DNA of 64,000 nucleotides from Acidobacteriota bacterium (GTDB lineage: Bacteria; Acidobacteriota; UBA6911; RPQK01; JAJDTT01): contig OZ253580.1 in assembly GCA_965263035.1 (NCBI GenBank), positions 1,600,001 to 1,664,000 of the forward strand, read 5' to 3'. Below, one piece after another: positions 1-64,000 of this stretch. Position numbers and translations under genes: made by a program. Position 1 is the stretch's first letter. Each line of letters starts with the position of its first letter. Under the pieces are notes generated by a model, which saw nothing but the letters and a program-made list of their open reading frames with translations, did not search any database and was not told the origin of the DNA.

Positions 1-1320
1 CACCGTCGGGGGCGCGCCTCCGGTACCGGAGGGAGGCATCCCGCCCGAGACGTCTCCGCCTCGGATCACGGGAACCGCCGAGAGAGAACCCGTCTGCTTC
101 CCGAATCGTAACCCCAGCGGTGCGAACAAGGAACCATCCTCCGTCCGCAGGAAAAGAAGGCCCCGAAAGTCCCTCAGGAATCCCGTATCGACTCCCTCCA
201 CGCCGAACCACTCCGCCATGGTTCGAGCCCGTTGCTGAAAGTCCCCGTGGGGGACGAACACTCCGTCCAGAGGGTCGCTCCCTTCTTCGTCGCGAATGCG
301 GAGTTGGATCTCGGGGGCCGATTCCGGTTTGAAGATCGCCAGACCGGTGCCGATATCGGTCGATTCCTCGACGAACAGAGCAAATTGATTTCCCAGTTCT
401 ACCGGTTTGACGCCAACCTCGACTCCCGACTGGGTGTGCCGGTACGTCAACAGGCCACTGACTGACGCCGAATCGGTTTCGACCTCGATCCAGCCGCGCC
501 GAATCTGTCCCACCCCAGCGCTTCGCAGGATCCGACTGCCCTGGGACGGAATTTCGAAGGAGCTATCGGAACCGAAGAACCTGCGGACCGCGTCACCTTC
601 CGAATCGTAAACGCTGACGACGACGGCCGCGCCTCCGGTGGAGGCGGAGGTGTTGCTGAGCACGAGCTGCACGGACCAACCTCCACCATCCACGAAGTCG
701 GGGAAGTAGAGCGTGGTTGAGGACGAGGTCTGTGCCTGACCGCAAGCTTTCACGGTCTCTGCCAACGGAGCTCCGTCCAAGGAGAACGTCGCCTGCTTGA
801 CGAGAGTCGTCGGCGCCAGTTTGACCACCGTGTTCAACTCGTCATGGCGCGTGAGTCGATCCAGAAAGCGGTCGGTTTCCTCCGGCTTGACCGGACGTCC
901 ACCCGCCTCGTTCACGAGTATGACGCTGTCGAATTCCTCGTCCTCGTAAGACAGGTGTGTCCACTGCGTCTGTTGCGTCAGGTCAGGGTCACGCCAATTG
1001 AGAGTGACTGGCTGGTCGTCACCATCGTCGTAGTAGGTGCCAAGTGAATCGGCACCCTCGTACCAGTAAAGGATGGCCCCGTAGAATTTGTTCGGCTCAC
1101 AAAGGACGGCCAAGACCTGTCCCCGACCGCTACCGACCGCGGCGAGGTAACCCTCTTCCGGGGAGTTCCGCACCACCTCCCAGTCCCCGTCAGAGGTCTG
1201 AAATTGGAGCGAGTCACCGAACTGTTGGATAACAGTATCCAACGTCCGGTCGGCTCCCCGCTCCGCGTACAAGGGCGGTAACAACAATAACGCAACTAAC
1301 AGACTACAAAGTTGCTTCAT
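1..1320 (-). CDS. Secreted modular surface protein (3' end runs off the window), paralog of 1721..3472 with an extra ~160-aa inserted domain
   Basis: Not in the ORF track because it has no stop in the window. ATG at 1320, open to base 1: MKQLCSLLVALLLLPPLYAERGAD...TLYFPDFVDGGGWSVQLVLSN...IRRGWIEV...PLGLRFGKQTGSLSAVPVI...GGAPPTV, aligning directly with the neighbouring protein. Confidence 0.9.
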   Translation of the reverse strand, partial: MKQLCSLLVALLLLPPLYAERGADRTLDTVIQQFGDSLQFQTSDGDWEVVRNSPEEGYLAAVGSGRGQVLAVLCEPNKFYGAILYWYEGADSLGTYYDDGDDQPVTLNWRDPDLTQQTQWTHLSYEDEEFDSVILVNEAGGRPVKPEETDRFLDRLTRHDELNTVVKLAPTTLVKQATFSLDGAPLAETVKACGQAQTSSSTTLYFPDFVDGGGWSVQLVLSNTSASTGGAAVVVSVYDSEGDAVRRFFGSDSSFEIPSQGSRILRSAGVGQIRRGWIEVETDSASVSGLLTYRHTQSGVEVGVKPVELGNQFALFVEESTDIGTGLAIFKPESAPEIQLRIRDEEGSDPLDGVFVPHGDFQQRARTMAEWFGVEGVDTGFLRDFRGLLFLRTEDGSLFAPLGLRFGKQTGSLSAVPVIRGGDVSGGMPPSGTGGAPPTV

Positions 1321-1720
1321 ATCAATCTCACTTTCTTCACCTTGTCAGCTGATATTTTGCATTCTCAATTACATGCCAAAGTACGCGTCCAACCGTCGCT
1401 ACAGAGAGTTGGCGGGAAGGTCGTCAAGAAAACGTTTGAATTTCCCATCCCTCGACTATTGCGTTCACGTTGATAAATAAGGATATGCGAATGGAATTCT
1501 ATTGCCGCCCTGGAGGAAATCGCGGCAGTGCGATATCCGAAAAAGACAGTTTCGCCCCAAGTCGCTCTTTCAATCTTCAACGAGAAACAACTTTGGCGGA
1601 TTTCGCCTTCGGCGCTCGCATCGTGAAACTGTGATTCTTTGATATGTTCCATCGAATGTCCTCAAGGAACACTTCTCTTTAGGATTCAACCCCGCTTCTC
1701 GATCCCAGTGCCGAATCGTT

Positions 1721-3472
1721 TTACGATCCTGTCCTGCCCTCCCCTATCTCAGACCATTCTCCCGGCGAGCCGCTGCCGCAACGAGACGAGTTCCGGTGGC
1801 GGTATCGAACTTCGTAGACCGTATCCGGACTGAGGCCCGTGACGCTAATCGTAAGCGTACCTGTTCCTCCCGTGGCGGCATCGTTGGTGACAGTTGTGCA
1901 CCCCTCGCTCCACGACCCTTGAGGAGTTTTCGTCCGGAACTGCAAATCATAGGCCTTGGTCTCACCCGCTTCAAAGGAGTCTCGGAAACCGACCTCAAGC
2001 TCTGTGTTGTTTCCGCTGACGGGGCTGACCGTCGGTGCCGGGGGCTTGCCGGTGTCATCGCCGGTTGTGCCCTCGCCGATCTCAGACCATTCTCCCGGCG
2101 ACCCGCTACCACAACGAGACGAGTTCCGGTGGCGGTATCGAACTTCGTATGTTGTTTCCGGACTGAGGCCGGTGATGCTCAAACTAACGGTCGCTGTTCC
2201 TGCCGTCGATTCGTCGTTGGTGACAGTCGTGCACCCTTCATCCCACGACCCGCGAGGAGTCTTTCTCCGGACCTGCAAGTCGTAGGCCTTGGTCTCACCC
2301 GCTTCAAAGGAGTCGCTGAATCTGACCTCAAGCTCCGTGTTCTCGCCGGCTACGGGTCTGACCGTCGGGGCGGCCGGTTTAGGAGCATTGGTCACAGTGA
2401 CCGTGGCCGTAGCCGAGGCCGTCTGTCCGTCGGCGCTTCGCACAGTGATGCGGTAGGTCGTCGTCTGCGTCGGAGACACACTTCGCGAGCCCGATGTCGG
2501 GACCGTGCCGATTCCCGGCGTGATCGACGCGCTTTCCGCGTTGGTTGACGACCATCTCAACGTCGCGCTTTGTCCCTGTTCGATCGAACTTGGCGAAGCC
2601 GACATCGTCACCGTCGGCCCGGGCTGACCTGGCCCACATCCACCGAACGGGTTGGGCGCTGCACATCCGGCATCATCGATGATCTTGATCACGGGAACCG
2701 CTGAGAGCGATCCTTTCTGCTTCCCGAAACGCAGCCCCAGCGGCGCGAACGGAGAGCCGTCCTCGGACCGCAGGAACAGGAGACCTCGAAAGTCCCTCAG
2801 GAATCCCGTATCGGCCCCTCCTTGGTCGAACCATTCCGGAATGGTGATTGCCTTCTGGCTAAAGTTCCCCAACTGTACGACCTGACCGTCCAAGGGGTCT
2901 TCTCCCTCTTCGTCGCGGATACGGAGCTCGATCTCAGGGGATGATTCCGGTTTGAAAATGGCCAGTCCGGTGCCGATGTCGCTCGATTCTTCGACGAACA
3001 GAGCGAAATGATCTCCCAGCTCGACCGATTCGACGCCGACCTCGACCCCCGACACGACATGCCTGTAGGTCAACAATCCACTAACCGATGCCGTAGCGGT
3101 CCGGACCTCGATCCAGCCGCGCCGAATCCGTTGCCCTGTCCCATCGCTTTTCAGGATTTGACTGCCGAGAGATGGAATCTCGAAAGAGGTGGCAGAATCG
3201 AACAGATCCGTGACCGAGTCGCCTTCCTGATCGTAAACATTGACGACAACGGCCGCGCCCGCGGTGGTGCCGATATTGGTGAGCACCAACTGCACGGACC
3301 AACCTCCCCCATCCACGAAGTCGGGGAAGTAGAGCGTTTCTTCTTGTTCCTCGGTTTGGAATTGGATTGATTCACTGTAAAGAACAATCTCCAACGGCTG
3401 GTCTGCTCCGCGCTCCGCATACACGGCGGGGAACAGCAACAACGCAACCAGCAAACTGGCGAGTTTCTTCAT
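1721..3472 (-). CDS. Secreted surface protein: signal peptide, 'YFPDFVDGGGW' beta domain, PKD/Ig-like module and two fibronectin type III-like repeats
   Basis: 583-aa ORF with an N-terminal signal peptide. SASPSSIEQGQSATLRWSS..TTTYRIT is an Ig/PKD-like motif, and two repeats carry the ITGLSPETTYEVRYR FN3 signature. Confidence 0.85.
   Translation of the reverse strand: MKKLASLLVALLLFPAVYAERGADQPLEIVLYSESIQFQTEEQEETLYFPDFVDGGGWSVQLVLTNIGTTAGAAVVVNVYDQEGDSVTDLFDSATSFEIPSLGSQILKSDGTGQRIRRGWIEVRTATASVSGLLTYRHVVSGVEVGVESVELGDHFALFVEESSDIGTGLAIFKPESSPEIELRIRDEEGEDPLDGQVVQLGNFSQKAITIPEWFDQGGADTGFLRDFRGLLFLRSEDGSPFAPLGLRFGKQKGSLSAVPVIKIIDDAGCAAPNPFGGCGPGQPGPTVTMSASPSSIEQGQSATLRWSSTNAESASITPGIGTVPTSGSRSVSPTQTTTYRITVRSADGQTASATATVTVTNAPKPAAPTVRPVAGENTELEVRFSDSFEAGETKAYDLQVRRKTPRGSWDEGCTTVTNDESTAGTATVSLSITGLSPETTYEVRYRHRNSSRCGSGSPGEWSEIGEGTTGDDTGKPPAPTVSPVSGNNTELEVGFRDSFEAGETKAYDLQFRTKTPQGSWSEGCTTVTNDAATGGTGTLTISVTGLSPDTVYEVRYRHRNSSRCGSGSPGEWSEIGEGRTGS
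1731..2372 (-). repeat. Intragenic tandem duplication, 333-bp period (two FN3-like domains)
   Basis: ATCTCAGACCATTCTCCCGGCGA occurs at 1746 and 2079; the protein repeat APTV.PV.G.NTELEV...GEWSEIGEG appears twice. Confidence 0.9.
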
Positions 3473-3636
3473 GACAACCTCATTTTCTTTGTCTTTTCAG
3501 CAGTTGTGAGCACTGGCTTCACGAGCCGAAGCGGCCCCCGCGGTGGTCGTTGCCCGAGTAGACCGCTTTCGCTTATCCATGAACGACTGATCCGCGCGAG
3601 CCGCACGACGGCGTCCTTTTTTCGCACCTAAACACC

Positions 3637-3664
3637 TATGACGTCTGGGAAACGAGAACCGGAC
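3637..3664 (-). promoter_or_regulatory. Putative ECF sigma promoter GTCCG-N12-CAGACGTCATA upstream of the surface-protein genes
   Basis: Minus strand reads tGTCCG gttctcgtttcc CAGACGTCATA gg; identical boxes and spacing recur at 6511..6538. CGTC is a typical ECF -10 core. Confidence 0.65.
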
Positions 3665-3687
3665 AGTCTCGCCGCGAGAAATGTGCT

Positions 3688-6408
3688 CTATTCGTCCCTG
3701 GAAACCTTCGAAAGCGCCTTGGCGAACGCGCGCGCGTTCGGCGGCCGCGCCGACCGGGGGGCCGTCAAGATCGATGATGCGAACCCGATCACGGCCGATC
3801 CGGTGTCTGACCTTGCAGCGGACCCCGCGGCGCTAACGAGATGCTGACGCCGGATACGGTCCACCACCTCGTCGATGCCGGGGGCAGCGAACGGATACCG
3901 GCCGGACACCATCTCGTACAGAACGACGCACAGGGACCAGACGTCGTCGGTTTCATCGGCCAAGCGGCCGGAGAGCACTTCGGGGGACATATAGCGCAAG
4001 GTGCCGCCTGCGGTCACGGCATCGTCCGTCTCACGAGCCAGGCCGAAATCCAGAAGTTTTGGCGACCCCTTCGACGTAAACCCGATATTGCTGGGCTTGA
4101 TGTCACCATGCAGGAATCCCTTGTCGTGCAGCGTTGCCAGCGCGTCTGCCAGCCGGGCGATGGCCAAAACGGCCTCCAGCGGCGGGACCGGACCGTCCCG
4201 CAACCGATCCTCAAGCGTGCCACTGGGAAGGAACTCCACGATGAGGAACGGACGGCCTCGCCAGAATTCGATGCCGTAGATCTGGGCGGCTGCCGGATGC
4301 GTCACCGTCGCCATGGTCCGCGCTTCCGGCCTCAGCCTCATCAGGTGGTCGGCCGACGCCCTCCCCAGGGTCTTGATCGCGACGTCTCGGGCCAACTGAA
4401 GGTCACGCGCCAGATAGACCGCTCCCATGCCCCCGACGCCCAGGCGCCGCGCCAGTCGAAACTTGCCGGCCAAGAGCTTCGGGACCTCAGTCTCTTTGTA
4501 ACCGACTTCGCATTCGCAATCGGGCGGAGCACCGGCAACCACGACGCACCGGCAGACGGGACACTCCTGCGCCGGCGGCGCCTCCAACGGTCGAGCGTCC
4601 GGCGCCTGCAGGAGACGGAGGCGCGCAACCGCCAGTCCGGCGGCCGCCCCGAGCGCCTCAAGAAACGGAAGGTCGACGGTGCGCACGATCCGATCGTCGA
4701 AACGGCGTCCCACCACGAGCACGCCGGAGACCTCCGATCCCAAACCGGGAATCGGCAAGATCACGTCGGCGGATGTCTCGACGACCCACGCCACATCGTC
4801 AGGCGGCAGCAGCGGGAAGACCGATGTCTTGTCCTTCGGGTTGACCCGCAATGGACCGCCGGCCGTCTCCAGCAGGTGGACGATCGCCGAGGCGCGCGGC
4901 AGGGAAGCGATCCGAGCGTCCGGCGCGCGGAAGTCTTGTGCTTCCGTTTGGGTATCGGTGGCAATCAGCAGGACGGCGGGCGACCCGCAACCGCGCTTGG
5001 CCGTCCGGGTCACCGTCCGGCTGACCGTCGTCATTCGCCCGGCCTGCGCCAACACGGTCCCCGCGCCGGCCAGTGCTTGCCTCTGGCCCTTGGTCTCGGG
5101 GAAAATCCAGGCGTCCAGGCGAATCAGGATCCGTTCGCGGCCGATGTTCACCAGCAACATGATCCCGGTTGCCGCGAACAGCAACTGCGCCAGTGGATCC
5201 GTGGCGATCGCACCTACCGTGCGCTCCGGATGACTCGCCACCATCCAGCCCAGGCCCACCGCCGGAACGGCGGCCGTTGCCCCCAACAGGCCACGGCGCA
5301 TCAGCAACCGCCTGTAGCACGCCCGGACCACCTCTCGCGGGTGGGGCAGGCGCACCGCGAGCACCGAATACCAGAGCAGAATCATCCCGGGGAATCGCAT
5401 CAGTACTACCACCAGAATAAGGGGAGACCACTGAAAGTTAGACACCCACATCCCTGGCGAGAACACCTCGGCGACACTGACCGTGACCCATGCTCCTACG
5501 TAAATGGCGAACCCGCCGCTGAAGACGACGACGCGCCTCACCTCGTCGGCTGGCGCAGTGTGCGCACGTAGCGCAATGACCGCGACCGCCGCCAGCGTCA
5601 ACAGATCGGTGATGGCGAACGATCCATCGATGGCCAGAGAAACGGGCGCCTTCGCGTAACCGGCTCGCGCGAACTCCAGCGTCGCCACGAACCCGGCCCA
5701 GAGGGCAATGCCGACGGCCACGCTGACCGGAACCATGCAGCGCGCGAGATCGTCGAGCCGGGTTCGGCGATAGACTCTCGGACATTCTCGAGCGAACGCC
5801 CAGAGGAACGCGGGGGCGAAGTGGAACGCGGGCACGTAAAGATAAGTGAATAGCCTCGTTAGCAAAGGTAGCTCCCGGAGAAACGCGTCGACCATGTGCG
5901 GTGGCGGGAGTTCCCCGAAAAACGCCGGCAGCATGTGAAACGGCCCTAGCGCGGCCCTGACCAGGAAAAAGCCCCCGAGCAGCCAAGTCCGCGATTCCCG
6001 GACGCCGGCGAACAGCAGCAGGGCCGCACTGGCGCCATGCCCGAAGAACAGCATCACCATGTAAACGGCCACCGCGCCATGCTGGCGATGGTAGTCGGTC
6101 CATGCCCACGGGAGCAGTATCAGCGCAACGCACACCTCGACCGCGGCGATGACCATCAGGGCGTGAAATAAACGGCCCATGAACATCCCAGCGCGCGGAT
6201 CGGGGCCGGTCGCCGGCAGCGCTGCCGGTGTCTGTCCAGCATGGCGTCGGTTTCTGAAGACACGGGCGATGACCCGCAGGTTCTCAAGCTTCTCGCGGTC
6301 GGCAGGCGTGGCGAGTTCCGCGCATCGATCCCACTGGACGTCTTGGTCCAGCGTGAGCGCGTCCGCCACATCGGCTATGAGATCGTTACGATCGTCGTCA
6401 CTCATCAC
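3688..6408 (-). CDS. Membrane Ser/Thr protein kinase (N-terminal cytoplasmic segment, multi-TM region, GAF-like region, Cys knuckle, C-terminal Hanks kinase)
   Basis: LGVGGMGAVY, VAIK, HGDIKPSN (non-RD), DFG, YMSPE and DVWSL motifs are intact; many hydrophobic helices; ECPVC..CEC precedes the kinase domain. Confidence 0.92.
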   Translation of the reverse strand: MMSDDDRNDLIADVADALTLDQDVQWDRCAELATPADREKLENLRVIARVFRNRRHAGQTPAALPATGPDPRAGMFMGRLFHALMVIAAVEVCVALILLPWAWTDYHRQHGAVAVYMVMLFFGHGASAALLLFAGVRESRTWLLGGFFLVRAALGPFHMLPAFFGELPPPHMVDAFLRELPLLTRLFTYLYVPAFHFAPAFLWAFARECPRVYRRTRLDDLARCMVPVSVAVGIALWAGFVATLEFARAGYAKAPVSLAIDGSFAITDLLTLAAVAVIALRAHTAPADEVRRVVVFSGGFAIYVGAWVTVSVAEVFSPGMWVSNFQWSPLILVVVLMRFPGMILLWYSVLAVRLPHPREVVRACYRRLLMRRGLLGATAAVPAVGLGWMVASHPERTVGAIATDPLAQLLFAATGIMLLVNIGRERILIRLDAWIFPETKGQRQALAGAGTVLAQAGRMTTVSRTVTRTAKRGCGSPAVLLIATDTQTEAQDFRAPDARIASLPRASAIVHLLETAGGPLRVNPKDKTSVFPLLPPDDVAWVVETSADVILPIPGLGSEVSGVLVVGRRFDDRIVRTVDLPFLEALGAAAGLAVARLRLLQAPDARPLEAPPAQECPVCRCVVVAGAPPDCECEVGYKETEVPKLLAGKFRLARRLGVGGMGAVYLARDLQLARDVAIKTLGRASADHLMRLRPEARTMATVTHPAAAQIYGIEFWRGRPFLIVEFLPSGTLEDRLRDGPVPPLEAVLAIARLADALATLHDKGFLHGDIKPSNIGFTSKGSPKLLDFGLARETDDAVTAGGTLRYMSPEVLSGRLADETDDVWSLCVVLYEMVSGRYPFAAPGIDEVVDRIRRQHLVSAAGSAARSDTGSAVIGFASSILTAPRSARPPNARAFAKALSKVSRDE

Positions 6409-6510
6409 TCGTCCGGGTTCGCCTCAATGAGCTGTTCGACACTGGAACTGGCGCGAGATCCGCTGCAATCGGACTCGCCCGGCGTTGACAGCTTATGCTG
6501 CTCTCTCTCT

Positions 6511-6538
6511 TATGACGTCTGATTGGCAAATTTCGGAC
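6511..6538 (-). promoter_or_regulatory. Putative ECF sigma promoter GTCCG-N12-CAGACGTCATA upstream of the kinase gene
   Basis: Minus strand reads cGTCCG aaatttgccaat CAGACGTCATA ag, ~100 bp before the kinase ATG; second copy of the 3637..3664 motif. Confidence 0.65.
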
Positions 6539-6634
6539 GGGTGCAGCACGATCGGCCAGATTCTGGGGATCTCAGCGTGCGTACCGCCGGCGCAGACTCC
6601 GCTGGGCGCGTCCCCGGCGAGAAATCCCGGCTAG

Positions 6635-8405
6635 GAGCCTGTCCGAGAATTCGGCATTGAGCGACCTTCACCCATAACCATGCTCAGGGGCAATGGTCCA
6701 AGGCTCCGAAGACCCTCGAATCCTGGCCTCCGAAGCCGAGGGAACCGATGGATTGCTCTAATTCCGACGCGAAAAGAGGCTACAGAGGCCGATTTTTGAC
6801 TTCATCCGCCCTTATCCGCCCCTTTCTTACGCCCAGGCCGCTCGCTTCCCGAACTCCGGACACACCTCTCCCCGCAGAGCCGCAAGCATGATCTTTTTGA
6901 GATTGTGTGCCACGCAGACCAGCGAGAACTCCCCCGCCACTTTCGCCTTGCCCCGCAGCCCGAATCCCCGAAATCCCGAGTTCTTGATCTGCCCGAACAC
7001 CGGCTCCACGATCGTCTTGCGACGCGCGTAGATCGCCTGGCTCTCCGGTTTCGACATCCGCTCGTTCATCGCCCGTCGCAACGGCTCCTTCCCGTCGCTC
7101 GTGATCGTGCGCGCCGCCCCTGACTTCGACCGGCAGCAACGACGATAGTAGGCACAGGATCGGCACTCATCGATGTCCCCCTGATACACCCGCTGTCCCG
7201 TGCCGCGGGTGGTCTTCAACCTCAGCAGTTGGCCACCGGGACAATGAAAGCCGTCCTGCTCCTCGTCGTAACGAAAGTCCGCTTTCACCAAGTAACGCTT
7301 GCTCGCGTCCAGGTCCCCCTTCCCCCGCTTCTCTCCCCGGTCCGTCGCGATGTAGGCTTCCACCTTCCGATCCGACGTCTCCTGCAGGTTCTTCCCCGAG
7401 TAGTACCCGTTGTCCAAACTCAGCTTCTCCGGCAACCGACCGCTCGTCTCCTCCACCTCATCCAAGGCTGGAGCCACTTCCTGGGAATCGTTCGCCTGCT
7501 GGCTCACGTGCTGACCCACGATCACCTGCGACTTGCCGTCCACGCTGATCTGTGCGTTGTACGCGTACTCGAAGTCCCCTTTTTGCTTCATGATCCGCGC
7601 CTCGGGGTCCGCAAAGCTGATCTGCTTCTTGTCCTCGATCGCCTGACCCGGTCGAAGCTCCTGCTCCCGCGCTTCCAGCAGCTGCTTCATCTCCCGGACC
7701 TTCTTCAACCGCTGCTTCTTGTCGCGCAGGTCATCGGGCAGCTCATACCCGGTCCGCTCCTGGTAGACCCGATCCTCTTCCTCGTCGCAGCGGTCCGCCT
7801 GCCGGGTCAAGGCTTCGATCTCCTCGCACAATTCCTGCTCCTTCTCCTTCAGCCGTCCGTAACTCATCGCCTTGTGCTTCGAGCTGTTCGCCTTGAACTT
7901 GGACCCGTCCAGGCTCACGTGGCCCAAACTCACCAGCCCCAGCCCCATCGCCAGTTGCACCGTCTGCTTGAAGCAGGACCGGAAGAATTCCCCGTGGTCC
8001 TTCCGGAAATCGCTCAACACCCGGAAGTTCGGGCAGTTCCTCCCCGCGATGTACATGAACCCCAGATCCTCCCGGCAGCGCTGCTCGATCTGCCGGGAGC
8101 TGAACACGCCGCGGCTGTAGGCGTAGATCAGGATCGACACGATCTGACGCGGCGCGTAGGCGCGCTGGCCCCGGTCGCTGTACTGGGCCTCCACTTCCGA
8201 CGTGTCCAGTTGCTCGAACAGTTCCTGATAGAGGAAACATTCGTGATCCTCCGGCAAGAGGTCGAACACGTTGGCCGGAAACAGCTGACTCTGGTAGTAG
8301 TCTTTCGGGTAGGCTTTGAATCGCGGGGGCATCCAACATTCTCCTGATGATCAGATGCCCTGATTTTAAGGAGCTTCGGTGACAGCCCCGTTCTCGGACA
8401 GCCTC
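6635..8405 (-). mobile_element. IS1182-family insertion sequence flanked by CTAG
   Basis: 15-bp TIRs GAGCCTGTCCGAGAA (6635) / TTCTCGGACAGCCTC (8391..8405), 14/15 match; CTAG at 6631..6634 and 8406..8409; a single transposase inside. Confidence 0.9.
6827..8332 (-). CDS. IS1182-family DDE transposase
   Basis: 501 aa; YAYSRGVFSSRQIE (DUF772-like N-terminus), SLDGSKFKANSS, DNGY, CPGG..C..C...C, RRKTIVEPVFGQIK and VAHNLKK motifs. Confidence 0.93.
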   Translation of the reverse strand: MPPRFKAYPKDYYQSQLFPANVFDLLPEDHECFLYQELFEQLDTSEVEAQYSDRGQRAYAPRQIVSILIYAYSRGVFSSRQIEQRCREDLGFMYIAGRNCPNFRVLSDFRKDHGEFFRSCFKQTVQLAMGLGLVSLGHVSLDGSKFKANSSKHKAMSYGRLKEKEQELCEEIEALTRQADRCDEEEDRVYQERTGYELPDDLRDKKQRLKKVREMKQLLEAREQELRPGQAIEDKKQISFADPEARIMKQKGDFEYAYNAQISVDGKSQVIVGQHVSQQANDSQEVAPALDEVEETSGRLPEKLSLDNGYYSGKNLQETSDRKVEAYIATDRGEKRGKGDLDASKRYLVKADFRYDEEQDGFHCPGGQLLRLKTTRGTGQRVYQGDIDECRSCAYYRRCCRSKSGAARTITSDGKEPLRRAMNERMSKPESQAIYARRKTIVEPVFGQIKNSGFRGFGLRGKAKVAGEFSLVCVAHNLKKIMLAALRGEVCPEFGKRAAWA

Positions 8406-8409
8406 CTAG

Positions 8410-8518
8410 GAGGCTGTCCGAGAATAGACTATTTTCAAAAAGTATTGTTTGTAAACTATTGATTTATAAAGGGTTAAGTTTTCAAAAACTATGATTTTTC
8501 GAGTTCTCGGACAGCCTC
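8410..8518. mobile_element. 109-bp AT-rich MITE with the IS1182 TIRs and an internal IHF-consensus site
   Basis: Perfect TIR GAGGCTGTCCGAGAA...TTCTCGGACAGCCTC; CTAG on both sides (8406, 8519); AATCAATAGTTTA (WATCAAN4TTR) on the minus strand at 8452..8464. Confidence 0.9.
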
Positions 8519-9135
8519 CTAGGCGCCTTCGGCATGACCTTGCTCAGCCGAATCACGGCCCGCTTGAGCGCTTTGCGTGCCGCGTCCGCGGTCGGAAGAC
8601 GTTCGACGGCCGCGAGCTGCCGGTAGCTGTATCCGAGTTCCGCGCGTCCGACGATCAGCCGTCGATCACGGTCCTTCAAACCCTTGAGTCCATCCCGGTA
8701 ACGCTTCCACATCTCTTTTTTCCGCAACTGTTGATGCTGTGGAGACGCATCCTCAAAGGGACGAAGGGGTTCCTGAGGCAGCGTGACACGGCGGGCGTCC
8801 AGCCGTCGAGTGGCGCGTCGCAACTCGTCCTGGACGCGGTTCTCCACGGCGCGCCGCAGATATCCCCGCAAGGCGCTCATGTGCTTCGACTCGAACCAGT
8901 TGAGCCGCGCGAATGTATGATGCAGAACGTCTTGCGCCAAATCGCTCGTGGTGATCCCGTTGCGGGCCCACTGCGGCAGCCGGCCCCGCACGCGTCTCCG
9001 CACCCACGGCGCATACCGCGTGAACAGCACCTCGATCGCCGAGACTTTCCCCTGGCGCACCCGATCCAGGAGACGCCGCTCGGAACCGAGACTGTGCGAA
9101 ACATTCTCGCCCGACCGCTTCGATGATGGAGACAT
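8482..9135 (-). CDS. ECF sigma-70 factor (kinase-associated type); current C-terminus supplied by the MITE
   Basis: Region 2: [11 protein letters not shown]...[10 protein letters not shown]...[19 protein letters not shown]. Region 4: L.DRDRRLIV...LGYSYRQLA...AARKALKRA. The tail [12 protein letters not shown] is read from MITE DNA. Confidence 0.88.
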
Positions 9136-9309
9136 ACGGTCCGCTAGCCAAAACGGGGCGGATCGCGCCGGAACGCCACGCCGCCGGCATCTGTCCTCAC
9201 CACTATCACGCGATCTCTCCGGACAGCCACGCCGCCGCGCGGCGGCGCGCCCGGTGCCGCGTCCTAAGGTGCCCGAATTCGCTGGCTTCGACAGATCCGA
9301 GTCCGGGAA

Positions 9310-10791
9310 TCATGGAAGGCGGGTTGAGCCCATGAGGAAGCGGTCGCACTCCCGGGCGGCTTCCCGGCCCTCCCGGATGGCCCAGACCACCAGGCTCTGC
9401 CCTCGCCGGGCGTCGCCGGCGGCGAAGATGCCCGGGACGCTGGTCGCGTAGTCGCCGAAGTCCGCCTGGATATTGGACCGGGGGTCCCGTTCCAGCCCCA
9501 GCAGATCGGGGAGCCGGTCCTCGGGTCCCAGGAATCCCATGGCCAGCAGGACCAGTTGGGCCGGCCACACCCGCTCCGTTCCCGGGATTCGTTCGAACGA
9601 CGGTCTTCCACCGTTCTGCGTCCACCGGATCCCCACGGTGTGGACCTCCTGCAGGCCGCCCGAGGCGTCGCCCTCCATCCTGACGGTCATGATGGAGAAA
9701 CGGCGGGGATCCGCTCCGAAGCGGGCGGCGGCTTCCTCCTGCCCGTAGTCCATGCGGTAGATCTTCGGCCACTGGGGCCAGGGGTTGTCCGGGGCCCGGC
9801 TGTCGGGAGGCCGGAGAAGGATCTCGAATTGCACCAGGCTGCGGCAGCCATGGCGAAGGGCAGTCCCGACACAATCGGTTCCCGTGTCTCCGCCTCCGAT
9901 GACGATGACGTCCTTGTCACGGGCCGAAATGTATCGCCCGTCCTCAAGACTGCTGTCCAGCAGGCTCTTGGTGTTGGCGTGCAGATAGTCCATGGCGAAA
10001 AGGACGCCGTCCAGATCGCGGCCCCCCACGGGCAGGTCTCTGGGCTCGGTGGCGCCGCAACAGAGGACGGCCGCGTCGAAATCGTCTCTCAGCTTGGAGG
10101 CCGGGTAGTTTCCGCCCACGTCCATCCCGGTGAGGAAACGGACGCCCTCGGCCGCCAGGAGCTCGACCCGGCGCCAAACCACGTCCTTGTCCAGCTTCAT
10201 GGCCGGGATGCCGTAGGTCAGGAGCCCTCCGATCCGATCCGCCCGCTCCAGGACGGTGACCTCGTGCCCGGCCTGGTTCAGCTGGTCGGCGCAGGCCAGA
10301 CCCGCCGGTCCCGACCCCACGACGGCGACCTTCTTTCCGGTGCGCCGGGAAGGCGGGCGGGGGACGATCCAACCCTCCTCGAATCCCCGGTCGACGATGG
10401 AACACTCGATGCTCTTGATGGTGACCGGCGGCTCGTTGATGCCCAGGACGCAAGAGCCCTCGCAAGGGGCGGGACAGACCCGTCCCGTGAACTCGGGGAA
10501 GTTGTTGGTCTTGTGGAGACGCTCCAGGGCCTCCCGCCAGAGACCCCGGTAAACCAGATCGTTCCACTCCGGGATCAGGTTGTGGATGGGACAGCCGGTG
10601 GCCATCCCGCCCATCACTTCGCCCGTGTGGCAGAAAGGGACGCCGCAGTCCATGCAGCGGGCTCCCTGGCGCTGCAGCGAGGAATCGGGCAGATGCCGGT
10701 GGAACTCTCCCCAGCTTCCGATCCGTTCGCCAGGAGTCAGGACCGGACCCGACTCCCGCTCGTATTCCATGAAGCCGGTGGGCTTACCCAT
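9310..10791 (-). CDS. gltD: Glutamate synthase small subunit
   Basis: [47 protein letters not shown] and [15 protein letters not shown] motifs. Confidence 0.97.
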
Positions 10792-10825
10792 CTGGCACTC
10801 TATTCATACTCCTTGGCCGGCGTTC

Positions 10826-13800
10826 TTATCTGCCATCAGCTCGAGCCTTGTTCCGGGCGTTGACCTGGAACGCCGCCATGACGACCTCCGAATCGGAGAG
10901 GCCCTGGTCCTTCATCCGATCCTGGGTCTCCACCACCCGGCGGTAATCGACCGGATAGACCTTGACGAACCTGGCGGCCATGCCCGTTCCCGACGAGAGC
11001 AGTTGCCATCCAATTTCGCTTCCCGTCAGCTCCACATGCCTGCGCACCATGCGGGCCAGGATCTCCCCATCCTCGGCATCGTCCAGCGGCAGCAGTTCCA
11101 CCATCTCGGGATTGCAAACGGAGGAGAACTCACCCGATTCGTCCAACACGTAGGCGATGCCTCCGGACATTCCGGCGGCGAAATTCCGGCCGGTCGGACC
11201 CAGGACCACCACGCAGCCTCCCGTCATGTACTCGCAACCGTGGTCGCCGACTCCCTCCACAACGGCTCTGACCCCGCTGTTGCGGACGCAGAAACGCTCT
11301 CCGGCCAGACCCCGAATATAGGCTTCGCCGGAGGTGGCGCCATAGAAGGCCACGTTGCCGACGATGACGTTCTCCTGCGCCACGAAGACCGATTCCCGGG
11401 GAGGACGGACGATGATTTTGCCGCCCGAGAGACCCTTCCCGATGTAGTCGTTGGCGTCCCCCTCCAGGCTCAGGGTCATACCCCGCGGAATGAAGGCCCC
11501 GAAACTCTGGCCGGCGGAGCCTCGAAAACGAAGCTGGATCGTGTCCTCCGGGAGTCCCTTCCTCCCATACCGCCTCGTGACCTCGGACCCCACCATGGTG
11601 CCCACGGTCCGGTTCACGTTCCCGATGGGAAGACTCTCGGCGACGGGCTGCCCCCGTTCCAGCGCCGGCCGGCACAATTCCAGCAGCCGGGTTCGATCCA
11701 GGGCCGCGTCCAGCTTGTGATCCTGCGGGATCTGGCAGAACCGCCCCACGCTGGAGGGCATCTCCGGCCGGTACAGGATCCGCGAGAAGTCCAGACCCCG
11801 GGTCTTCCAGTGGTCGACGGCATCCCGGACACCCAATTTGTCGCTCCGGCCGATCATCTCGTCGATGCTCCGAAACCCGAGGCTCGCCATGAGCTCCCGG
11901 GCCTCCTGGGCGACGAAACGCATGAAGTTCACCACATGGGCCGGGTCTCCGGTGAATTTCTTCCGGAGCTCCGGATCCTGGGTGGCCACCCCAACCGGGC
12001 AGGTGTTCAGGTGACAGACCCGCATCATGACGCAACCCAGGACGACCAGCGGCGCCGTGGCGAACCCGAATTCCTCGCCGCCCAGCAGAGCGGCCACCAC
12101 CACGTCCCTCCCCGTCTTGAGCTGGCCGTCCACCTCCACCACGATTCGGCTGCGCAGGTCGTTGAGCAACAACACCTGGTGGGTCTCGGCCAGCCCCAGC
12201 TCCCAGGGGATCCCGGCGTGCTTGATGCTGGTGAGCGGCGAGGCTCCGGTCCCCCCGTCGTGGCCGCTGATGAGGACCACGTCCGCCCTGCCCTTGGAAA
12301 CGCCGGCGGCGATGGTGCCCACTCCCACTTCGGCCACCAGCTTCACGCTGATCCGGGCCTCGTGATTGGCGTTCTTCAAGTCGTGAATGAGCGCCGCCAG
12401 GTCTTCGATGGAGTAGATGTCGTGGTGCGGCGGGGGCGAGATCAGGCCCACTCCGGGCGTTGAATAACGAACCTTGGCGATCCAGGGGTAGACCTTGTGC
12501 CCCGGAAGCTGTCCTCCCTCCCCCGGCTTGGCGCCCTGGGCCATCTTGATCTGGAGCTCCCTGGAGTTGACCAGGTACTCGCTGGTCACTCCGAAACGGC
12601 CCGAGGCCACCTGCTTGATGGCGCTGTTGCGGGAATCGCCGTTGGGATCTGCCGTATAGCGCTTGGGATCCTCGCCCCCCTCCCCGGTGTTGCTCTTGCC
12701 GCCGATCCGGTTCATGGCGATCGCCAGCGACTCGTGGGCCTCCAGGCTGATGGAGCCGTAGGACATGGCGCCCGTTTTGAACCGCCTCATGATCTCCTCG
12801 ACCGGTTCGACCTCCTGGATCGGAATCGGCTCTTCGGAGTGCTTCAGACGGAACAGCCCCCTCAAGGTGCACAGTCTTCGGGTCTGGTCGTTGACCCGGC
12901 GGCTGTAGTCCCGATAGGCGCCTTCATCGCCGGTGCGGCAAGCGTATTGCAACCGGTGGACGGTCTGGGGATTGAAGAGATGGTGTTCACCGGTGCGGCG
13001 CCACTGATACTGGCCGCCCGACTCCAGAGGTCCGTCGCTCTGCTCTTCCCCGATCCAGGCCCGCTCGTGGAGGTGCCGGACTTCCGTCTCCAGGACCTCC
13101 ATCCCGACCCCGCCCACCCGCGACGGAGTCCCGGTGAAGTAACGGTCGACGACATCGGAGGCCAGACCGACCGCCTCGAAGATCTGGGCGCCCCGATAAC
13201 TCTGGACCGTGGAGATGCCCATCTTGGACATGACCTTGACCACGCCCTTGTTGACCGCCTTGACGTAGTTCTTCCGGCACTTCTCGTACGACCGGTCCGG
13301 AACGATCCCATCCCGAATCATGCCCCGGATGGTCTCCAGGGCCAGATAGGGATGCACGGCGCCGGCTCCGTAGCCGATGAGCAGGGAGAAGTGGTGGACC
13401 TCCCGCGGCTCGCCGCTCTCCACCACCAGGGAGGCCCGTGTTCTCAGCCCTTCCCGGATCAGGTGGTGGTGAACGCCCGAGACCGCCAGCAGGGCCGGAA
13501 TCGGAGCTTCCGCGCGGCCAGGGTCTCGATCCGAGAGAACCAGGAGGTCGCTTCCCGACGAGACCGCCGCCGCCCCCTCTTGACAGAGACGGTCCAGGGC
13601 CTGTTCCAGATCCTCTTCCTCGACCTTGAGAAAGGCCGGCAGTACGGTGGTCCGGAATCCACCGGGACCGCTGCCGTCGAGCCGGCGCAACTTCTCCATC
13701 TGGACGCCGTCCAGGATGGGCGAGGAGAGCCTGATCTGCTGAGCCGATTGGGGACGGGGGTCCAGCAGGTTCCCTTCCGATCCCAGGTGGGTGTCCAGGG

Positions 13801-15424
13801 ACATGATCAAGGCCTCCCGGATGGCGTCAACGGGAGGATTGGTCACCTGGGCGAAGAGCTGCTTGAAATAATTGTACAGAAGCTGGGGCCGGTCCGACAG
13901 CAGAGCCAGCGGCGTGTCGGTTCCCATGGAGCCCATGGCCTCGTGTCCTTCCGAGGCCATGGGAGCGATGAGCAACCGCAGATCTTCGTTGGTGTATCCG
14001 AAGAGATGCTGCTGCCGCCGGAGTCCGTCCCGGCCCAGGGCCGGAGGCCGCCCCCCGCCAGGAAGCAGGTCCAGAGGCGTCAGGTGTTCCCGAAGCCACT
14101 TGCGGTAGGGCCGGGCCACCGCGGCCTTCCGCTTGAGTTCACCGTCCGAGATGATTCGTCCTTGAACCGCATCCACCAGAAACATGCGGCCGGGCTGAAG
14201 GCGTCCCTTGCGGAGAACCTTCTGAGGCGGAACGTCCAGTACTCCCACCTCGGAAGCCAGGATCACCTGCCCGTCCGTGGTGACCGAGTAGCGGGAGGGG
14301 CGCAGACCGTTGCGGTCCAGCACGGCGCCGGCGCGAAGGCCGTCGGTGAAAGCGATGGAGGCGGGCCCGTCCCAGGGTTCCATCAGGCACGAGTGGTACT
14401 CGTAGAAGGCCCGCTTCGCAGGGTTCATGTCCGGGTCGCCGCTCCAGGGCTCCGGAATCATCATCATCATGGAATGCGGCAGGCTCCGCCCGGTCATGTA
14501 GAGCATCTCCAGGGCGTTGTCGAACATCGCCGAGTCGCTGCCGTCGGGGTCGATGACCGGCAGGACCTTGTCCAGATCCGGGCCCAGAAGATCCGATTCG
14601 AACAGGGCCTCGCGAGCCCGCATCCAATTGCAGTTGCCCTGCAGCGTGTTGATCTCCCCGTTGTGGCAGAGGTAGCGGTTCGGATGCGCCCGGCTCCAGT
14701 TGGGAAAGGTGTTGGTGCTGAAGCGGGAATGGACCATGGCCAGTCCGGTCTCCAGGGACGGCTCCACCAGGTCCGGGTAGAAGCCGGTCATCTGATCCGC
14801 CCGGAGCATGCCCTTGTAGACCACCGTCCGGGAGGAGAGGCTGGCCACATAGAACATCTCCTTCCGGCGGATGTCCGAGGCTCGAACCAGGTTCTCGACG
14901 CGGCGGCGAATGATGTAGAGCTTTCTTTCCAGATCCTGTCCCGGCACCGCCCCCCGGGCGCCGATAAAGATCTGGCGAATCACCGGCTGGCAGGCCTTCG
15001 CCGTCGGTCCCAGCAAGGAGTTGTCGACCGGAACGGTCCTCCAGCCCAACACCTCCTGTCCCTCTTCCCGAACCACCTCGTCCAGGAGCCTCTCGCACTC
15101 CCGGCGAGCCTCGCTCGGATCGGGAAGGAAGATCATGCCGACCCCGTAGCCGCCCTGGGCGGGCAGCCGAATCCCCGCATCGGCACAGGCGCCCTCGAAG
15201 AAGCGGTGGGGTGTCTGGAGCAGGATTCCGGCTCCGTCTCCCGTGTTCTCCTCGCAGCCGCAGGCCCCCCGGTGATTCAGGTTGAGGAGCATCTGAATGC
15301 CCATCTCCACGAACTCGTGGGAGACGCGCCCTTTCATGTCCACCACGAACCCGATTCCGCAGGCATCGTGCTCGAAGCGCGGATCGTAGAGCCCCTGTTG
15401 CTGCGGTCGTCCCCGGCGATTCAC
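10826..15424 (-). CDS. gltB: Glutamate synthase large subunit
   Basis: 1532 aa; EHDAC catalytic Cys, [33 protein letters not shown] 3Fe-4S motif and C-terminal GXGXG beta-helix. Confidence 0.98.
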
Positions 15425-16419
15425 GAGGCCCTCCCCGTCCGGAAACCGGTAGCGCCGGTTCGACCGTTGCCTCCCTGACCCAAAGCGGGAAGGTTGTTGC
15501 CGCGGGTCGGCCTCGTGGCGCGGGCCTTGCCCCCGTTGTTCCCCGAATCCTTCAGTAGTTCCATGAACCGGTGCGCCGCCAGACTGAGCCGGGCATGGCG
15601 CCGAATGATGACTCCCATGGGCCTGACCATGCCGGGCTCGGCCAGAGGCACCGCGGCCAGCGCACCCGACTTGACTTCCCGCAGCAGGGTGGGCTTCGGC
15701 AGCAGGGCCACGCCGGCTCCCACCTCCACGGCTTCCTTGATGTTCTCGATGTTGTCGAACTCCAGCACCACGTCCACGCTGACGCCCTGCTCCCGCAGGA
15801 AACGGTCGACCTGGCGCCGAATCACCAAGCCCTTCTCGAAGCCGATGTAACTTTCCTTGGCGAGGTCCTTGGCGTTAACGCTGGTGCGGCTGGCCAGCCG
15901 GTGTCCGGGAGGACAGACCAGCACCATGGGCTCGTCCCTCCAGGGACGTGTGGTGAGCTCCCGGGTGTTCCTGGGAAACGAAACCAGCCCCAGATCCGCC
16001 GTCCCCTCCACAACCCTCCGATAAACCCGATCCGGGTGCAGATAGTCGATGCGAACCTCCGCGTTCCGGTAGCTCCGGCGGATGCTGTCCACGTATTGGC
16101 TCATGTCCCTGAGCCCGACCGAATAGATGGCCGCCACCTGCACCGTGACCTCCATCCGCTCCCCCTCCTGACGAATGGAAGCTTCAAGCTCCGTGTATTC
16201 GCCCAGCATCTTCTTGCATCCCCGGTAATAGATCTTGCCCAGTTCCGTGGTCTGCAGAGGCCGGGTCGAACGGTCGATCAGGCTGATGCCCAGTTTCCTC
16301 TCCAACTGCAACATGGCTTGGCTGGCGGCGGACTGGGAGAGGCTGTTGAGACGGGCAGCCTGAGAGAAGCTGCGGAGGCGGACGACGTCACAAAACAACT
16401 TCAGGGACTCTATGCGCAT
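15421..16419 (-). CDS. LysR-family transcriptional regulator, stop overlapping the gltB start
   Basis: N-terminal [33 protein letters not shown] and a substrate-binding domain; GTGA overlap with gltB. Confidence 0.93.
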
Positions 16420-16699
16420 GAAGGTAAAAGCATACTCTTTTCTAATATCTTATCAACTCCGTATTAAATTATTGAATGATTGGACGAACCCTGGCGCGCC
16501 CGAGCCGAAGCTGAGTCAGGCCGCGGGAACAGGTAAACCGGGCGCCGCCCGGTTTACCAGGGTGCTTCCTCCGCGTATCATCTTGCCGGTCAAGTCAGAG
16601 ACCGGCTCCGCCGGGTCGCTGAGCCGCGGTGGCCAGGACCCGCGGGAGCCGGGGACCGGAGCGGTTTCTGGCCGCCGGCACCTGAGAGGAGATCCGAAA

Positions 16700-17593
16700 G
16701 TGAAGCGATTTCACGGAGTTTATCCGGCGCTGGTCACCCCCTTGGACGACCGCGGCAACATCCGGACGGGAGCCCTCCGAGACCTGATGGAGTGGCATTT
16801 GGAAGTCGGGGTCGACGGGTTCTACATCGCCGGCGGCACCGGGGAAGGCCTGTTGTTGACCCAGGACCAACGCCGGGCGCTCACCGAAGCAACCGTCCAA
16901 GCGGCCGACGGAAGGGCTCCCATCATCGTCCACGTGGGACACGTCTCCACCCGGGCGGCCGTCGATCTGGCGCGTCACGCCGCTGCGGCGGGCGCCGACG
17001 CCGTCAGTGCCATCCCGCCCATCTATTACGGCACGGATCCGGCATCCATCGTGGGGCACTACACGGCCATCGCCTCGGCCACGCCCCTGCCCCTTGTCGT
17101 CTATCACATTCCCGCGGCCACCCACTCCCAGATGACCGTGGGCCTCATGACCGATCTGCTCCGGTTGCCTACGGTCAAGGGGATCAAGTTCAGCGACTGC
17201 AACCACTTCCTGATGCGGCAGATCGGACTTCTGAGATCGGACCTGTTGGTCTATTCGGGAAATGACGAAATCTTCCTGTCCGGCCTGGTCATGGGGGCCA
17301 AAGGAGGCATCGGTCTGACTTACAACTTCATGCCTCAACTCTTCGTCGGAATCTACCAGGCCTTCCACGCAGGCGACCTGGCCCGGGCTCGGGAATTGCA
17401 ATGGAAAGCCTGCGCCATGATCGACGTTCTGCTGGGAATCAGCGGGTCCCCCCTTTCCGCGGCCAAGGTTCTGCTGCGGCACCTGGGATTCGAGGTGGGA
17501 GAAGTTCGGCGTCCGATTCGCCCGTTGACCCGTCAGGACACGGAGAAGGTGGTGGGCCGGATGACGGAACTGGGACTGGACCGGCGCAGCTGA
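16700..17593 (+). CDS. DapA/NanA-family aldolase (N-acetylneuraminate lyase-like)
   Basis: GVYPALVTP, GGTGEG, YHIP and GIKFS (Schiff-base Lys). Start set at GTG 16700 after the AGGAG RBS; the ORF-track extension from 16412 looks spurious. Confidence 0.88.
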   Translation: MKRFHGVYPALVTPLDDRGNIRTGALRDLMEWHLEVGVDGFYIAGGTGEGLLLTQDQRRALTEATVQAADGRAPIIVHVGHVSTRAAVDLARHAAAAGADAVSAIPPIYYGTDPASIVGHYTAIASATPLPLVVYHIPAATHSQMTVGLMTDLLRLPTVKGIKFSDCNHFLMRQIGLLRSDLLVYSGNDEIFLSGLVMGAKGGIGLTYNFMPQLFVGIYQAFHAGDLARARELQWKACAMIDVLLGISGSPLSAAKVLLRHLGFEVGEVRRPIRPLTRQDTEKVVGRMTELGLDRRS

Positions 17594-17653
17594 AGGCCGC
17601 CGTCCAGCTTCGCGCGTTTCGACCGAATCGCGCCCCACGGTGAGCAACGGGGG

Positions 17654-18589
17654 CTACGGTTCCTGCTGCAGCCGTTCTTCGATCTCGCTCACGCGGATCA
17701 CGCCGTGCTCGGCGTCGTAGGGGAGTCCGCGGGTGGCGGCCACCCGGTCGATGAAGCTCAGGCCCAACGGCCCCGCATAGGTCTCAGGAGTGCTGAAAGC
17801 CGGGTCCTCCAGAGCTTCCGCCATGGAGATGAAGGAATACCCACGTTCCTGGAGCATCTGAATCGTGTCCTCCAGGAAACTGGCGGTGGCGATGGCGCAA
17901 TGCAGCCAGAGGATATGGGGGATGTTCCGGCCGAACACGGCCTGGGACTGGGCCTCGCCGTAATCGACCGCCTCGCCCACGTGCGCCAGGTAGATGGCCT
18001 TGAGCCTCTCCCTGACGGGGTCGTCGTTCTCGACGTCGAGAAAGATCCGGTTGAACCGGCGGTCTCCGGTCTTGATGGTGGCCGGAGCAATCTCATAACT
18101 GGCCCGGTAGAGCGCCTTGGCCACCCGTTTCTTCTTCTTTTCGTTATCCCCCTCGTGGAGGTAGGGGAACCGCAGATAGCGGTAGTTGAATCCCCTCCGG
18201 GATCTGGCCAGCAGCTTCAGATACTTCTGGCCGTCGCTCACGTGCTCCAGAAACTCTTTGGCCTTGAGCTGGTGAAGATCGACGTGGGCGAAGGTGTGGT
18301 TGCCCACGATGTGCCCCGCGTCCGCCCAGTCCTCCAACACGACGAAGGTGGCCAAGTCGTCCTGAATGCGCTCTTCCACCACGAAGCCGGCCGCAGAAAT
18401 GTCCCGCTGCTTCAGAGCGCGCAGGATCATGTTGCTGATTTCCCGGGGCCGCCAGTAGCCCACGGGGCCCAAGACCGGGAGATCGTCGAAGGTCAGAGCG
18501 ATTTTTCGGTCCGGCTCGGCAAGTCCGGGGACAGGCAGAAGAAAGACAAGAAGGAGCGGCAAACCGATGCGCCGGCCGAGTTGCCTCAT
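17654..18589 (-). CDS. Secreted polysaccharide deacetylase (NodB-type)
   Basis: Signal peptide; ALTFDDLP, NHTFAH and LRFPY motifs. Confidence 0.88.
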   Translation of the reverse strand: MRQLGRRIGLPLLLVFLLPVPGLAEPDRKIALTFDDLPVLGPVGYWRPREISNMILRALKQRDISAAGFVVEERIQDDLATFVVLEDWADAGHIVGNHTFAHVDLHQLKAKEFLEHVSDGQKYLKLLARSRRGFNYRYLRFPYLHEGDNEKKKKRVAKALYRASYEIAPATIKTGDRRFNRIFLDVENDDPVRERLKAIYLAHVGEAVDYGEAQSQAVFGRNIPHILWLHCAIATASFLEDTIQMLQERGYSFISMAEALEDPAFSTPETYAGPLGLSFIDRVAATRGLPYDAEHGVIRVSEIEERLQQEP

Positions 18590-18613
18590 TTTCCTCTTCC
18601 TCCAATCCGGAGG

Positions 18614-19585
18614 TCAGGAAGTCAGAAGAAGCACCTTGCCTGTGGTCTTCCGCCCCTCCAGCGCCCGATGCGCCGCCTCGGCCTCCGCGAGCGGGTAGGT
18701 CGAACCGATGCGCACTTTCAGATCCCCTTCAGCGTACCACGCAAACAGGTCGTCGGCGCGAGCCATCAACTCTTCTCGGGTGAGCGCGTAATGGTTCAGG
18801 CTCGGACGCGTCAGGAAAAGGGATCCCTTCTGGTTCAAAATCTGGGGATCGAAGGTATCCACGGGTCCGCTGGATTGGCCGAAGAGGACCAGGTAGCCTC
18901 TGGGCCGCAGGCAGTTCAGGCTCCGCTCGAAGGTGGTCTTGGCCACCGAATCGTAAACCACGTGGACTCCCGCCCCGCCGGTCAAGCGTTCCACCTCGAC
19001 CTGGAAATCCTGTTCCGTATAGAGGATCACATGGTCGGCGCCCGCCTGCCGGGCCAGTTCCGCCTTGGCCTCGGTGGAGACCGTCCCGATGACGCTCGCT
19101 CCGAGGAGTTTGGCGACCTGTACCAACAGCAGACCGACGCCGCCGGCGGCCGCGTGGACCAGAGCGGTGTCGCCCTCGCCCAACGGATAGGACCCGTGGG
19201 CCAGATAGTGGGCCGTGAGGCCCTGCACCATGAGGGTGGCCGCCACCGAGGTTTCCATTTCGTCGGGGAGGACCACGAGTTTCGACGCGTCCACCGCCGC
19301 CCGTTGTGCGTAGGAGCCCAGGTTCATGGCGTAGGAGACCCGATCTCCGGCGCGAATCCCCTCCACCCGGGAACCCACTTCGAGAACGGTCCCGGCTCCT
19401 TCCACCCCCGGAGTGAAGGGCACGGGAATCGGATAGTAACCGTACCGATGGTAGGTATCGATGTAGTTGATCCCGGCAACCTCGATCTCCACCAGGGCCT
19501 GGGCCGGACCGATCGCAGGCTCCGGCGTCTCCTCGTACCGGAGGACTTCGGGGCCCCCGTTTTCGTTCACACGGATGGCTTTCAT
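18614..19585 (-). CDS. qor: NADPH:quinone oxidoreductase (zeta-crystallin-like)
   Basis: [42 protein letters not shown] and TTGKVLL motifs. Confidence 0.92.
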
Positions 19586-19781
19586 AGGCTGATCCCAGTC
19601 AACGGCCCGGATTCCCACGGTCGACGGAAACCTCCTTGTCGCGCGGACCGGGCTTTAGTGTAAGCGGGAGTATAGCTTCCGGAGAAAAGCGAGGGAAGGC
19701 GTGGAGTGAGTATCTCGGGGCGGGACCCGGCGAGATCCCGAGTGGGACGGACCAACCCCATTTTCCCAAAAACTCCCTCTC

Positions 19782-19816
19782 TCACTCCTCATTCCTCTTT
19801 CCTCATTCCTCTTTCC
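19782..19816. repeat. Heptamer tandem repeat TC(A/T)(C/T)TCC x5 in a divergent intergenic region
   Basis: tcactcc tcattcc tctttcc tcattcc tctttcc. Confidence 0.75.
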
Positions 19817-19829
19817 TCGTCTTGGTGTT

Positions 19830-20363
19830 ATGATGCCGAAAAATAAGGTTCGCCAAGCGACTGTAATGAAGGGGATGAAGATGCCAAGAGTGGCCCGGTT
19901 CGTTTTGTTGGTGATGTTTCTGACATTTCCGGCCCTGGGCCAAGATCGCGTCGAAATGTCGTCTCCGGTCATCAGGACGACGGTCGATGACATCATCCTC
20001 TCCGTCGACCTCACCGATTTCTCGGCCGAGAACTCCTACCGGCTCGGATTCGGCACCGCGAAAGGCAAGGTCAAGGCCCGGCTGCAATTGGTCCAGGGCA
20101 CGGAAGACGTGCCCATCCCGCAGATGGATTTCGTCCAAGGTCACACCAGCAGTTGGTGGGAGGTGCCGCAGATATCCGCCCGCGGCTGGAGCTTGAAGGG
20201 AGCGAACCTGCCCAAGGCGGGCGAACGGTTCACCTTCCGGGTGATGATCTCCCGAGCCGACGCCAAGGAAATCACCAAGGTCTACCTCCTCATCTCACGC
20301 AGCTACGGTCCGGAACTGTGGTACCTGGAAGACGGCGTGGAGATGGATCAGTCCATGTGGTGA
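19830..20363 (+). CDS. Hypothetical secreted protein (true start may be a downstream Met, ~19866-19881)
   Basis: Signal-like MPRVARFVLLVMFLTFPALG followed by a beta-rich domain with high-GC3 codon usage. Confidence 0.7.
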   Translation: MMPKNKVRQATVMKGMKMPRVARFVLLVMFLTFPALGQDRVEMSSPVIRTTVDDIILSVDLTDFSAENSYRLGFGTAKGKVKARLQLVQGTEDVPIPQMDFVQGHTSSWWEVPQISARGWSLKGANLPKAGERFTFRVMISRADAKEITKVYLLISRSYGPELWYLEDGVEMDQSMW

Positions 20364-20424
20364 GCCGATTCCATCCCCGATCGCCGCCCGACCCTGTTTC
20401 TCTTGAATTCCTGAATTTCCTTCG

Positions 20425-23400
20425 ATGCGGACCCTTCTCGACCTGATCCCCCAGCTGCAGGGGCGGGCCGGTGAAGCGGTTCGTTTCGACGACGGTCTCC
20501 GCACCCGCATCCTCTCCTATCCCGACTTGTGGCGCCGCATCGCCTCCTTCGCCTGGCATCTCAGGGAAAGGGGCATCCGGCGGGGAGACCGGCTTCTTCT
20601 CTGGGGAGAGAATGAACCGGAGTGGATCGTCGCATTCTGGAGTTGCGTTTCCCAAGGAGTGCAGGTCGTTCCGGTGGACCCCAGCTCCAGCCCGGCGCTG
20701 GTGGAGCGGATCCAGGACAAGGTCCAGGCGCGCCTGCTGGTGCACGGCCGGGAGGTCCATCCGGAGACCGGCGTGGAACGCCTGTCGTTCCGGGATCTGG
20801 CCGCGCTCAAGACCCAGAGTGAGACGCTCCCTCAGGTCCGGCTGGAACCGGACGACCCGGTGGAGATCGTCTTCACGTCCGGCACCACGGGCTCGCCCAA
20901 GGGGGTCATCCACCGCCACCGGAACATTTGCGCCAACTTGACTCCCTTCGCCCGTGAGATCGCCCGCTACCGGAAATACGCCAGACCGTTCCAGCCCGTC
21001 CGGTTCCTGAATCTCCTGCCCCTGAGCCACATGTTCGGTCAATCCGCCGGACTCTTCATTCCCCTCATCCTGGGGGGCGGCGTGGTGTTCATGTCCGAGC
21101 TCCATCCAGGCGCGATCCTGGACTGCATCCGCCGGCATCGGGTCTCGGTCCTGGTTTCGGTGCCCCGGGTCCTGACCAGCCTGGAGCGGCGGCTGCGCCG
21201 GGGCGTCGAGATTCCCTGGGGGCCGGTGAAGAGGCGTGGGCTGCCGGGAGTGGCCGCCCGTTGGTGGAAGTACCGGCAGGTGCACCGGACGTTGGGCTGG
21301 AAGTTCTGGGCCATCGTGGTGGGCGGGGCCCGGCTGGAGTTGCGGCAGGAAGAGTGGTGGGCCGAACTGGGATACGCGCTGCTTCAGGGGTACGGTCTCA
21401 CCGAGACCAGTCCCGTGGTGGCCGTGAACCACCCGTTTCGACCTCAGCGCGGCGCCCTGGGACGCCCCCTCGCCGGACAGGAGGTCCGGCTGGCTCCGGA
21501 CGGCGAGATCCTGGTCCGGGGGGAGAGCGTCGCCACCCAGTATCTGACTTCCCGGAGCGAGACCACGGACATCCTGGACCAAGGGTGGTTCCGGACCGGC
21601 GACGTGGGCGAGCTGGACGAGACGGGAGTGCTCTACTACAAGGGCCGCAAGAAGGACCTGATCGTGACGGCCGACGGCCTCAACGTCCATCCTCAGGACG
21701 TGGAATCGGTCCTGAACCGGCTTCCCGGCATTCGGGACAGCGTCGTCGTACCCACACCCAGCTCCGTGGGAGACGTGGTCCACGGGGCCCTGATCCCGGC
21801 GGACGGGAAGGTGGACCTGGCTGAGATGGTCCGTCTGGCCAATCAGCGCCTGGAAATCCACCAGCGCGTCAGGAGCTGGTCCGTCTGGCCGGAGGGGGAC
21901 TTCCCGAGAACCCCGTCGACCTGGAAGGTCCGGCGCCATCAGGTGGCCCGCCGGGTCGCCGAAGGGCGCGGGACGCTCCGTCGGGAATCGGTCTCTCCTG
22001 CCCGAGCCGTACTGGCCCAGATCACCGGCCTCGACCCGCGGCAGATTCGCGGGGACCAGCGTCTGGATGTAGACCTGGGACTGTCCTCCCTGGACCGGGT
22101 CGACCTCCTCTCCCGGCTGGAGGACCGCCGGGAACTGGAGCTCGACGAAGAGGGATTGGCCCGCATCAGCACGGTCCAGAAACTGGAGGCAGCCCTGACC
22201 GGTTCGACGCCCGCCGGCCAGCATGCGGCGGAAACAGGAGAAGAACGGAGACCCGACACTTCCATGGCCCGGGACCGGGTCGAGACTCCCCTGCCCTACT
22301 GGACCCGCCGGACGCCTGTCCGCTGGGCGCGGACCGGCCTGAGGGAGGGCTTCATGCTTCCGCTCCTTCGCAACCGGCTTCCCCTGACGGTGACTGGCGC
22401 CGACCTGCTGAAGCGGCTCCGTCCACCGGTGATCTTCGCCGCCAATCACGTCAGCCATCTGGACACGCCGGTGATCCTGGCGGCGTTGCCTCCGTCCTGG
22501 CGCCGGCGGCTGGTCCCGGCCATGGTTCAGGAGTGGTTCCTGCCCCACTTTCGCCCCGACGGGTTCTCGTGGAGGGAGAGACTCTCCGCCAGCCTCCAGT
22601 ACATTCTGGCGTGCGGCTGCTTCAACGCCTACCCCCTCCCCCAGCGGATGGGAGGCATCCGGCGCAGTCTCCGCTATACGGGCGAGCTCCTGGACCACGG
22701 GTTCTGCCCCCTGGTCTTCCCCGAGGGACGGCGGTCTCCCGACGGCGCGCTCGCGAGCTTCCAAGCCGGAATCGGCCTGATGGGCGTGCGGCTGAAGGTC
22801 CCGGTGGTTCCCGTCTACGTAGAGGGACTGTTCAAGGTGTTCCCGGCCGGCAGCCGGTGGCCCAGGAGAGGTCCGGTCTCGGTGACCTTCGGCCGGCCGG
22901 TCCGGCTGGACCCGGGACAGGGATACGCCGAGGGGGCTGAAGAGGTCCGGGGGGCCGTCCGGAAGCTGATTCCGCAAGGAGCGGCGGCTTTCTTGTCGCC
23001 GATCAGGGGGGGGCAAGGGGGGACGGCAAGTCCCCCCTCCTCAGTCCGGAGCAGGCGACAAGAAAGTCGCCCCACCCAGGCGCCCCTGACCCGCGGCCCA
23101 CAAGTAAAGGATGACGACATGCCAAGAGTCCAAGAGTGCACGCACCGAGAGCTTCCCGAGGTCATCGGCCTGGTCGACGACGCTATGCGCCAGGGCATGG
23201 ACCAGACCATGCTGGCCGACTACCCGCTCGTGTACCAGGCCAGCAACCATCCCAACATCCGGGTCATCAAGGTGGACGGTCGGGTCGTGAGCGTGGTTCC
23301 CTTCCTGCTCCGCACCGTCGACGTGGAAGACGTCTCCTTCACCATCGGCATCATCTCGCCGACGGCGACGGCTCCGGAACACCGCCACCGGGGCTACGGA

Positions 23401-24270
23401 CTCGCCTGCCTCAGGAGTTGCCTGCGGAGCCTGGAGGAGATGGGATGCGACCTGTCGGTGCTCTGGACCCAGATCGCCACCTTTCCCTTTTACGAACACG
23501 GCGCCTTCGAACCCGTCCGCTACCAGGAATGGATCTATGACTGCACCCGCGAGGACGGCCGCCGTTTCCGGAACCACGGAGAGCGGATTGTGCGTTACGA
23601 CTCGGCTACCGGGGCGTATCTGGACCGGATACGGTCCATGCACCAAGCCGAAGGCTACGGCGTGCGGCGGTCACGGTCCGAGTGGGAGGCACTCATGCAG
23701 CTTCCTCTGATGCACACCCTGGTGGCCGAAGAGGGCGGCACCGCCACCGGTTACCTGATCGTCTCCGATGCCGGTAACAAGCCGGGACTCATCGAAGCGG
23801 GCGGCAGCGTGGAGGCCGTGGAGACCCTGTATTCGCACGCCCTCCGCAAGTTGCCGGCAGGCGGCCAGGTCCAGTCCTACGACCCCCTCTCCGGCTCGGC
23901 GGCGGGGCGCCTGCTGGAGCGGAAACTGCCCGGGCGCCGGCAACTGACCTCCAAATCCATGATGATCCGGATCAACTGTCCCACGGGTCTCCTGCACAAG
24001 ATCCGCCCCTGGCTGGAGCGGCGGTCGGGGTCCCGGCGGGTGGAGTTCTCGATCGGCGTGACCGACGCCGCCGAGCGGATCAGCTTCCGTTCCGCCAGGG
24101 AAGGCCTGATTCTGGGCCGGGAGCGGCTGGAGCGGCACTACGAGTTGTCGAGACGGGAGCTGACGTCGCTGGTCTTCGGCCCGCACCCGGTCCGTGGTGA
24201 AGAGACCACCGGGATCGAAACGCCGCTCTTCCCCTTCTACTTCCCGCTGTGGCAGTTGGATCAGAGTTGA
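20425..24270 (+). CDS. Aas-like acyl-CoA ligase-ACP-PlsC acyltransferase, reading in frame through a REP cluster into a GNAT domain
   Basis: FTSGTTGSPKG, QGYGLTE and FRTGD (AMP-binding); LGLSSLDRVDL (carrier Ser); NHVSHLD and FPEGRRS (PlsC); the linker at ~22975-23118 is REP-derived. Confidence 0.85.
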   Translation: MRTLLDLIPQLQGRAGEAVRFDDGLRTRILSYPDLWRRIASFAWHLRERGIRRGDRLLLWGENEPEWIVAFWSCVSQGVQVVPVDPSSSPALVERIQDKVQARLLVHGREVHPETGVERLSFRDLAALKTQSETLPQVRLEPDDPVEIVFTSGTTGSPKGVIHRHRNICANLTPFAREIARYRKYARPFQPVRFLNLLPLSHMFGQSAGLFIPLILGGGVVFMSELHPGAILDCIRRHRVSVLVSVPRVLTSLERRLRRGVEIPWGPVKRRGLPGVAARWWKYRQVHRTLGWKFWAIVVGGARLELRQEEWWAELGYALLQGYGLTETSPVVAVNHPFRPQRGALGRPLAGQEVRLAPDGEILVRGESVATQYLTSRSETTDILDQGWFRTGDVGELDETGVLYYKGRKKDLIVTADGLNVHPQDVESVLNRLPGIRDSVVVPTPSSVGDVVHGALIPADGKVDLAEMVRLANQRLEIHQRVRSWSVWPEGDFPRTPSTWKVRRHQVARRVAEGRGTLRRESVSPARAVLAQITGLDPRQIRGDQRLDVDLGLSSLDRVDLLSRLEDRRELELDEEGLARISTVQKLEAALTGSTPAGQHAAETGEERRPDTSMARDRVETPLPYWTRRTPVRWARTGLREGFMLPLLRNRLPLTVTGADLLKRLRPPVIFAANHVSHLDTPVILAALPPSWRRRLVPAMVQEWFLPHFRPDGFSWRERLSASLQYILACGCFNAYPLPQRMGGIRRSLRYTGELLDHGFCPLVFPEGRRSPDGALASFQAGIGLMGVRLKVPVVPVYVEGLFKVFPAGSRWPRRGPVSVTFGRPVRLDPGQGYAEGAEEVRGAVRKLIPQGAAAFLSPIRGGQGGTASPPSSVRSRRQESRPTQAPLTRGPQVKDDDMPRVQECTHRELPEVIGLVDDAMRQGMDQTMLADYPLVYQASNHPNIRVIKVDGRVVSVVPFLLRTVDVEDVSFTIGIISPTATAPEHRHRGYGLACLRSCLRSLEEMGCDLSVLWTQIATFPFYEHGAFEPVRYQEWIYDCTREDGRRFRNHGERIVRYDSATGAYLDRIRSMHQAEGYGVRRSRSEWEALMQLPLMHTLVAEEGGTATGYLIVSDAGNKPGLIEAGGSVEAVETLYSHALRKLPAGGQVQSYDPLSGSAAGRLLERKLPGRRQLTSKSMMIRINCPTGLLHKIRPWLERRSGSRRVEFSIGVTDAAERISFRSAREGLILGRERLERHYELSRRELTSLVFGPHPVRGEETTGIETPLFPFYFPLWQLDQS
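22975..23079. repeat. REP cluster/REPIN lying inside the 1281-aa ORF
   Basis: GGAGCGGCGGCTTTCTTGTCGCCG, a GGGGGAC..GTCCCCC hairpin and an inverted GGCGACAAGAAAGTCGCC; same family as the intergenic copies. Confidence 0.85.
23119..24270 (+). CDS. Eis-like GNAT acetyltransferase (probable independent start)
   Basis: ATG 23119 preceded by AAGGA; TATAPEHRHRGYG acetyl-CoA motif; in frame with the upstream ORF. Confidence 0.75.
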   Translation: MPRVQECTHRELPEVIGLVDDAMRQGMDQTMLADYPLVYQASNHPNIRVIKVDGRVVSVVPFLLRTVDVEDVSFTIGIISPTATAPEHRHRGYGLACLRSCLRSLEEMGCDLSVLWTQIATFPFYEHGAFEPVRYQEWIYDCTREDGRRFRNHGERIVRYDSATGAYLDRIRSMHQAEGYGVRRSRSEWEALMQLPLMHTLVAEEGGTATGYLIVSDAGNKPGLIEAGGSVEAVETLYSHALRKLPAGGQVQSYDPLSGSAAGRLLERKLPGRRQLTSKSMMIRINCPTGLLHKIRPWLERRSGSRRVEFSIGVTDAAERISFRSAREGLILGRERLERHYELSRRELTSLVFGPHPVRGEETTGIETPLFPFYFPLWQLDQS

Positions 24271-24331
24271 TGCCCCGCATTTCCCTCCGGGTCACCGGCA
24301 ATCATCAGTCCTGAGGAAAAGACCCAAAGAT

Positions 24332-25138
24332 TCAAGGAGTAATGGTCCGGGCCAGCCGGATGCCGATACCGAAGGTCCCGCCGGTGGTGTATCCGAGGCG
24401 GTACGCGGAGCGCAGGGACCCGGGGTCGCTGACCAGGGAGCCGCCGCGCATGACGCGCAGGGAACAGTCCCCACGCTCCCACGCCGTTCCGTCCGCCGGC
24501 GCTCCCCGGTAACTCTCGTTCCAGCAGTCCTGCACCCATTCCCACACGTTCCCGTGCACGTCATGCAGGCCCCATCCGTTCGGCCCGAACGATCCCACCG
24601 GCGCCGTCTGCCGATCGTCCCACCGGCTGCCGCAGCCCCGACAGTTCGCCCGGTTGCGGCCGATCCCGTTCCCCCAACTGTATGCCGTTGCCGTCCCCGC
24701 CCGCGCCGCATACTCCCACTCCGCCTCGCTCGGCAGCCGGTACCGCCGTCCCGTCTCAGCCGACAGCCACCTCGTATACGCCACCGCATCCGCCCAAGGC
24801 ACGTTGATCACCGGACGCCGTCCCCGGCCCCAGCCTTCGTCCGCCGCGAACGCCCGGCCTGTCGCTTCCGTGAACCGATCGTATTCCTCGAACGTCACCT
24901 CGTATTTGGACAGCTCGAACGCCTCCACCCTCACCTCATGCACCGGACGCTCCCAGTCAACACAGTCTCGACCCGACACGCACCCCATCCGGAACCGTCC
25001 ACCCGGAATCTCCACCATCTCCGGCTCGTACTGCAGCCGTTCCCGCGCCTGCGGTTGGACACGCTGCCTCCCCCATGCATCCGCCCCGGGGGAGGTCAGC
25101 ATGAGAATAACGACGACACTGAATATCAGTCCGTGTAT
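24332..25138 (-). CDS. Secreted formylglycine-generating-enzyme (SUMF1/CLec-fold) family protein; probable ATA start
   Basis: PEMVEIPGGRFRMG, YEVTFEEY, RLPSEAEWEYAARAG, HGNVWEW and RGGS motifs. In-frame ATA at 25138 lies 6 nt after GGAGGAG and gives the signal peptide MHGLIFSVVVILMLTSPGADA. Confidence 0.88.
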   Translation of the reverse strand: MHGLIFSVVVILMLTSPGADAWGRQRVQPQARERLQYEPEMVEIPGGRFRMGCVSGRDCVDWERPVHEVRVEAFELSKYEVTFEEYDRFTEATGRAFAADEGWGRGRRPVINVPWADAVAYTRWLSAETGRRYRLPSEAEWEYAARAGTATAYSWGNGIGRNRANCRGCGSRWDDRQTAPVGSFGPNGWGLHDVHGNVWEWVQDCWNESYRGAPADGTAWERGDCSLRVMRGGSLVSDPGSLRSAYRLGYTTGGTFGIGIRLARTITP

Positions 25139-25276
25139 CTGGGACTCCTCCGCTTCACGGCCGGTGTGGACAAGGTTTGGGTGCCAATCATCCTACCGGA
25201 CCCGTGCCCGGTATGGATCAGATCTCTGATTGGGGCAGGGAAAGGACAGCGCCCGTTTCGCGGCGCGGCCGGGACG

Positions 25277-26167
25277 TCACTTTCGCTTCAGCTGCCGGGC
25301 GATCTCGGGCAGGCTGGCCAGGACCACGGCGCCGACCACTTCCAGGTTGGGCCCGGAGAGCTTGTCGAGCGTGTCCGTCGGCTTGTGCCAGTGGGCGTAG
25401 TTGAGGTCGATGAGGTCCACGGCGGGGATCCCTGCGCGGAGGAAGGGGAGGTGATCGTCGTCGATGGAGGTGCGTCCCGAGGGCCGGAAGAAACGCGTGT
25501 GGCCCAGCCGCGAGGCTTGGTTCCATATGATCCCGTTCAGCCACGGGGTGGAGTTCCCTTCCCGGAAGATCCGCAGGTCTTTGCCGCCCACCAGGTCCAG
25601 CAGGATCATGGCGCCGACCTGGCGCAAGTTTCCCCGGTCCCGCTCCCGCTTAACGAACTCCCGGCTGCCGTAGAGGCTGTCGGCGGAGCTCCAGTCACCC
25701 AGCGCCTCCTCCCCGTCGAAGAAGACGAACCAGAAGGTGAGACCGGTGGGGTTGTCCTGCGTCAGCACCCGGACCAGCTCCAGGACCAGGCCGCTGCTAG
25801 ACGCGCCGTCGTTGGCCCCCACGAACTCGAAGGTGTCGAAGAACTTGCTGTCGTAGTGGCTGGCCAGGATCAGGACCCGTTCATCGCGGCCGGGGAGTAT
25901 GCCCCGGATGTTGGTCATTCGCAGGCGCCCCCGGGGGGTGACCGGGCGGAAGGTGTGGGTGTCCACCTGGAGGCCAAGGGCTTCCAGGTGCCCGGCGATG
26001 TACTCACCCACCCTCCGCTGGGCCTCGGTTCCGGGGGGATGGGGACCATGGCGTACCATCTCCCGGGTGTGCCGGAGGACCTGAAGGCCGTCGACGCCGG
26101 CTCCCTGGCCGCAGCAGACGGCCAGCGCCAGCGGAGTCAGGAGGCGGATGAAAAGTCCCTTGGACAT
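25277..26167 (-). CDS. M28-family peptidase / glutaminyl cyclase-like exported protein
   Basis: SHYDSK, GANDGASS, FFDGEE, DDHLPF and WH..TD motifs; N-terminal signal with Cys. Confidence 0.88.
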   Translation of the reverse strand: MSKGLFIRLLTPLALAVCCGQGAGVDGLQVLRHTREMVRHGPHPPGTEAQRRVGEYIAGHLEALGLQVDTHTFRPVTPRGRLRMTNIRGILPGRDERVLILASHYDSKFFDTFEFVGANDGASSSGLVLELVRVLTQDNPTGLTFWFVFFDGEEALGDWSSADSLYGSREFVKRERDRGNLRQVGAMILLDLVGGKDLRIFREGNSTPWLNGIIWNQASRLGHTRFFRPSGRTSIDDDHLPFLRAGIPAVDLIDLNYAHWHKPTDTLDKLSGPNLEVVGAVVLASLPEIARQLKRK

Positions 26168-26328
26168 GTTGTCGGGAGATCCGGTGCGAGCACTCGGAGC
26201 GGGCGCTCGCCTTGTGCGATGGAGGACCGGCCGGGCCGGGACGCCAGCCGAACTCCGTGGCGACTTTCGCCACAGGCTGCTATCCTACATTGCTCAATTT
26301 CGTACTATACCCCAGAAAGGAGCCGTTC

Positions 26329-28410
26329 ATGAAGGTCTACGGCAGCAGGGAGATCCGCAACGTCGCCCTGATCGGTCATGGGGACTCCGGCAAGACCACT
26401 CTGGCCAGCGCCATGCTCTACTTGGCCGGAGCGGTGAACCGCCTGGGTCGAGTGGAGGACGGAAACACGGTCACCGACTACGACGAGGACGAGATTGCCC
26501 GGCAGATCACCATCAATACGGCCGTCGCCCACTGCGAGTGGGGATCCAGCAAGATCAACATCATCGACACCCCGGGCTATCCGGCGTTCATCCTGGACGC
26601 CAAGTCCTCCCTGATGGGGGCCGACTCGGCCCTGCTGGTGGTCGATTCCACGGCCGGAGTGGAGGTGCAGTCGGAAAAGGCGTGGGAATTCGCCGAAGAG
26701 CATCGGCTGGCCCGGGCCGTGGTGTTCAACAAGCTGGACCGGGACCGGGCCGGCTTCGCAAGAAGCCTCGAGTCGGTTCACAACTCTTTCGGCAGGACGG
26801 TGGTGCCGGTGCAGATTCCCATGGGTGAGGAGGCGTCCTTCCGCGGGATCATCGACTTGATCGGCGAGAAGGCCTACGTCTACGAAACGGACGGAAGCGG
26901 GAATTTCCAGGAAACGGCCATTCCGGACGAGCTTCAGGAGGAAGCGGCGCAGCGCCGTGAAGAACTGATCGAAATGGTGGCCGAAAGCGACGACGATCTG
27001 ATGGAGAAGTACTTCGAGGAGGGCACCCTGACCCAGAGCGATCTGGTGCAGGGGCTGCGCAGCTTCTTCGTCGACCGGTCCATCGTCCCCGCCTTCTGCG
27101 TGTCGGCCGGAAAGAACATGGGGGTGAAGCAGCTCATGGACGCCATGGTGGAGCTGTTCCCCAATCCCCTGGAAAGGACTCCCGTTCCGGGCCTGACGGT
27201 GGCAACGGAGGAGGAGGTGGAGCTCTCCATCTCTGAGGACGGCCCCGTCACGGCCTACGTCTTCAAGACCCTGGCCGATCCCTTTGCCGGGCGGATCAAT
27301 CTGGTGAAGGCAATCACCGGCACCGTCAAGTCGGACTCGAACCTGCGCAACCGGACCGCCGAATCCAACGAACGCCTGGGTTCGGTCCACATTCCGCAGG
27401 GAAAGAGCTACGAGCCCGTGGCGGAGCTCCGGCCCGGAGACCTGGGCGCGGTGATGAAGCTGAAGAATACGGCCACCGGCGACACCCTCTCGGCACCCAC
27501 GGCCCGCAGCATCGTCCGCAAGGCAGAGTTTCCCGAGCCCGCCATCAGTTTCGCCGTGGAGCCCAAGTCGCGGGGTGACGAAGACAAGATCGGCAACGCC
27601 ATCGCGCGGGTGATCGAAGAGGACCCCTCCATCTCGTTCCGCCGCGACGCCCAGACCAAGCAGTTTCTGCTCTCCGGCACCGGTCAGCTGCACGTGGAAG
27701 TGACGGTGGCCAAGCTGGAACGCAAGTACGGCGTCAACGTCATTTTGAAGCCGCCCAAGGTGCCCTATCGGGAGACCGTCGCCGGAACCGCCGACGTCCA
27801 CGGACGGCACAAGAAACAGACCGGCGGACACGGGCAGTTCGGAGACTGCAAGATCCGGATGGAAGGGCTGCCCCGAGGCTCCGGGTTCGAGTTCAAGAAT
27901 GAGATCTTCGGCGGCTCCATCCCCAGGAATTTCATTCCGGCCGTGGAAAAGGGGGTCGTGGAGTCGGCGGAGAGGGGGTTCGTGGCCGGGTATCCGGTGG
28001 TGGACTTCAAGGTCACCCTCTACGACGGCAGCTACCACGACGTGGACTCCTCGGAGATGGCCTTCAAGATCGCGGGGTCGCTGGCCTTCCGCAAGGCCAT
28101 GGAACAGGCCAAGCCGGTGCTGCTGGAGCCCATCATGAAGGTGGAGGTCTACGTGCCGGAGGAGAACTCGGGAGACATCATGGGCGACCTGAATTCCCGG
28201 CGGGGACGGATCCAGGGCATGGACATCAAGACCGGCATGCAGGTGGTCCATGCCGAAGTCCCGATGGCGGAGATGCTCAACTACGCGCCGACACTGACCT
28301 CCATGACGGGAGGACGGGGCAGCTTCCATATGGAGAAGTCCCACTACGATGTCGTTCCGCCGGACTTCGCCGAAAAGGTGATCGAGGAGGCCAAGCGGGA
28401 CAAGAAGTAG
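26329..28410 (+). CDS. fusA: Elongation factor G, divergent EF-G2-type paralog
   Basis: GHGDSGKT, RQITI, DTPGYPAF, NKLD, KKQTGGHGQF and YHDVDSSEMAF; ATG 26329 after AAGGAG. Confidence 0.92.
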   Translation: MKVYGSREIRNVALIGHGDSGKTTLASAMLYLAGAVNRLGRVEDGNTVTDYDEDEIARQITINTAVAHCEWGSSKINIIDTPGYPAFILDAKSSLMGADSALLVVDSTAGVEVQSEKAWEFAEEHRLARAVVFNKLDRDRAGFARSLESVHNSFGRTVVPVQIPMGEEASFRGIIDLIGEKAYVYETDGSGNFQETAIPDELQEEAAQRREELIEMVAESDDDLMEKYFEEGTLTQSDLVQGLRSFFVDRSIVPAFCVSAGKNMGVKQLMDAMVELFPNPLERTPVPGLTVATEEEVELSISEDGPVTAYVFKTLADPFAGRINLVKAITGTVKSDSNLRNRTAESNERLGSVHIPQGKSYEPVAELRPGDLGAVMKLKNTATGDTLSAPTARSIVRKAEFPEPAISFAVEPKSRGDEDKIGNAIARVIEEDPSISFRRDAQTKQFLLSGTGQLHVEVTVAKLERKYGVNVILKPPKVPYRETVAGTADVHGRHKKQTGGHGQFGDCKIRMEGLPRGSGFEFKNEIFGGSIPRNFIPAVEKGVVESAERGFVAGYPVVDFKVTLYDGSYHDVDSSEMAFKIAGSLAFRKAMEQAKPVLLEPIMKVEVYVPEENSGDIMGDLNSRRGRIQGMDIKTGMQVVHAEVPMAEMLNYAPTLTSMTGGRGSFHMEKSHYDVVPPDFAEKVIEEAKRDKK

Positions 28411-28504
28411 TGGGAGCGGCGGCTTTCTTGCCGCCGCACTTCGAATGCAACATAGAGGCATGGAGGGAAATAAGGATGGGCGACAAGAAAATCGCCCCTC
28501 CCAG
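28410..28504. repeat. REPIN (inverted REP pair) after fusA; possible terminator role
   Basis: GTGGGAGCGGCGGCTTTCTTGCCGCCG ... GGCGACAAGAAAATCGCCCCTCCCAG. Confidence 0.85.
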
Positions 28505-28558
28505 TCTCTCTCGTAAATTCACCAGGACGCCGGCCGGTTCGCAAGCCCTTCAAACACC

Positions 28559-29362
28559 ATGTTTCCCAAGCTGCTGGAAATCGGACCCCTGACCCTTCAC
28601 ACCTACGGGGCGCTGCTGGCGACCGCCTGCCTGTCGGCCATCTTTCTTTTCGCCCGGCTGGGGGCCCGCGACGGCGTACCCCGGCAGCGGAGCTGGGACC
28701 TGGGATTCATCATCATCCTCTCGGCCATCGTCGGAGCCAAGCTGCTGATGATCCTCACCGATTGGAAGACCTATCTGGTGCAGGACCCCTCAAGGTTGTT
28801 CACTCTGGGATTCTGGCAGGCCGGCGGCGTCTACTACGGGGGCCTGCTGGGGGCCATGGCCGGCAGCTATCTCTACGTCCGGCGGCAACCGTCCATGGAC
28901 TTCCGGACGGTGGCGGACGCCGCGGGGCCGGCCATCGCTCTGGGGCAGACCATCGGCCGTCTGGGCTGTTTCGCTGCCGGGTGCGACTACGGGCAACCCT
29001 GCTCCCTCCCGTGGGCCGTCACCTTCACCAGCGAGTACGCCCATCGTGTGGTGGGCGTGCCCATCAACGTGGCTCTGCACCCGACCCAGATCTACGAATC
29101 GCTGGCGACGTTCACGCTGTTTCTCTTCCTGCTCTGGCTGCACGGGGCGCGGCGCTTCAAGGGACAGGTCTTCGCCGCCTACCTCCTCTGCTACTCGATC
29201 CTGCGCTTCGGGATCGAGATCTTCCGGGGCGACGCCGACCGGGGCTTCGTGCTCGGAGGAGCTCTCTCCACCTCCCAGTTCATCAGCCTGCTGCTCGTTC
29301 CCTGCGGCCTGCTGCTCTACCGCTACATGAAAAGAAACCCGGTTCCTTCACGCCGTGGTTGA
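28559..29362 (+). CDS. lgt: Prolipoprotein diacylglyceryl transferase
   Basis: YGGLLG, GQTIGRLGCF, HPTQIYE and RF.IE.FR motifs; multi-TM. Confidence 0.93.
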   Translation: MFPKLLEIGPLTLHTYGALLATACLSAIFLFARLGARDGVPRQRSWDLGFIIILSAIVGAKLLMILTDWKTYLVQDPSRLFTLGFWQAGGVYYGGLLGAMAGSYLYVRRQPSMDFRTVADAAGPAIALGQTIGRLGCFAAGCDYGQPCSLPWAVTFTSEYAHRVVGVPINVALHPTQIYESLATFTLFLFLLWLHGARRFKGQVFAAYLLCYSILRFGIEIFRGDADRGFVLGGALSTSQFISLLLVPCGLLLYRYMKRNPVPSRRG

Positions 29363-30317
29363 AACAGACGAGACTCGAACCGAGACGATCCGTCTCAGGG
29401 TGAGCCCGGGCGACGCAGGCCGGCGCCTGGACGCCTACCTGAGCGGCCGCCTCTCCAAGTTCAGCCGCAGCAGTATCCGGCGCTGGGTGGAGGGCAATCG
29501 GGTCCTGGTGCTGGGCCAGAGCCGCAAGCCCAGCTACCTGCTGCGTCCGGGAGACGAGATCCAGGTGGACCCGCCCCCGCCGGAGCCCTCGCACCTGACG
29601 CCGGAACCGATTCCCCTGAACGTGCTCCACGAGGACTCGTGCCTGCTGGTGGTGGACAAGCCGGCGGGACTGGTGGTGCATCCGGGAGCCGGCAACCGGA
29701 GCGGGACCCTGGCCAACGCCCTGGCCTACCATCTGGAGGAGCTGAGCCGAGAGGAAACCGTCAGGCCGGGAATCGTGCACCGGCTGGACAAAGGGACCTC
29801 GGGACTCCTGGTGGTGGCCAAGACGGAGCAGGCGCACGATCTTCTCTCCCGCCAGTTCGCCCGCCGGGAGGTGGAGAAGCGGTACCTGGCCCTGGTGCAC
29901 GGCTCGGTGGAGAAGGATCGGGGCGAGATCGACGTTCCTATCGGGCGCCATCCCCGATCCCGAACCCGGATCTCGACCCGGACCCGCAAGCCGCGCCCCG
30001 CCCTGACCCGCTACCGGGTGCTCTCGCGGCACCCCGGCTTCACCTACGTCACGGTCGCGCCCCACACGGGGCGGACGCACCAGATCCGGGTCCACCTGAC
30101 CCATCTGGGACACCCGGTGGTGGGAGACGACACCTACGGCGGCCGGCGGCTTCGCCAACTTCCCGATTCGATCCGCGAATCGGACATGGTCCGGATGGGA
30201 CGCAACTTCCTCCACGCGGCCTCCCTGGCCTTCGTCCACCCCGGCACGGGACGGCGGGTACGCTTCGAGAGTCCCCTGCCCCCGGAACTTGAAGCGGCTC
30301 TGGCGGTTTTGGAATAA
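29355..30317 (+). CDS. rluD: RluA/RluD-family pseudouridine synthase
   Basis: S4 domain RLDAYL, DKPAGLVVHPG, HRLDKGTSG and GRTHQIRVH motifs. Confidence 0.9.
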   Translation: MVETDETRTETIRLRVSPGDAGRRLDAYLSGRLSKFSRSSIRRWVEGNRVLVLGQSRKPSYLLRPGDEIQVDPPPPEPSHLTPEPIPLNVLHEDSCLLVVDKPAGLVVHPGAGNRSGTLANALAYHLEELSREETVRPGIVHRLDKGTSGLLVVAKTEQAHDLLSRQFARREVEKRYLALVHGSVEKDRGEIDVPIGRHPRSRTRISTRTRKPRPALTRYRVLSRHPGFTYVTVAPHTGRTHQIRVHLTHLGHPVVGDDTYGGRRLRQLPDSIRESDMVRMGRNFLHAASLAFVHPGTGRRVRFESPLPPELEAALAVLE

Positions 30318-31564
30318 TGGACCGGCGAATGTCCCCACGAAGCCGGCTGAAGAGTCTCGAATTCTCAAAAAAGAATTTCGAGGTCAAGAGACGAGAATTG
30401 AGGGCGCTGGCATGCTCGCTGTGTCTGCGGGAGCGGGAGGGCGGCCCGCCGCGCGGAGACGGCTGGACGACTCGGCCGGGGGTTTCCGCGCAAGAGAAGC
30501 GGGCCCGGGCGAGAGTCTCGTTCTGGCGGTCGCCGGGCCACCTCCTGCTGGCGAAGCTGCTCACCCGGGTTCTGCTCGTCCTGGCCCTGATCCCGGGCCT
30601 CCTGGCCCAGTCGAGCCCCGAGGCCGGAGACGATCCGCTGGAACCGTTCCGGGTGGAGGTGGACGCGGTGAACGTCCTGGTGGCGGTCCACCACAAGAAG
30701 ACCGGCCGCTTCGTCACCAACCTCTCGCCGCAGCACTTCATCATCAAGGAGGACGGCCGCCGCCAGCAACTCACCAACTTCGCCGCCCAGACCAATCTGC
30801 CCCTGACCATCGCCATCTGCGTGGACGCCAGCGCCAGCGTCCGGCTCAAGCTGGGCTTCGAGAAGGAGGTGGCCACAGACTTCCTCTTTGACGTAATGCG
30901 GCCCACCGACAAGGCGCTGCTGTTGGAATTCGACACCGGGGTGACGCTGCTGCACGACTTCACCTCCAACCCCAACGCGCTGCTGGCCGAGATCGACAAC
31001 CTGAGGGCGGGCGGAGGCACCTCGCTTTACGACGCCATCTACCTGATCTCGGAGCAGAAGATGCTGCAGGAGTACGGCCGCAAGACGATCCTGGTCCTCT
31101 CGGACGGGTCGGACCTGACCAGCGTCCACACCTTCGACGAGACGCTCCGGATGGCCTATATGGCCGAATCCACCATCTACGCCATCAGCACCACCCGGTT
31201 CGGGGCGGGTGAGGACGCCAGAGGCGACGATGCGCTGGAAAACCTGACCGAGAACACCGGTGGCACGGTCTTCTTCCCCCACTCCAGCAACAACCTGGCG
31301 GAGGCCTTCACGACCATCGACCAGGAACTGCGCAGCCAGTACAACCTGACCTACGTCCCCACCAACAAGAAGAAGGACGGCACCCTCCGCAAGATCGAGG
31401 TGGAGGTGAAGGCGGACGACGTCCGGATTCGCCACCGGCGAGGTTACTACGCCCCGTTCGACCCCATGGACAAGTGGAACCGGCGGGCGCTGGAACGGGA
31501 GCAGCGGAGGTTCCGGGACGAGCAGGAGAAGCAGGAAAAGGCGAAGGATAAGGGCAAGGAGTAG
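30317..31564 (+). CDS. Acidobacteria-type VWA domain protein (start uncertain, probably ~30540)
   Basis: MIDAS DASAS, GGTSLYDAI, LSDGSD, TGG and ELRSQY.L.Y.P motifs; signal-like LLTRVLLVLALIPGLLAQ about 75 aa into the ORF. Confidence 0.85.
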   Translation: MDRRMSPRSRLKSLEFSKKNFEVKRRELRALACSLCLREREGGPPRGDGWTTRPGVSAQEKRARARVSFWRSPGHLLLAKLLTRVLLVLALIPGLLAQSSPEAGDDPLEPFRVEVDAVNVLVAVHHKKTGRFVTNLSPQHFIIKEDGRRQQLTNFAAQTNLPLTIAICVDASASVRLKLGFEKEVATDFLFDVMRPTDKALLLEFDTGVTLLHDFTSNPNALLAEIDNLRAGGGTSLYDAIYLISEQKMLQEYGRKTILVLSDGSDLTSVHTFDETLRMAYMAESTIYAISTTRFGAGEDARGDDALENLTENTGGTVFFPHSSNNLAEAFTTIDQELRSQYNLTYVPTNKKKDGTLRKIEVEVKADDVRIRHRRGYYAPFDPMDKWNRRALEREQRRFRDEQEKQEKAKDKGKE

Positions 31565-31570
31565 CCCGGG

Positions 31571-32437
31571 TCAGAAGCTCAACTGCGAGACTCGCTCGCG
31601 GTGCCGCTCGTTCCAGAATTCGGCAAGCCCACGGTAGTAGCGACCTTCTTCAGTCCGACCACGTTTCTCGCACCCCCCCGCCAGGATTCCCGATTTGCGA
31701 ACGATCTCGGCGTCGGTCCAGGCCTCCTGCTGCAGGCTCAGGATCCCGCTTTCGACGGTCTTCACCATGGCGCGGACCCGGAAACGGTCCAGTCCCCAGG
31801 TGCTCCTGGAAAGCTGGTCGGCATGCCCGCCGGTCTTGACTACCAGGGGCTGGTCCACGAAGCAGATGGGATGGCAGGCGAACATGCGCAGCCAGAGTTC
31901 ATAGTCCTCGCAGACGGGAAAGTCTTCGTCGAAGCCTCCGCAACGGTCCAGCAGCTTTCGGGAGAGGAGGATCGAACTGGGGCTGATGACGCAGCGGGGG
32001 AGAGAGTAGCGGTAGACCCAGCCGCCGTACTTGCGGTGGATCTTCTTGGGGTTCACGCGGCGGCCGCGGCGGATCCAGATCTCGTCGGAGTGGACGGCGA
32101 GGTCGTCTGGGTGGGACTTCAGCGCCGCAAGCTGAGTCTCCAGCTTCTTGGGGAGCCACGTGTCATCGCTGTCGAGGAACGAGATCCAAGGAATTTTCGC
32201 CTGCTGAATCCCCAGATTGCGGGCGGCGCTGACGCCCCTGTGTCCGGTTCGTACATACCGGATCCGCGAATCGCCGGGGTCTGACCAGTCCCGATCCGTG
32301 CCGTCGCTGGAACCGTCGTCGACGATGAGGAGTTCCCAGTCGGGAAAGGTCTGTGACCGTATTGATTCCACAGCCCGGGCCAGTGTTTTCCGGCGGTTGT
32401 GCGTGGGAATGATGATGCTGACACCTGTCGTCGGCAT
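31571..32437 (-). CDS. Glycosyltransferase family 2
   Basis: VSIIIPTHNR, VDDGSSDGT, ARNLG, FLDSDD and EDYELW motifs. Confidence 0.93.
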   Translation of the reverse strand: MPTTGVSIIIPTHNRRKTLARAVESIRSQTFPDWELLIVDDGSSDGTDRDWSDPGDSRIRYVRTGHRGVSAARNLGIQQAKIPWISFLDSDDTWLPKKLETQLAALKSHPDDLAVHSDEIWIRRGRRVNPKKIHRKYGGWVYRYSLPRCVISPSSILLSRKLLDRCGGFDEDFPVCEDYELWLRMFACHPICFVDQPLVVKTGGHADQLSRSTWGLDRFRVRAMVKTVESGILSLQQEAWTDAEIVRKSGILAGGCEKRGRTEEGRYYRGLAEFWNERHRERVSQLSF

Positions 32438-32626
32438 GGATCACTTCCAGAATTACGCGCTCCGTCCCGGCCCGGACTTGATTTTCTCTCAACGGTGGCG
32501 TTTACTGCCACCGTGGCTCATTTGAGCGATCACCTACAAAGATTCACGGAAGTGGAGGTCTGGTGTCGACGGCTCGGTGTAGTCGGCCCAGGCCCACTCT
32601 TACCTGGAAACCCTCGCTAGCCATAG

Positions 32627-32645
32627 CAGATCAATCCTTGATCTG
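32627..32645. promoter_or_regulatory. Perfect inverted repeat CAGATCAA-N3-TTGATCTG, candidate operator between divergent genes
   Basis: 8-bp arms with a 3-bp spacer, ~100 bp upstream of the large activator gene. Confidence 0.45.
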
Positions 32646-32746
32646 TAACTCGGTTGCTCTGCAATCGGTTTGTTCTCTTTCGAAAAGTCGTCTGGTCGGA
32701 GTCTCGGGAAATTCTCTGTGCCAGTGCAGATCGAAGGAGTGCCTCA

Positions 32747-35700
32747 GTGTCTTCACGCTACCGAATTCTTCGCCCATTGGAACCCGGGCCGGACCTGCGA
32801 GTCTACTTGGCCGTTGACGAGTGGGATACCGCCCGAAACAAAGTTCTGAGTCTACTGCCGGGAAAGATCACGTCCCGGACAGGCCTTCTGGATGTGGAGC
32901 GCTTGCATGAAATGCGTACGGCGCTCGATCACCCATGGCTCCATCCGGTCCAAGACGTCGCCTTTCGAGGGAAACGCCCCGGCTTCATCTGCGATTACCT
33001 GACCCGGAAACTCATCGGCGCAAAGAGAGGGCGCCTGCCCCCTACCCAAGCCATGAAGTTTTCCGCCCAGCTCGCAGAGCTGCTCGCCTACCTTCACAGC
33101 AGGGATTTCCTCTGCGGCTATCTGAAACCTTCCCACCTTTTCGTGGGGAGCTCCGGGGAATTGCTTCTCAACCTTCCGGCTCCCAAGCAGTGCCCGTCCG
33201 GAAAGTCTTTGCAGGCCGATGTCATTCGGTATACCTCACCAGAGTGGATCAGCAATGGAACCACTTCGACACAAAACGACCTCTACTCGCTCGGAATGGT
33301 CCTCTATCGGCTGTTTACAGGCCACGATCCCTATCGGGAGGAGAACCCCGACGTCCTTCTGCAGAAACAGGCCCTGACCTACCCGGCCCGGCCCCGGAAA
33401 TTGAATCCCGACATTCCAGCCAACGTGGAGCAACTGATTCTGGATCTCATTCAGAAGGATCCGGGAACTCGACCCTCTTCAGCCAGCTATGTGAGCGCCG
33501 TGTTACAGGGGGACAGCCGCTCGGCCGCTCCTCCATCCCCACGATTCCGCTGCTCGCTTATCGGCAGGACAGACGAGTCCACTGCGCTCCGCCAAACCTT
33601 GGATCTCCATGTCCGGGATCCACAACCTCGATTCGTCTCCATCGCGGGTCACAGCGGAATCGGAAAAACGGCCCTTATGAAACGGGTCGAATCGGCGGCA
33701 CGGCTCCGGAGAACCAGAACGTTTTCGGTGAGCCATCATCCCGGAGGGGGGATCCTGGAAGCATTCCAGGCAGAATCCGAGCTCGGCCAGCGCTGGAGGT
33801 TCACCGACACTTGGCAGGAGGCGAAAAACTCCACACAGCTCACCGAGAATCTGCTCTCGTTTCTTAGGAACGCGTCGTCACTCTCTCCGGTCGTCTTCTG
33901 CATCAACGACCTTCAATGGATGGATGAGGGCTCTCTGGAACTATACAGACGCGCGTTTGGAGACGATCCCATACCAATCCTCTTCGTCGGCAACTACCGC
34001 ACCGATGAACTTCCAGGATATTGGAACACGTTGAAATTGGAGCTGGAACAGTTTGGACACTTGAAGGAAGTCCGGCTGTCACACCTCGATCACATCGAGT
34101 CGGAGCAGCTCGTCAAAACTTTGCTTGGAGGTCCGGATCCAGCCGTCACCTCTACGATACTGCCGAAAAGCACCGGCAATCCTTTTAATATTCATGAATC
34201 TCTTCGTTATCTGCACGAAACGGGACAATTGAACTTTCGTTCCGGGCAGTGGAAGTATTCACCGATCCAAACCAGGGATTCTTTCCTGCCCGCGGCGGCA
34301 TCCAAAAAAATTGCCGGCCGTTTGGATCGGCTCACGCCGGACCAACGGGAAGTCCTCGATCATCTGGCCCTCATACGAAAACCAATATCGGCCGGCAGAC
34401 TTGCCAGGATTCTTCAGACCCCGGCCGATTCACTCTCGGAAGAGATCTACGCCCTGGATCGCCTCAACTTGGTCCGTGTTTCGGGGCGCCTCCACGCCCC
34501 CGGCGTCATGGTGGCGCACGACTGGATTGCCGGGACCATGGTCCAACGAATCGGCGAATCTTCGACCAGATACCAGCAGATTCACCGACGCATCGGCAGT
34601 GTCCTAGAGAACCGGTTCCTGAAGTCGGATGACACGCTCCTGCTGCAGGATCTGGTGCGCCACTACCTGTCCGCACACGAAATCGGCAAGGTGAGGCAGT
34701 ACATCTGGGAAGCACTGCTCCGATTGTGCGAACGACGAGCATACGCGGACGCTTCGAGCTTGCTTCGTCGCGCGTTGCGGCTGGGAGCGCTACCTATAGA
34801 CAGCCGGGACAGCGTCAAAAAATCGGCTGAGATCATGTATCTGGGCGGCAGCCTGCAGGAGTGCCACGACTATTGTCTGAAGCAACTCGATTCAGGACTA
34901 CTGCTGGCAGATGATCGAGTGTACCTCCTTTCCGTAGTCGCCCAGACCCACATCCACTTCGGGAGAATGGGACAAGGCATCGATACCCTGCAGGAAGCCC
35001 TCTCCGTCCTGGACCAGGCATCCACCGAATTCTTGCAGGGAGAACTCCAGGGAAAGTGGCTCTTCGCCATGAGCCGGATGGGAAAACACCTGGAGGTCGG
35101 CCGGGTGGCCGCTCAGATGCTAATTCAGAGCAAGCAGGACGCGTCCTTGGCCGAAAAATATCACCACGCCTTCGCGTCCCTCGCGTATGCCACCGGAGAT
35201 CTGGACCAAGCCATCCATTGGCAACTGGCCGCCGTTCGATCAGCAATCAAACGATGTCGAGCCATCAGCCTGATGAGTCGTATCACGAACCTCTCCGTCC
35301 TGTATTCCGATCTCGGAAAATTCAAATCAGCCAGAGATTCAGCTCGATACAGCCTGTCTCTGGCCAGGGAATATGGCAATCCCGAATTGGCGATTCTGGC
35401 GCAGAGAGCGCTGGCGATCCACAGCCGAAAGCTGGGCCGTCACAGACATGCGGCGCCACGGTTGAGGGAGTTGATCTCCAAGAACCGAGACCTGAATCGG
35501 AATCGACATACCGAAATCGAACTCCATATCGAACTGACGAAGAACCTGAACTATCTGCTGGAACTGGAGACCGCCGTCAGTGTCGGCGCTGCGGCCTTGG
35601 AAGAGTGTGCCGACCTCCCCGTGTTCTCGTCCTTTGTCGATGCCACCTTGGCGTCGAGTTGGACTTGGGTCCTGCTGGGTCGCCCGGACCGGGCTTTGGA

Positions 35701-37828
35701 GACGCTCGCCCCTCTCAAGGTGCGGAAACTCGGTCGCGAGAAGGGACGCTTTCTTCTCCTCAAGACCAGGATTCACCAGGATCTGGCCGAGTACGAGCAA
35801 GCGTACGACACCGCTACCGAGGCAAGAGAGACCCTGGCGTCGTATACGCCATACTACCGGGTGAAAGGGCTCCTGAGTCTTGCGGATACTCTCTTGGCGC
35901 TGGGCCGATCTTCCGGCGCCGAAAGTTGCATTCGAAAGGCAACCGACCTTTCGATGAAGCATTCTTACCTGCCTTTGCTCGCTGCGGCACATCGCCTGAG
36001 GGCGAGACATCTGCTGGCGGAAGACTCGCCCGACCGCGCCCGCGTCCTTTCTCTTCGGGCACTTCAACTGGTCAAACACATGGATCGGCCCGGACTCGAA
36101 GCCGAGTTGTATCGGGTGCGGGCCAGGGCCGAGGTCACGAGCGGCGATCGCCAGAACGGGGTCCGGAGCTACTCACGGGCTCTGCAGATCTTGAAGGAAA
36201 GAGCAGTACATCTGTCCCCCGACTTCCGAAGTTCGTTCTCCGAACGCTTCATCTCGCCCATCGAGACCGAACGCGACCAGGTGTTCCGCCGGATTTCCAG
36301 GCATCCCACGCCCAGGTACCTGGGACATCTACACAAACTGGTTTCGTCCATGGGGGAACGTGGCGGACTGGCCGATTTCGCCGAGGCGGCCCTGGACTGT
36401 CTCGCCGCGGGGGTTCCGGAGTTGGGCGCGAACCTGTTCGGCCGGGATCATTCTTCCCAGCGATTCCATCGGATCGCTCACTGCGGCAAATGCGTCAGGA
36501 GTGGACGACAGTACCTCCCCCGAGGGAATGATGGTCCAGTGTTCGAGGAGTCGCTGGAGCACATTCACGGGAAGGACGGATCTCTGGCGATGCGGTTCTA
36601 CGCAGACGGAGAACTGCTGGCTCTTCTCTATCTGGAACCACCCCTTCAGGGAATGTCCGAAGAGGACATGGACTTTCTGGCGTGCGCCGTCAAACTCCTG
36701 GAATGGCAACTGCCGATCCGGACCGAACCCGCTGCGGAGCGGCTCGAAATCGCTTCACCCCTCATCCTGAGAGATTCCAGGACAATCATTGGCGAGCACC
36801 CATCCATGAAGACGTTGTTCGACCACATCAAACGGGCCGCGCGCTCCGACGCCACCGTCCTGATCTTCGGAGAAAGTGGAACCGGCAAGGAACTGGTTGC
36901 TCAGGCTCTCCACGACTACAGCTACCGCTCGCGCGGCCCTATGACTCCGGTCAACTGCGGCGCGCTCCCCAAGGAGCTCATCGAAAGCGAGCTCTTCGGG
37001 CACCGTCAGGGAAGTTTCACCGGTGCCGTGCGGGACAAGCCTGGACTCTTCGAAGCCGCCTCAGGCGGGACGCTGTTCCTGGACGAAATCGGGACCCTTG
37101 CCCTGGACCTCCAGGTTCGCCTGCTGCGAGTGCTTCAGGAGCGGAAGGTGCGGCGCGTCGGCGAAACCAGGGAACGCGCCGTGGATGTGAGGATCGTCGC
37201 GGCCACCAACCAGCCCCTGGAGGATCTGATCGCGAAGGGTCTGTTTCGGGAAGACCTCTATCACCGGCTGAACGTGTATTACCTGGAGGTTCCTCCACTC
37301 CGGGAACGGCCGACGGACATCCCCCACTTGGCCCAGTTCTTTCTGGACTCCTTCAACCAGCGCTGGGGAACCAGGAAGGCCCTTTCCGCAAGAGCCCGGT
37401 TCCATTTGGGCCGATATGACTATCCGGGAAACGTCAGGGAGCTGGAAAATATCCTGGAAAGCGCCTATCACCTTTGTGATGAGACCATAGACCTGCCCGA
37501 GGTATCTTCCCGGCTTGCACGCCCGAAGAAGAAGTCCTCCCGAGTCGAGATGCTCGCCGATCTCGTGGAGCGGATGGTGGACGGCCACGCCGACTTCTGG
37601 GATGACGTACGAGACGTCTACCTGCGCCGCGACCTGACCCGGGACGACCTTCGTCAGATCGTCTCCCTTGGCCTGGAGGCCTGCGGAGGGAGCTATCAGC
37701 GCCTGGTCCACTACTTCGGATTGCCCAAGGAGGACTACAAGAAGTTTCTCGCCTTTCTGTCCAACCACGGCTGCAAGGTCGACTTCCGGCCATTTCGGGC
37801 TCAGAGGCCGAGACCTCCTGGGCGGTGA
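32747..37828 (+). CDS. Multidomain sigma-54 enhancer-binding protein: pseudokinase, AAA/STAND-like ATPase, TPR-like helices, GAF-like region, sigma54 AAA+, atypical C-terminal domain
   Basis: GTG 32747 after AAGGAG. Kinase-like YLKPSH/YTSPE/DLYSLG; GHSGIGKT and INDLQW; GESGTGKE, GSFTGA, LFLDEIG, FREDLYHRL and YPGNVRELEN. Confidence 0.9.
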   Translation: MSSRYRILRPLEPGPDLRVYLAVDEWDTARNKVLSLLPGKITSRTGLLDVERLHEMRTALDHPWLHPVQDVAFRGKRPGFICDYLTRKLIGAKRGRLPPTQAMKFSAQLAELLAYLHSRDFLCGYLKPSHLFVGSSGELLLNLPAPKQCPSGKSLQADVIRYTSPEWISNGTTSTQNDLYSLGMVLYRLFTGHDPYREENPDVLLQKQALTYPARPRKLNPDIPANVEQLILDLIQKDPGTRPSSASYVSAVLQGDSRSAAPPSPRFRCSLIGRTDESTALRQTLDLHVRDPQPRFVSIAGHSGIGKTALMKRVESAARLRRTRTFSVSHHPGGGILEAFQAESELGQRWRFTDTWQEAKNSTQLTENLLSFLRNASSLSPVVFCINDLQWMDEGSLELYRRAFGDDPIPILFVGNYRTDELPGYWNTLKLELEQFGHLKEVRLSHLDHIESEQLVKTLLGGPDPAVTSTILPKSTGNPFNIHESLRYLHETGQLNFRSGQWKYSPIQTRDSFLPAAASKKIAGRLDRLTPDQREVLDHLALIRKPISAGRLARILQTPADSLSEEIYALDRLNLVRVSGRLHAPGVMVAHDWIAGTMVQRIGESSTRYQQIHRRIGSVLENRFLKSDDTLLLQDLVRHYLSAHEIGKVRQYIWEALLRLCERRAYADASSLLRRALRLGALPIDSRDSVKKSAEIMYLGGSLQECHDYCLKQLDSGLLLADDRVYLLSVVAQTHIHFGRMGQGIDTLQEALSVLDQASTEFLQGELQGKWLFAMSRMGKHLEVGRVAAQMLIQSKQDASLAEKYHHAFASLAYATGDLDQAIHWQLAAVRSAIKRCRAISLMSRITNLSVLYSDLGKFKSARDSARYSLSLAREYGNPELAILAQRALAIHSRKLGRHRHAAPRLRELISKNRDLNRNRHTEIELHIELTKNLNYLLELETAVSVGAAALEECADLPVFSSFVDATLASSWTWVLLGRPDRALETLAPLKVRKLGREKGRFLLLKTRIHQDLAEYEQAYDTATEARETLASYTPYYRVKGLLSLADTLLALGRSSGAESCIRKATDLSMKHSYLPLLAAAHRLRARHLLAEDSPDRARVLSLRALQLVKHMDRPGLEAELYRVRARAEVTSGDRQNGVRSYSRALQILKERAVHLSPDFRSSFSERFISPIETERDQVFRRISRHPTPRYLGHLHKLVSSMGERGGLADFAEAALDCLAAGVPELGANLFGRDHSSQRFHRIAHCGKCVRSGRQYLPRGNDGPVFEESLEHIHGKDGSLAMRFYADGELLALLYLEPPLQGMSEEDMDFLACAVKLLEWQLPIRTEPAAERLEIASPLILRDSRTIIGEHPSMKTLFDHIKRAARSDATVLIFGESGTGKELVAQALHDYSYRSRGPMTPVNCGALPKELIESELFGHRQGSFTGAVRDKPGLFEAASGGTLFLDEIGTLALDLQVRLLRVLQERKVRRVGETRERAVDVRIVAATNQPLEDLIAKGLFREDLYHRLNVYYLEVPPLRERPTDIPHLAQFFLDSFNQRWGTRKALSARARFHLGRYDYPGNVRELENILESAYHLCDETIDLPEVSSRLARPKKKSSRVEMLADLVERMVDGHADFWDDVRDVYLRRDLTRDDLRQIVSLGLEACGGSYQRLVHYFGLPKEDYKKFLAFLSNHGCKVDFRPFRAQRPRPPGR

Positions 37829-38177
37829 CGGAGGGACCAGTGTGGACCGTCGCCGAGAGACTCCGGCAATGGGAATTCGGATGCGGAAACTACCGGCGCC
37901 AACTTCTCTGGAGCGGACTTGCGCGGCGCGGTTATCACGTTGGATCAGTTGGCGTGGGCCGTCATTTCGCCCGAGACGAAGTTGCCTGAAGGGATCACGC
38001 ACGCGCAGGTTGCCGCGCGTGCAACGAAAACAGAGATGAGGCTCGGCCGTTCCGGCGGATGAGGCTTTTGACGGGTTGGCGTATCAGACCAAAGATGCCG
38101 GTGTAGAAAAAGCCGGAGGAACCAGGCGGAACCTACGGCATCCGACCCACCGAGTATTGAATTCCAACGCCAGCCAA

Positions 38178-38897
38178 TTAGCCGAAGACATGAATCCCGA
38201 CGGAGATCAGCACGCCGTTCGTGGTGTGTCGGTAATCGAGCCGTACAGACTCGTCGGCAACCACCCAGTCGGTAAGCGAACGGAAGTAGCGGATTCGGAA
38301 GTCCACCGGCCACTTGAGCCGTAGGGTGGTCCCCGCGCCGATCGACCACGGCCATCTTCCCAGGCGCTCGCGGTCTTCCCCGGCCACTCCGGTCTCGGGA
38401 TTCGTTGCTCCGCTGGCGAACTCGGTCCAGGTACGACGGACTCCGCCCAAGACGTAGACCTGGGCGAGGCCGGCGGCGACTCTCCGTCCCAGGATGATGT
38501 TGCCGCCCGCACCCGCCAAGTCGCTGTAGTCCCACCGGCCGGGCCAGACGTCGTGCACGTTCCCGCTCCGGGTCGGAGAGATGGTGCCCTCCAGCTTGCG
38601 CCGGCTGGAGACGATCCCCTCGACCTCGCCCCCCACCAGCCAGTTCCCGGGCACGCCGAGGCGCAACCCGGCCGCCACGCTGCCGGCCAGCGCGAGGCCC
38701 ATTGAGGAGGATGTGCTGGAACCGGACCCGTCCCCGATGGTCACTTTCTTGGTGTGTTCCACCGAAATCGAGCCCGTCTCGGCGCCTACGCGCAGGTAGA
38801 AGGGGGACTGAGCGCGGGCGTCGACGACGCCGGCGAACAGGCCGATCACCGCTACCAAGCCGATCAATAGCCCTGGTCCAAACTTGTGAGATTTCAA
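38178..38897 (-). CDS. Hypothetical secreted protein, probable small outer-membrane beta-barrel
   Basis: TTG start after a GGAAGGGAG RBS; signal peptide ending ARA; alternating beta-strand pattern; C-terminal LISVGIHVFG. Confidence 0.7.
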   Translation of the reverse strand: MKSHKFGPGLLIGLVAVIGLFAGVVDARAQSPFYLRVGAETGSISVEHTKKVTIGDGSGSSTSSSMGLALAGSVAAGLRLGVPGNWLVGGEVEGIVSSRRKLEGTISPTRSGNVHDVWPGRWDYSDLAGAGGNIILGRRVAAGLAQVYVLGGVRRTWTEFASGATNPETGVAGEDRERLGRWPWSIGAGTTLRLKWPVDFRIRYFRSLTDWVVADESVRLDYRHTTNGVLISVGIHVFG

Positions 38898-38925
38898 GAC
38901 CTTCGACTCCCTTCCGGAGAACCAG

Positions 38926-39084
38926 GAGTCTGCGCGGTAGGAATGATCGTAGCGAGAAATCGGGGAATCGAGGCCAGATTTTCTCGATTTTGAGGTGCAT
39001 AGTCGTTCTATTCGCCGAGAAATCGGGGAAATATGGACCGATTCTACCGCTTTCGCAGTAGATCAATTTCTGCCGCGCAGGCTC
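38926..39084 (-). mobile_element. 159-bp MITE, copy 1
   Basis: Reverse-complement copy of the 47315/49535/61590 element; ~23-bp imperfect TIRs; plus-strand flanks CCAG and CTAG. Confidence 0.93.
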
Positions 39085-39272
39085 CTAGGACGGATCGAAG
39101 AAACGAAGCCTGCCCGTATGTGGAGATCAGCCTATGGTTCGTTGAAGCCGGAGTCAACTTCCAGGAACCCTGCTTTCTTTCGGTTTCGGGATAGGAATAT
39201 CAGGCGGGATAGGATGGGGAGAGAACCAGGTCGTGAGCACCATATCCTTTCGACACAGCTGCCTTGTCCCCT

Positions 39273-39358
39273 CCGGGAGCGGCAGCTTTCCAGCCACCAG
39301 ACTCCGTTGGAACAATGCGGCAAGGCGGGAGCGCGCAACTGGGAAGTCGCCCCTCCAC
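39273..39358. repeat. Degenerate REPIN downstream of the four-gene operon
   Basis: GGGAGCGGCAGCTTTCCAGCCACC ... GCAACTGGGAAGTCGCCCCTCCAC. Confidence 0.65.
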
Positions 39359-39387
39359 GTCGCCTCTCCTGATTCTCCTGCGTTAAC

Positions 39388-39591
39388 TCACTCGGCGAAT
39401 TTCTGCACAGCCTTCGGGGCGAATGCAGCGACCAGGAAGTACAGGACGAGCTCGGTCTTGCCGCCCGACCCCCAGCCGAACACCTCGACGCACGCGAGCA
39501 CCGCCGCCACAATCAACGCCAACATGGACATCAGGCGCATTGCGGACGGATTGCCGCCGCTATCGGTCATGAACTTGCTCGAGTCACTCAT
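39388..39591 (-). CDS. 67-aa two-TM membrane protein, holin-like
   Basis: ATG 39591 after GGAGGA; MSDSSKFMTDSGGNPSAMRLMS-TM1-GWGSGGK-TM2-PKAVQKFAE. Confidence 0.75.
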   Translation of the reverse strand: MSDSSKFMTDSGGNPSAMRLMSMLALIVAAVLACVEVFGWGSGGKTELVLYFLVAAFAPKAVQKFAE

Positions 39592-39678
39592 GTCGTCCTC
39601 CAAATCCAAGAAAAAAAGGATGTTTCCGTTGAATCGCAGACGGCTCTTTTTACCGCGGCATTCCGCCGCAGGGTCACA

Positions 39679-40197
39679 CTATCCCGGGAGTCCCGCGATC
39701 CTGGTGGCGATCTTCAGGCTGATGGAGAACGCCTTGAAGATGCCGTTTACGAGTCCCGCCAACTCCTTGCGTTCCCGGACCTCCTGCGCCGCGGCGTCGA
39801 CGCCGGCGCGGAGGCCGTCCAGCTCGTCTGCGGTGAACAGCCGGTCCCACGTGAGCACGGCGCCGACGGTCAACGCGAACAGCTTCACGTTGATATCCCC
39901 CTTCTGCTCCAGGAGATCCGAGTATTCGCCCGCGTCGAGTTCGATGTCGTAGACGAGCCGGTCCTCGATGACCTCCCGCTCTTGCAGCAGGACTCTCTTG
40001 ACTTCGCCGCTCTCGGCGGACCCGGCTGTTCCGGCACTGCCGATCGCTTCCCGGACCCTCTCGATGGCAGCCAGCGCGGCGCTCTCCAATTCCGCCGTCT
40101 TGGCGTCCTTTCCCTGGTCCCGCAGGCCCGCGACCTCTCCAAAGAGAGAACGGGTGTCCTTGGCGATTCCCATCAGGTTGCCCATGTTCAAAGACAT
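39679..40197 (-). CDS. Hypothetical all-helical protein without signal peptide, amphipathic C-terminal helix
   Basis: 172 aa; GGAGG RBS inside the upstream gene end; 3 bp from the upstream stop. Confidence 0.8.
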   Translation of the reverse strand: MSLNMGNLMGIAKDTRSLFGEVAGLRDQGKDAKTAELESAALAAIERVREAIGSAGTAGSAESGEVKRVLLQEREVIEDRLVYDIELDAGEYSDLLEQKGDINVKLFALTVGAVLTWDRLFTADELDGLRAGVDAAAQEVRERKELAGLVNGIFKAFSISLKIATRIAGLPG

Positions 40198-40200
40198 TCC

Positions 40201-40890
40201 CTACTCCTCGGTCGGAACCAGTTCGATCGCCCGGTCCAGCACGTCCAGAAATTCCCGGAAGCCCTCCACAGCTTCCTCCAGGCGGTCCCGCTCTTTCTCG
40301 ACAACGGCCTCTGCCTTCTCCTGCTCGACCGCAGGCGACCTGCGGAGGCGCCGGGCCTCGGCCACGGCCAGGGCCACGCGGGACAGATCGATTTCGCCGA
40401 TCCGCTTGGACAGCGACGTGTCGGACAGGTACCGGGTCAGTTCCAACTGTCCGATCCGGAGCCGGCTGACCAGCGCGATCAGCCGGTCGAGCTCCGCCCG
40501 GCGTTGACCGTCGATCCCCCGGAGCCGGCGCAACTGGGCCGCCGAGACTTCATCGGCCGCCAGGTCGATCTCGGCGAGACGCATGAGAACCGCTGTCCGG
40601 AACGGCTCCTTCGTCCAAGACGTCCGCAGGCGCAGGGCAAGCTCGGCATGCTGGAACTCGCGGCGCGTGAGCCGTGCCTGAGTCAGCTCCGACTGAACCG
40701 CCCCGAAATAGAACTCCATGGCCTCCTGCCAAGCCTGTTTGTCGTGCCGTAGTTTCTTTTCGATCCGGTCCAGCGCGCCGGTGATCTTCTCGGACAACTG
40801 AACGAGTCCCGCGGGGGCGTCTTTGGCGGGGGCAGCGCCGGCGGACAGAGGCAGGAGTACGAGGGCGAAGAGCGTGGATGCGCGCGTCAT
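40201..40890 (-). CDS. Hypothetical secreted coiled-coil protein
   Basis: 229 aa; signal peptide MTRASTLFALVLLPLSAGA; ATGA overlap with the upstream gene. Confidence 0.8.
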   Translation of the reverse strand: MTRASTLFALVLLPLSAGAAPAKDAPAGLVQLSEKITGALDRIEKKLRHDKQAWQEAMEFYFGAVQSELTQARLTRREFQHAELALRLRTSWTKEPFRTAVLMRLAEIDLAADEVSAAQLRRLRGIDGQRRAELDRLIALVSRLRIGQLELTRYLSDTSLSKRIGEIDLSRVALAVAEARRLRRSPAVEQEKAEAVVEKERDRLEEAVEGFREFLDVLDRAIELVPTEE

Positions 40891-41423
40891 TGTGGTGTCC
40901 TCCCGTCCTGGCGCTTCAGAAGGCCGTCCAGACCGGTGCCGATCTCGGTCATTCGATCGGCGCTGGGACCGATGTCGGTCATGATGTACTCGTGAATCAA
41001 AGCCTGGCTCCGGTACAGGAGGTCCAACAGGCTGCTGAGAACGTCCATCTGCTCCTCGTGTTTCGGGCGCAGTTTCCGCAACGGGCCGGGGCGGCGCGCT
41101 TCCTGAGCCTGAATCTGCGCGATCCTCACGGCGACGGCGGCGGAAGCTCCCAGGGGATCGGGGTCATTGTTGGCCTTGACCGTCTCGACGGTGCGCTTCA
41201 GGACCCGGGCTTCTCTCCGTAATTCCATGGCCGAATCGAATAATTCATCCGCGTGGAGCTGATAGTCGGAGACGTTCTGTTGCGCGGACAGCAACCCCTC
41301 GAGCTGGGTGGCGGAAGCGTTCTTGATGTAGGTGGCTTTGGCACAGGCGGACAGCGGAAGAATCAGCACTGCGGCGAGCAGCAAGCGGCGGATTTCGTGC
41401 ATGGCAAGGCAAACGTGTTGCAT
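40887..41423 (-). CDS. Hypothetical helical lipoprotein
   Basis: 178 aa; RRLLLAAVLILPLSAC lipobox; GGAAGGGAG RBS. Confidence 0.8.
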   Translation of the reverse strand: MQHVCLAMHEIRRLLLAAVLILPLSACAKATYIKNASATQLEGLLSAQQNVSDYQLHADELFDSAMELRREARVLKRTVETVKANNDPDPLGASAAVAVRIAQIQAQEARRPGPLRKLRPKHEEQMDVLSSLLDLLYRSQALIHEYIMTDIGPSADRMTEIGTGLDGLLKRQDGRTPQ

Positions 41424-42185
41424 GGGTTCTCCCTTCCCGGATGACAGGGTGACGGAATTGGCCGGGTGGTCAACGGCCGCGAGCAGAGGTGCCGATACGC
41501 CCCGGTCCGAATTGAGTTCAGACAGGTAAGTGGAAGGCAGCGAAGCAGGAGAGCATGACCATTGCCGAAGAAGTTAGCACGAACGAGACGGAGATTGCTA
41601 CAGGTTGTGACCAACGCGTCCAACCCGGGCGGCAATTGACTGCGGATGCCGATCATCGCCGGCATCCGCGACACGCATGACGCCCGTTAGGCGGCGATTG
41701 GATGTTCGCTCTACATCAGAAAGCCCCAGACCAGTGCGCGGATCTTCTTCCCAGGGAGAGGAAACAAGAATTCACGCGGCAACTGACACGGATCGTTCGG
41801 GACCTTCCGGAATTGGACCTCCTTTGTCGTTGTGAAACCACTGGACGGAGAATGTGAAATGCAACTCAAGTGGACTATTCGTCTGGCGCAGGACGAGTTG
41901 GTTTAGAGGCAGTGGTCGCTCCGTTACGTGACGGAGTCGACTCAACGGTCTTGCTCTGGACATCGCATCAAAGCATCCAATGAATATTCTGTTAAAGTAT
42001 AGACTCCCAATGTGAACTTGTTGTGATTTATGAGTCTCACATAGTGACTATACCGTGATATTTCTTACAGGCGCCACCACTGGACCCGTACAAGCTCGAC
42101 GTGCCTCGTATCCGGATCCTCCGTCGAGCCCACGCATGGCGACGCCGAACCAGGTCTCACTCTTGAGGATGATGGGGGCGGACGG

Positions 42186-44543
42186 ATGAAGAGTCCCGAT
42201 GAGCTCAAAAAAGAGAACCAGGTGTTGCGGGAACGGATCTCCCAGCTGAGCGCCGCCAGCCTGCGCATCAGCGCGAGCCTCGACGTCGGCACTGTGTTGC
42301 GCGAGGTCGTGGAAAGCGCCCGCTCCCTGACCTGTTGTCGGTTTGGCGTAATTGTGACCATCGACGACTCGGGGCAGGTTCAGGACTTCGTTACTTCCGG
42401 CGTCACTCTGGACGAGAAGCAACGGATGTCGGACTGGGCCGACGGTCCCCGGCTCTTCGAGCATTTGCGGGACCTTCCGGAGTCACTGAGACTACGAGAC
42501 CTACCCAGCTACCTCCACTCACTCGACTTTTACCCAGACGAGATTCTGACGAAGACCTTCCAGGGAACGCCCCTGCGTTATCGGGGAGTGCATGTCGGCA
42601 ACTTCTTTCTAGGCGAGAAGGAAGGCGGACAGGAGTTCACGGGCGAGGACGAGGAGATTCTGGTGATGTTCGCTGCGCAGACAGCGACGGCCATCGCCAA
42701 TGCTCGCAAGCACCGGGACGAACAGCGGGCCCGGGCTGACCTGGAAGCCGTGATCGACACGTCGCCGGTGGGTGTTGTGGTCCTCGAGGCCAGGACCGGC
42801 AAAGTGGTGTCGTTGAATCGGGAGGCAAAGCGGATTGTCGGGAGCCTGCGCATGCCGGGCCAGCCCTTGGACCAGCTAACGGAGGTCATCACCTTGCGGC
42901 GCGCCGACGGCCAGGAGATCGCCTTCGCGGAGTTCCCCCTGGCGCAGGCGCTGGGCCTTGGCGAAACCGTACGCGCTGAGGAGGTCGTTCTCAAGGTCCC
43001 GGACGGACGAAGCGTCACGACCTTGGTCAACCTCACGCCGATTCGTTCCGAAGTCGGTGCAGTCGAATCCACGGTGGTCACCCTTCAGGACTTGGCGCAG
43101 CTGGAAGAGCTGGAGCGTTTAAGGGTCGAGTTCCTGAGCTTGGTGAGCCACGAACTTCGGACTCCGCTGACTTCCATCAAGGGCTCGACCGCCACGGTGC
43201 TGGGCACTTCGCAGGCCTTGGACCCGGCTGAGATGCTCCAGTTCTTCCGCATCATCGACGAGCAGGCCAATCACATGCGCGGCCTGATCAGCGACCTTCT
43301 GGACACGGGACGCATCGAGACCGGCATCCTGTCGGTCACCCTCGAGCCCACTGCGGTGGCCAGCTTGGTGGACCAAGCCCGGAATACGTTCCTGAGCGGG
43401 GGCGACAGGCACATCATCCAAATCGACCTGTCCCCGGAGCTGCCCCGGGTGATGGCCGACCGACGGCGCATTGTCCAGGTATTGAACAACCTCTTGGCCA
43501 ACGCGTCCCGGAATTCTCCCGAGTCGTCCCCAATCCGGATCTCCGCGGTTTGGGACGACGTTCACGTGGCGATCTCGGTATCGGACAGAGGCCGAGGGGT
43601 CCCGTCGGAACTGCTGCCGCACCTGTTCCGGAAGCACGCACGTGTCGCCAGCGGCGATCGTGGGATCGCAGGGTCCGGGCTCGGACTGGCCATCTGCAAG
43701 GGTCTGGTGGAGGCTCACGGGGGGCGCATCCGGGCCGAGAGTGGCGGGCCGGGGCTGGGTGCGCGGTTCACCTTCACGATTCCGGTGGCCGAAGACGCCG
43801 GGAACGGCGCAGCAGCCGGGGTCGCCCGCAGCACGACCCGCCCGACTCGGGTAGGGCGGGAGCGAACGCTCATCCTGGTGGTGGACGATGACCCGCACAC
43901 GCTCCACTACGTTCGGGACGCTCTGACGGCGGCCGGCTACGCCCCGCTCGTGACGGGAGACCCTCACGAGGTTTCCCAGATGATCAAGACGAAGAAGCCG
44001 CGACTGGTCCTACTGGACCTGATGTTGCCTGGGACCGATGGAATAGAACTGATGGAGCGCCTCCCCGAGCTGGCCGAGCTGCCAGTCATTTTCATCTCCG
44101 GCTACGGAAGGGACGAAACGATCGCGAGGGCATTGAAGGTCGGGGCTGCCGATTACATCGTCAAACCCTTTTCGCCGACGGAACTGGTGGCGAGAGTCCA
44201 GGCGGCCCTGCGCCGGAGCGACGAGCCGCGCGAACCCTTCCGGTTGCAGGACCTGGCCATCCACTACGAAGAACGCCGGGTGATCCTCGCCGGCCGTCCG
44301 GTGCAGCTGACGGTCACCGAATACGAGCTGCTCCGAGTGCTATCGGTCAACGCGGGACGGGTAGTGACCTACGAATCCCTGCTGCGCCAAGTCTGGGATG
44401 GGCGGGGGGGCGGCGACTTTCGTCCGGTGCGCGCCTTTGTGAAGAAGCTCCGTCACAAGCTGGGCGACAACGCGACCGGTCCAACGTACATCTTTACCGA
44501 GCGCCAAGTCGGTTACCGAATGGCCAAGCCAAGCGACTTGTGA
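42186..44543 (+). CDS. Hybrid GAF-PAS histidine kinase fused to an OmpR-type response regulator (REC plus winged helix)
   Basis: VSHELRTPL H-box, NLLANA, DRGRG and GSGLGL; REC VVDDD, LLDLMLP, KPF; wHTH LTVTEYELL...IFTERQVGYR. Confidence 0.92.
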   Translation: MKSPDELKKENQVLRERISQLSAASLRISASLDVGTVLREVVESARSLTCCRFGVIVTIDDSGQVQDFVTSGVTLDEKQRMSDWADGPRLFEHLRDLPESLRLRDLPSYLHSLDFYPDEILTKTFQGTPLRYRGVHVGNFFLGEKEGGQEFTGEDEEILVMFAAQTATAIANARKHRDEQRARADLEAVIDTSPVGVVVLEARTGKVVSLNREAKRIVGSLRMPGQPLDQLTEVITLRRADGQEIAFAEFPLAQALGLGETVRAEEVVLKVPDGRSVTTLVNLTPIRSEVGAVESTVVTLQDLAQLEELERLRVEFLSLVSHELRTPLTSIKGSTATVLGTSQALDPAEMLQFFRIIDEQANHMRGLISDLLDTGRIETGILSVTLEPTAVASLVDQARNTFLSGGDRHIIQIDLSPELPRVMADRRRIVQVLNNLLANASRNSPESSPIRISAVWDDVHVAISVSDRGRGVPSELLPHLFRKHARVASGDRGIAGSGLGLAICKGLVEAHGGRIRAESGGPGLGARFTFTIPVAEDAGNGAAAGVARSTTRPTRVGRERTLILVVDDDPHTLHYVRDALTAAGYAPLVTGDPHEVSQMIKTKKPRLVLLDLMLPGTDGIELMERLPELAELPVIFISGYGRDETIARALKVGAADYIVKPFSPTELVARVQAALRRSDEPREPFRLQDLAIHYEERRVILAGRPVQLTVTEYELLRVLSVNAGRVVTYESLLRQVWDGRGGGDFRPVRAFVKKLRHKLGDNATGPTYIFTERQVGYRMAKPSDL

Positions 44544-44626
44544 GGACCCGCTCTTCCGGGTCGAAAGAAACCGGCGTGCGAGCCCGCGAACGGTATTGGA
44601 TGCCGGAGGGACCTGTCCGCTCCCGG

Positions 44627-46051
44627 TCAAGACCGTCCGCCTATAGGCAAAAGCTCCACGCCTTCCCCCTCCTCGGGTCTCCTGATGCGGAAACGGACCG
44701 AAGTCACTTCCGATCCATGGGGACCGAATCGGTTCTTGAAGCCCTCCCGCTGGCCGACCATGAAGATGGAGCCGTCCTCCAGCACGCAGGCGCTGGGGTA
44801 GTAGGCCTTGGGATCGCACTTGAAGCCGCGTCCCGGCGCCGGTTTGACCCAGGTCTTTCCATTGTCGCGGCTGTAGATCACTTCTCCGTTGTTCGGCACC
44901 TTGGGATCGTCGCCGCTGAGTCTGTGGCGGCCTCCAAAGACGACGGCGGTGACCCCGTCGGGCGTCGCCACCACATCCCCCCGCCGGTACAATTTAAGGC
45001 CGAGAAACTCGCTTCCAAAGTTGGGATCTTCGATGATCGGGTCGGTCAGGAGCAGACGCGGCGGGGACCAGGTCCTTCCGTCGTCGTAAGACTGAAACCA
45101 GGCCGACGTCGGCCGGCAGGGGAAACCCAGGCTGCCGTCCGGCAGGTAGGCGGCCGTGCCTTCGTCCATATCGTAGTCATTGCTGCCGATCACCGACACG
45201 GTCGACCAGGTGCGGCCCATGTCCCCGGAGCGCATGAGGAGCATGAGCCAACGAGGGTATTCGCTGGACCATCCCTTTCCCCCAGGAATGGGTGAGGCGG
45301 AGGCGAAGAGCCGCAGCGAACCATCCTTGCCCTCGAACATGCTGTAGGGAGCGTCCATATCGGCGAGCCCGACGAAGCGTGTCACCTCCTTCCAGGTGTG
45401 GCCATTGTCGTCGCTTCGAAAGATGAGGGTCTTCGATTGCCGGTTGACCGCAATTCGGGCGTATTCGAGGGCAGTCAAGGGCATCTGGTTGAAGTAGCCC
45501 CAATGGGGTTTCAGGCGGGCTCCCGCAATCATCGTCCCGTCACTCAGCTGCACCACGTCACCGACGTAGTAGGCGCCAGGCACCACCGGAAACGAGCGGG
45601 GCCGGCTCCAGGTCTTCCCCTGGTCCCGGCTCCGGATCCACATCATCCTTCCGCCCTCGGGCGCATCCCAATCCACGAGCCATTCTCGATCCGGCCGTTT
45701 CAAGCGCTCCTGTGCCTCAGCAGGCATGTCCCAGGGGGTGGGCCAGGAAGCGTGCCAATAGCCGGCCGAGAAGGTCACGAACAGGTCGCCGTTCTGCAGC
45801 CGGCACACCGTCGGCCACCCGCAATAACCGCCAAACCCGGGGAAGGGATCCGGAGGGTTAACGTCGGGGGAGACGATGATCCGCCGGTACTTCTCGAAAT
45901 CGACCTTGGGCTCGCCGCCCGTAATCAAAGCCTCGACAGGTGGAATAGAAGCCGCGGCTGACTTCTTCTTGCCTGCTCTGACGAGACCGGTGGTTGCCAA
46001 TGCGGCTGCTGAAGTGGACAGATATTCGCGGCGGGTCAGTTGGACAGCCAT
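44627..46051 (-). CDS. Tat-exported sialidase-like BNR/Asp-box beta-propeller protein
   Basis: TRREYL twin-arginine signal; five S.D.G.TW Asp-boxes. Confidence 0.85.
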   Translation of the reverse strand: MAVQLTRREYLSTSAAALATTGLVRAGKKKSAAASIPPVEALITGGEPKVDFEKYRRIIVSPDVNPPDPFPGFGGYCGWPTVCRLQNGDLFVTFSAGYWHASWPTPWDMPAEAQERLKRPDREWLVDWDAPEGGRMMWIRSRDQGKTWSRPRSFPVVPGAYYVGDVVQLSDGTMIAGARLKPHWGYFNQMPLTALEYARIAVNRQSKTLIFRSDDNGHTWKEVTRFVGLADMDAPYSMFEGKDGSLRLFASASPIPGGKGWSSEYPRWLMLLMRSGDMGRTWSTVSVIGSNDYDMDEGTAAYLPDGSLGFPCRPTSAWFQSYDDGRTWSPPRLLLTDPIIEDPNFGSEFLGLKLYRRGDVVATPDGVTAVVFGGRHRLSGDDPKVPNNGEVIYSRDNGKTWVKPAPGRGFKCDPKAYYPSACVLEDGSIFMVGQREGFKNRFGPHGSEVTSVRFRIRRPEEGEGVELLPIGGRS

Positions 46052-46092
46052 CTCGTAGCTTCCTCGTTATACGAATTGAACTAATCGACCTA

Positions 46093-47311
46093 GTACCCCG
46101 TAACACTTAAAGTTGTGGATACAGGCTCTTCAGCTTGATCCGTGCATCCTCCGTCTTGAACTGCCAGTCGATCTCGGTTTGCCGTTGGTTCCGATCCGCA
46201 ACCCAAGCCCCGATCTCACGTTGCATCCCGGCCAGGCTTGGAATCCGGCGGTCCAGGCATTGTCCGCACAGCGCGCTCAATTCGATTTCTGCAATGTTGA
46301 GCCAACTGCCGTGCTTAGGCGTGTAGTGGATTTCCAGTCGTTGTGCCAGTTGGCGAGCGTGTCGAGGCTCGTAGGTCGCGTACAGCGATTCGATTCCGTG
46401 CGTGTTCAGGTTGTCCAAGACCAGGACCACCCGCTCGGCCTCCGGGTATCGCCTCTCCAACATGCCCTCGATCCACCGGGCCCAATCCTGTCGCGTGCGC
46501 CGCTCGGTCGCCTCCACATGGCAGCGGCCGGTCAGTGGCTCCACCTCCAGGAAGATCTGCGCGACCCCGTTGCGCACATACTCATGCTCGACTCGCTCCG
46601 GCTGGCCGGGCGCGACCGGCAAAGGCTCCCGCACTTCTCCGATCAACTGCTTGTTGGTCTCGTCCATGCAGACCACCGGACGACGGGGGTCGTACGGACG
46701 GGCATAGACTTCTAAAACGTCCTCCATGCAGGCTACGAATGCGGCGCTGCCCCGGGGCGGGATCCGCCAATACTTCTTCCGATGAGGCTGCAGTTGGTTT
46801 TTTTTAGCGTCCGCTGCACCGTCATCACCGACACCCGCTCGACCCAGCCCAGTTCCACTACTTTCTCCGCCAGCAGGCGCAGGGTCCAGCGCTTCCGTCC
46901 TGGCGGGGCCGGGGAGCAGGCCAAGGCGACCAGGCGAGCCTCGAACGCGCCGTCGAAGATCACTTTCCGCGGCGGCCGCACCCGCCGCTTGCGCTCCAAG
47001 GCGAACTCCAAACCCTGCTCCACAAACCGCCGTTTCAAGTGCTCGATCGTGCGGGCCGAGACGCCCAGCGCCTCGGCCACCCGGGCCACGGTCCATCCCG
47101 GCCCTTCCGGCCCGCGGTCGCACAACAACAGCGCCCGCGCGTACAGGAACCGCTTGCCGGTGGTCTTGGTCGCGGCCCGGGTCAAGGCCTTCAATTCTGA
47201 GCGCTCTTCCACAGTGAGCGTGACACGATAGCGTGGTGCCATGAGAACTCCTCCTTCCGAGTCCTCCAGCCTCCCACCATAGTATACGAACAATTACATG
47301 TTATTGGGTAC
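46093..47311 (-). mobile_element. IS630-family insertion sequence inserted in the TA of the CTAG flanking MITE copy 2
   Basis: TIRs GTACCCCGTAACA / TGTTATTGGGTAC (11/13); TA duplicated at 46091-92 and 47312-13. Confidence 0.9.
46107..47242 (-). CDS. IS630 transposase, two ORFs joined by a -1 frameshift at an A9 tract
   Basis: OrfA MAPRYRVTL..RWTLRLLA..QRTLKK; CTA AAA AAA AC slippery run at ~46798-46806; OrfB VCMDET, LDNLNTH, PKHGSWLNIAE (DDE). Confidence 0.9.
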
Positions 47312-47314
47312 TAG

Positions 47315-47473
47315 GAGCCTGCGCCGCAGAAATTGATCTACTGCGAAAGCGGTAGAAGCGGTCCATATTTCCTCGATTTCTCGGCGAATAGAACAACTAT
47401 GCACCTCAAAATCGAGAAAATCCGGCCTCGATTCCCCACTTTCTCGCTACGATCATTTCTACCGCGCAGACTC
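47315..47473 (+). mobile_element. 159-bp MITE, copy 2
   Basis: GAGCCTGCGCCGCAGAAATTGATC...GATCATTTCTACCGCGCAGACTC; flanks CTAG and CAAG. Confidence 0.93.
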
Positions 47474-48974
47474 CAAGCCCGAAGATATCTTCAGGCCTGC
47501 CTTGTTCTTTATCGCATACGGGGTTCCCCGTCTCTATCGGAACCGTGCGCCAAGGGCATGAAGACGGAACTGGACCGAGGGTCGGAGCCAGGAATTCACC
47601 GATGGGCGCCGGAATGTAAGGGTAGGAGCGGCGGCTTTCCAGGCACCGCTCCCCATCCGCCGAACTCCGGTGGAGCCAAGGGACGAGGAGGAACGGGGGA
47701 CAAGAATGTCCCCCTCCCAGCGGGGACGAGCCTGTCTTCACTCTTTCCTCTTTCCTTTATTTCTCAAGGAATCTCGGTAGCCCTGTAGACCACCATTTCC
47801 TCTCTCTTCGTGCCGATACCGGCAACTGCACCTAGTCCGGCTCCTATTGCGGTTCCGACCCCAGCTGTCATCAAGACCACCAACGCAACCCCAGCCAGAT
47901 TCAGGTCGCCAGCTCCGCTTTTGGCGATTCCGAACAAGGGCACACCGAGTCCAACTGCGGCTCCGATTTGGGCTCCCATTTTTGCCTTTTCTCCCACGCC
48001 ATCCATCTTCCGAGTGGTAATGGTCCGGACATCCGTTTTTGGAATGACCGCCCGAACGGAGCCGGTCTCGACGTCCAGCTCTGAAGCGAACAAGCCTTCC
48101 AAGTCTCCGATGACTTGATCTCCGTTCTTGAGCTCAACCGCAATCGGCGTTCCCAGATCCAGCTCGGATACCTTCTCCCAACGTCCTGGGATGACCTCCG
48201 CTCGCGCCGGCAGTGCGATCAGTACCACCAGGATCAAAGAGAAGACTTGCATCCGGCACGTTTTCATCATAGCGCTTGTCATCATGGCACCCACCTCCTT
48301 GAAGTTTCTCCGCCACTCGCCGGCGGCGCCCAAGGTCACCGCCGAATCATGGATTTCCCGTCCCCTCAGGGCTCGGAGCGTCCCGGAGAAGGACAGCGAC
48401 TCGGTATCAGGAGATGTGATTTTTTCGTCGGAAGGGGCTCAGCCAAGCCGGAATGGGTTGGGCTGGACAGAACGCCGGGTTGCTTGGGAAAGAACGCCAC
48501 CAAATCCGTGAACTGCAGTGAACCGACTTGGGCCGGCCGGGGACAGGGCTACGTGATGGGCCGAAGACAGAGCATCCAGGTCAGTGAGGGAGTCTGGACC
48601 AAACCCACTGCCCGTGCTGCTTCCCGGTGTGGAGGCGTCCTGTATTTTCGACGGTTTCCTGGCCGCCGTCCTAGACCCATTTCAGGGTTCCGGCCCCCTG
48701 AGCCATGCCCTCGGCCCACTCGACCGTCCAACTCACAGTAGCGTCCGGCCGGAGGTTCGAAGTCCAGACATGGCATCCCGGTTGGTTAGACAACTCCCTC
48801 CAGCAGGCCGTGCCCTTCGGCGGGCCCGCGCACGTGGGTCTGCCCTGGAGCAAGGCCACCGACCCCGCTCGGGACTTCCGATCGGTGTCCGTCCCGGCCT
48901 GGGGAGGGCTCAACAGGACCCAGACAAGAACACTCGGAATCCCTAGGGGCATGGGAGTTTTCTCCCGTGTGTCA
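47474..48974. repeat. Duplicated cassette, copy A (left edge displaced to ~46080 by IS630 plus MITE)
   Basis: Colinear with 49185..50580; near-identical over 47474-47760, includes a GTAG REPIN at 47622..47720 and ends in the CATGGGAG-TTTT-CTCCCGTG hairpin. Confidence 0.88.
47764..48285 (-). CDS. 173-aa secreted protein: small beta domain plus glycine-zipper membrane segment
   Basis: ATG after AAGGAGG; signal ..ALPARA; VIPGRWEKV..VELKNGD; GAQIGAAVG..GTAIGAGLG glycine zippers. Confidence 0.82.
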   Translation of the reverse strand: MMTSAMMKTCRMQVFSLILVVLIALPARAEVIPGRWEKVSELDLGTPIAVELKNGDQVIGDLEGLFASELDVETGSVRAVIPKTDVRTITTRKMDGVGEKAKMGAQIGAAVGLGVPLFGIAKSGAGDLNLAGVALVVLMTAGVGTAIGAGLGAVAGIGTKREEMVVYRATEIP

Positions 48975-49462
48975 TTTGGGCGGAGATGGGGACGCGTGCC
49001 CGTCACCAGTGCCGAACCGCCTCGGACCCGGCCGGTCCGAGGCTGCAACGACTGACGGAACCGACGCCGCTGCAGCGACGGGCGATAGAGTTGATCCAGG
49101 CGTTCCCAGTGACGACCAAAGCAGCTTCGTGACTTATCCTTTTATAATCAAGGAGTTATGTTGTCTTCGTGTCTGGAACTTCGGACTAATCGACCAAGCC
49201 CGAAGATATCTTCAGGCCTGCCTTGTTCTTTATCGCATACGGGGTTCCCCGTCTCTATCGGAACCGTGCGCCAAGGGCATGAAGACGGAACTGGACCGAG
49301 GGTCGGAGCCAGGAATTCACCGATGGGCGCCGGAATGTAAGGGTAGGAGCGGCGGCTTTCCAGGCACCGAACTCCGGTGGAGCCAAGAGACGAGGAGCAA
49401 CGGGGGACAAGAATGTCCCCTCCCAGCGGGGGCGAGCCTGTCTTCACTCTTTCCTATATTTC

Positions 49463-50147
49463 TCAAGGAATCTCGGGAGCTTCGTAGATCACGATTGCCA
49501 TACTTTTCATGCCGGCATCGGCAACGGCACCTAGGAGCCTGCGCCGCAGAAATTGATCTACTGCGAAAGCGGTAGAATCGGTCCATATTTCCCCGATTTC
49601 TCGGCGAATAGAACAACTATGCACCTCAAAATCGAGAAAATCTGGCCTCGATTCCCCACTTTCTCGCTACGATCATTTCTACCGCACAGACTCCTAGCCC
49701 AGCACCAATTGCTGTTGCGATCCCAGAAAATACCAGCGTGTAAAACACCACACCGGCCCCAGTCAGATCGCCGGTTCCATTGGCGGCAAAGTCGGCCAAA
49801 GAGACGCCGGCACCAACTGCAGCGCCGACTGCGGCGCCAATGGCGGCTCCGTTACCCAGACCATCCTTCGGCTGAATTGAAATTGTCTGGATGGCCTCTT
49901 TCGGAATGACCACTCGAACGGAACCCGTCTCGATGTTCACCCCTGACGCGGACAGACCTACAAAATGCCCTTCGAGTGGATCCCCATTCTTCAGTTCCAA
50001 CGTGATGCGCGCTTCCAAGTCCAGATTTGCGACCTTCTCCCAGCGTCCCGGGATCACCCCGGCCCGCACCGGCTGCAAGATCAGACCCGCCAGGATCAAT
50101 GAGACGATTTGCAGCCGATACGACTGAATCAACTTTCCGTTCATCAT
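49463..50147 (-). pseudogene. Paralog of 47764..48285 interrupted near its 3' end by MITE copy 3
   Basis: Removing 159+4 bp restores a 522-bp ORF, the same length as the paralog, ending GLGAVADAGMKSMAIVIYEAPEIP*. Currently the frame stops inside the MITE at 49626. Confidence 0.88.
49535..49693 (+). mobile_element. 159-bp MITE, copy 3
   Basis: CTAG on both flanks (49531, 49694); interrupts a CDS. Confidence 0.95.
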
Positions 50148-50624
50148 GGCATCACCTCCTCGGAGTTCCCCCACGACCCGTCGGTGACGCTCACGGTTAC
50201 CAACGAATCATGGATCGCTTGTCCTCCTCAGGGTTCGGGCAACCGCGAAGGAAAACAGTGACTCGATATCAAGATATGTGATTTTTTCGTCGGAATGAGC
50301 TCAGCGAAGCCGGCAAGGGTTGAGGATTACAGAACGCAGGGTTGCGTGGGAAGGAAAGTCACCACATCGGTGAATTGCAGTGAACCGATTTGGCCCGGCC
50401 AGGACAGGATAGCGTGGTGGCCCGACGACAGGCCATCCAGGTCAGTGAAGAGGGTCTGAACCAAACCCACTGCCCGGCCGGTCGGGCTGAATAGCTCTGA
50501 CGGACTGGGGAGCGCTCAACAATATCAAGACAAGAACGCTCGAAATTCCTATGGACATGGGAGTTTTCTCCCGTGTGTCAGTTGTGAAATCCAGGGTTGG
50601 TTGCCCTGGATGGGCGGCATCGCC

Positions 50625-52721
50625 TCAGGCCAGGGGCGAGATCAACAGATTCCCGTAGCGGTCCACCTCCACCTGATAGCCCGGCTGGACCAGGGTGGTG
50701 GAATCGATCTCCTCGACGATGGCCGGACCTTCGATCCGATGGCCCGCCTTCAGCCGGGTCCGATCGTAGATGGCCGTCGGCACGAATTCTCCCTGGGACC
50801 CGAAATACACGGGCCTCTCGTCGACAGCGGTTGCGGGGGACCCGTTCGCTGGGGCGACCTCTCTCACCCGCGGCTTCTGGATGGCCCCCAGCGCGGTCAG
50901 CCGGAAGTTCACCAGCTCGATGGGCTGTTCCGGGTAACCGTGACCATAGGCCCGGTCGTGCTCGACGTGGAACCTCTCGACCACGTCCTCCAGATCGCCC
51001 GAGGTCACTTCTCCGCCCGCGCAGTCGATGGGCAGCTCGTAGGATTGCCCCGCGTACCGCATTTCGATCTGCCGCTGAAAGCTGATCTCCTCTTCCGCCA
51101 ACCCCTCGCGAATCAGACCTTCCCTGCCCTGCCCCTCCATATCGGTGAAGATGCGATTGATCTCGCCGAAGTTCGCCTGGTCTTTGGGCATGATCCGGGT
51201 GCGGGAGAACTCATGCTTGAGATCGGTGACCAGCAAACCCAGCGCGGAGGCGGTGCCCGGGCTCGGGGGCACGATGAGCAGCGGGATCTGCATCTCGGCG
51301 CAGAGGCGATTGGCGTGCAGCGGCCCGGCCCCGCCGAAGGCCACCATCACCAGGTCCCGGGGGTCGTAGCCGCGCCGAACGGTGGTGATCCGCAGGGCGT
51401 TGGTCATCTCGGCGTTGGCGATCTCCACGATCCCGTTGGCGCATTCCACCACTTCCATTGAGAGGCGCTGTGCGCACCGGCTGCGGATCCCTTCCCGGGC
51501 GTCGTCCAGGTCGAGACCCATCTCCCCGCCCAGAAAGAACTCGGGATTGAGCCGGCCCAGAACCAGATTGGCGTCGGTGATGGTGGGATCCGTCCCGCCG
51601 TGTCCATAGCAGATGGGCCCCGGATCGGCTCCCGCGCTCTGGGGCCCCACTCTCAGAATTCCTCCCGTGTCCACCCAGGCGATGCTGCCTCCTCCCGCGC
51701 CGATTTCGACCAGGTCGATGACGGGGGTCCGGATCGGGTATCCGCTGCCGCGGGACTGGCCGACTCCGGGCAAGGCCTGGGCGCCGACCTCGTACTCCTT
51801 GGTCACCTTGGGGCGCCCGTCCAGGATCAGACCCACCTTGGCCGTGGTGCCCCCCATGTCGAAGGAGATGACGTCCTTGTACCCCAGGCCGCCGGCGATG
51901 AAGTTGGAGACGATCACGCCGGCGGCCGGTCCCGACTCCACCATGTAGGCCGGCTTCTCGGCCCCGGTTTCGAAGGTCAGCACTCCGCCGCTGGACTGCA
52001 TGACCAGAAACTCGCCCGACACCCCCTGTCCCCTCAACCGCTTCTCGATCCCCCGCAGATAGCGGGTGATCACCGGCCGGACGCAGGCGTTGATGACGGT
52101 GGTGCTGGCGCGGAAGTACTCCCGGAATTCGGGGCAGACGACGGAAGAGAGAGAGATGATCAGGCTCGGGTTCCGTTCCCGCAATATTTCGCCGACCCGC
52201 AACTCGTGTGCCGGATTCAGATAGGAGTGCAGGAGGCAGACGGCCACCGAAACCACGCCTTCCCGGTCCAACTTGGCGGCGACCTCGCGCACCCGCTCCT
52301 CGTCCAGGGCCAGCAGCACGTTCCCCTCGGCATCCAATCGTTCGGGGACCTCGAAGCAGAGGTCGCGTGGAACCAGAGGCCGGGGCTTCTCGAAATGGAT
52401 GTCGTAGAGGGAAGGCCGGACCTGCCGTCCGATCTCCAGCATGTCGCGGAAGCCTCCGGTGGTGATGAAGGCGCAGCGGGGCGTCTTCCCTTCGATCAGG
52501 GCGTTGGTGGCCACCGTCGTGCCGTGCACCAGGTAGGAAATTTGCTCAGGTTCCAAGCCATCCTTCAGGATCCGGTCCACGGCGTTCACGAAACCGACCG
52601 CGGGATCGCTGGGAGTCGAGGGGACCTTGGCGGTCTGAGTTTCGCCGGTCTCCTCAGAGATCAGGACCGCGTCGGTGAAGGTGCCCCCCACGTCGACGCC
52701 CACTCGAAATCGGGCTTTCAT
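50625..52721 (-). CDS. Hydantoinase A / 5-oxoprolinase-family ATP-binding subunit
   Basis: GVDVGGTFTD, HGTTVATNA, ESGPAAG, DMGGTT, GAGGGS and AFGGAGPLHA motifs. Confidence 0.95.
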   Translation of the reverse strand: MKARFRVGVDVGGTFTDAVLISEETGETQTAKVPSTPSDPAVGFVNAVDRILKDGLEPEQISYLVHGTTVATNALIEGKTPRCAFITTGGFRDMLEIGRQVRPSLYDIHFEKPRPLVPRDLCFEVPERLDAEGNVLLALDEERVREVAAKLDREGVVSVAVCLLHSYLNPAHELRVGEILRERNPSLIISLSSVVCPEFREYFRASTTVINACVRPVITRYLRGIEKRLRGQGVSGEFLVMQSSGGVLTFETGAEKPAYMVESGPAAGVIVSNFIAGGLGYKDVISFDMGGTTAKVGLILDGRPKVTKEYEVGAQALPGVGQSRGSGYPIRTPVIDLVEIGAGGGSIAWVDTGGILRVGPQSAGADPGPICYGHGGTDPTITDANLVLGRLNPEFFLGGEMGLDLDDAREGIRSRCAQRLSMEVVECANGIVEIANAEMTNALRITTVRRGYDPRDLVMVAFGGAGPLHANRLCAEMQIPLLIVPPSPGTASALGLLVTDLKHEFSRTRIMPKDQANFGEINRIFTDMEGQGREGLIREGLAEEEISFQRQIEMRYAGQSYELPIDCAGGEVTSGDLEDVVERFHVEHDRAYGHGYPEQPIELVNFRLTALGAIQKPRVREVAPANGSPATAVDERPVYFGSQGEFVPTAIYDRTRLKAGHRIEGPAIVEEIDSTTLVQPGYQVEVDRYGNLLISPLA

Positions 52722-54478
52722 TCTTCGCTTCCTCTTGCCTTCAGCTTTTCGCGCAGTCTTGCCGTCTCGCCCAGGTCGACCGTCCAGTCTTCCGTGTCGA
52801 CGGACACCCCGTAGGCGTCGCGGGCGCGGGCCGGAGAAATCTTCTCTTCCCGCACGTCGCGCAGCACGCGCTCCGGGTCCCGTTCCCAGGGGGGCCCGTA
52901 TCCGCCGCCGCCGCAGGTCTCGATCCGGATGCGCTCACCCAGTCTCACCTGATCCGTTCCCTTGGAAGGCAGCTTTCGCGGGCTCCCGTCCAAAAACGAC
53001 AGGTAACGCGCCGGCTTGCCGTCCCCGCCCTGAAACAGGCCCCAGGGAGGGAACTTGGCCCGGTCCGCCAGGGTCGTGAACACCGGTTCGTGTCCCGTAA
53101 AGGCGTATTCCCTGCAGAGCCCCAAACCGCCCCGGAAGCGTCCGGCGCCCTCCGAGTCCGGGATCAGGCTGTAACGGGTGATCCGGACCGGATAGTTGAG
53201 CTCCGTCTCTTCGATGGGAGCGTTCTGGGTGTTCTGGATGTGCGTCTGGACGGCGTCCGGTCCGTCGGAATCGATCCGCCCTCCGTAGCCGCCGGCCAGA
53301 GTTTCCAGATAGGTGTAGTAGTCGCCGGTTCGGGGATCCTCCCCGCCGAAGCCCACGTGGCAGATCATTCCCTTGGTTCCGGCGGGCACCCGGTCCGGAA
53401 CCGCTTGGGACAGGGCTTTGAAGAGAACTTCACACAGGCGCATGGAGACCTCCCAACCGCCCACGATGGCGCCCGGGTGGCGGGCGTTGAGGACCAACCC
53501 CTTCGGAGCGATCACCTCGATCGGCTGGTAGAAGCCCTCGTTGACCGGGATGTCCGGATCCACCAGGCACTTCAGGACATAGACGCAGGCGGTGAAGGTC
53601 TGGGTGAGGTTGCTGTTCATGGGGGCCGACCGCTGCGGGTCCGTCCCCCTGAAGTCGAATCTGATTTTGCGGCCCTCCATAGTGACCTTGGCCTTCAGGT
53701 GCACGGGACGGTCCGTGATGCCGTCGTCATCGAGCCAGCCCTCCGCTTCGTAGGTCCCCTGAGGCAGTTTCTCCAGTTCCCCTTCGATTCGCCGCGCCGT
53801 GTACTCCAGCAGCCGGTCGACGTAGAAGTCGAGGGTCTCTTTTCCGTATCGATCCAGAAGCGCCGTCAGCCGCCGCATTCCCATGTTGTTGGCCGCGATC
53901 TGGGCCCGGAGGTCGCCGCCCACTTCCCGGTCGGCCCGCACGTTGGCCAGGATCATCTTCCAGAGGCCCGGATGGATCTCTCCGCGAGAGACCAGCTTCA
54001 CCACGGGGAGAATGATGCCCTCCTGGTAGATCTCCCGAAACGCTCCAATGCTGGCGGGAGCCCCGCCCCCCACGTCCACGTGGTGACAGCAGTTGCTCAC
54101 GTAGCCCACCAGCTCCCCCCGATGGAAAAAAGGAGCGATGAGAAAAATGTCGTTCAGGTGGCTACCCTGCCGGTGGGGGTCGTTGACCACCAGCATGTCC
54201 CCCGGCTCCAGATTCTCGCTGCCGTATTCCTGAACCGAGCGCGGGATCAGACGGCCGATGGTGACCAGATGCGCCGGCTGGCAGAAGGCCTGCGCCACCA
54301 TCCTGCCCTGCGCATCCACGAAGGCGCAGGAATAGTCGAGCCGAGTCTTGACGTTGGTGGAGAAGGCGGTTCGTTGAATGGAGACCGACATTTCCTCGGT
54401 CACCTCCACCAGAGCGTTTCGAATCACTTCGAAGAGAATCGGATCGACCTTGCGGTTTCCGGGTGCTACGGGTTCCAT
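52718..54478 (-). CDS. Hydantoinase B / 5-oxoprolinase-family subunit
   Basis: NDPH..GSHLND, HHVDVGG, DSEGAGRFRGG and GGGGYGPPWERDP motifs; ATGA overlap with subunit A. Confidence 0.95.
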   Translation of the reverse strand: MEPVAPGNRKVDPILFEVIRNALVEVTEEMSVSIQRTAFSTNVKTRLDYSCAFVDAQGRMVAQAFCQPAHLVTIGRLIPRSVQEYGSENLEPGDMLVVNDPHRQGSHLNDIFLIAPFFHRGELVGYVSNCCHHVDVGGGAPASIGAFREIYQEGIILPVVKLVSRGEIHPGLWKMILANVRADREVGGDLRAQIAANNMGMRRLTALLDRYGKETLDFYVDRLLEYTARRIEGELEKLPQGTYEAEGWLDDDGITDRPVHLKAKVTMEGRKIRFDFRGTDPQRSAPMNSNLTQTFTACVYVLKCLVDPDIPVNEGFYQPIEVIAPKGLVLNARHPGAIVGGWEVSMRLCEVLFKALSQAVPDRVPAGTKGMICHVGFGGEDPRTGDYYTYLETLAGGYGGRIDSDGPDAVQTHIQNTQNAPIEETELNYPVRITRYSLIPDSEGAGRFRGGLGLCREYAFTGHEPVFTTLADRAKFPPWGLFQGGDGKPARYLSFLDGSPRKLPSKGTDQVRLGERIRIETCGGGGYGPPWERDPERVLRDVREEKISPARARDAYGVSVDTEDWTVDLGETARLREKLKARGSEE

Positions 54479-54613
54479 GGATTGACCTTGTTCTCAGGAT
54501 GTGGAAGTGGACTCACCCGTCGCCGATCGATCTGCTCGGGCGGGAAAACCGCGCCCCGGCCGCAGGGGTCCGGCCCGGCGTTTCTGCGGCTGAAACACCC
54601 GTCGCGTTGAAGC

Positions 54614-56428
54614 TCATTCTGAGCCCTTGGCGGGGATGACCGGAAGCAAAATATGGGACGGATAGCCTTCGTCGTGATAGACCGTCTGGGTGGCCACCAC
54701 GATTTCCGGATCGATTCCGAGGGCGCCGCCGTTGTTCAGATTGCGGTCGAAACGGGGGAAGTTGCTGCTGGAGACTTCGATCCGAATGCTGTGGCCCGGC
54801 AGGAAGGCGTGGCCCGTCACCCCCATCTTGACGTTGAATTCGTAGACCGTGCCCGGTGTCATCAGGACCGGCGTTTCGAATGATTCCCGGAAGCGGGCCC
54901 GCAGGATTCCCTCGCACAGGTTGACGGACCGTCCATCGGGAAAGACGTCCAGCAACCGGACGGTCCAGTCGGTGTCCAACGCGGAGCTGCTGGCGTAGAC
55001 CTTCGCGTTCACCGGTCCCGTGACTTCCAGCTCTTGCTCCATCTCACTGCTGGTATAGACCAACACGTCGTCTCTCCGCTCGATGGGACGGTGATCGGCG
55101 GGAGGATGGGACCCGTCCCGGATCCCGGTCACGAGAGGCACCGGGTCTTCGGGATCGTAGACGTAGGAATCTGCGGGCTGATCCCCTTCCGGTTTCTCGA
55201 CGCCGAGAGATCCGTCTCCGAAGAGCGTGTTGGCACGGCCTTCGCTGTGGAGATAGTAGGGCGTCCACCGGGTCTCGGGCAGCGGCCACTTCTCCGCCTC
55301 CCTCCACTGGTTCCTTCCCATGACGAAGAGCTTCAGCGGCGGCTCCTCCTCGATGCCGTTCTCGATCCCCTTCAGCCAGCGGTCCATCCACCCCAGCCAG
55401 AGTTCGTAGAGGTCGATGACCGAGTCTTCGCCGAAGTCGATGATGCCGTACTTCTGCTGCGGCCGGTCGGTATGGACCCAGGGCCCCATGACGACCTTTT
55501 GAAGCCGCTTCGCCCGTTCGGTTCCTTCGGTCTGAATGCCGTCGTAGTTGGCGAAGAGGGACACGCCATGGATGTCCCACCACCCGGCGATCTGCAGGAT
55601 GGGCAGGTCCATCTTCGCGAACTTGCCGTAGTTGCCGATCTTCTTCCAGTAGTCGTCCCAACTCGAATGGCGCACCCAGTCCCGATAGAAATCGATGGGC
55701 CGGCCGGTGGCCTCCTCGTCCGCGGTCAGGATCGGCAGGTGGCGGAAGAGCTTGTCCCAGTCGTAGAAGCTGGTCGGCTGCCGGGTGACGGAACTGTTGG
55801 CCATGGCCCAGGGGAGGTTGATATGCAGCTGAAAGGCGCCCCCCGTGTAGTTCATCCCGTAGAGGTAGTAGTCGGCCGGTGCCATCTGGGGAATGATGGT
55901 CTTGAGGTGGGGAGATCCGGTGGGGGCCGCCATCCATTGGACCAGGCCCATGTAGGACATCCCGTTCATTCCCACGTTGCCGTCGGACCAGGGCTGCGTC
56001 CCGCACCAGTCGAGAGTGTCCCTTCCGTCGTCGATTTCGGGGTACCACGCGTACCACTTGCCGTCGGAGTCGTTCCGTCCGCGGCAGTCCTGAATGACGT
56101 AGACGTAACCCCGCCGGGCGAAGTACAGGGCCCTCTCCACGTACCAATTGCCACCGTTGCCGTAGGGGGTCCGCTCCAGGATGACGGGCCACTTGCCCTC
56201 CTGATCGGGCAGGTAGACGTCGGCGGACAACTCGACGCCGTCCCGCATGGGGACCCGGACGTCGATTCGTATCGCCACTTCGTGGTCGGGCTGGGACAGG
56301 TGGTCCTTCCAACTGTGACTCTCACCCGGAAGGGTTGAAATCGACGCGAATGCGAGGAGTCCGGAGACGAACACGCAACCTGTCTGAAAATGTCTTGACC
56401 GCTTGCGCGAAGCCGGTTGGGAGCTCAA
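54614..56428 (-). CDS. CocE/NonD-family serine hydrolase, secreted
   Basis: VPMRDGVELSADVY, RTPY, QDCRGR, GMSYMG nucleophile, GPWVH and SSSNFPRFDRN motifs. Confidence 0.93.
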   Translation of the reverse strand: MSSQPASRKRSRHFQTGCVFVSGLLAFASISTLPGESHSWKDHLSQPDHEVAIRIDVRVPMRDGVELSADVYLPDQEGKWPVILERTPYGNGGNWYVERALYFARRGYVYVIQDCRGRNDSDGKWYAWYPEIDDGRDTLDWCGTQPWSDGNVGMNGMSYMGLVQWMAAPTGSPHLKTIIPQMAPADYYLYGMNYTGGAFQLHINLPWAMANSSVTRQPTSFYDWDKLFRHLPILTADEEATGRPIDFYRDWVRHSSWDDYWKKIGNYGKFAKMDLPILQIAGWWDIHGVSLFANYDGIQTEGTERAKRLQKVVMGPWVHTDRPQQKYGIIDFGEDSVIDLYELWLGWMDRWLKGIENGIEEEPPLKLFVMGRNQWREAEKWPLPETRWTPYYLHSEGRANTLFGDGSLGVEKPEGDQPADSYVYDPEDPVPLVTGIRDGSHPPADHRPIERRDDVLVYTSSEMEQELEVTGPVNAKVYASSSALDTDWTVRLLDVFPDGRSVNLCEGILRARFRESFETPVLMTPGTVYEFNVKMGVTGHAFLPGHSIRIEVSSSNFPRFDRNLNNGGALGIDPEIVVATQTVYHDEGYPSHILLPVIPAKGSE

Positions 56429-56511
56429 TCGCTCCTCCCCTACGAAATAGTCGCCAGGACCAGACGAAATGCTCGCCAGAGACTAACGCCTGGGGGGTCT
56501 CCGGTCAATCG

Positions 56512-56602
56512 CAGGAGCGGCGGTTTCCAACCGCCGACAGGAGCGGCGATTTCTAATCGCCGATTCGGGGACGCAGGGGGACAAGACTGTCCCCCTTCCT
56601 AG
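56512..56602. repeat. REP cluster (two tandem REPs and one inverted)
   Basis: CAGGAGCGGCGGTTTCCAACCGCCG, CAGGAGCGGCGATTTCTAATCGCCG and GGGGGACAAGACTGTCCCCCTTCC. Confidence 0.8.
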
Positions 56603-59600
56603 TCCGACCTCCCAGTCGAACCGGTCAGGAAGCTCAACAGGTGGGACATATCCGTCACGCTGATCTCCTCTTCCAGGCCTTCCGGCATGCCGGACACGCT
56701 GGAGACGAACATGGCGCGGATGTTCTCCCGCGGAATTGCGGTTTCCGAGCCGTCTTCCCTGCGGAGCGTCACCGATACGGGAGTCTGGGAAGCGATGACC
56801 CCTTCCTGCAGAACTCCGTTGTTCAACTCCACCACGTACAGTTGGTAGTTGTCCGCGATGGCCCGGCTCGGCAGCATGATGTCCGCCAGCAATTCCTGCC
56901 GCGACCGATGCCGCACCGGCGCCAGATCGGGTCCGAACCCGGCGTCCGTGCCCTCGATCTCGTGACATGTTTCGCAGTTCTTCTCGAAGACCGCGGCGCC
57001 CTGAACCGAATCCCCCGCGACACCCAAAGCGGCCCGGTACCGCTCCAGGGCGGCGAGCCGGCGCTTGTCCAGCTTGCGCATCAGGTCATGGACCCGAGCC
57101 CGGATCGGCGGGTCCGCGTGCATCACCAGGCGCGACTTGTGCCTCTGGCTGATGGTCCAGAAAGGCACGTCTTCATTCTCGATCGCCGTCATCAGGAGCT
57201 CGACGGTCTCCGGCTTGGAGAGCAGCGTCGCGGCGGCTCCCAGGCGTACGCCCGTCGTCATCTCCCTCCATTTGGAAATCAGCAGTGTCCCCACCTCGTC
57301 GCTTTCCGTCTGCGCCATTGCCCGGACCGCGGCGACCTGGACTCCCTCCGGTTCCTGGGGATCCAGCAGTCCGGCCAACAGGTCGAACCTGGATTTTCCA
57401 TCCAGAAGCGCCAGGAGACGCACCGAATCGGCCCTCAGAGCCGGGGCCAGCGCGCGGTCCTCGATCCTGGCCAGGACTCGATCCGTACGGGACTTCCCCA
57501 CCGGGCTCAGCGGCTTCGGCGCCAGATCCAGGAGCCGTAGCGCCGCGCTTCGGAGCAGCGGTGAGGACGCCTCGGCCAACGCCAGCAGACGCCGGATCGC
57601 GAGGCCTCGAGTCCGGTCGTCTCCCGAGCCCTGCCGAATCCCCTGGGCCAGCCCCTCCAGGCTGGCCGCGCGCCACCAGTCGGAATTCGGCTTGCCCCGT
57701 TTGGAGACCCGTTCGAAGAGCCGCCGGATCGCCGCAGGATCGCCCGCCGCGCCGACGAGCGCCCCGATCTGGCGGAAGAACTCGACCCTCTGTTTCGACG
57801 CCGATTCTGAGAACTCGGACACGGCCAGTTCCAGCAGCTCGAGCGGGCGGAGTGCGGATGCGCTCAGCGCCGCGAGCTGCACCCAGGGGTCTTCCATGTC
57901 CCGCAACAGCAACTGGCGGCTCGCCCGGCGCGCTGCCGGGGAATCCAGCCAACCCAGCGTGCAGAGCAGCTGGAAGCGCACCGCCGGTTGGGCGTCCTCC
58001 GTCATCGCCAGCAGCTCCTCCACCAGACCGGGTGCCTGGTCCAATCTCGCCTCCGCCAACCGGATCCCGTTTTCCCGGATCCCGGGTTCCGGGTCCTTGA
58101 GAGCTTGCCGGATGTCGGAAGGTGCCAGGCCGCCCAGACCGTCGAGGGTCCACAGAGCATGCAGCCGGGTGTCGGCACCGGGACTTGCGTGGAATATCTC
58201 CCTGAGCCGATCGACCGCTTCCCGACTCTGGCGGTCCAACAGCATTCGCTGCGCATGAGTCCTCCACCAGGCATTGGGATGGTCCAGGGACTCCACCAGC
58301 TCCACGTCCGAAGCCCGGCTCATCGCCAGGCTCGGATTCCAGGGCACGGGATTCTCCGAGTCCGGAGTGATCCGGTAGATCCGGCCGTGCTGCTCCCCCT
58401 CGTAGAGAGCCTCAGGTCCCCGCCCCGGGTCGTGGAACTCGTCCGACATCCATTCCGGGTGCTCGATGATCCGACGGTAGTAGTCCACGACGTAAAGGGC
58501 TCCGTCCGGTCCCACGTAGACGAAGACGGGCCGGAACCAATGATCCGTGGAGGCCAGAAACTCCGTCTCATCCTGAACCCGGCTGGCTTGCAGGGTGACC
58601 CCGCCCTCCTTGAGGACGTCGCAGTGAACCAGGTTGTGGGCCGGGTCGGCCACGAAGGAGGCCTGATCGTACGGGGAGGGAAAAAGGCCGCCGGAATAGA
58701 CGGCGATTCCGCAGGCCGAAGTGAAGTTCCCGATGTCGGTCAGGATTCGATGTTTCGGGTTCAGAGTGACCGGATAGACGCGAGGCGGATGATCGGAGAC
58801 GTCTTTGGAGGTGGCGGCGGCGCGCAGCGCAGGGTTTCGGCTCAGATAGGGAGCGGCCAGGACCTGCTGGCGGATGTGCCGGACGCTGTTCAGAGTCAAC
58901 AGGCGTCCCCAGCGATCGAAACTCAAGCCGAAACCACTGCTTCCGGAAACCGCCTCCAGTTCATGCGTGTCGGGCCGAAAACGGAGATTGCCGATTCGGT
59001 TCTCCAGTTGAACGCCCTTTTCTCGGCCGGGGAACCGGATCCTGGATCCCTCGTCGCCGAACTTTTCCCGGAAAATAACGGTCCTGATGGGGGGCTCGTG
59101 AGCCAGGTAGATCCAGTTGTCCAGCCCGTAGCGCGGGTTGCTCACCGTGTGCTGCGGGTTGGTCAGGGCGAAACCGGTCAGAACGGCGGATTTGATGTCG
59201 GCCCGGTTGTCTCCGTCGCTGTCCTCCAGATACCAGACGTCCGGAGCATCGGTCACCAACACCCCATTTTTCCAACGCAGGACTCCCGTCGGCAGCGTCA
59301 GCCCGTCGGCGAAGACCGTGCTGCTGTCCGGCAGTCCGTCGCCGTCGGTGTCTTGCAGCAACTTCACGCGGCCGTTCCTTCCCGTATCGAGCGGGTAGCC
59401 GATCATTTCCACCACGTAGACGCGGCCCTGCTCGTCGATCTCCATGGCGATCGGATCTTGAATCAGGGGTTCCGCGGCGAAGACCTCGATTCGGAAGCCC
59501 GCTTCCAGGACGAAAGTCTCAAGCGCTTCTTGCGGGCCGAAAGGGGGGCCGGGCCGGGCGCATGCGGAGAGCAGCAGCGTCGTTCCCAGAAGGGCATAGA

Positions 59601-59652
59601 GCGCACGCCGCCATGTCGGCGGAGCCGGTTTCGGTACCGGTTGAATGAGCAT
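56599..59652 (-). CDS. PVC-type membrane-bound dehydrogenase / heme-c (CxxCH) lipoprotein with HEAT repeats
   Basis: Lipobox LLSAC, FAAEPLIQDP, DTDGDG, FRPV..GPDGALYVVD, CETCH, GPDL and SGMPEG. Start set at ATG 59652 to avoid the overlap given by the ORF track. Confidence 0.9.
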   Translation of the reverse strand: MLIQPVPKPAPPTWRRALYALLGTTLLLSACARPGPPFGPQEALETFVLEAGFRIEVFAAEPLIQDPIAMEIDEQGRVYVVEMIGYPLDTGRNGRVKLLQDTDGDGLPDSSTVFADGLTLPTGVLRWKNGVLVTDAPDVWYLEDSDGDNRADIKSAVLTGFALTNPQHTVSNPRYGLDNWIYLAHEPPIRTVIFREKFGDEGSRIRFPGREKGVQLENRIGNLRFRPDTHELEAVSGSSGFGLSFDRWGRLLTLNSVRHIRQQVLAAPYLSRNPALRAAATSKDVSDHPPRVYPVTLNPKHRILTDIGNFTSACGIAVYSGGLFPSPYDQASFVADPAHNLVHCDVLKEGGVTLQASRVQDETEFLASTDHWFRPVFVYVGPDGALYVVDYYRRIIEHPEWMSDEFHDPGRGPEALYEGEQHGRIYRITPDSENPVPWNPSLAMSRASDVELVESLDHPNAWWRTHAQRMLLDRQSREAVDRLREIFHASPGADTRLHALWTLDGLGGLAPSDIRQALKDPEPGIRENGIRLAEARLDQAPGLVEELLAMTEDAQPAVRFQLLCTLGWLDSPAARRASRQLLLRDMEDPWVQLAALSASALRPLELLELAVSEFSESASKQRVEFFRQIGALVGAAGDPAAIRRLFERVSKRGKPNSDWWRAASLEGLAQGIRQGSGDDRTRGLAIRRLLALAEASSPLLRSAALRLLDLAPKPLSPVGKSRTDRVLARIEDRALAPALRADSVRLLALLDGKSRFDLLAGLLDPQEPEGVQVAAVRAMAQTESDEVGTLLISKWREMTTGVRLGAAATLLSKPETVELLMTAIENEDVPFWTISQRHKSRLVMHADPPIRARVHDLMRKLDKRRLAALERYRAALGVAGDSVQGAAVFEKNCETCHEIEGTDAGFGPDLAPVRHRSRQELLADIMLPSRAIADNYQLYVVELNNGVLQEGVIASQTPVSVTLRREDGSETAIPRENIRAMFVSSVSGMPEGLEEEISVTDMSHLLSFLTGSTGRSD

Positions 59653-59705
59653 GGACCGCACTCTTTCCCGAGCCCGAAAAAGTCGATCGCCGACGCTACG
59701 AAGAG

Positions 59706-60737
59706 TCATTGTGCACGGGGAATCACGGACTGCTGACCCGCCGCCTGAAGTTTTCTTCTCATCTTGTCGAGCATGTCGTCGACCATGCCGTCGATGTCGT
59801 ACTCGGGGTTCCATCCCCATTCCCGCCGGGCGGCGCTGTCGTCGAGTGAGCGGGGCCAGGAGTCGGCGATCGCCTGGCGGAGCGGGTCGATCTCGTAGTC
59901 CATCTTGAATTCGGGGATCCTTTTCCGAATGGCGGCGGCCAGTTCCGCGGGGGTGAAGCTCATGGCGGCGACGTTGAAGTCCGCATGGTGACCGAGCTGC
60001 AAGAAATCGGCTTCCGCCAAGTCGATGATCGCCTTGACGGCATCCGGCATATACATCATCGGGAGACGGGTTTCGGGCGCGAGGAAACAGGTGTACCGCT
60101 GCTCTCGAATGGCCCCGAAAAAGATCAGGACGGCGTAGTCCGTGGTACCCGCGGTCGGCTCCTGGTCCATGCAGCTGACGATTCCCGGCAGCCGCAGGCC
60201 GCGAACGTCCAGGCCCACCTTCGTCGAGTAGTAGTTCCCCAGCAGCTCGCCGAACACCTTGGCGATTCCATAGAGGGTGTTCGGCTTCTGGATGGTGTCG
60301 TTGGGGGTGGGATCACGGGGCGTCTCCGGACCGAACGCCGCGATGGAACTGGGGGCGATGACCCTCTCCACCCCGCAGGCGTGAGCGCCCTCCAGGACAT
60401 TGTAGAGGCCATTGATGTTGACCTCGTGCCCGCGCTGCCGTTCCTGCTCCGCCAGTGCGGAGAGGATGGTGCTCAGGTGATGGATGGTGCCGATCTCGTA
60501 TTTCCGGATCGTGTCTACGATCTGGCCATAGTCGGTCACATCGACCACGGTGGTGGGACCGTTTCTGATCGTTGCATCGGGCAGCGGCGTCCTGTGGCCG
60601 GCCGCCACCACCGTCTCGCTCCCGTAACGCTCTCTCAACGCGGGAACCAGGTCCTGACCGATCTGACCGGCCGCGCCGGTGACCAATATTCGCTTCATGG
60701 GCTGGTCCCACAAGGTGCGGGAAATGACACGCGTCAT
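59706..60737 (-). CDS. NAD-dependent epimerase/SDR, L-threonine 3-dehydrogenase-like (start may be 60698)
   Basis: ILVTGAAGQIG, PSSIAAFG, YGIAK, GTTDYAV, LPMMYMPDA and RQAIADSWP motifs. Confidence 0.9.
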   Translation of the reverse strand: MTRVISRTLWDQPMKRILVTGAAGQIGQDLVPALRERYGSETVVAAGHRTPLPDATIRNGPTTVVDVTDYGQIVDTIRKYEIGTIHHLSTILSALAEQERQRGHEVNINGLYNVLEGAHACGVERVIAPSSIAAFGPETPRDPTPNDTIQKPNTLYGIAKVFGELLGNYYSTKVGLDVRGLRLPGIVSCMDQEPTAGTTDYAVLIFFGAIREQRYTCFLAPETRLPMMYMPDAVKAIIDLAEADFLQLGHHADFNVAAMSFTPAELAAAIRKRIPEFKMDYEIDPLRQAIADSWPRSLDDSAARREWGWNPEYDIDGMVDDMLDKMRRKLQAAGQQSVIPRAQ

Positions 60738-61300
60738 CCTTCCTGCGGTTCAGTTTCGGCCCCGGCACCACCTTGTTGCAGGGAACCGGAAACTCGTTCC
60801 ACTGCTTGCCGAAATGATTTCGGATCGATCGCCGGATATCGATTGAGCTTGGACTCGATTGCGGCAAAAAGACGCATCAGAGTCTCCGGCTCGATCCACC
60901 CGCCTCGACCCAGCGCTTCGACGTCCATCAGATCCTGGGAATGGCGCCGCTCTATCTTTGCGAGCGCTTGAGAATACGGATCGTAGTGATAGAAGGACAT
61001 CCTTCCCTCACGATCAGCGAACAGACTTCGTTCCCGCCACCCGGGAAGCTCGGGGATGAAGTCGGCCGGTGACGCCAACTCCACGTTAATTTCCAGATCC
61101 TCTTTCAGCCGCGGAACCGCCCTGAAGACCTGATCGGTTTCGGGAAAGAACCGGATATCCACGTCGACTGTGGTTGAGCGCCAGCCCAGGAGAACCGCAG
61201 TCGCTCCGCCCGTAAAGTAAAGCCGGGTCTCGACCGGCGCCGCTCTGCCGACCGCGCGCATGAATCGTCGGATTCGATCCAGGTCTGCTAGTTTGCGCAT
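60734..61300 (-). CDS. DUF6036-like nucleotidyltransferase (putative toxin)
   Basis: YFTGGATAVLLGWRSTTVDVD (GG..DxD), ALAKIER...D..D. Confidence 0.75.
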   Translation of the reverse strand: MRKLADLDRIRRFMRAVGRAAPVETRLYFTGGATAVLLGWRSTTVDVDIRFFPETDQVFRAVPRLKEDLEINVELASPADFIPELPGWRERSLFADREGRMSFYHYDPYSQALAKIERRHSQDLMDVEALGRGGWIEPETLMRLFAAIESKLNRYPAIDPKSFRQAVERVSGSLQQGGAGAETEPQEG

Positions 61301-61563
61301 TCAGCCGCCCGCTCGAAGCTGACAAGCCGCCGGATCAGCGCGTTGTATTTTGAATGGGCCCCGTCAGGATCGGATCGGGCGAGCCGCAGATACAGTTTGA
61401 TTTCCGGTGAACGGATGACCTGTCTGGGAACGGGAAGCCCAATTTGTCGCAATCGGGGTGCGCCTATTGAGACCAACAGCGCAGGCACCGTCGCCGCTCC
61501 GCGCTGGAGGTCCTCGATTCCCTCCCGGACGATTTCGACTCCAGGGAATCTCTCCATATCCAT
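61288..61563 (-). CDS. 91-aa hypothetical protein overlapping the nucleotidyltransferase (putative antitoxin/partner)
   Basis: PG..IVREGIEDL...ALLVSIGAPRL...YNALIRRLVSFERA; 13-bp overlap with the downstream gene. Confidence 0.7.
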   Translation of the reverse strand: MDMERFPGVEIVREGIEDLQRGAATVPALLVSIGAPRLRQIGLPVPRQVIRSPEIKLYLRLARSDPDGAHSKYNALIRRLVSFERAAECAN

Positions 61564-61589
61564 GGCCTCATTTTATCAGCCGACGCTGG

Positions 61590-61748
61590 GAGCCTGCGCC
61601 GCAGAAATTGATCTACTGCGAAAGCGGTAGAATCGGTCCATATTTCCCCGATTTCTCGGCGAATAGAACAACTATGCACCTCCAAATCGGGAAAATCTGG
61701 CCTCGATTCCCCACTTTCTCGCTACGATCATTTCTACCGCGCAGACTC
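61590..61748 (+). mobile_element. 159-bp MITE, copy 4
   Basis: Same element; flanks CTGG and CTAG. Confidence 0.93.
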
Positions 61749-61780
61749 CTAGGCTCGATTTGGCTCCTCGGGACCTTCCT

Positions 61781-62959
61781 CTACCGATTTGTCGCCGCCG
61801 CACAGATCCGGAGCGCCGCTCCGGTCACCTCCTCGTCGGTCCCGCCGAACAACAGCCGGATGTGAATCGCGGAACCGAAGAGGTCGCCCGGTTCCGCCAG
61901 GACGCCCCAGTCGAAGAGGAGACTTCGCGCGAACTCCGCTCCCGTCAGCCCCAGTCCGCTGGTGTTGACGAACAGGAAGGGTGCGCCTCTGGGAACGGCG
62001 TATGAGAGGCCGGAAGCCGGCTCGAGTCCGGCCAGCATCAGGTCGCGGCTCCGCTGGTATCTCGCGGAAATCTCTTCGATCCACTCCTGCGGGCCCTCGA
62101 TGGCGGCCTGGCCGGCTCGTTGGGCGACGTGCCCGCACTTGAGGACGCCCCATTCCAGGATCTTGCGCATGTACCGGATCAGGCGCGGGGCCGCAGCGAT
62201 GTATCCGAGTCTCCAGGGTTGGAGGGCGAAGGTCTTGGTGAAGCTGCAGACCGTGATGATGCGGTCCCTGTTCTCCGCGGCCGAGGCGAAGCGGACGTGC
62301 CGGGCGCCGTCGTAGAGCATGTTGTCGTAGCACTCGTCCGAAACGACGTAGAGATCGTGCCTCGCCGCCACTTCCACGATGGCCCTCAGGTCCTCTTCAC
62401 TGGCCACGAATCCGGTGGGGTTGGCCGGCGAGCTCACGACGATGGCCTTGGTCCTGGGCGTGATCACCGCCTCCAGGGCTTCGGGAGTCCACTGCCAGTC
62501 GTCCTCCTCCCGGGTCCTGGCGTAGACCGGGACGGCTCCCGCCAGCTCGATCAGACCGAAGAAGAAGAAACTGGGACTGAAGATGACCGCCTCGTCTCCC
62601 GGGTCCAGCAACGTGGTGAAGACGACGTCCAGCGCGTGCATCGCGCCGGCCGTCACCAGGATCTCCGTTTCCGGATCGAAGGACAGTCCGTCCTGGTCTT
62701 CCAGCCGTCCGGCAATGGCCCGGCGAAGTCCGGGGAAACCGCTGGACGGAGGCTGCTGGTTGCTTTGGGCCGCGCGCGTGGCCGCTCCGACGACGTGCTC
62801 CGGCGGAGGCCAGAACGGAGCTCCCTTGAGAATGATGACGTCCTTGCCCTGCGCAATGAGCGCCCCGGCGATATCGGCCGCTTCGCTGGAGGGCACCCGA
62901 GGCAGTCTGGCCCGCCGGGCGACGTCCAAGGCCTTTCGCGCCGGTGCCGATTCTCCCAT
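61781..62959 (-). CDS. PLP-dependent class I/II aminotransferase (AspAT-like)
   Basis: SPANPTG, SDECY and SFTKTFALQPWRLG (PLP Lys) motifs. Confidence 0.93.
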   Translation of the reverse strand: MGESAPARKALDVARRARLPRVPSSEAADIAGALIAQGKDVIILKGAPFWPPPEHVVGAATRAAQSNQQPPSSGFPGLRRAIAGRLEDQDGLSFDPETEILVTAGAMHALDVVFTTLLDPGDEAVIFSPSFFFFGLIELAGAVPVYARTREEDDWQWTPEALEAVITPRTKAIVVSSPANPTGFVASEEDLRAIVEVAARHDLYVVSDECYDNMLYDGARHVRFASAAENRDRIITVCSFTKTFALQPWRLGYIAAAPRLIRYMRKILEWGVLKCGHVAQRAGQAAIEGPQEWIEEISARYQRSRDLMLAGLEPASGLSYAVPRGAPFLFVNTSGLGLTGAEFARSLLFDWGVLAEPGDLFGSAIHIRLLFGGTDEEVTGAALRICAAATNR

Positions 62960-62966
62960 CCCTGCC

Positions 62967-63998
62967 TCAGTTCAGCTTTCTCGGCACCGTGACCGACCAG
63001 CTCTTCTGGAAGTGCCGCGCGCCATTGACGGTCACCTCCACTCCCACCACATGGTGAAACGCCGCTTCGTCGCTGGAGGTGACCTCGTTCGCTTTGACCA
63101 CGACTTCAGAATCCGGACGCTTGACCACGTACGTGGAAGTCGCCGCCAGACGGGCATCGGCGGGATTCTCTTCCGAAACGGTGAATCTGGAGCGGGTCAC
63201 CATGCGCTCCGATCCCTCTCCCCGAACGCCCTTCGCCTCGCGGCCGAGTCGTAGGGTCACCGCTTTCCCCACGAGATCGTGAGTAATCGAATACTCCAAA
63301 GGCGTGTTCAAGAGCTTGGGGTCGGCTGTGGGCAGTTCCACCAGGTCCGGTTTCGGGAGTTTGGGACTCTGCTCCGGAATCACCGGCAGCAGGATATGCG
63401 ACGGGTGACGGCGGCTGCGGTGCAACGTGCTCACCGCCGGCTCCGGCGTCGGCCAGGCGTTCTGAATGTCGGCGCCTGCGATGGCCACGCGAATCCTGTG
63501 CCCGGCAGCGAACACGTACGACATTTCCTTCACGTCCACGGCCAACTCGTAGATCTCGCCGGGGACCATCGCCTCCGGCTCGAAATGCGAGTTCCGGTGA
63601 GTTCCGCTGAGACCGCCGTAACGCACGAGTTTGGAGGTGCCGTCCGGCGCCACGTCGATGAGCTTGACTCGAAAGTAGGCCACTTCGGCCGTCGAGGAGA
63701 CATGCAGCATGGCCCGAGGGGCGCCCGATACCTCCACATCCTCTTCCAGCGGAGAAGTGGTGTAGGTCAGAGAGTAAGCCTCGTCCGGGCGCTGGTCCAC
63801 GGGCATGGCCCAGGGCAGAATTCCTCCTCCCCAATGGATGCCCGAGGTGATGCCGACGGTGGGCTTGTAGTCGAAACTGTCCGCGGCCGCCTCGGATCCG
63901 GTGGACGGCTCCCGGCTCAGCTTGCCGCCGCCGCGGAAGTAAAACCCGGTGGGCACGGCCCGGGCGATGGGCCATTCGGCTTCGGAGCGCCAAGAGCC
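62967..63998 (-). CDS. CocE/NonD-family hydrolase, C-terminal part (5' end outside the window)
   Basis: Frame open to the window edge: WRSEAEWPI, DQRPDEAYSLTYT, DVAPDG, GHRIRVAI..WP.P. Confidence 0.85.
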   Translation of the reverse strand, partial: GSWRSEAEWPIARAVPTGFYFRGGGKLSREPSTGSEAAADSFDYKPTVGITSGIHWGGGILPWAMPVDQRPDEAYSLTYTTSPLEEDVEVSGAPRAMLHVSSTAEVAYFRVKLIDVAPDGTSKLVRYGGLSGTHRNSHFEPEAMVPGEIYELAVDVKEMSYVFAAGHRIRVAIAGADIQNAWPTPEPAVSTLHRSRRHPSHILLPVIPEQSPKLPKPDLVELPTADPKLLNTPLEYSITHDLVGKAVTLRLGREAKGVRGEGSERMVTRSRFTVSEENPADARLAATSTYVVKRPDSEVVVKANEVTSSDEAAFHHVVGVEVTVNGARHFQKSWSVTVPRKLN

Positions 63999-64000
63999 CG

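Follow-up and report, generated by a model that had tools for sequence, protein, structure and literature searches.

How does a mobile element come to lie between flanking sequences that disagree with each other? In a 64,000-nt stretch of an Acidobacteriota genome (hereafter the window), a short repeat occurs four times, each copy exactly 159 bp and pairwise 95-100% identical, with flanks in element orientation of CTAG/CTGG, CTAG/CAAG, CTAG/CTAG and CTGG/CTAG. A preliminary description of the window had reported these copies and flanks, along with two paralogous empty sites (CTAG at 47832 and CAAG at 49195); all were found as stated, and both empty sites are real.

Table 1. Features of the window that bear on the insertion sites of the repeat.
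Feature	Position	Strand	Remarks
Second, different IS1182-family element	6635..8405	-	Transposase 6827-8332, intact, 501 aa; flanks CTAG/CTAG
109-bp MITE-like derivative of 6635-8405 element	8410..8518	.	Ends identical to those of the 6635-8405 element
MITE copy 1	38925..39085 (161 bp, with terminal G/C of the inverted repeat); core 38926-39084 (159 bp)	-	Left C|TA|G, right C|TG|G (element orientation)
IS630-family element	46093..47311 (1219 bp)	-	TA/TA flanks; splits the left CTAG of copy 2 at its TA
MITE copy 2	47314..47474; core 47315-47473	+	Left flank C-TA split by IS630; right dinucleotide AA (47475-47476), giving CTAG/CAAG
Empty CTAG site, cassette A	47832..47835		cacCTAGtcc; paralog of copy 3's filled site (family D4, 80% identity)
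Start of cassette B	49185..49369		Empty site actaatcgacCAAGcccgaag / actaatcgacCAAGccc, CAAG at 49195-49198; paralog of copy 2 site (family D2)
MITE copy 3	49534..49694; core 49535-49693	+	Flanks CTAG/CTAG
MITE copy 4	61589..61749; core 61590-61748	+	Flanks CTGG/CTAG; intergenic

The repeat, its relatives and its sites

The repeat has imperfect inverted repeats of about 35 nt, contains no gene and is predicted to fold into a long hairpin (z = -3.4); an Rfam search with it gave no match. Its end motif, GAGYCTGCGCNGYAGAAAT, matches the window eight times, against 0.15 expected from shuffled sequences. With 32 further copies in nine other genomes the family comprises 36 copies, and those from different genomes still share a mean identity of 92%. 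Its ends place the repeat among the non-autonomous MITEs of the IS1182 family, in the ISKpn6-like subgroup. The base that adjoins the element is invariant, and we therefore assign it to the inverted repeat, which would start one base further out, as GGAGYCTGCGC, and give a unit of 161 bp.

The IS1182-like character of the ends, suggested earlier, is borne out by autonomous elements with matching ends: MITE-type ends surround an IS1182-family gene in L024, L066, ISKpn6 (L100) and L101. The full-length relatives L024 (1554 bp) and L066 (1544 bp) combine the MITE's ends and CTAG/CTAG flanks with a transposase that scores 361.4 and 323.9 bits, respectively, against the IS1182 model NF033551 (cut-off 270); the scores of both against IS5-family models all fell under the cut-offs of those models. 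The domains in these relatives are DUF772, DDE_Tnp_1 and DDE_Tnp_1_6, not DDE_3. ISKpn6 and a Halomonas plasmid IS likewise carry the MITE's ends between CTAG/CTAG flanks. These shared ends suggest that an IS1182-family transposase mobilises the MITE. No cognate full-length element was seen within the 64-kb window. The second IS1182-family element there, with ends GAGSCTGTCCGAGAA and an NF033551 score of 423.2 bits, is probably not the cognate partner, because only GGAGCCTG is common to the ends of both elements. The CTAG at 8406-8409 is common to this element and its 109-bp derivative, and the derivative is followed by a CTAG at 8519.

IS630 elements prefer CTAG, and one has entered the left flank of copy 2. 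This insert matches NF033545 at 136.7 bits, has DDE_3 and HTH domains and ends in GTACCCC; its transposase is split into two overlapping frames (46733-47293 and 46107-47123), whose overlap spans a T7/A7 run at about 46800. Membership of the MITE in the IS630 family was ruled out, as the inverted repeats are unrelated (GTACCCC versus GGAGCC) and the partner transposase is not of the DDE_3 type. An IS630 element occupies the CTAG of a MITE flank twice, in copy 2 and in L099; the idea that the MITE creates CTAG hotspots is upheld to the extent that its flanks serve as landing pads.

Two of the window copies can be set against paralogous sites. Copy 3 has entered a small ORF (49626-50174, minus strand) at its 3' end and replaces its C-terminus; up to the insertion point the protein is 51% identical to that of the paralog at 47764-48339. 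The site of copy 2, read without IS630, is actaatcgacCTAG-MITE-CAAGcccgaag, and its empty counterpart has left homology of only 10-11 nt, at the start of the repeated unit. To the right, 47473-47648 and 49194-49369 are 100% identical, against 74-89% in the remainder of the cassette, which points to a gene-conversion tract abutting copy 2. The empty-site control for this copy is not fully independent, because the tract adjoins the MITE.

Duplicated and undoubled flank bases

Flank positions were compared across 67 related elements, or 134 ends. Among these ends a single deviation was seen at the base next to the core and 12 at the outermost base, none of the latter mirrored on the opposite side (p = 0.003). 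The outer bases are not duplicated, and this is one source of the flank disagreement. We read the target as C|TA|G, in which the central TA alone appears to be duplicated and the outer C and G are undoubled target context. A true 4-bp CTAG duplication, the type given for the IS5 group and ISPse1, was rejected on the 12 unmirrored outer deviations and the invariant inner base. Perfect duplications of non-CTAG sites exist: L010 and L094 (both CTGG/CTGG, with no private substitutions), together with L087, L090, L093 and L021.

Mismatched flanks are found in 20 of the 36 MITE copies, in other genomes as well as in the window. One side always reading CTAG, as earlier proposed, describes 16 of these 20; four have CTAG on neither side. 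Among the 67 elements, 24 have central mismatches. Private substitutions across the MITE copies are few (27 in 5724 sites, 0.47%), and at that rate 0.66 central mismatches would be expected where 14 are seen, an excess of about 20-fold (p = 5e-15). Copy age and central mismatch are not associated (p = 0.96), and L059, L064 and L086, which are identical elements, have mismatched flanks in all three cases. These data support the conclusion that the central mismatches are not neutral post-insertion decay, in keeping with the doubt already voiced about simple mutation after insertion. All four combinations of the subfamily markers are found (in L059, L099, L091 and L075); therefore the MITE copies recombine, and the clock of private substitutions may run slow.

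Proposed erosion of CTAG and the residual chimeric flanks

Most central mismatches are transitions that make CCWGG. The T>C changes, 21 in number, always fall within CTAGG, and for the other transition type the C required for CCWGG is present in 8/10 cases against a baseline of 31% (p = 0.002). The unpaired transition ends split 17 versus 6 (p = 0.035). L040, L014 and L025 carry the CCWGG-creating change at both ends, flanks that no duplication can give. As a further source of disagreement we propose that, once the element is inserted, CTAGG on either strand erodes rapidly to CCAGG, always creating CCWGG. The pattern resembles the signature of a very-short-patch (VSP)-like bias of T:G-to-C:G repair, which would also account for CTAG being the most depleted tetranucleotide. 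Its observed/expected ratio is 0.30 in the window and 0.10 in OZ241897.1 outside the elements; the latter genome has the fewest CTAG/CTAG copies of any (3/17), and its CCWGG stands at 1.35 times expectation, with CTAGG at 0.04 and CTTGG at 0.68. In the window, the right CTGG of copy 1 is a CCWGG-creating change; the left CTGG of copy 4, preceded by G and not C, is the only window flank outside the VSP context. VSP drift had been offered before as an origin of CTGG and CCAG, and the pattern fits; CAAG, as was also said, it does not explain. No vsr or dcm gene was found among the 39 window ORFs scanned, a search confined to the 64-kb window and short loci.

What remains is a class of nine unpaired transversion ends (copy 2, L022, L050, L059, L060, L081, L088, L074 and L071), mostly TA/AA, set against two elements with the perfectly duplicated counterpart (L021 and L090). 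The invariant base beside these ends shows no comparable mutation, and copy 2 (CTAG/CAAG) lies over a paralogous empty CAAG. For such residual chimeric flanks, copy 2 included, we prefer a reading in which donor bases are carried over. The transposase would cut staggered across the duplicated TA, leaving 2-nt 5' TA flaps of donor origin on the excised element. Where the new site is near-cognate, such as C|AA|G, these flaps would each be ligated opposite target bases and not resynthesised, and replication would then split the heteroduplex into one donor-type and one target-type flank. The support for this reading consists of nine flanks and a single empty site, the latter beside the 100%-identical conversion tract, so that the CAAG of cassette B could have been copied from the right flank in A, or the reverse. 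The AA flank is found at the GAGTC end in five oriented copies and at the other end in one, and CTTG in element orientation is absent from the 159-bp family; neither is predicted by a symmetric flap model. In the commonest case the flap to be ligated would have a terminal T:T mismatch, mismatch repair would be expected to resolve many of these heteroduplexes, which counts against carry-over, and the transition class would favour the opposite geometry, so that no single rule fits both classes. Taken as a whole, an account that joins duplication of TA only, outer-base context, VSP-like erosion and donor-flap carry-over for the residual class is one we adopt tentatively, with confidence somewhat short of even. 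Possible, yet on balance doubtful, is the further claim that an ISKpn6-like transposase ligates 2-nt donor flaps as a prokaryotic counterpart of piggyBac/mPing seamless transposition and so writes new CTAG.

Classical transposition alone, with TA or a near-cognate dinucleotide duplicated and all disagreement arising later, would attribute the transitions to VSP-like erosion and the CAAG class to chance, gene conversion or a putative A>T hotspot. It accounts well for the transition class, classical duplication does occur, as is clear from the six perfect non-TA duplications, and the 5-to-1 bias of AA to one end is what a context-specific hotspot would give; the empty site of copy 2 abuts the conversion tract, and copies that recombine may be older than they appear. 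However, under this reading T>A or A>T must have arisen seven times independently at one flank position in at least five genomes (the window, CBDCJH, CBDCLS, OZ241897.1 and JAZFTL), next to a base that changed just once in 134 ends, and no known repair bias yields CTAGG>CTTGG. For copy 2 it requires a mutation plus a conversion ending exactly at the element, and we regard it as rather unlikely. That the true flanks are CTAG, with modified CTAG or CTAGG miscalled in some assemblies, seems improbable. Deviant flanks do cluster in OZ241897.1 (14/17 copies not CTAG/CTAG), L006 lacks one base of a CC run where the element ends, the right flank of copy 2 and its paralog have a common downstream context and could share a systematic error, and most chimeric copies may, by their record names (whole chromosomes, 'contig_N'), come from long-read assemblies. 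Yet mismatches also occur in isolate genomes or records with short-read-like contig names (L005, L023, L029, L047, L061 and L074), the deviations take varied forms (CTGG, CCAG, CAAG, CGAG, CTAT and CTAA) and not one systematic miscall, the elements themselves differ privately at only 0.47%, and the CCWGG excess and CTWGG deficit span 70 kb of flanking DNA.

The preliminary description had proposed that a 4-bp CTAG core from the donor is exchanged, in the manner of a coupling sequence, with a target that nearly matches it and is not duplicated. Copy 2 against its empty site fits this, as does the single CTAG side of the 16 mismatched copies, but a 4-bp core predicts a 1:1 split of outer and inner deviations where the counts are 12 to 1; with the innermost base invariant and the outer base never mirrored, the central 2 bp are at most what is duplicated or exchanged. 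The perfect duplications at non-CTAG sites in L010 and L094, young copies of the sort that the description itself had set against its model, and the four mismatched copies without any CTAG add to this. The partner enzymes are DDE transposases and no recombinase is associated with the MITE, which leaves the coupling-sequence analogy unsupported and led us to reject a Tn916-like element; we give the 4-bp core very little credence. Equally hard to credit is an asymmetric mobile unit of 163 bp (TAG + 159 bp + C) that enters by blunt insertion between C and WAG and in which the left TAG would always be element-borne and the right flank purely target. Both window empty sites fit it, AA is mainly on the right, and non-TAG triplets are more frequent there (17 versus 10 on the left, in 35 copies). 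Against it, ten left flanks are not TAG, CGAG and CAAG among them, matching non-TA pairs number four where about 1.0 is expected under independence (hand calculation), the inverted repeats and target are symmetric, and blunt insertion is unusual for a DDE enzyme.

Comparison with known systems

In sum, the element is an ordinary MITE that poses a modest mechanistic puzzle. The flanks of its young copies offer a natural reporter of a CTAGG>CCAGG repair bias in uncultured Acidobacteriota. As E. coli and its very-short-patch repair are generally described, CTAG is likewise the rarest tetranucleotide there, with a CCWGG excess and a CTWGG deficit; the rate implied at the MITE flanks, in contrast, is far above the elements' own substitution rate. 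If donor bases are indeed carried over, the element would recreate its own rare target word in a genome that is actively purging CTAG, seeding new sites at which it and IS630 could land.

One of the closest known elements is ISKpn6, an IS1182-family element that adjoins a major carbapenemase gene: the first 16 bases of its inverted repeat are identical (GAGCCTGCGCGGCAGA), its flanks are CTAG/CTAG and its transposase is 52% identical to that of L024. Unlike ISKpn6, the window MITE has no gene in its 159 bp and would need the transposase in trans. For ISPse1, captured as another IS1182-family member, a 4-bp repeat is tabulated (PMC3281130), whereas here the central 2 bp alone appear to act as the duplication. 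Should the TA-only duplication and the GGAG start hold, published '4-bp CTAG' repeats of the IS1182 family need re-reading. Tools that require perfect 4-bp repeats will overlook at least a third of the copies. IS630/Tc1-mariner elements also use a C|TA|G target and duplicate TA, and the IS630-family element of the window used such a site; however, their inverted repeats are unrelated and the MITE's partner transposase is of the IS1182 type.

Tn916-type elements, as commonly described, also take donor-flank bases with them, form a heteroduplex at the new site and end with non-identical flanks, but they do so with a tyrosine recombinase, a circular intermediate and a 6-bp coupling sequence, and without an inverted-repeat/DDE system. 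PIF/Harbinger transposases are IS5-like, and Li et al. are said to have described, in 2013, piggyBac mutations at noncanonical sites. Tc1/mariner transposases cut inside the element ends and leave footprints (PMC4561436, PMC7351741). For the PIF/Harbinger element mPing, staggered cleavage of the duplications, giving duplication-derived 5' overhangs, is proposed (PMC4561436), and piggyBac carries its TTAA overhang with it (PMC7351741). Our working analogy is with these two, in which the overhangs stay on the excised element and allow seamless excision and ligation (PMC4561436, PMC7351741). They differ in being eukaryotic and in having overhangs of 3 nt (TWA) and 4 nt (TTAA), against the 2 nt (TA) proposed here. 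If the carry-over is true, bacterial IS5/IS1182-type elements would be mechanistically linked to the seamless transposition of eukaryotic PIF/Harbinger and piggyBac elements.

Copies of the MITE in the window and their empty sites

Repeat finding and alignment placed four copies of a 159-bp element in the window, 95-100% identical in pairwise comparison and with imperfect inverted ends of ~35 nt; the motif at these ends occurred 8 times in the window against 0.15 expected. Copy 3 takes the place of the C-terminal end of a small ORF that has a paralog, and copies 1, 2 and 4 are intergenic, in a neighbourhood of ordinary chromosomal genes (glutamate synthase, EF-G, Lgt, hydantoinases, regulators). 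The left/right flank words in element orientation (CTAG/CTGG, CTAG/CAAG, CTAG/CTAG and CTGG/CTAG for copies 1-4) are those given in the preliminary description, whose overall observation was confirmed and also generalised beyond the window.

Positions of the MITE copies in the window
Feature	Position	Strand	Evidence
MITE copy 1	38926-39084	-	repeat finding, alignment
MITE copy 2	47315-47473		repeat finding, alignment
MITE copy 3	49535-49693		repeat finding, alignment
MITE copy 4	61590-61748		repeat finding, alignment

Both paralogous empty sites that had been claimed are present, CTAG at 47832 (cacCTAGtcc) and CAAG at 49195 (actaatcgacCAAGccc). Left of the CAAG site, homology covers no more than 10-11 nt at the start of the repeated unit; to its right, 176 nt are 100% identical between the cassettes whereas the remainder is 74-89% identical. 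A conversion tract therefore adjoins the MITE, which weakens the empty-site control for copy 2. The product of the tandem duplicate cassette itself (46080-50584, ~1.5 kb) is a small, glycine-rich and putatively secreted protein whose paralogs are 51% identical. The complete identity of the initial 186 nt of the cassette, against 74-89% over the rest, suggests either a recent gene conversion event or an upstream part under strong constraint. Two loci from other records, L010 and L019, were rejected as a source of empty sites; the genes that they have in common with the window are only 66-75% identical and their order is different.

The left CTAG of copy 2 is split by an IS630-family element of 1219 bp (46093-47311; NF033545, 136.7 bits) with TA/TA flanks. 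Its two transposase frames overlap over a T7 run at 46790-46810 (A7 on the coding strand), which looks more like a programmed frameshift site than a break. At L099, a locus of the assembly OZ241897.1 that carries the same MITE family, an IS630-family element (1-758) likewise adjoins the MITE left end through GTAC-TA-G; the two loci are unrelated, with 92% identity over 468 nt and flanks that are not orthologous. This arrangement would arise if IS630 had twice entered CTAGs made by the MITE, or if the pairing recurs. L099 was rejected as the orthologous filled site of copy 2, as the flank match ends after 8 bases.

A further IS1182-family element, different and intact, lies at 6635-8405 of the window (1771 bp; 501-aa transposase, 423 bits; ends GAGSCTGTCCGAGAA); behind it, in head-to-tail order, stands a 109-bp MITE-like derivative (8410-8518) that shares its ends. 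All three junctions of this pair are a single CTAG each. Among the fetched loci, only the window copies of this sister family were found. The junction at 8406 resembles a head-to-tail one at L030 (3320-3375), where CCAG alone separates the left end of one element from the right end of its neighbour, which is 1346 bp long. Diverged direct repeats (64-3337 and 1728-2360; 76-82% identical, spacing 333 and 2623 nt) fall within the large fibronectin-type/phosphatase-like ORF region that opens the window.

Family identity and relatives

An end-motif scan of species-representative genomes returned at least 99 stretches. Among the matches listed, L024 (1554 bp) and L066 (1544 bp) are full-length elements with the same ends as the MITE and CTAG/CTAG flanks; against the IS1182 model (cut-off 270) the encoded transposases reach 361 and 324 bits, and on IS5 models they stay under the cut-off. 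The transposase of L024 shares 52% identity with that of ISKpn6, whose own boundaries read CTAG-GAGCCTGCGCGGCAGA...GCCGCGCAGACTC-CTAG. Because its ends are common to IS1182-type full-length elements and ISKpn6, the 159-bp element was assigned to the ISKpn6-like branch of the IS1182 family; the IS1182 affiliation, until then guessed from the ends, gains the support of the transposase scores. The window element is an ordinary IS1182-family MITE.

At least 32 further full-length copies of this MITE occur in at least nine Acidobacteriota assemblies, and MITEs with the same ends and other lengths (38-267 bp) were found in several phyla among the matches listed. The minimal elements of 38-39 bp (L021, L033, L035, L058, 1982-2019; L051, 2001-2038; L071, 1882-1920) consist of two inverted ends back to back and nothing else, with CTAG-like flank words and one perfect CTTG/CTTG pair. 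On a K. pneumoniae plasmid (L100, 546-2095), ISKpn6 adjoins a KPC carbapenemase gene, and its terminal 16 bases and CTAG/CTAG flanks match the MITE family. This IS1182 branch is therefore present in Acidobacteriota, in marine Gammaproteobacteria and on clinical plasmids. ISKpn6 was found at 116 places in 108 E. coli genomes (median one per genome), and 40 of the 40 matches listed were annotated as ISKpn6 transposase. A DNA search of the plasmid collection with the MITE gave no match, nor did Rfam for the entire window.

Length of the target duplication

Flank positions d1-d4 were counted outward from the 159-bp core, the canonical flank reading G, A, T, C in that direction, in 67 elements (134 ends) of the 69 found among the matches listed; L006 and L020 were dropped as shifted or degenerate. 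In this set d1 deviated at one end and d4 at 12, none of the latter with a matching change at the opposite end (p = 0.003). A 4-bp donor-derived core, as proposed in the preliminary description, predicts equal deviation at d1 and d4, as does a 4-bp duplication, and neither was borne out. The near-invariance of d1 and the unmirrored variation of d4 assign d1 to the inverted repeat and leave the central dinucleotide as the sole candidate for duplication. The inverted repeat is GGAGYCTGCGC, the unit is 161 bp, the target is C-TA-G, and d4 is mere target context. What looks like a repeat of 4 bp is a TA duplication of 2 bp, bordered by the terminal base of the inverted repeat and a preferred neighbour. 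CTAG is palindromic, and at CTAG targets the 4-bp and 2-bp readings are therefore indistinguishable; a captured IS1182-family member is listed with 4 bp in a published table (PMC3281130). A 3-bp duplication was rejected in either register, as both outer positions vary and their partners do not.

Farther out, among the 35 copies whose 16-nt left flank is complete, G stood three bases outside CTAG (-7 from the core) in 22; the right flank gave no clear mirror (C in 12/36; both among the matches listed). This G may reflect an extended or asymmetric target preference.

Origin of the mismatched flanks

The 36 family copies (4 in the window plus those among the matches listed) comprised 12 with CTAG/CTAG, 4 with perfect non-CTAG pairs and 20 with mismatched flanks, 16 of the last with one CTAG side. 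At the central dinucleotide, the 67 elements among the matches listed divided into 37 TA/TA, 6 perfect non-TA and 24 mismatched. Neutral decay of a 4-bp duplication was rejected by both rates and age: private substitutions (27 in 5724 sites) predicted 0.66 central mismatches where 14 were seen (p = 5e-15), and mismatched and matched copies did not differ in age (p = 0.96; all among the matches listed). Flanks are mismatched in each of three identical copies (L059, L064, L086). Subfamily markers are present in all four combinations; copies therefore recombine, and a partial reset of the substitution clock may have occurred. Against such a reset, copies of different genomes average 92% identity (among the matches listed) where shared host genes have only 66-75%, which bounds the age of the family. 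An origin of the chimeric flanks in recombination between copies was judged implausible, reasoning from the counts, as most copies would need rearrangement.

Transitions accounted for many of the changes among the 67 elements. T>C was seen at 21 ends at d3, a position that the initial G of the repeat always places within CTAGG; A>G at d2 was seen at 10 ends, eight of them (baseline 31%, p = 0.002) with an extra C that creates CCTGG. Unpaired transition ends split 17 to 6 (p = 0.035), and three elements were changed at d3 on both sides (CCAG/CTGG type), flanks that no duplication can yield (all among the matches listed). CTAG is the most depleted tetranucleotide of the window (20 seen, 66.9 expected); IS or MITE boundaries account for 9 of the 20, which makes mobile elements the source of nearly half. 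Outside elements, observed/expected CTAG was 0.10 in OZ241897.1, 0.24 in CBDCJH (another assembly with this MITE family) and 0.24 in the window. OZ241897.1 has the fewest CTAG/CTAG copies (3/17 among the matches listed) and the clearest signature (CCWGG 1.35x expectation, CTAGG 0.04, CTTGG 0.68). In E. coli, such CTAG depletion with CCWGG excess is attributed to very-short-patch repair; no vsr or dcm gene was seen among the 39 window ORFs scanned. These patterns suggest that flank drift is mostly CCWGG-directed erosion.

Transversions were found at 13 ends of the 67 elements among the matches listed. Four belong to two perfect duplications (L021, CTTG/CTTG; L090, CGAG/CGAG) and nine are unpaired: CTAG/CAAG (copy 2, L022, L081), CAAG/CTAG (L088), CCAG/CAAG (L050), TTAG/CAAG (L060, L071), CGAG/CTAG (L059) and CGAG/CTGG (L074). 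These unpaired transversion flanks are spread over at least five genomes apart from that of the window, and the neighbouring d1 base has no such changes; the TA/AA class is small but recurrent among elements. As the empty paralog of copy 2 reads CAAG, its AA side looks target-derived and its TA side new. In the simplest mechanism proposed, the element would keep the 2-nt TA flaps of its donor site, which would be ligated at near-cognate targets; replication would then leave one flank donor-type and the other target-type. We regard this 2-nt carry-over as possible, if rather doubtful. It is a reduced form of the idea that the element brings its flank along, kept alive by the TA/AA class after the d1/d4 pattern disposed of the 4-bp version; of the preliminary interpretation as a whole, the IS1182-family ends and the real mismatches stand and the 4-bp core falls. 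Against carry-over, AA flanks the GAGTC end in 5 cases and the other end in 1, and CTTG is absent in element orientation (both among the matches listed), neither of which a symmetric flap model predicts. No single mismatch-tolerance rule suits both the transition and the transversion classes, the sample is small (nine flanks), the sole empty-site control is weakened by the conversion tract, and the chimeric copies, going by record names, may come mostly from long-read assemblies.

Literature searches on IS1182 and CTAG, IS1182 MITEs, ISKpn6 duplications, and mismatched or chimeric target duplications gave no account of such flank behaviour, and a MITE review mentioned none of IS1182, IS630 or CTAG. 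The proposed TA flaps would be analogous to those of the mPing (PIF/Harbinger) model, which derives 5' overhangs from staggered cleavage of the duplications (PMC4561436), and would match in kind the TTAA overhang that piggyBac carries (PMC7351741).
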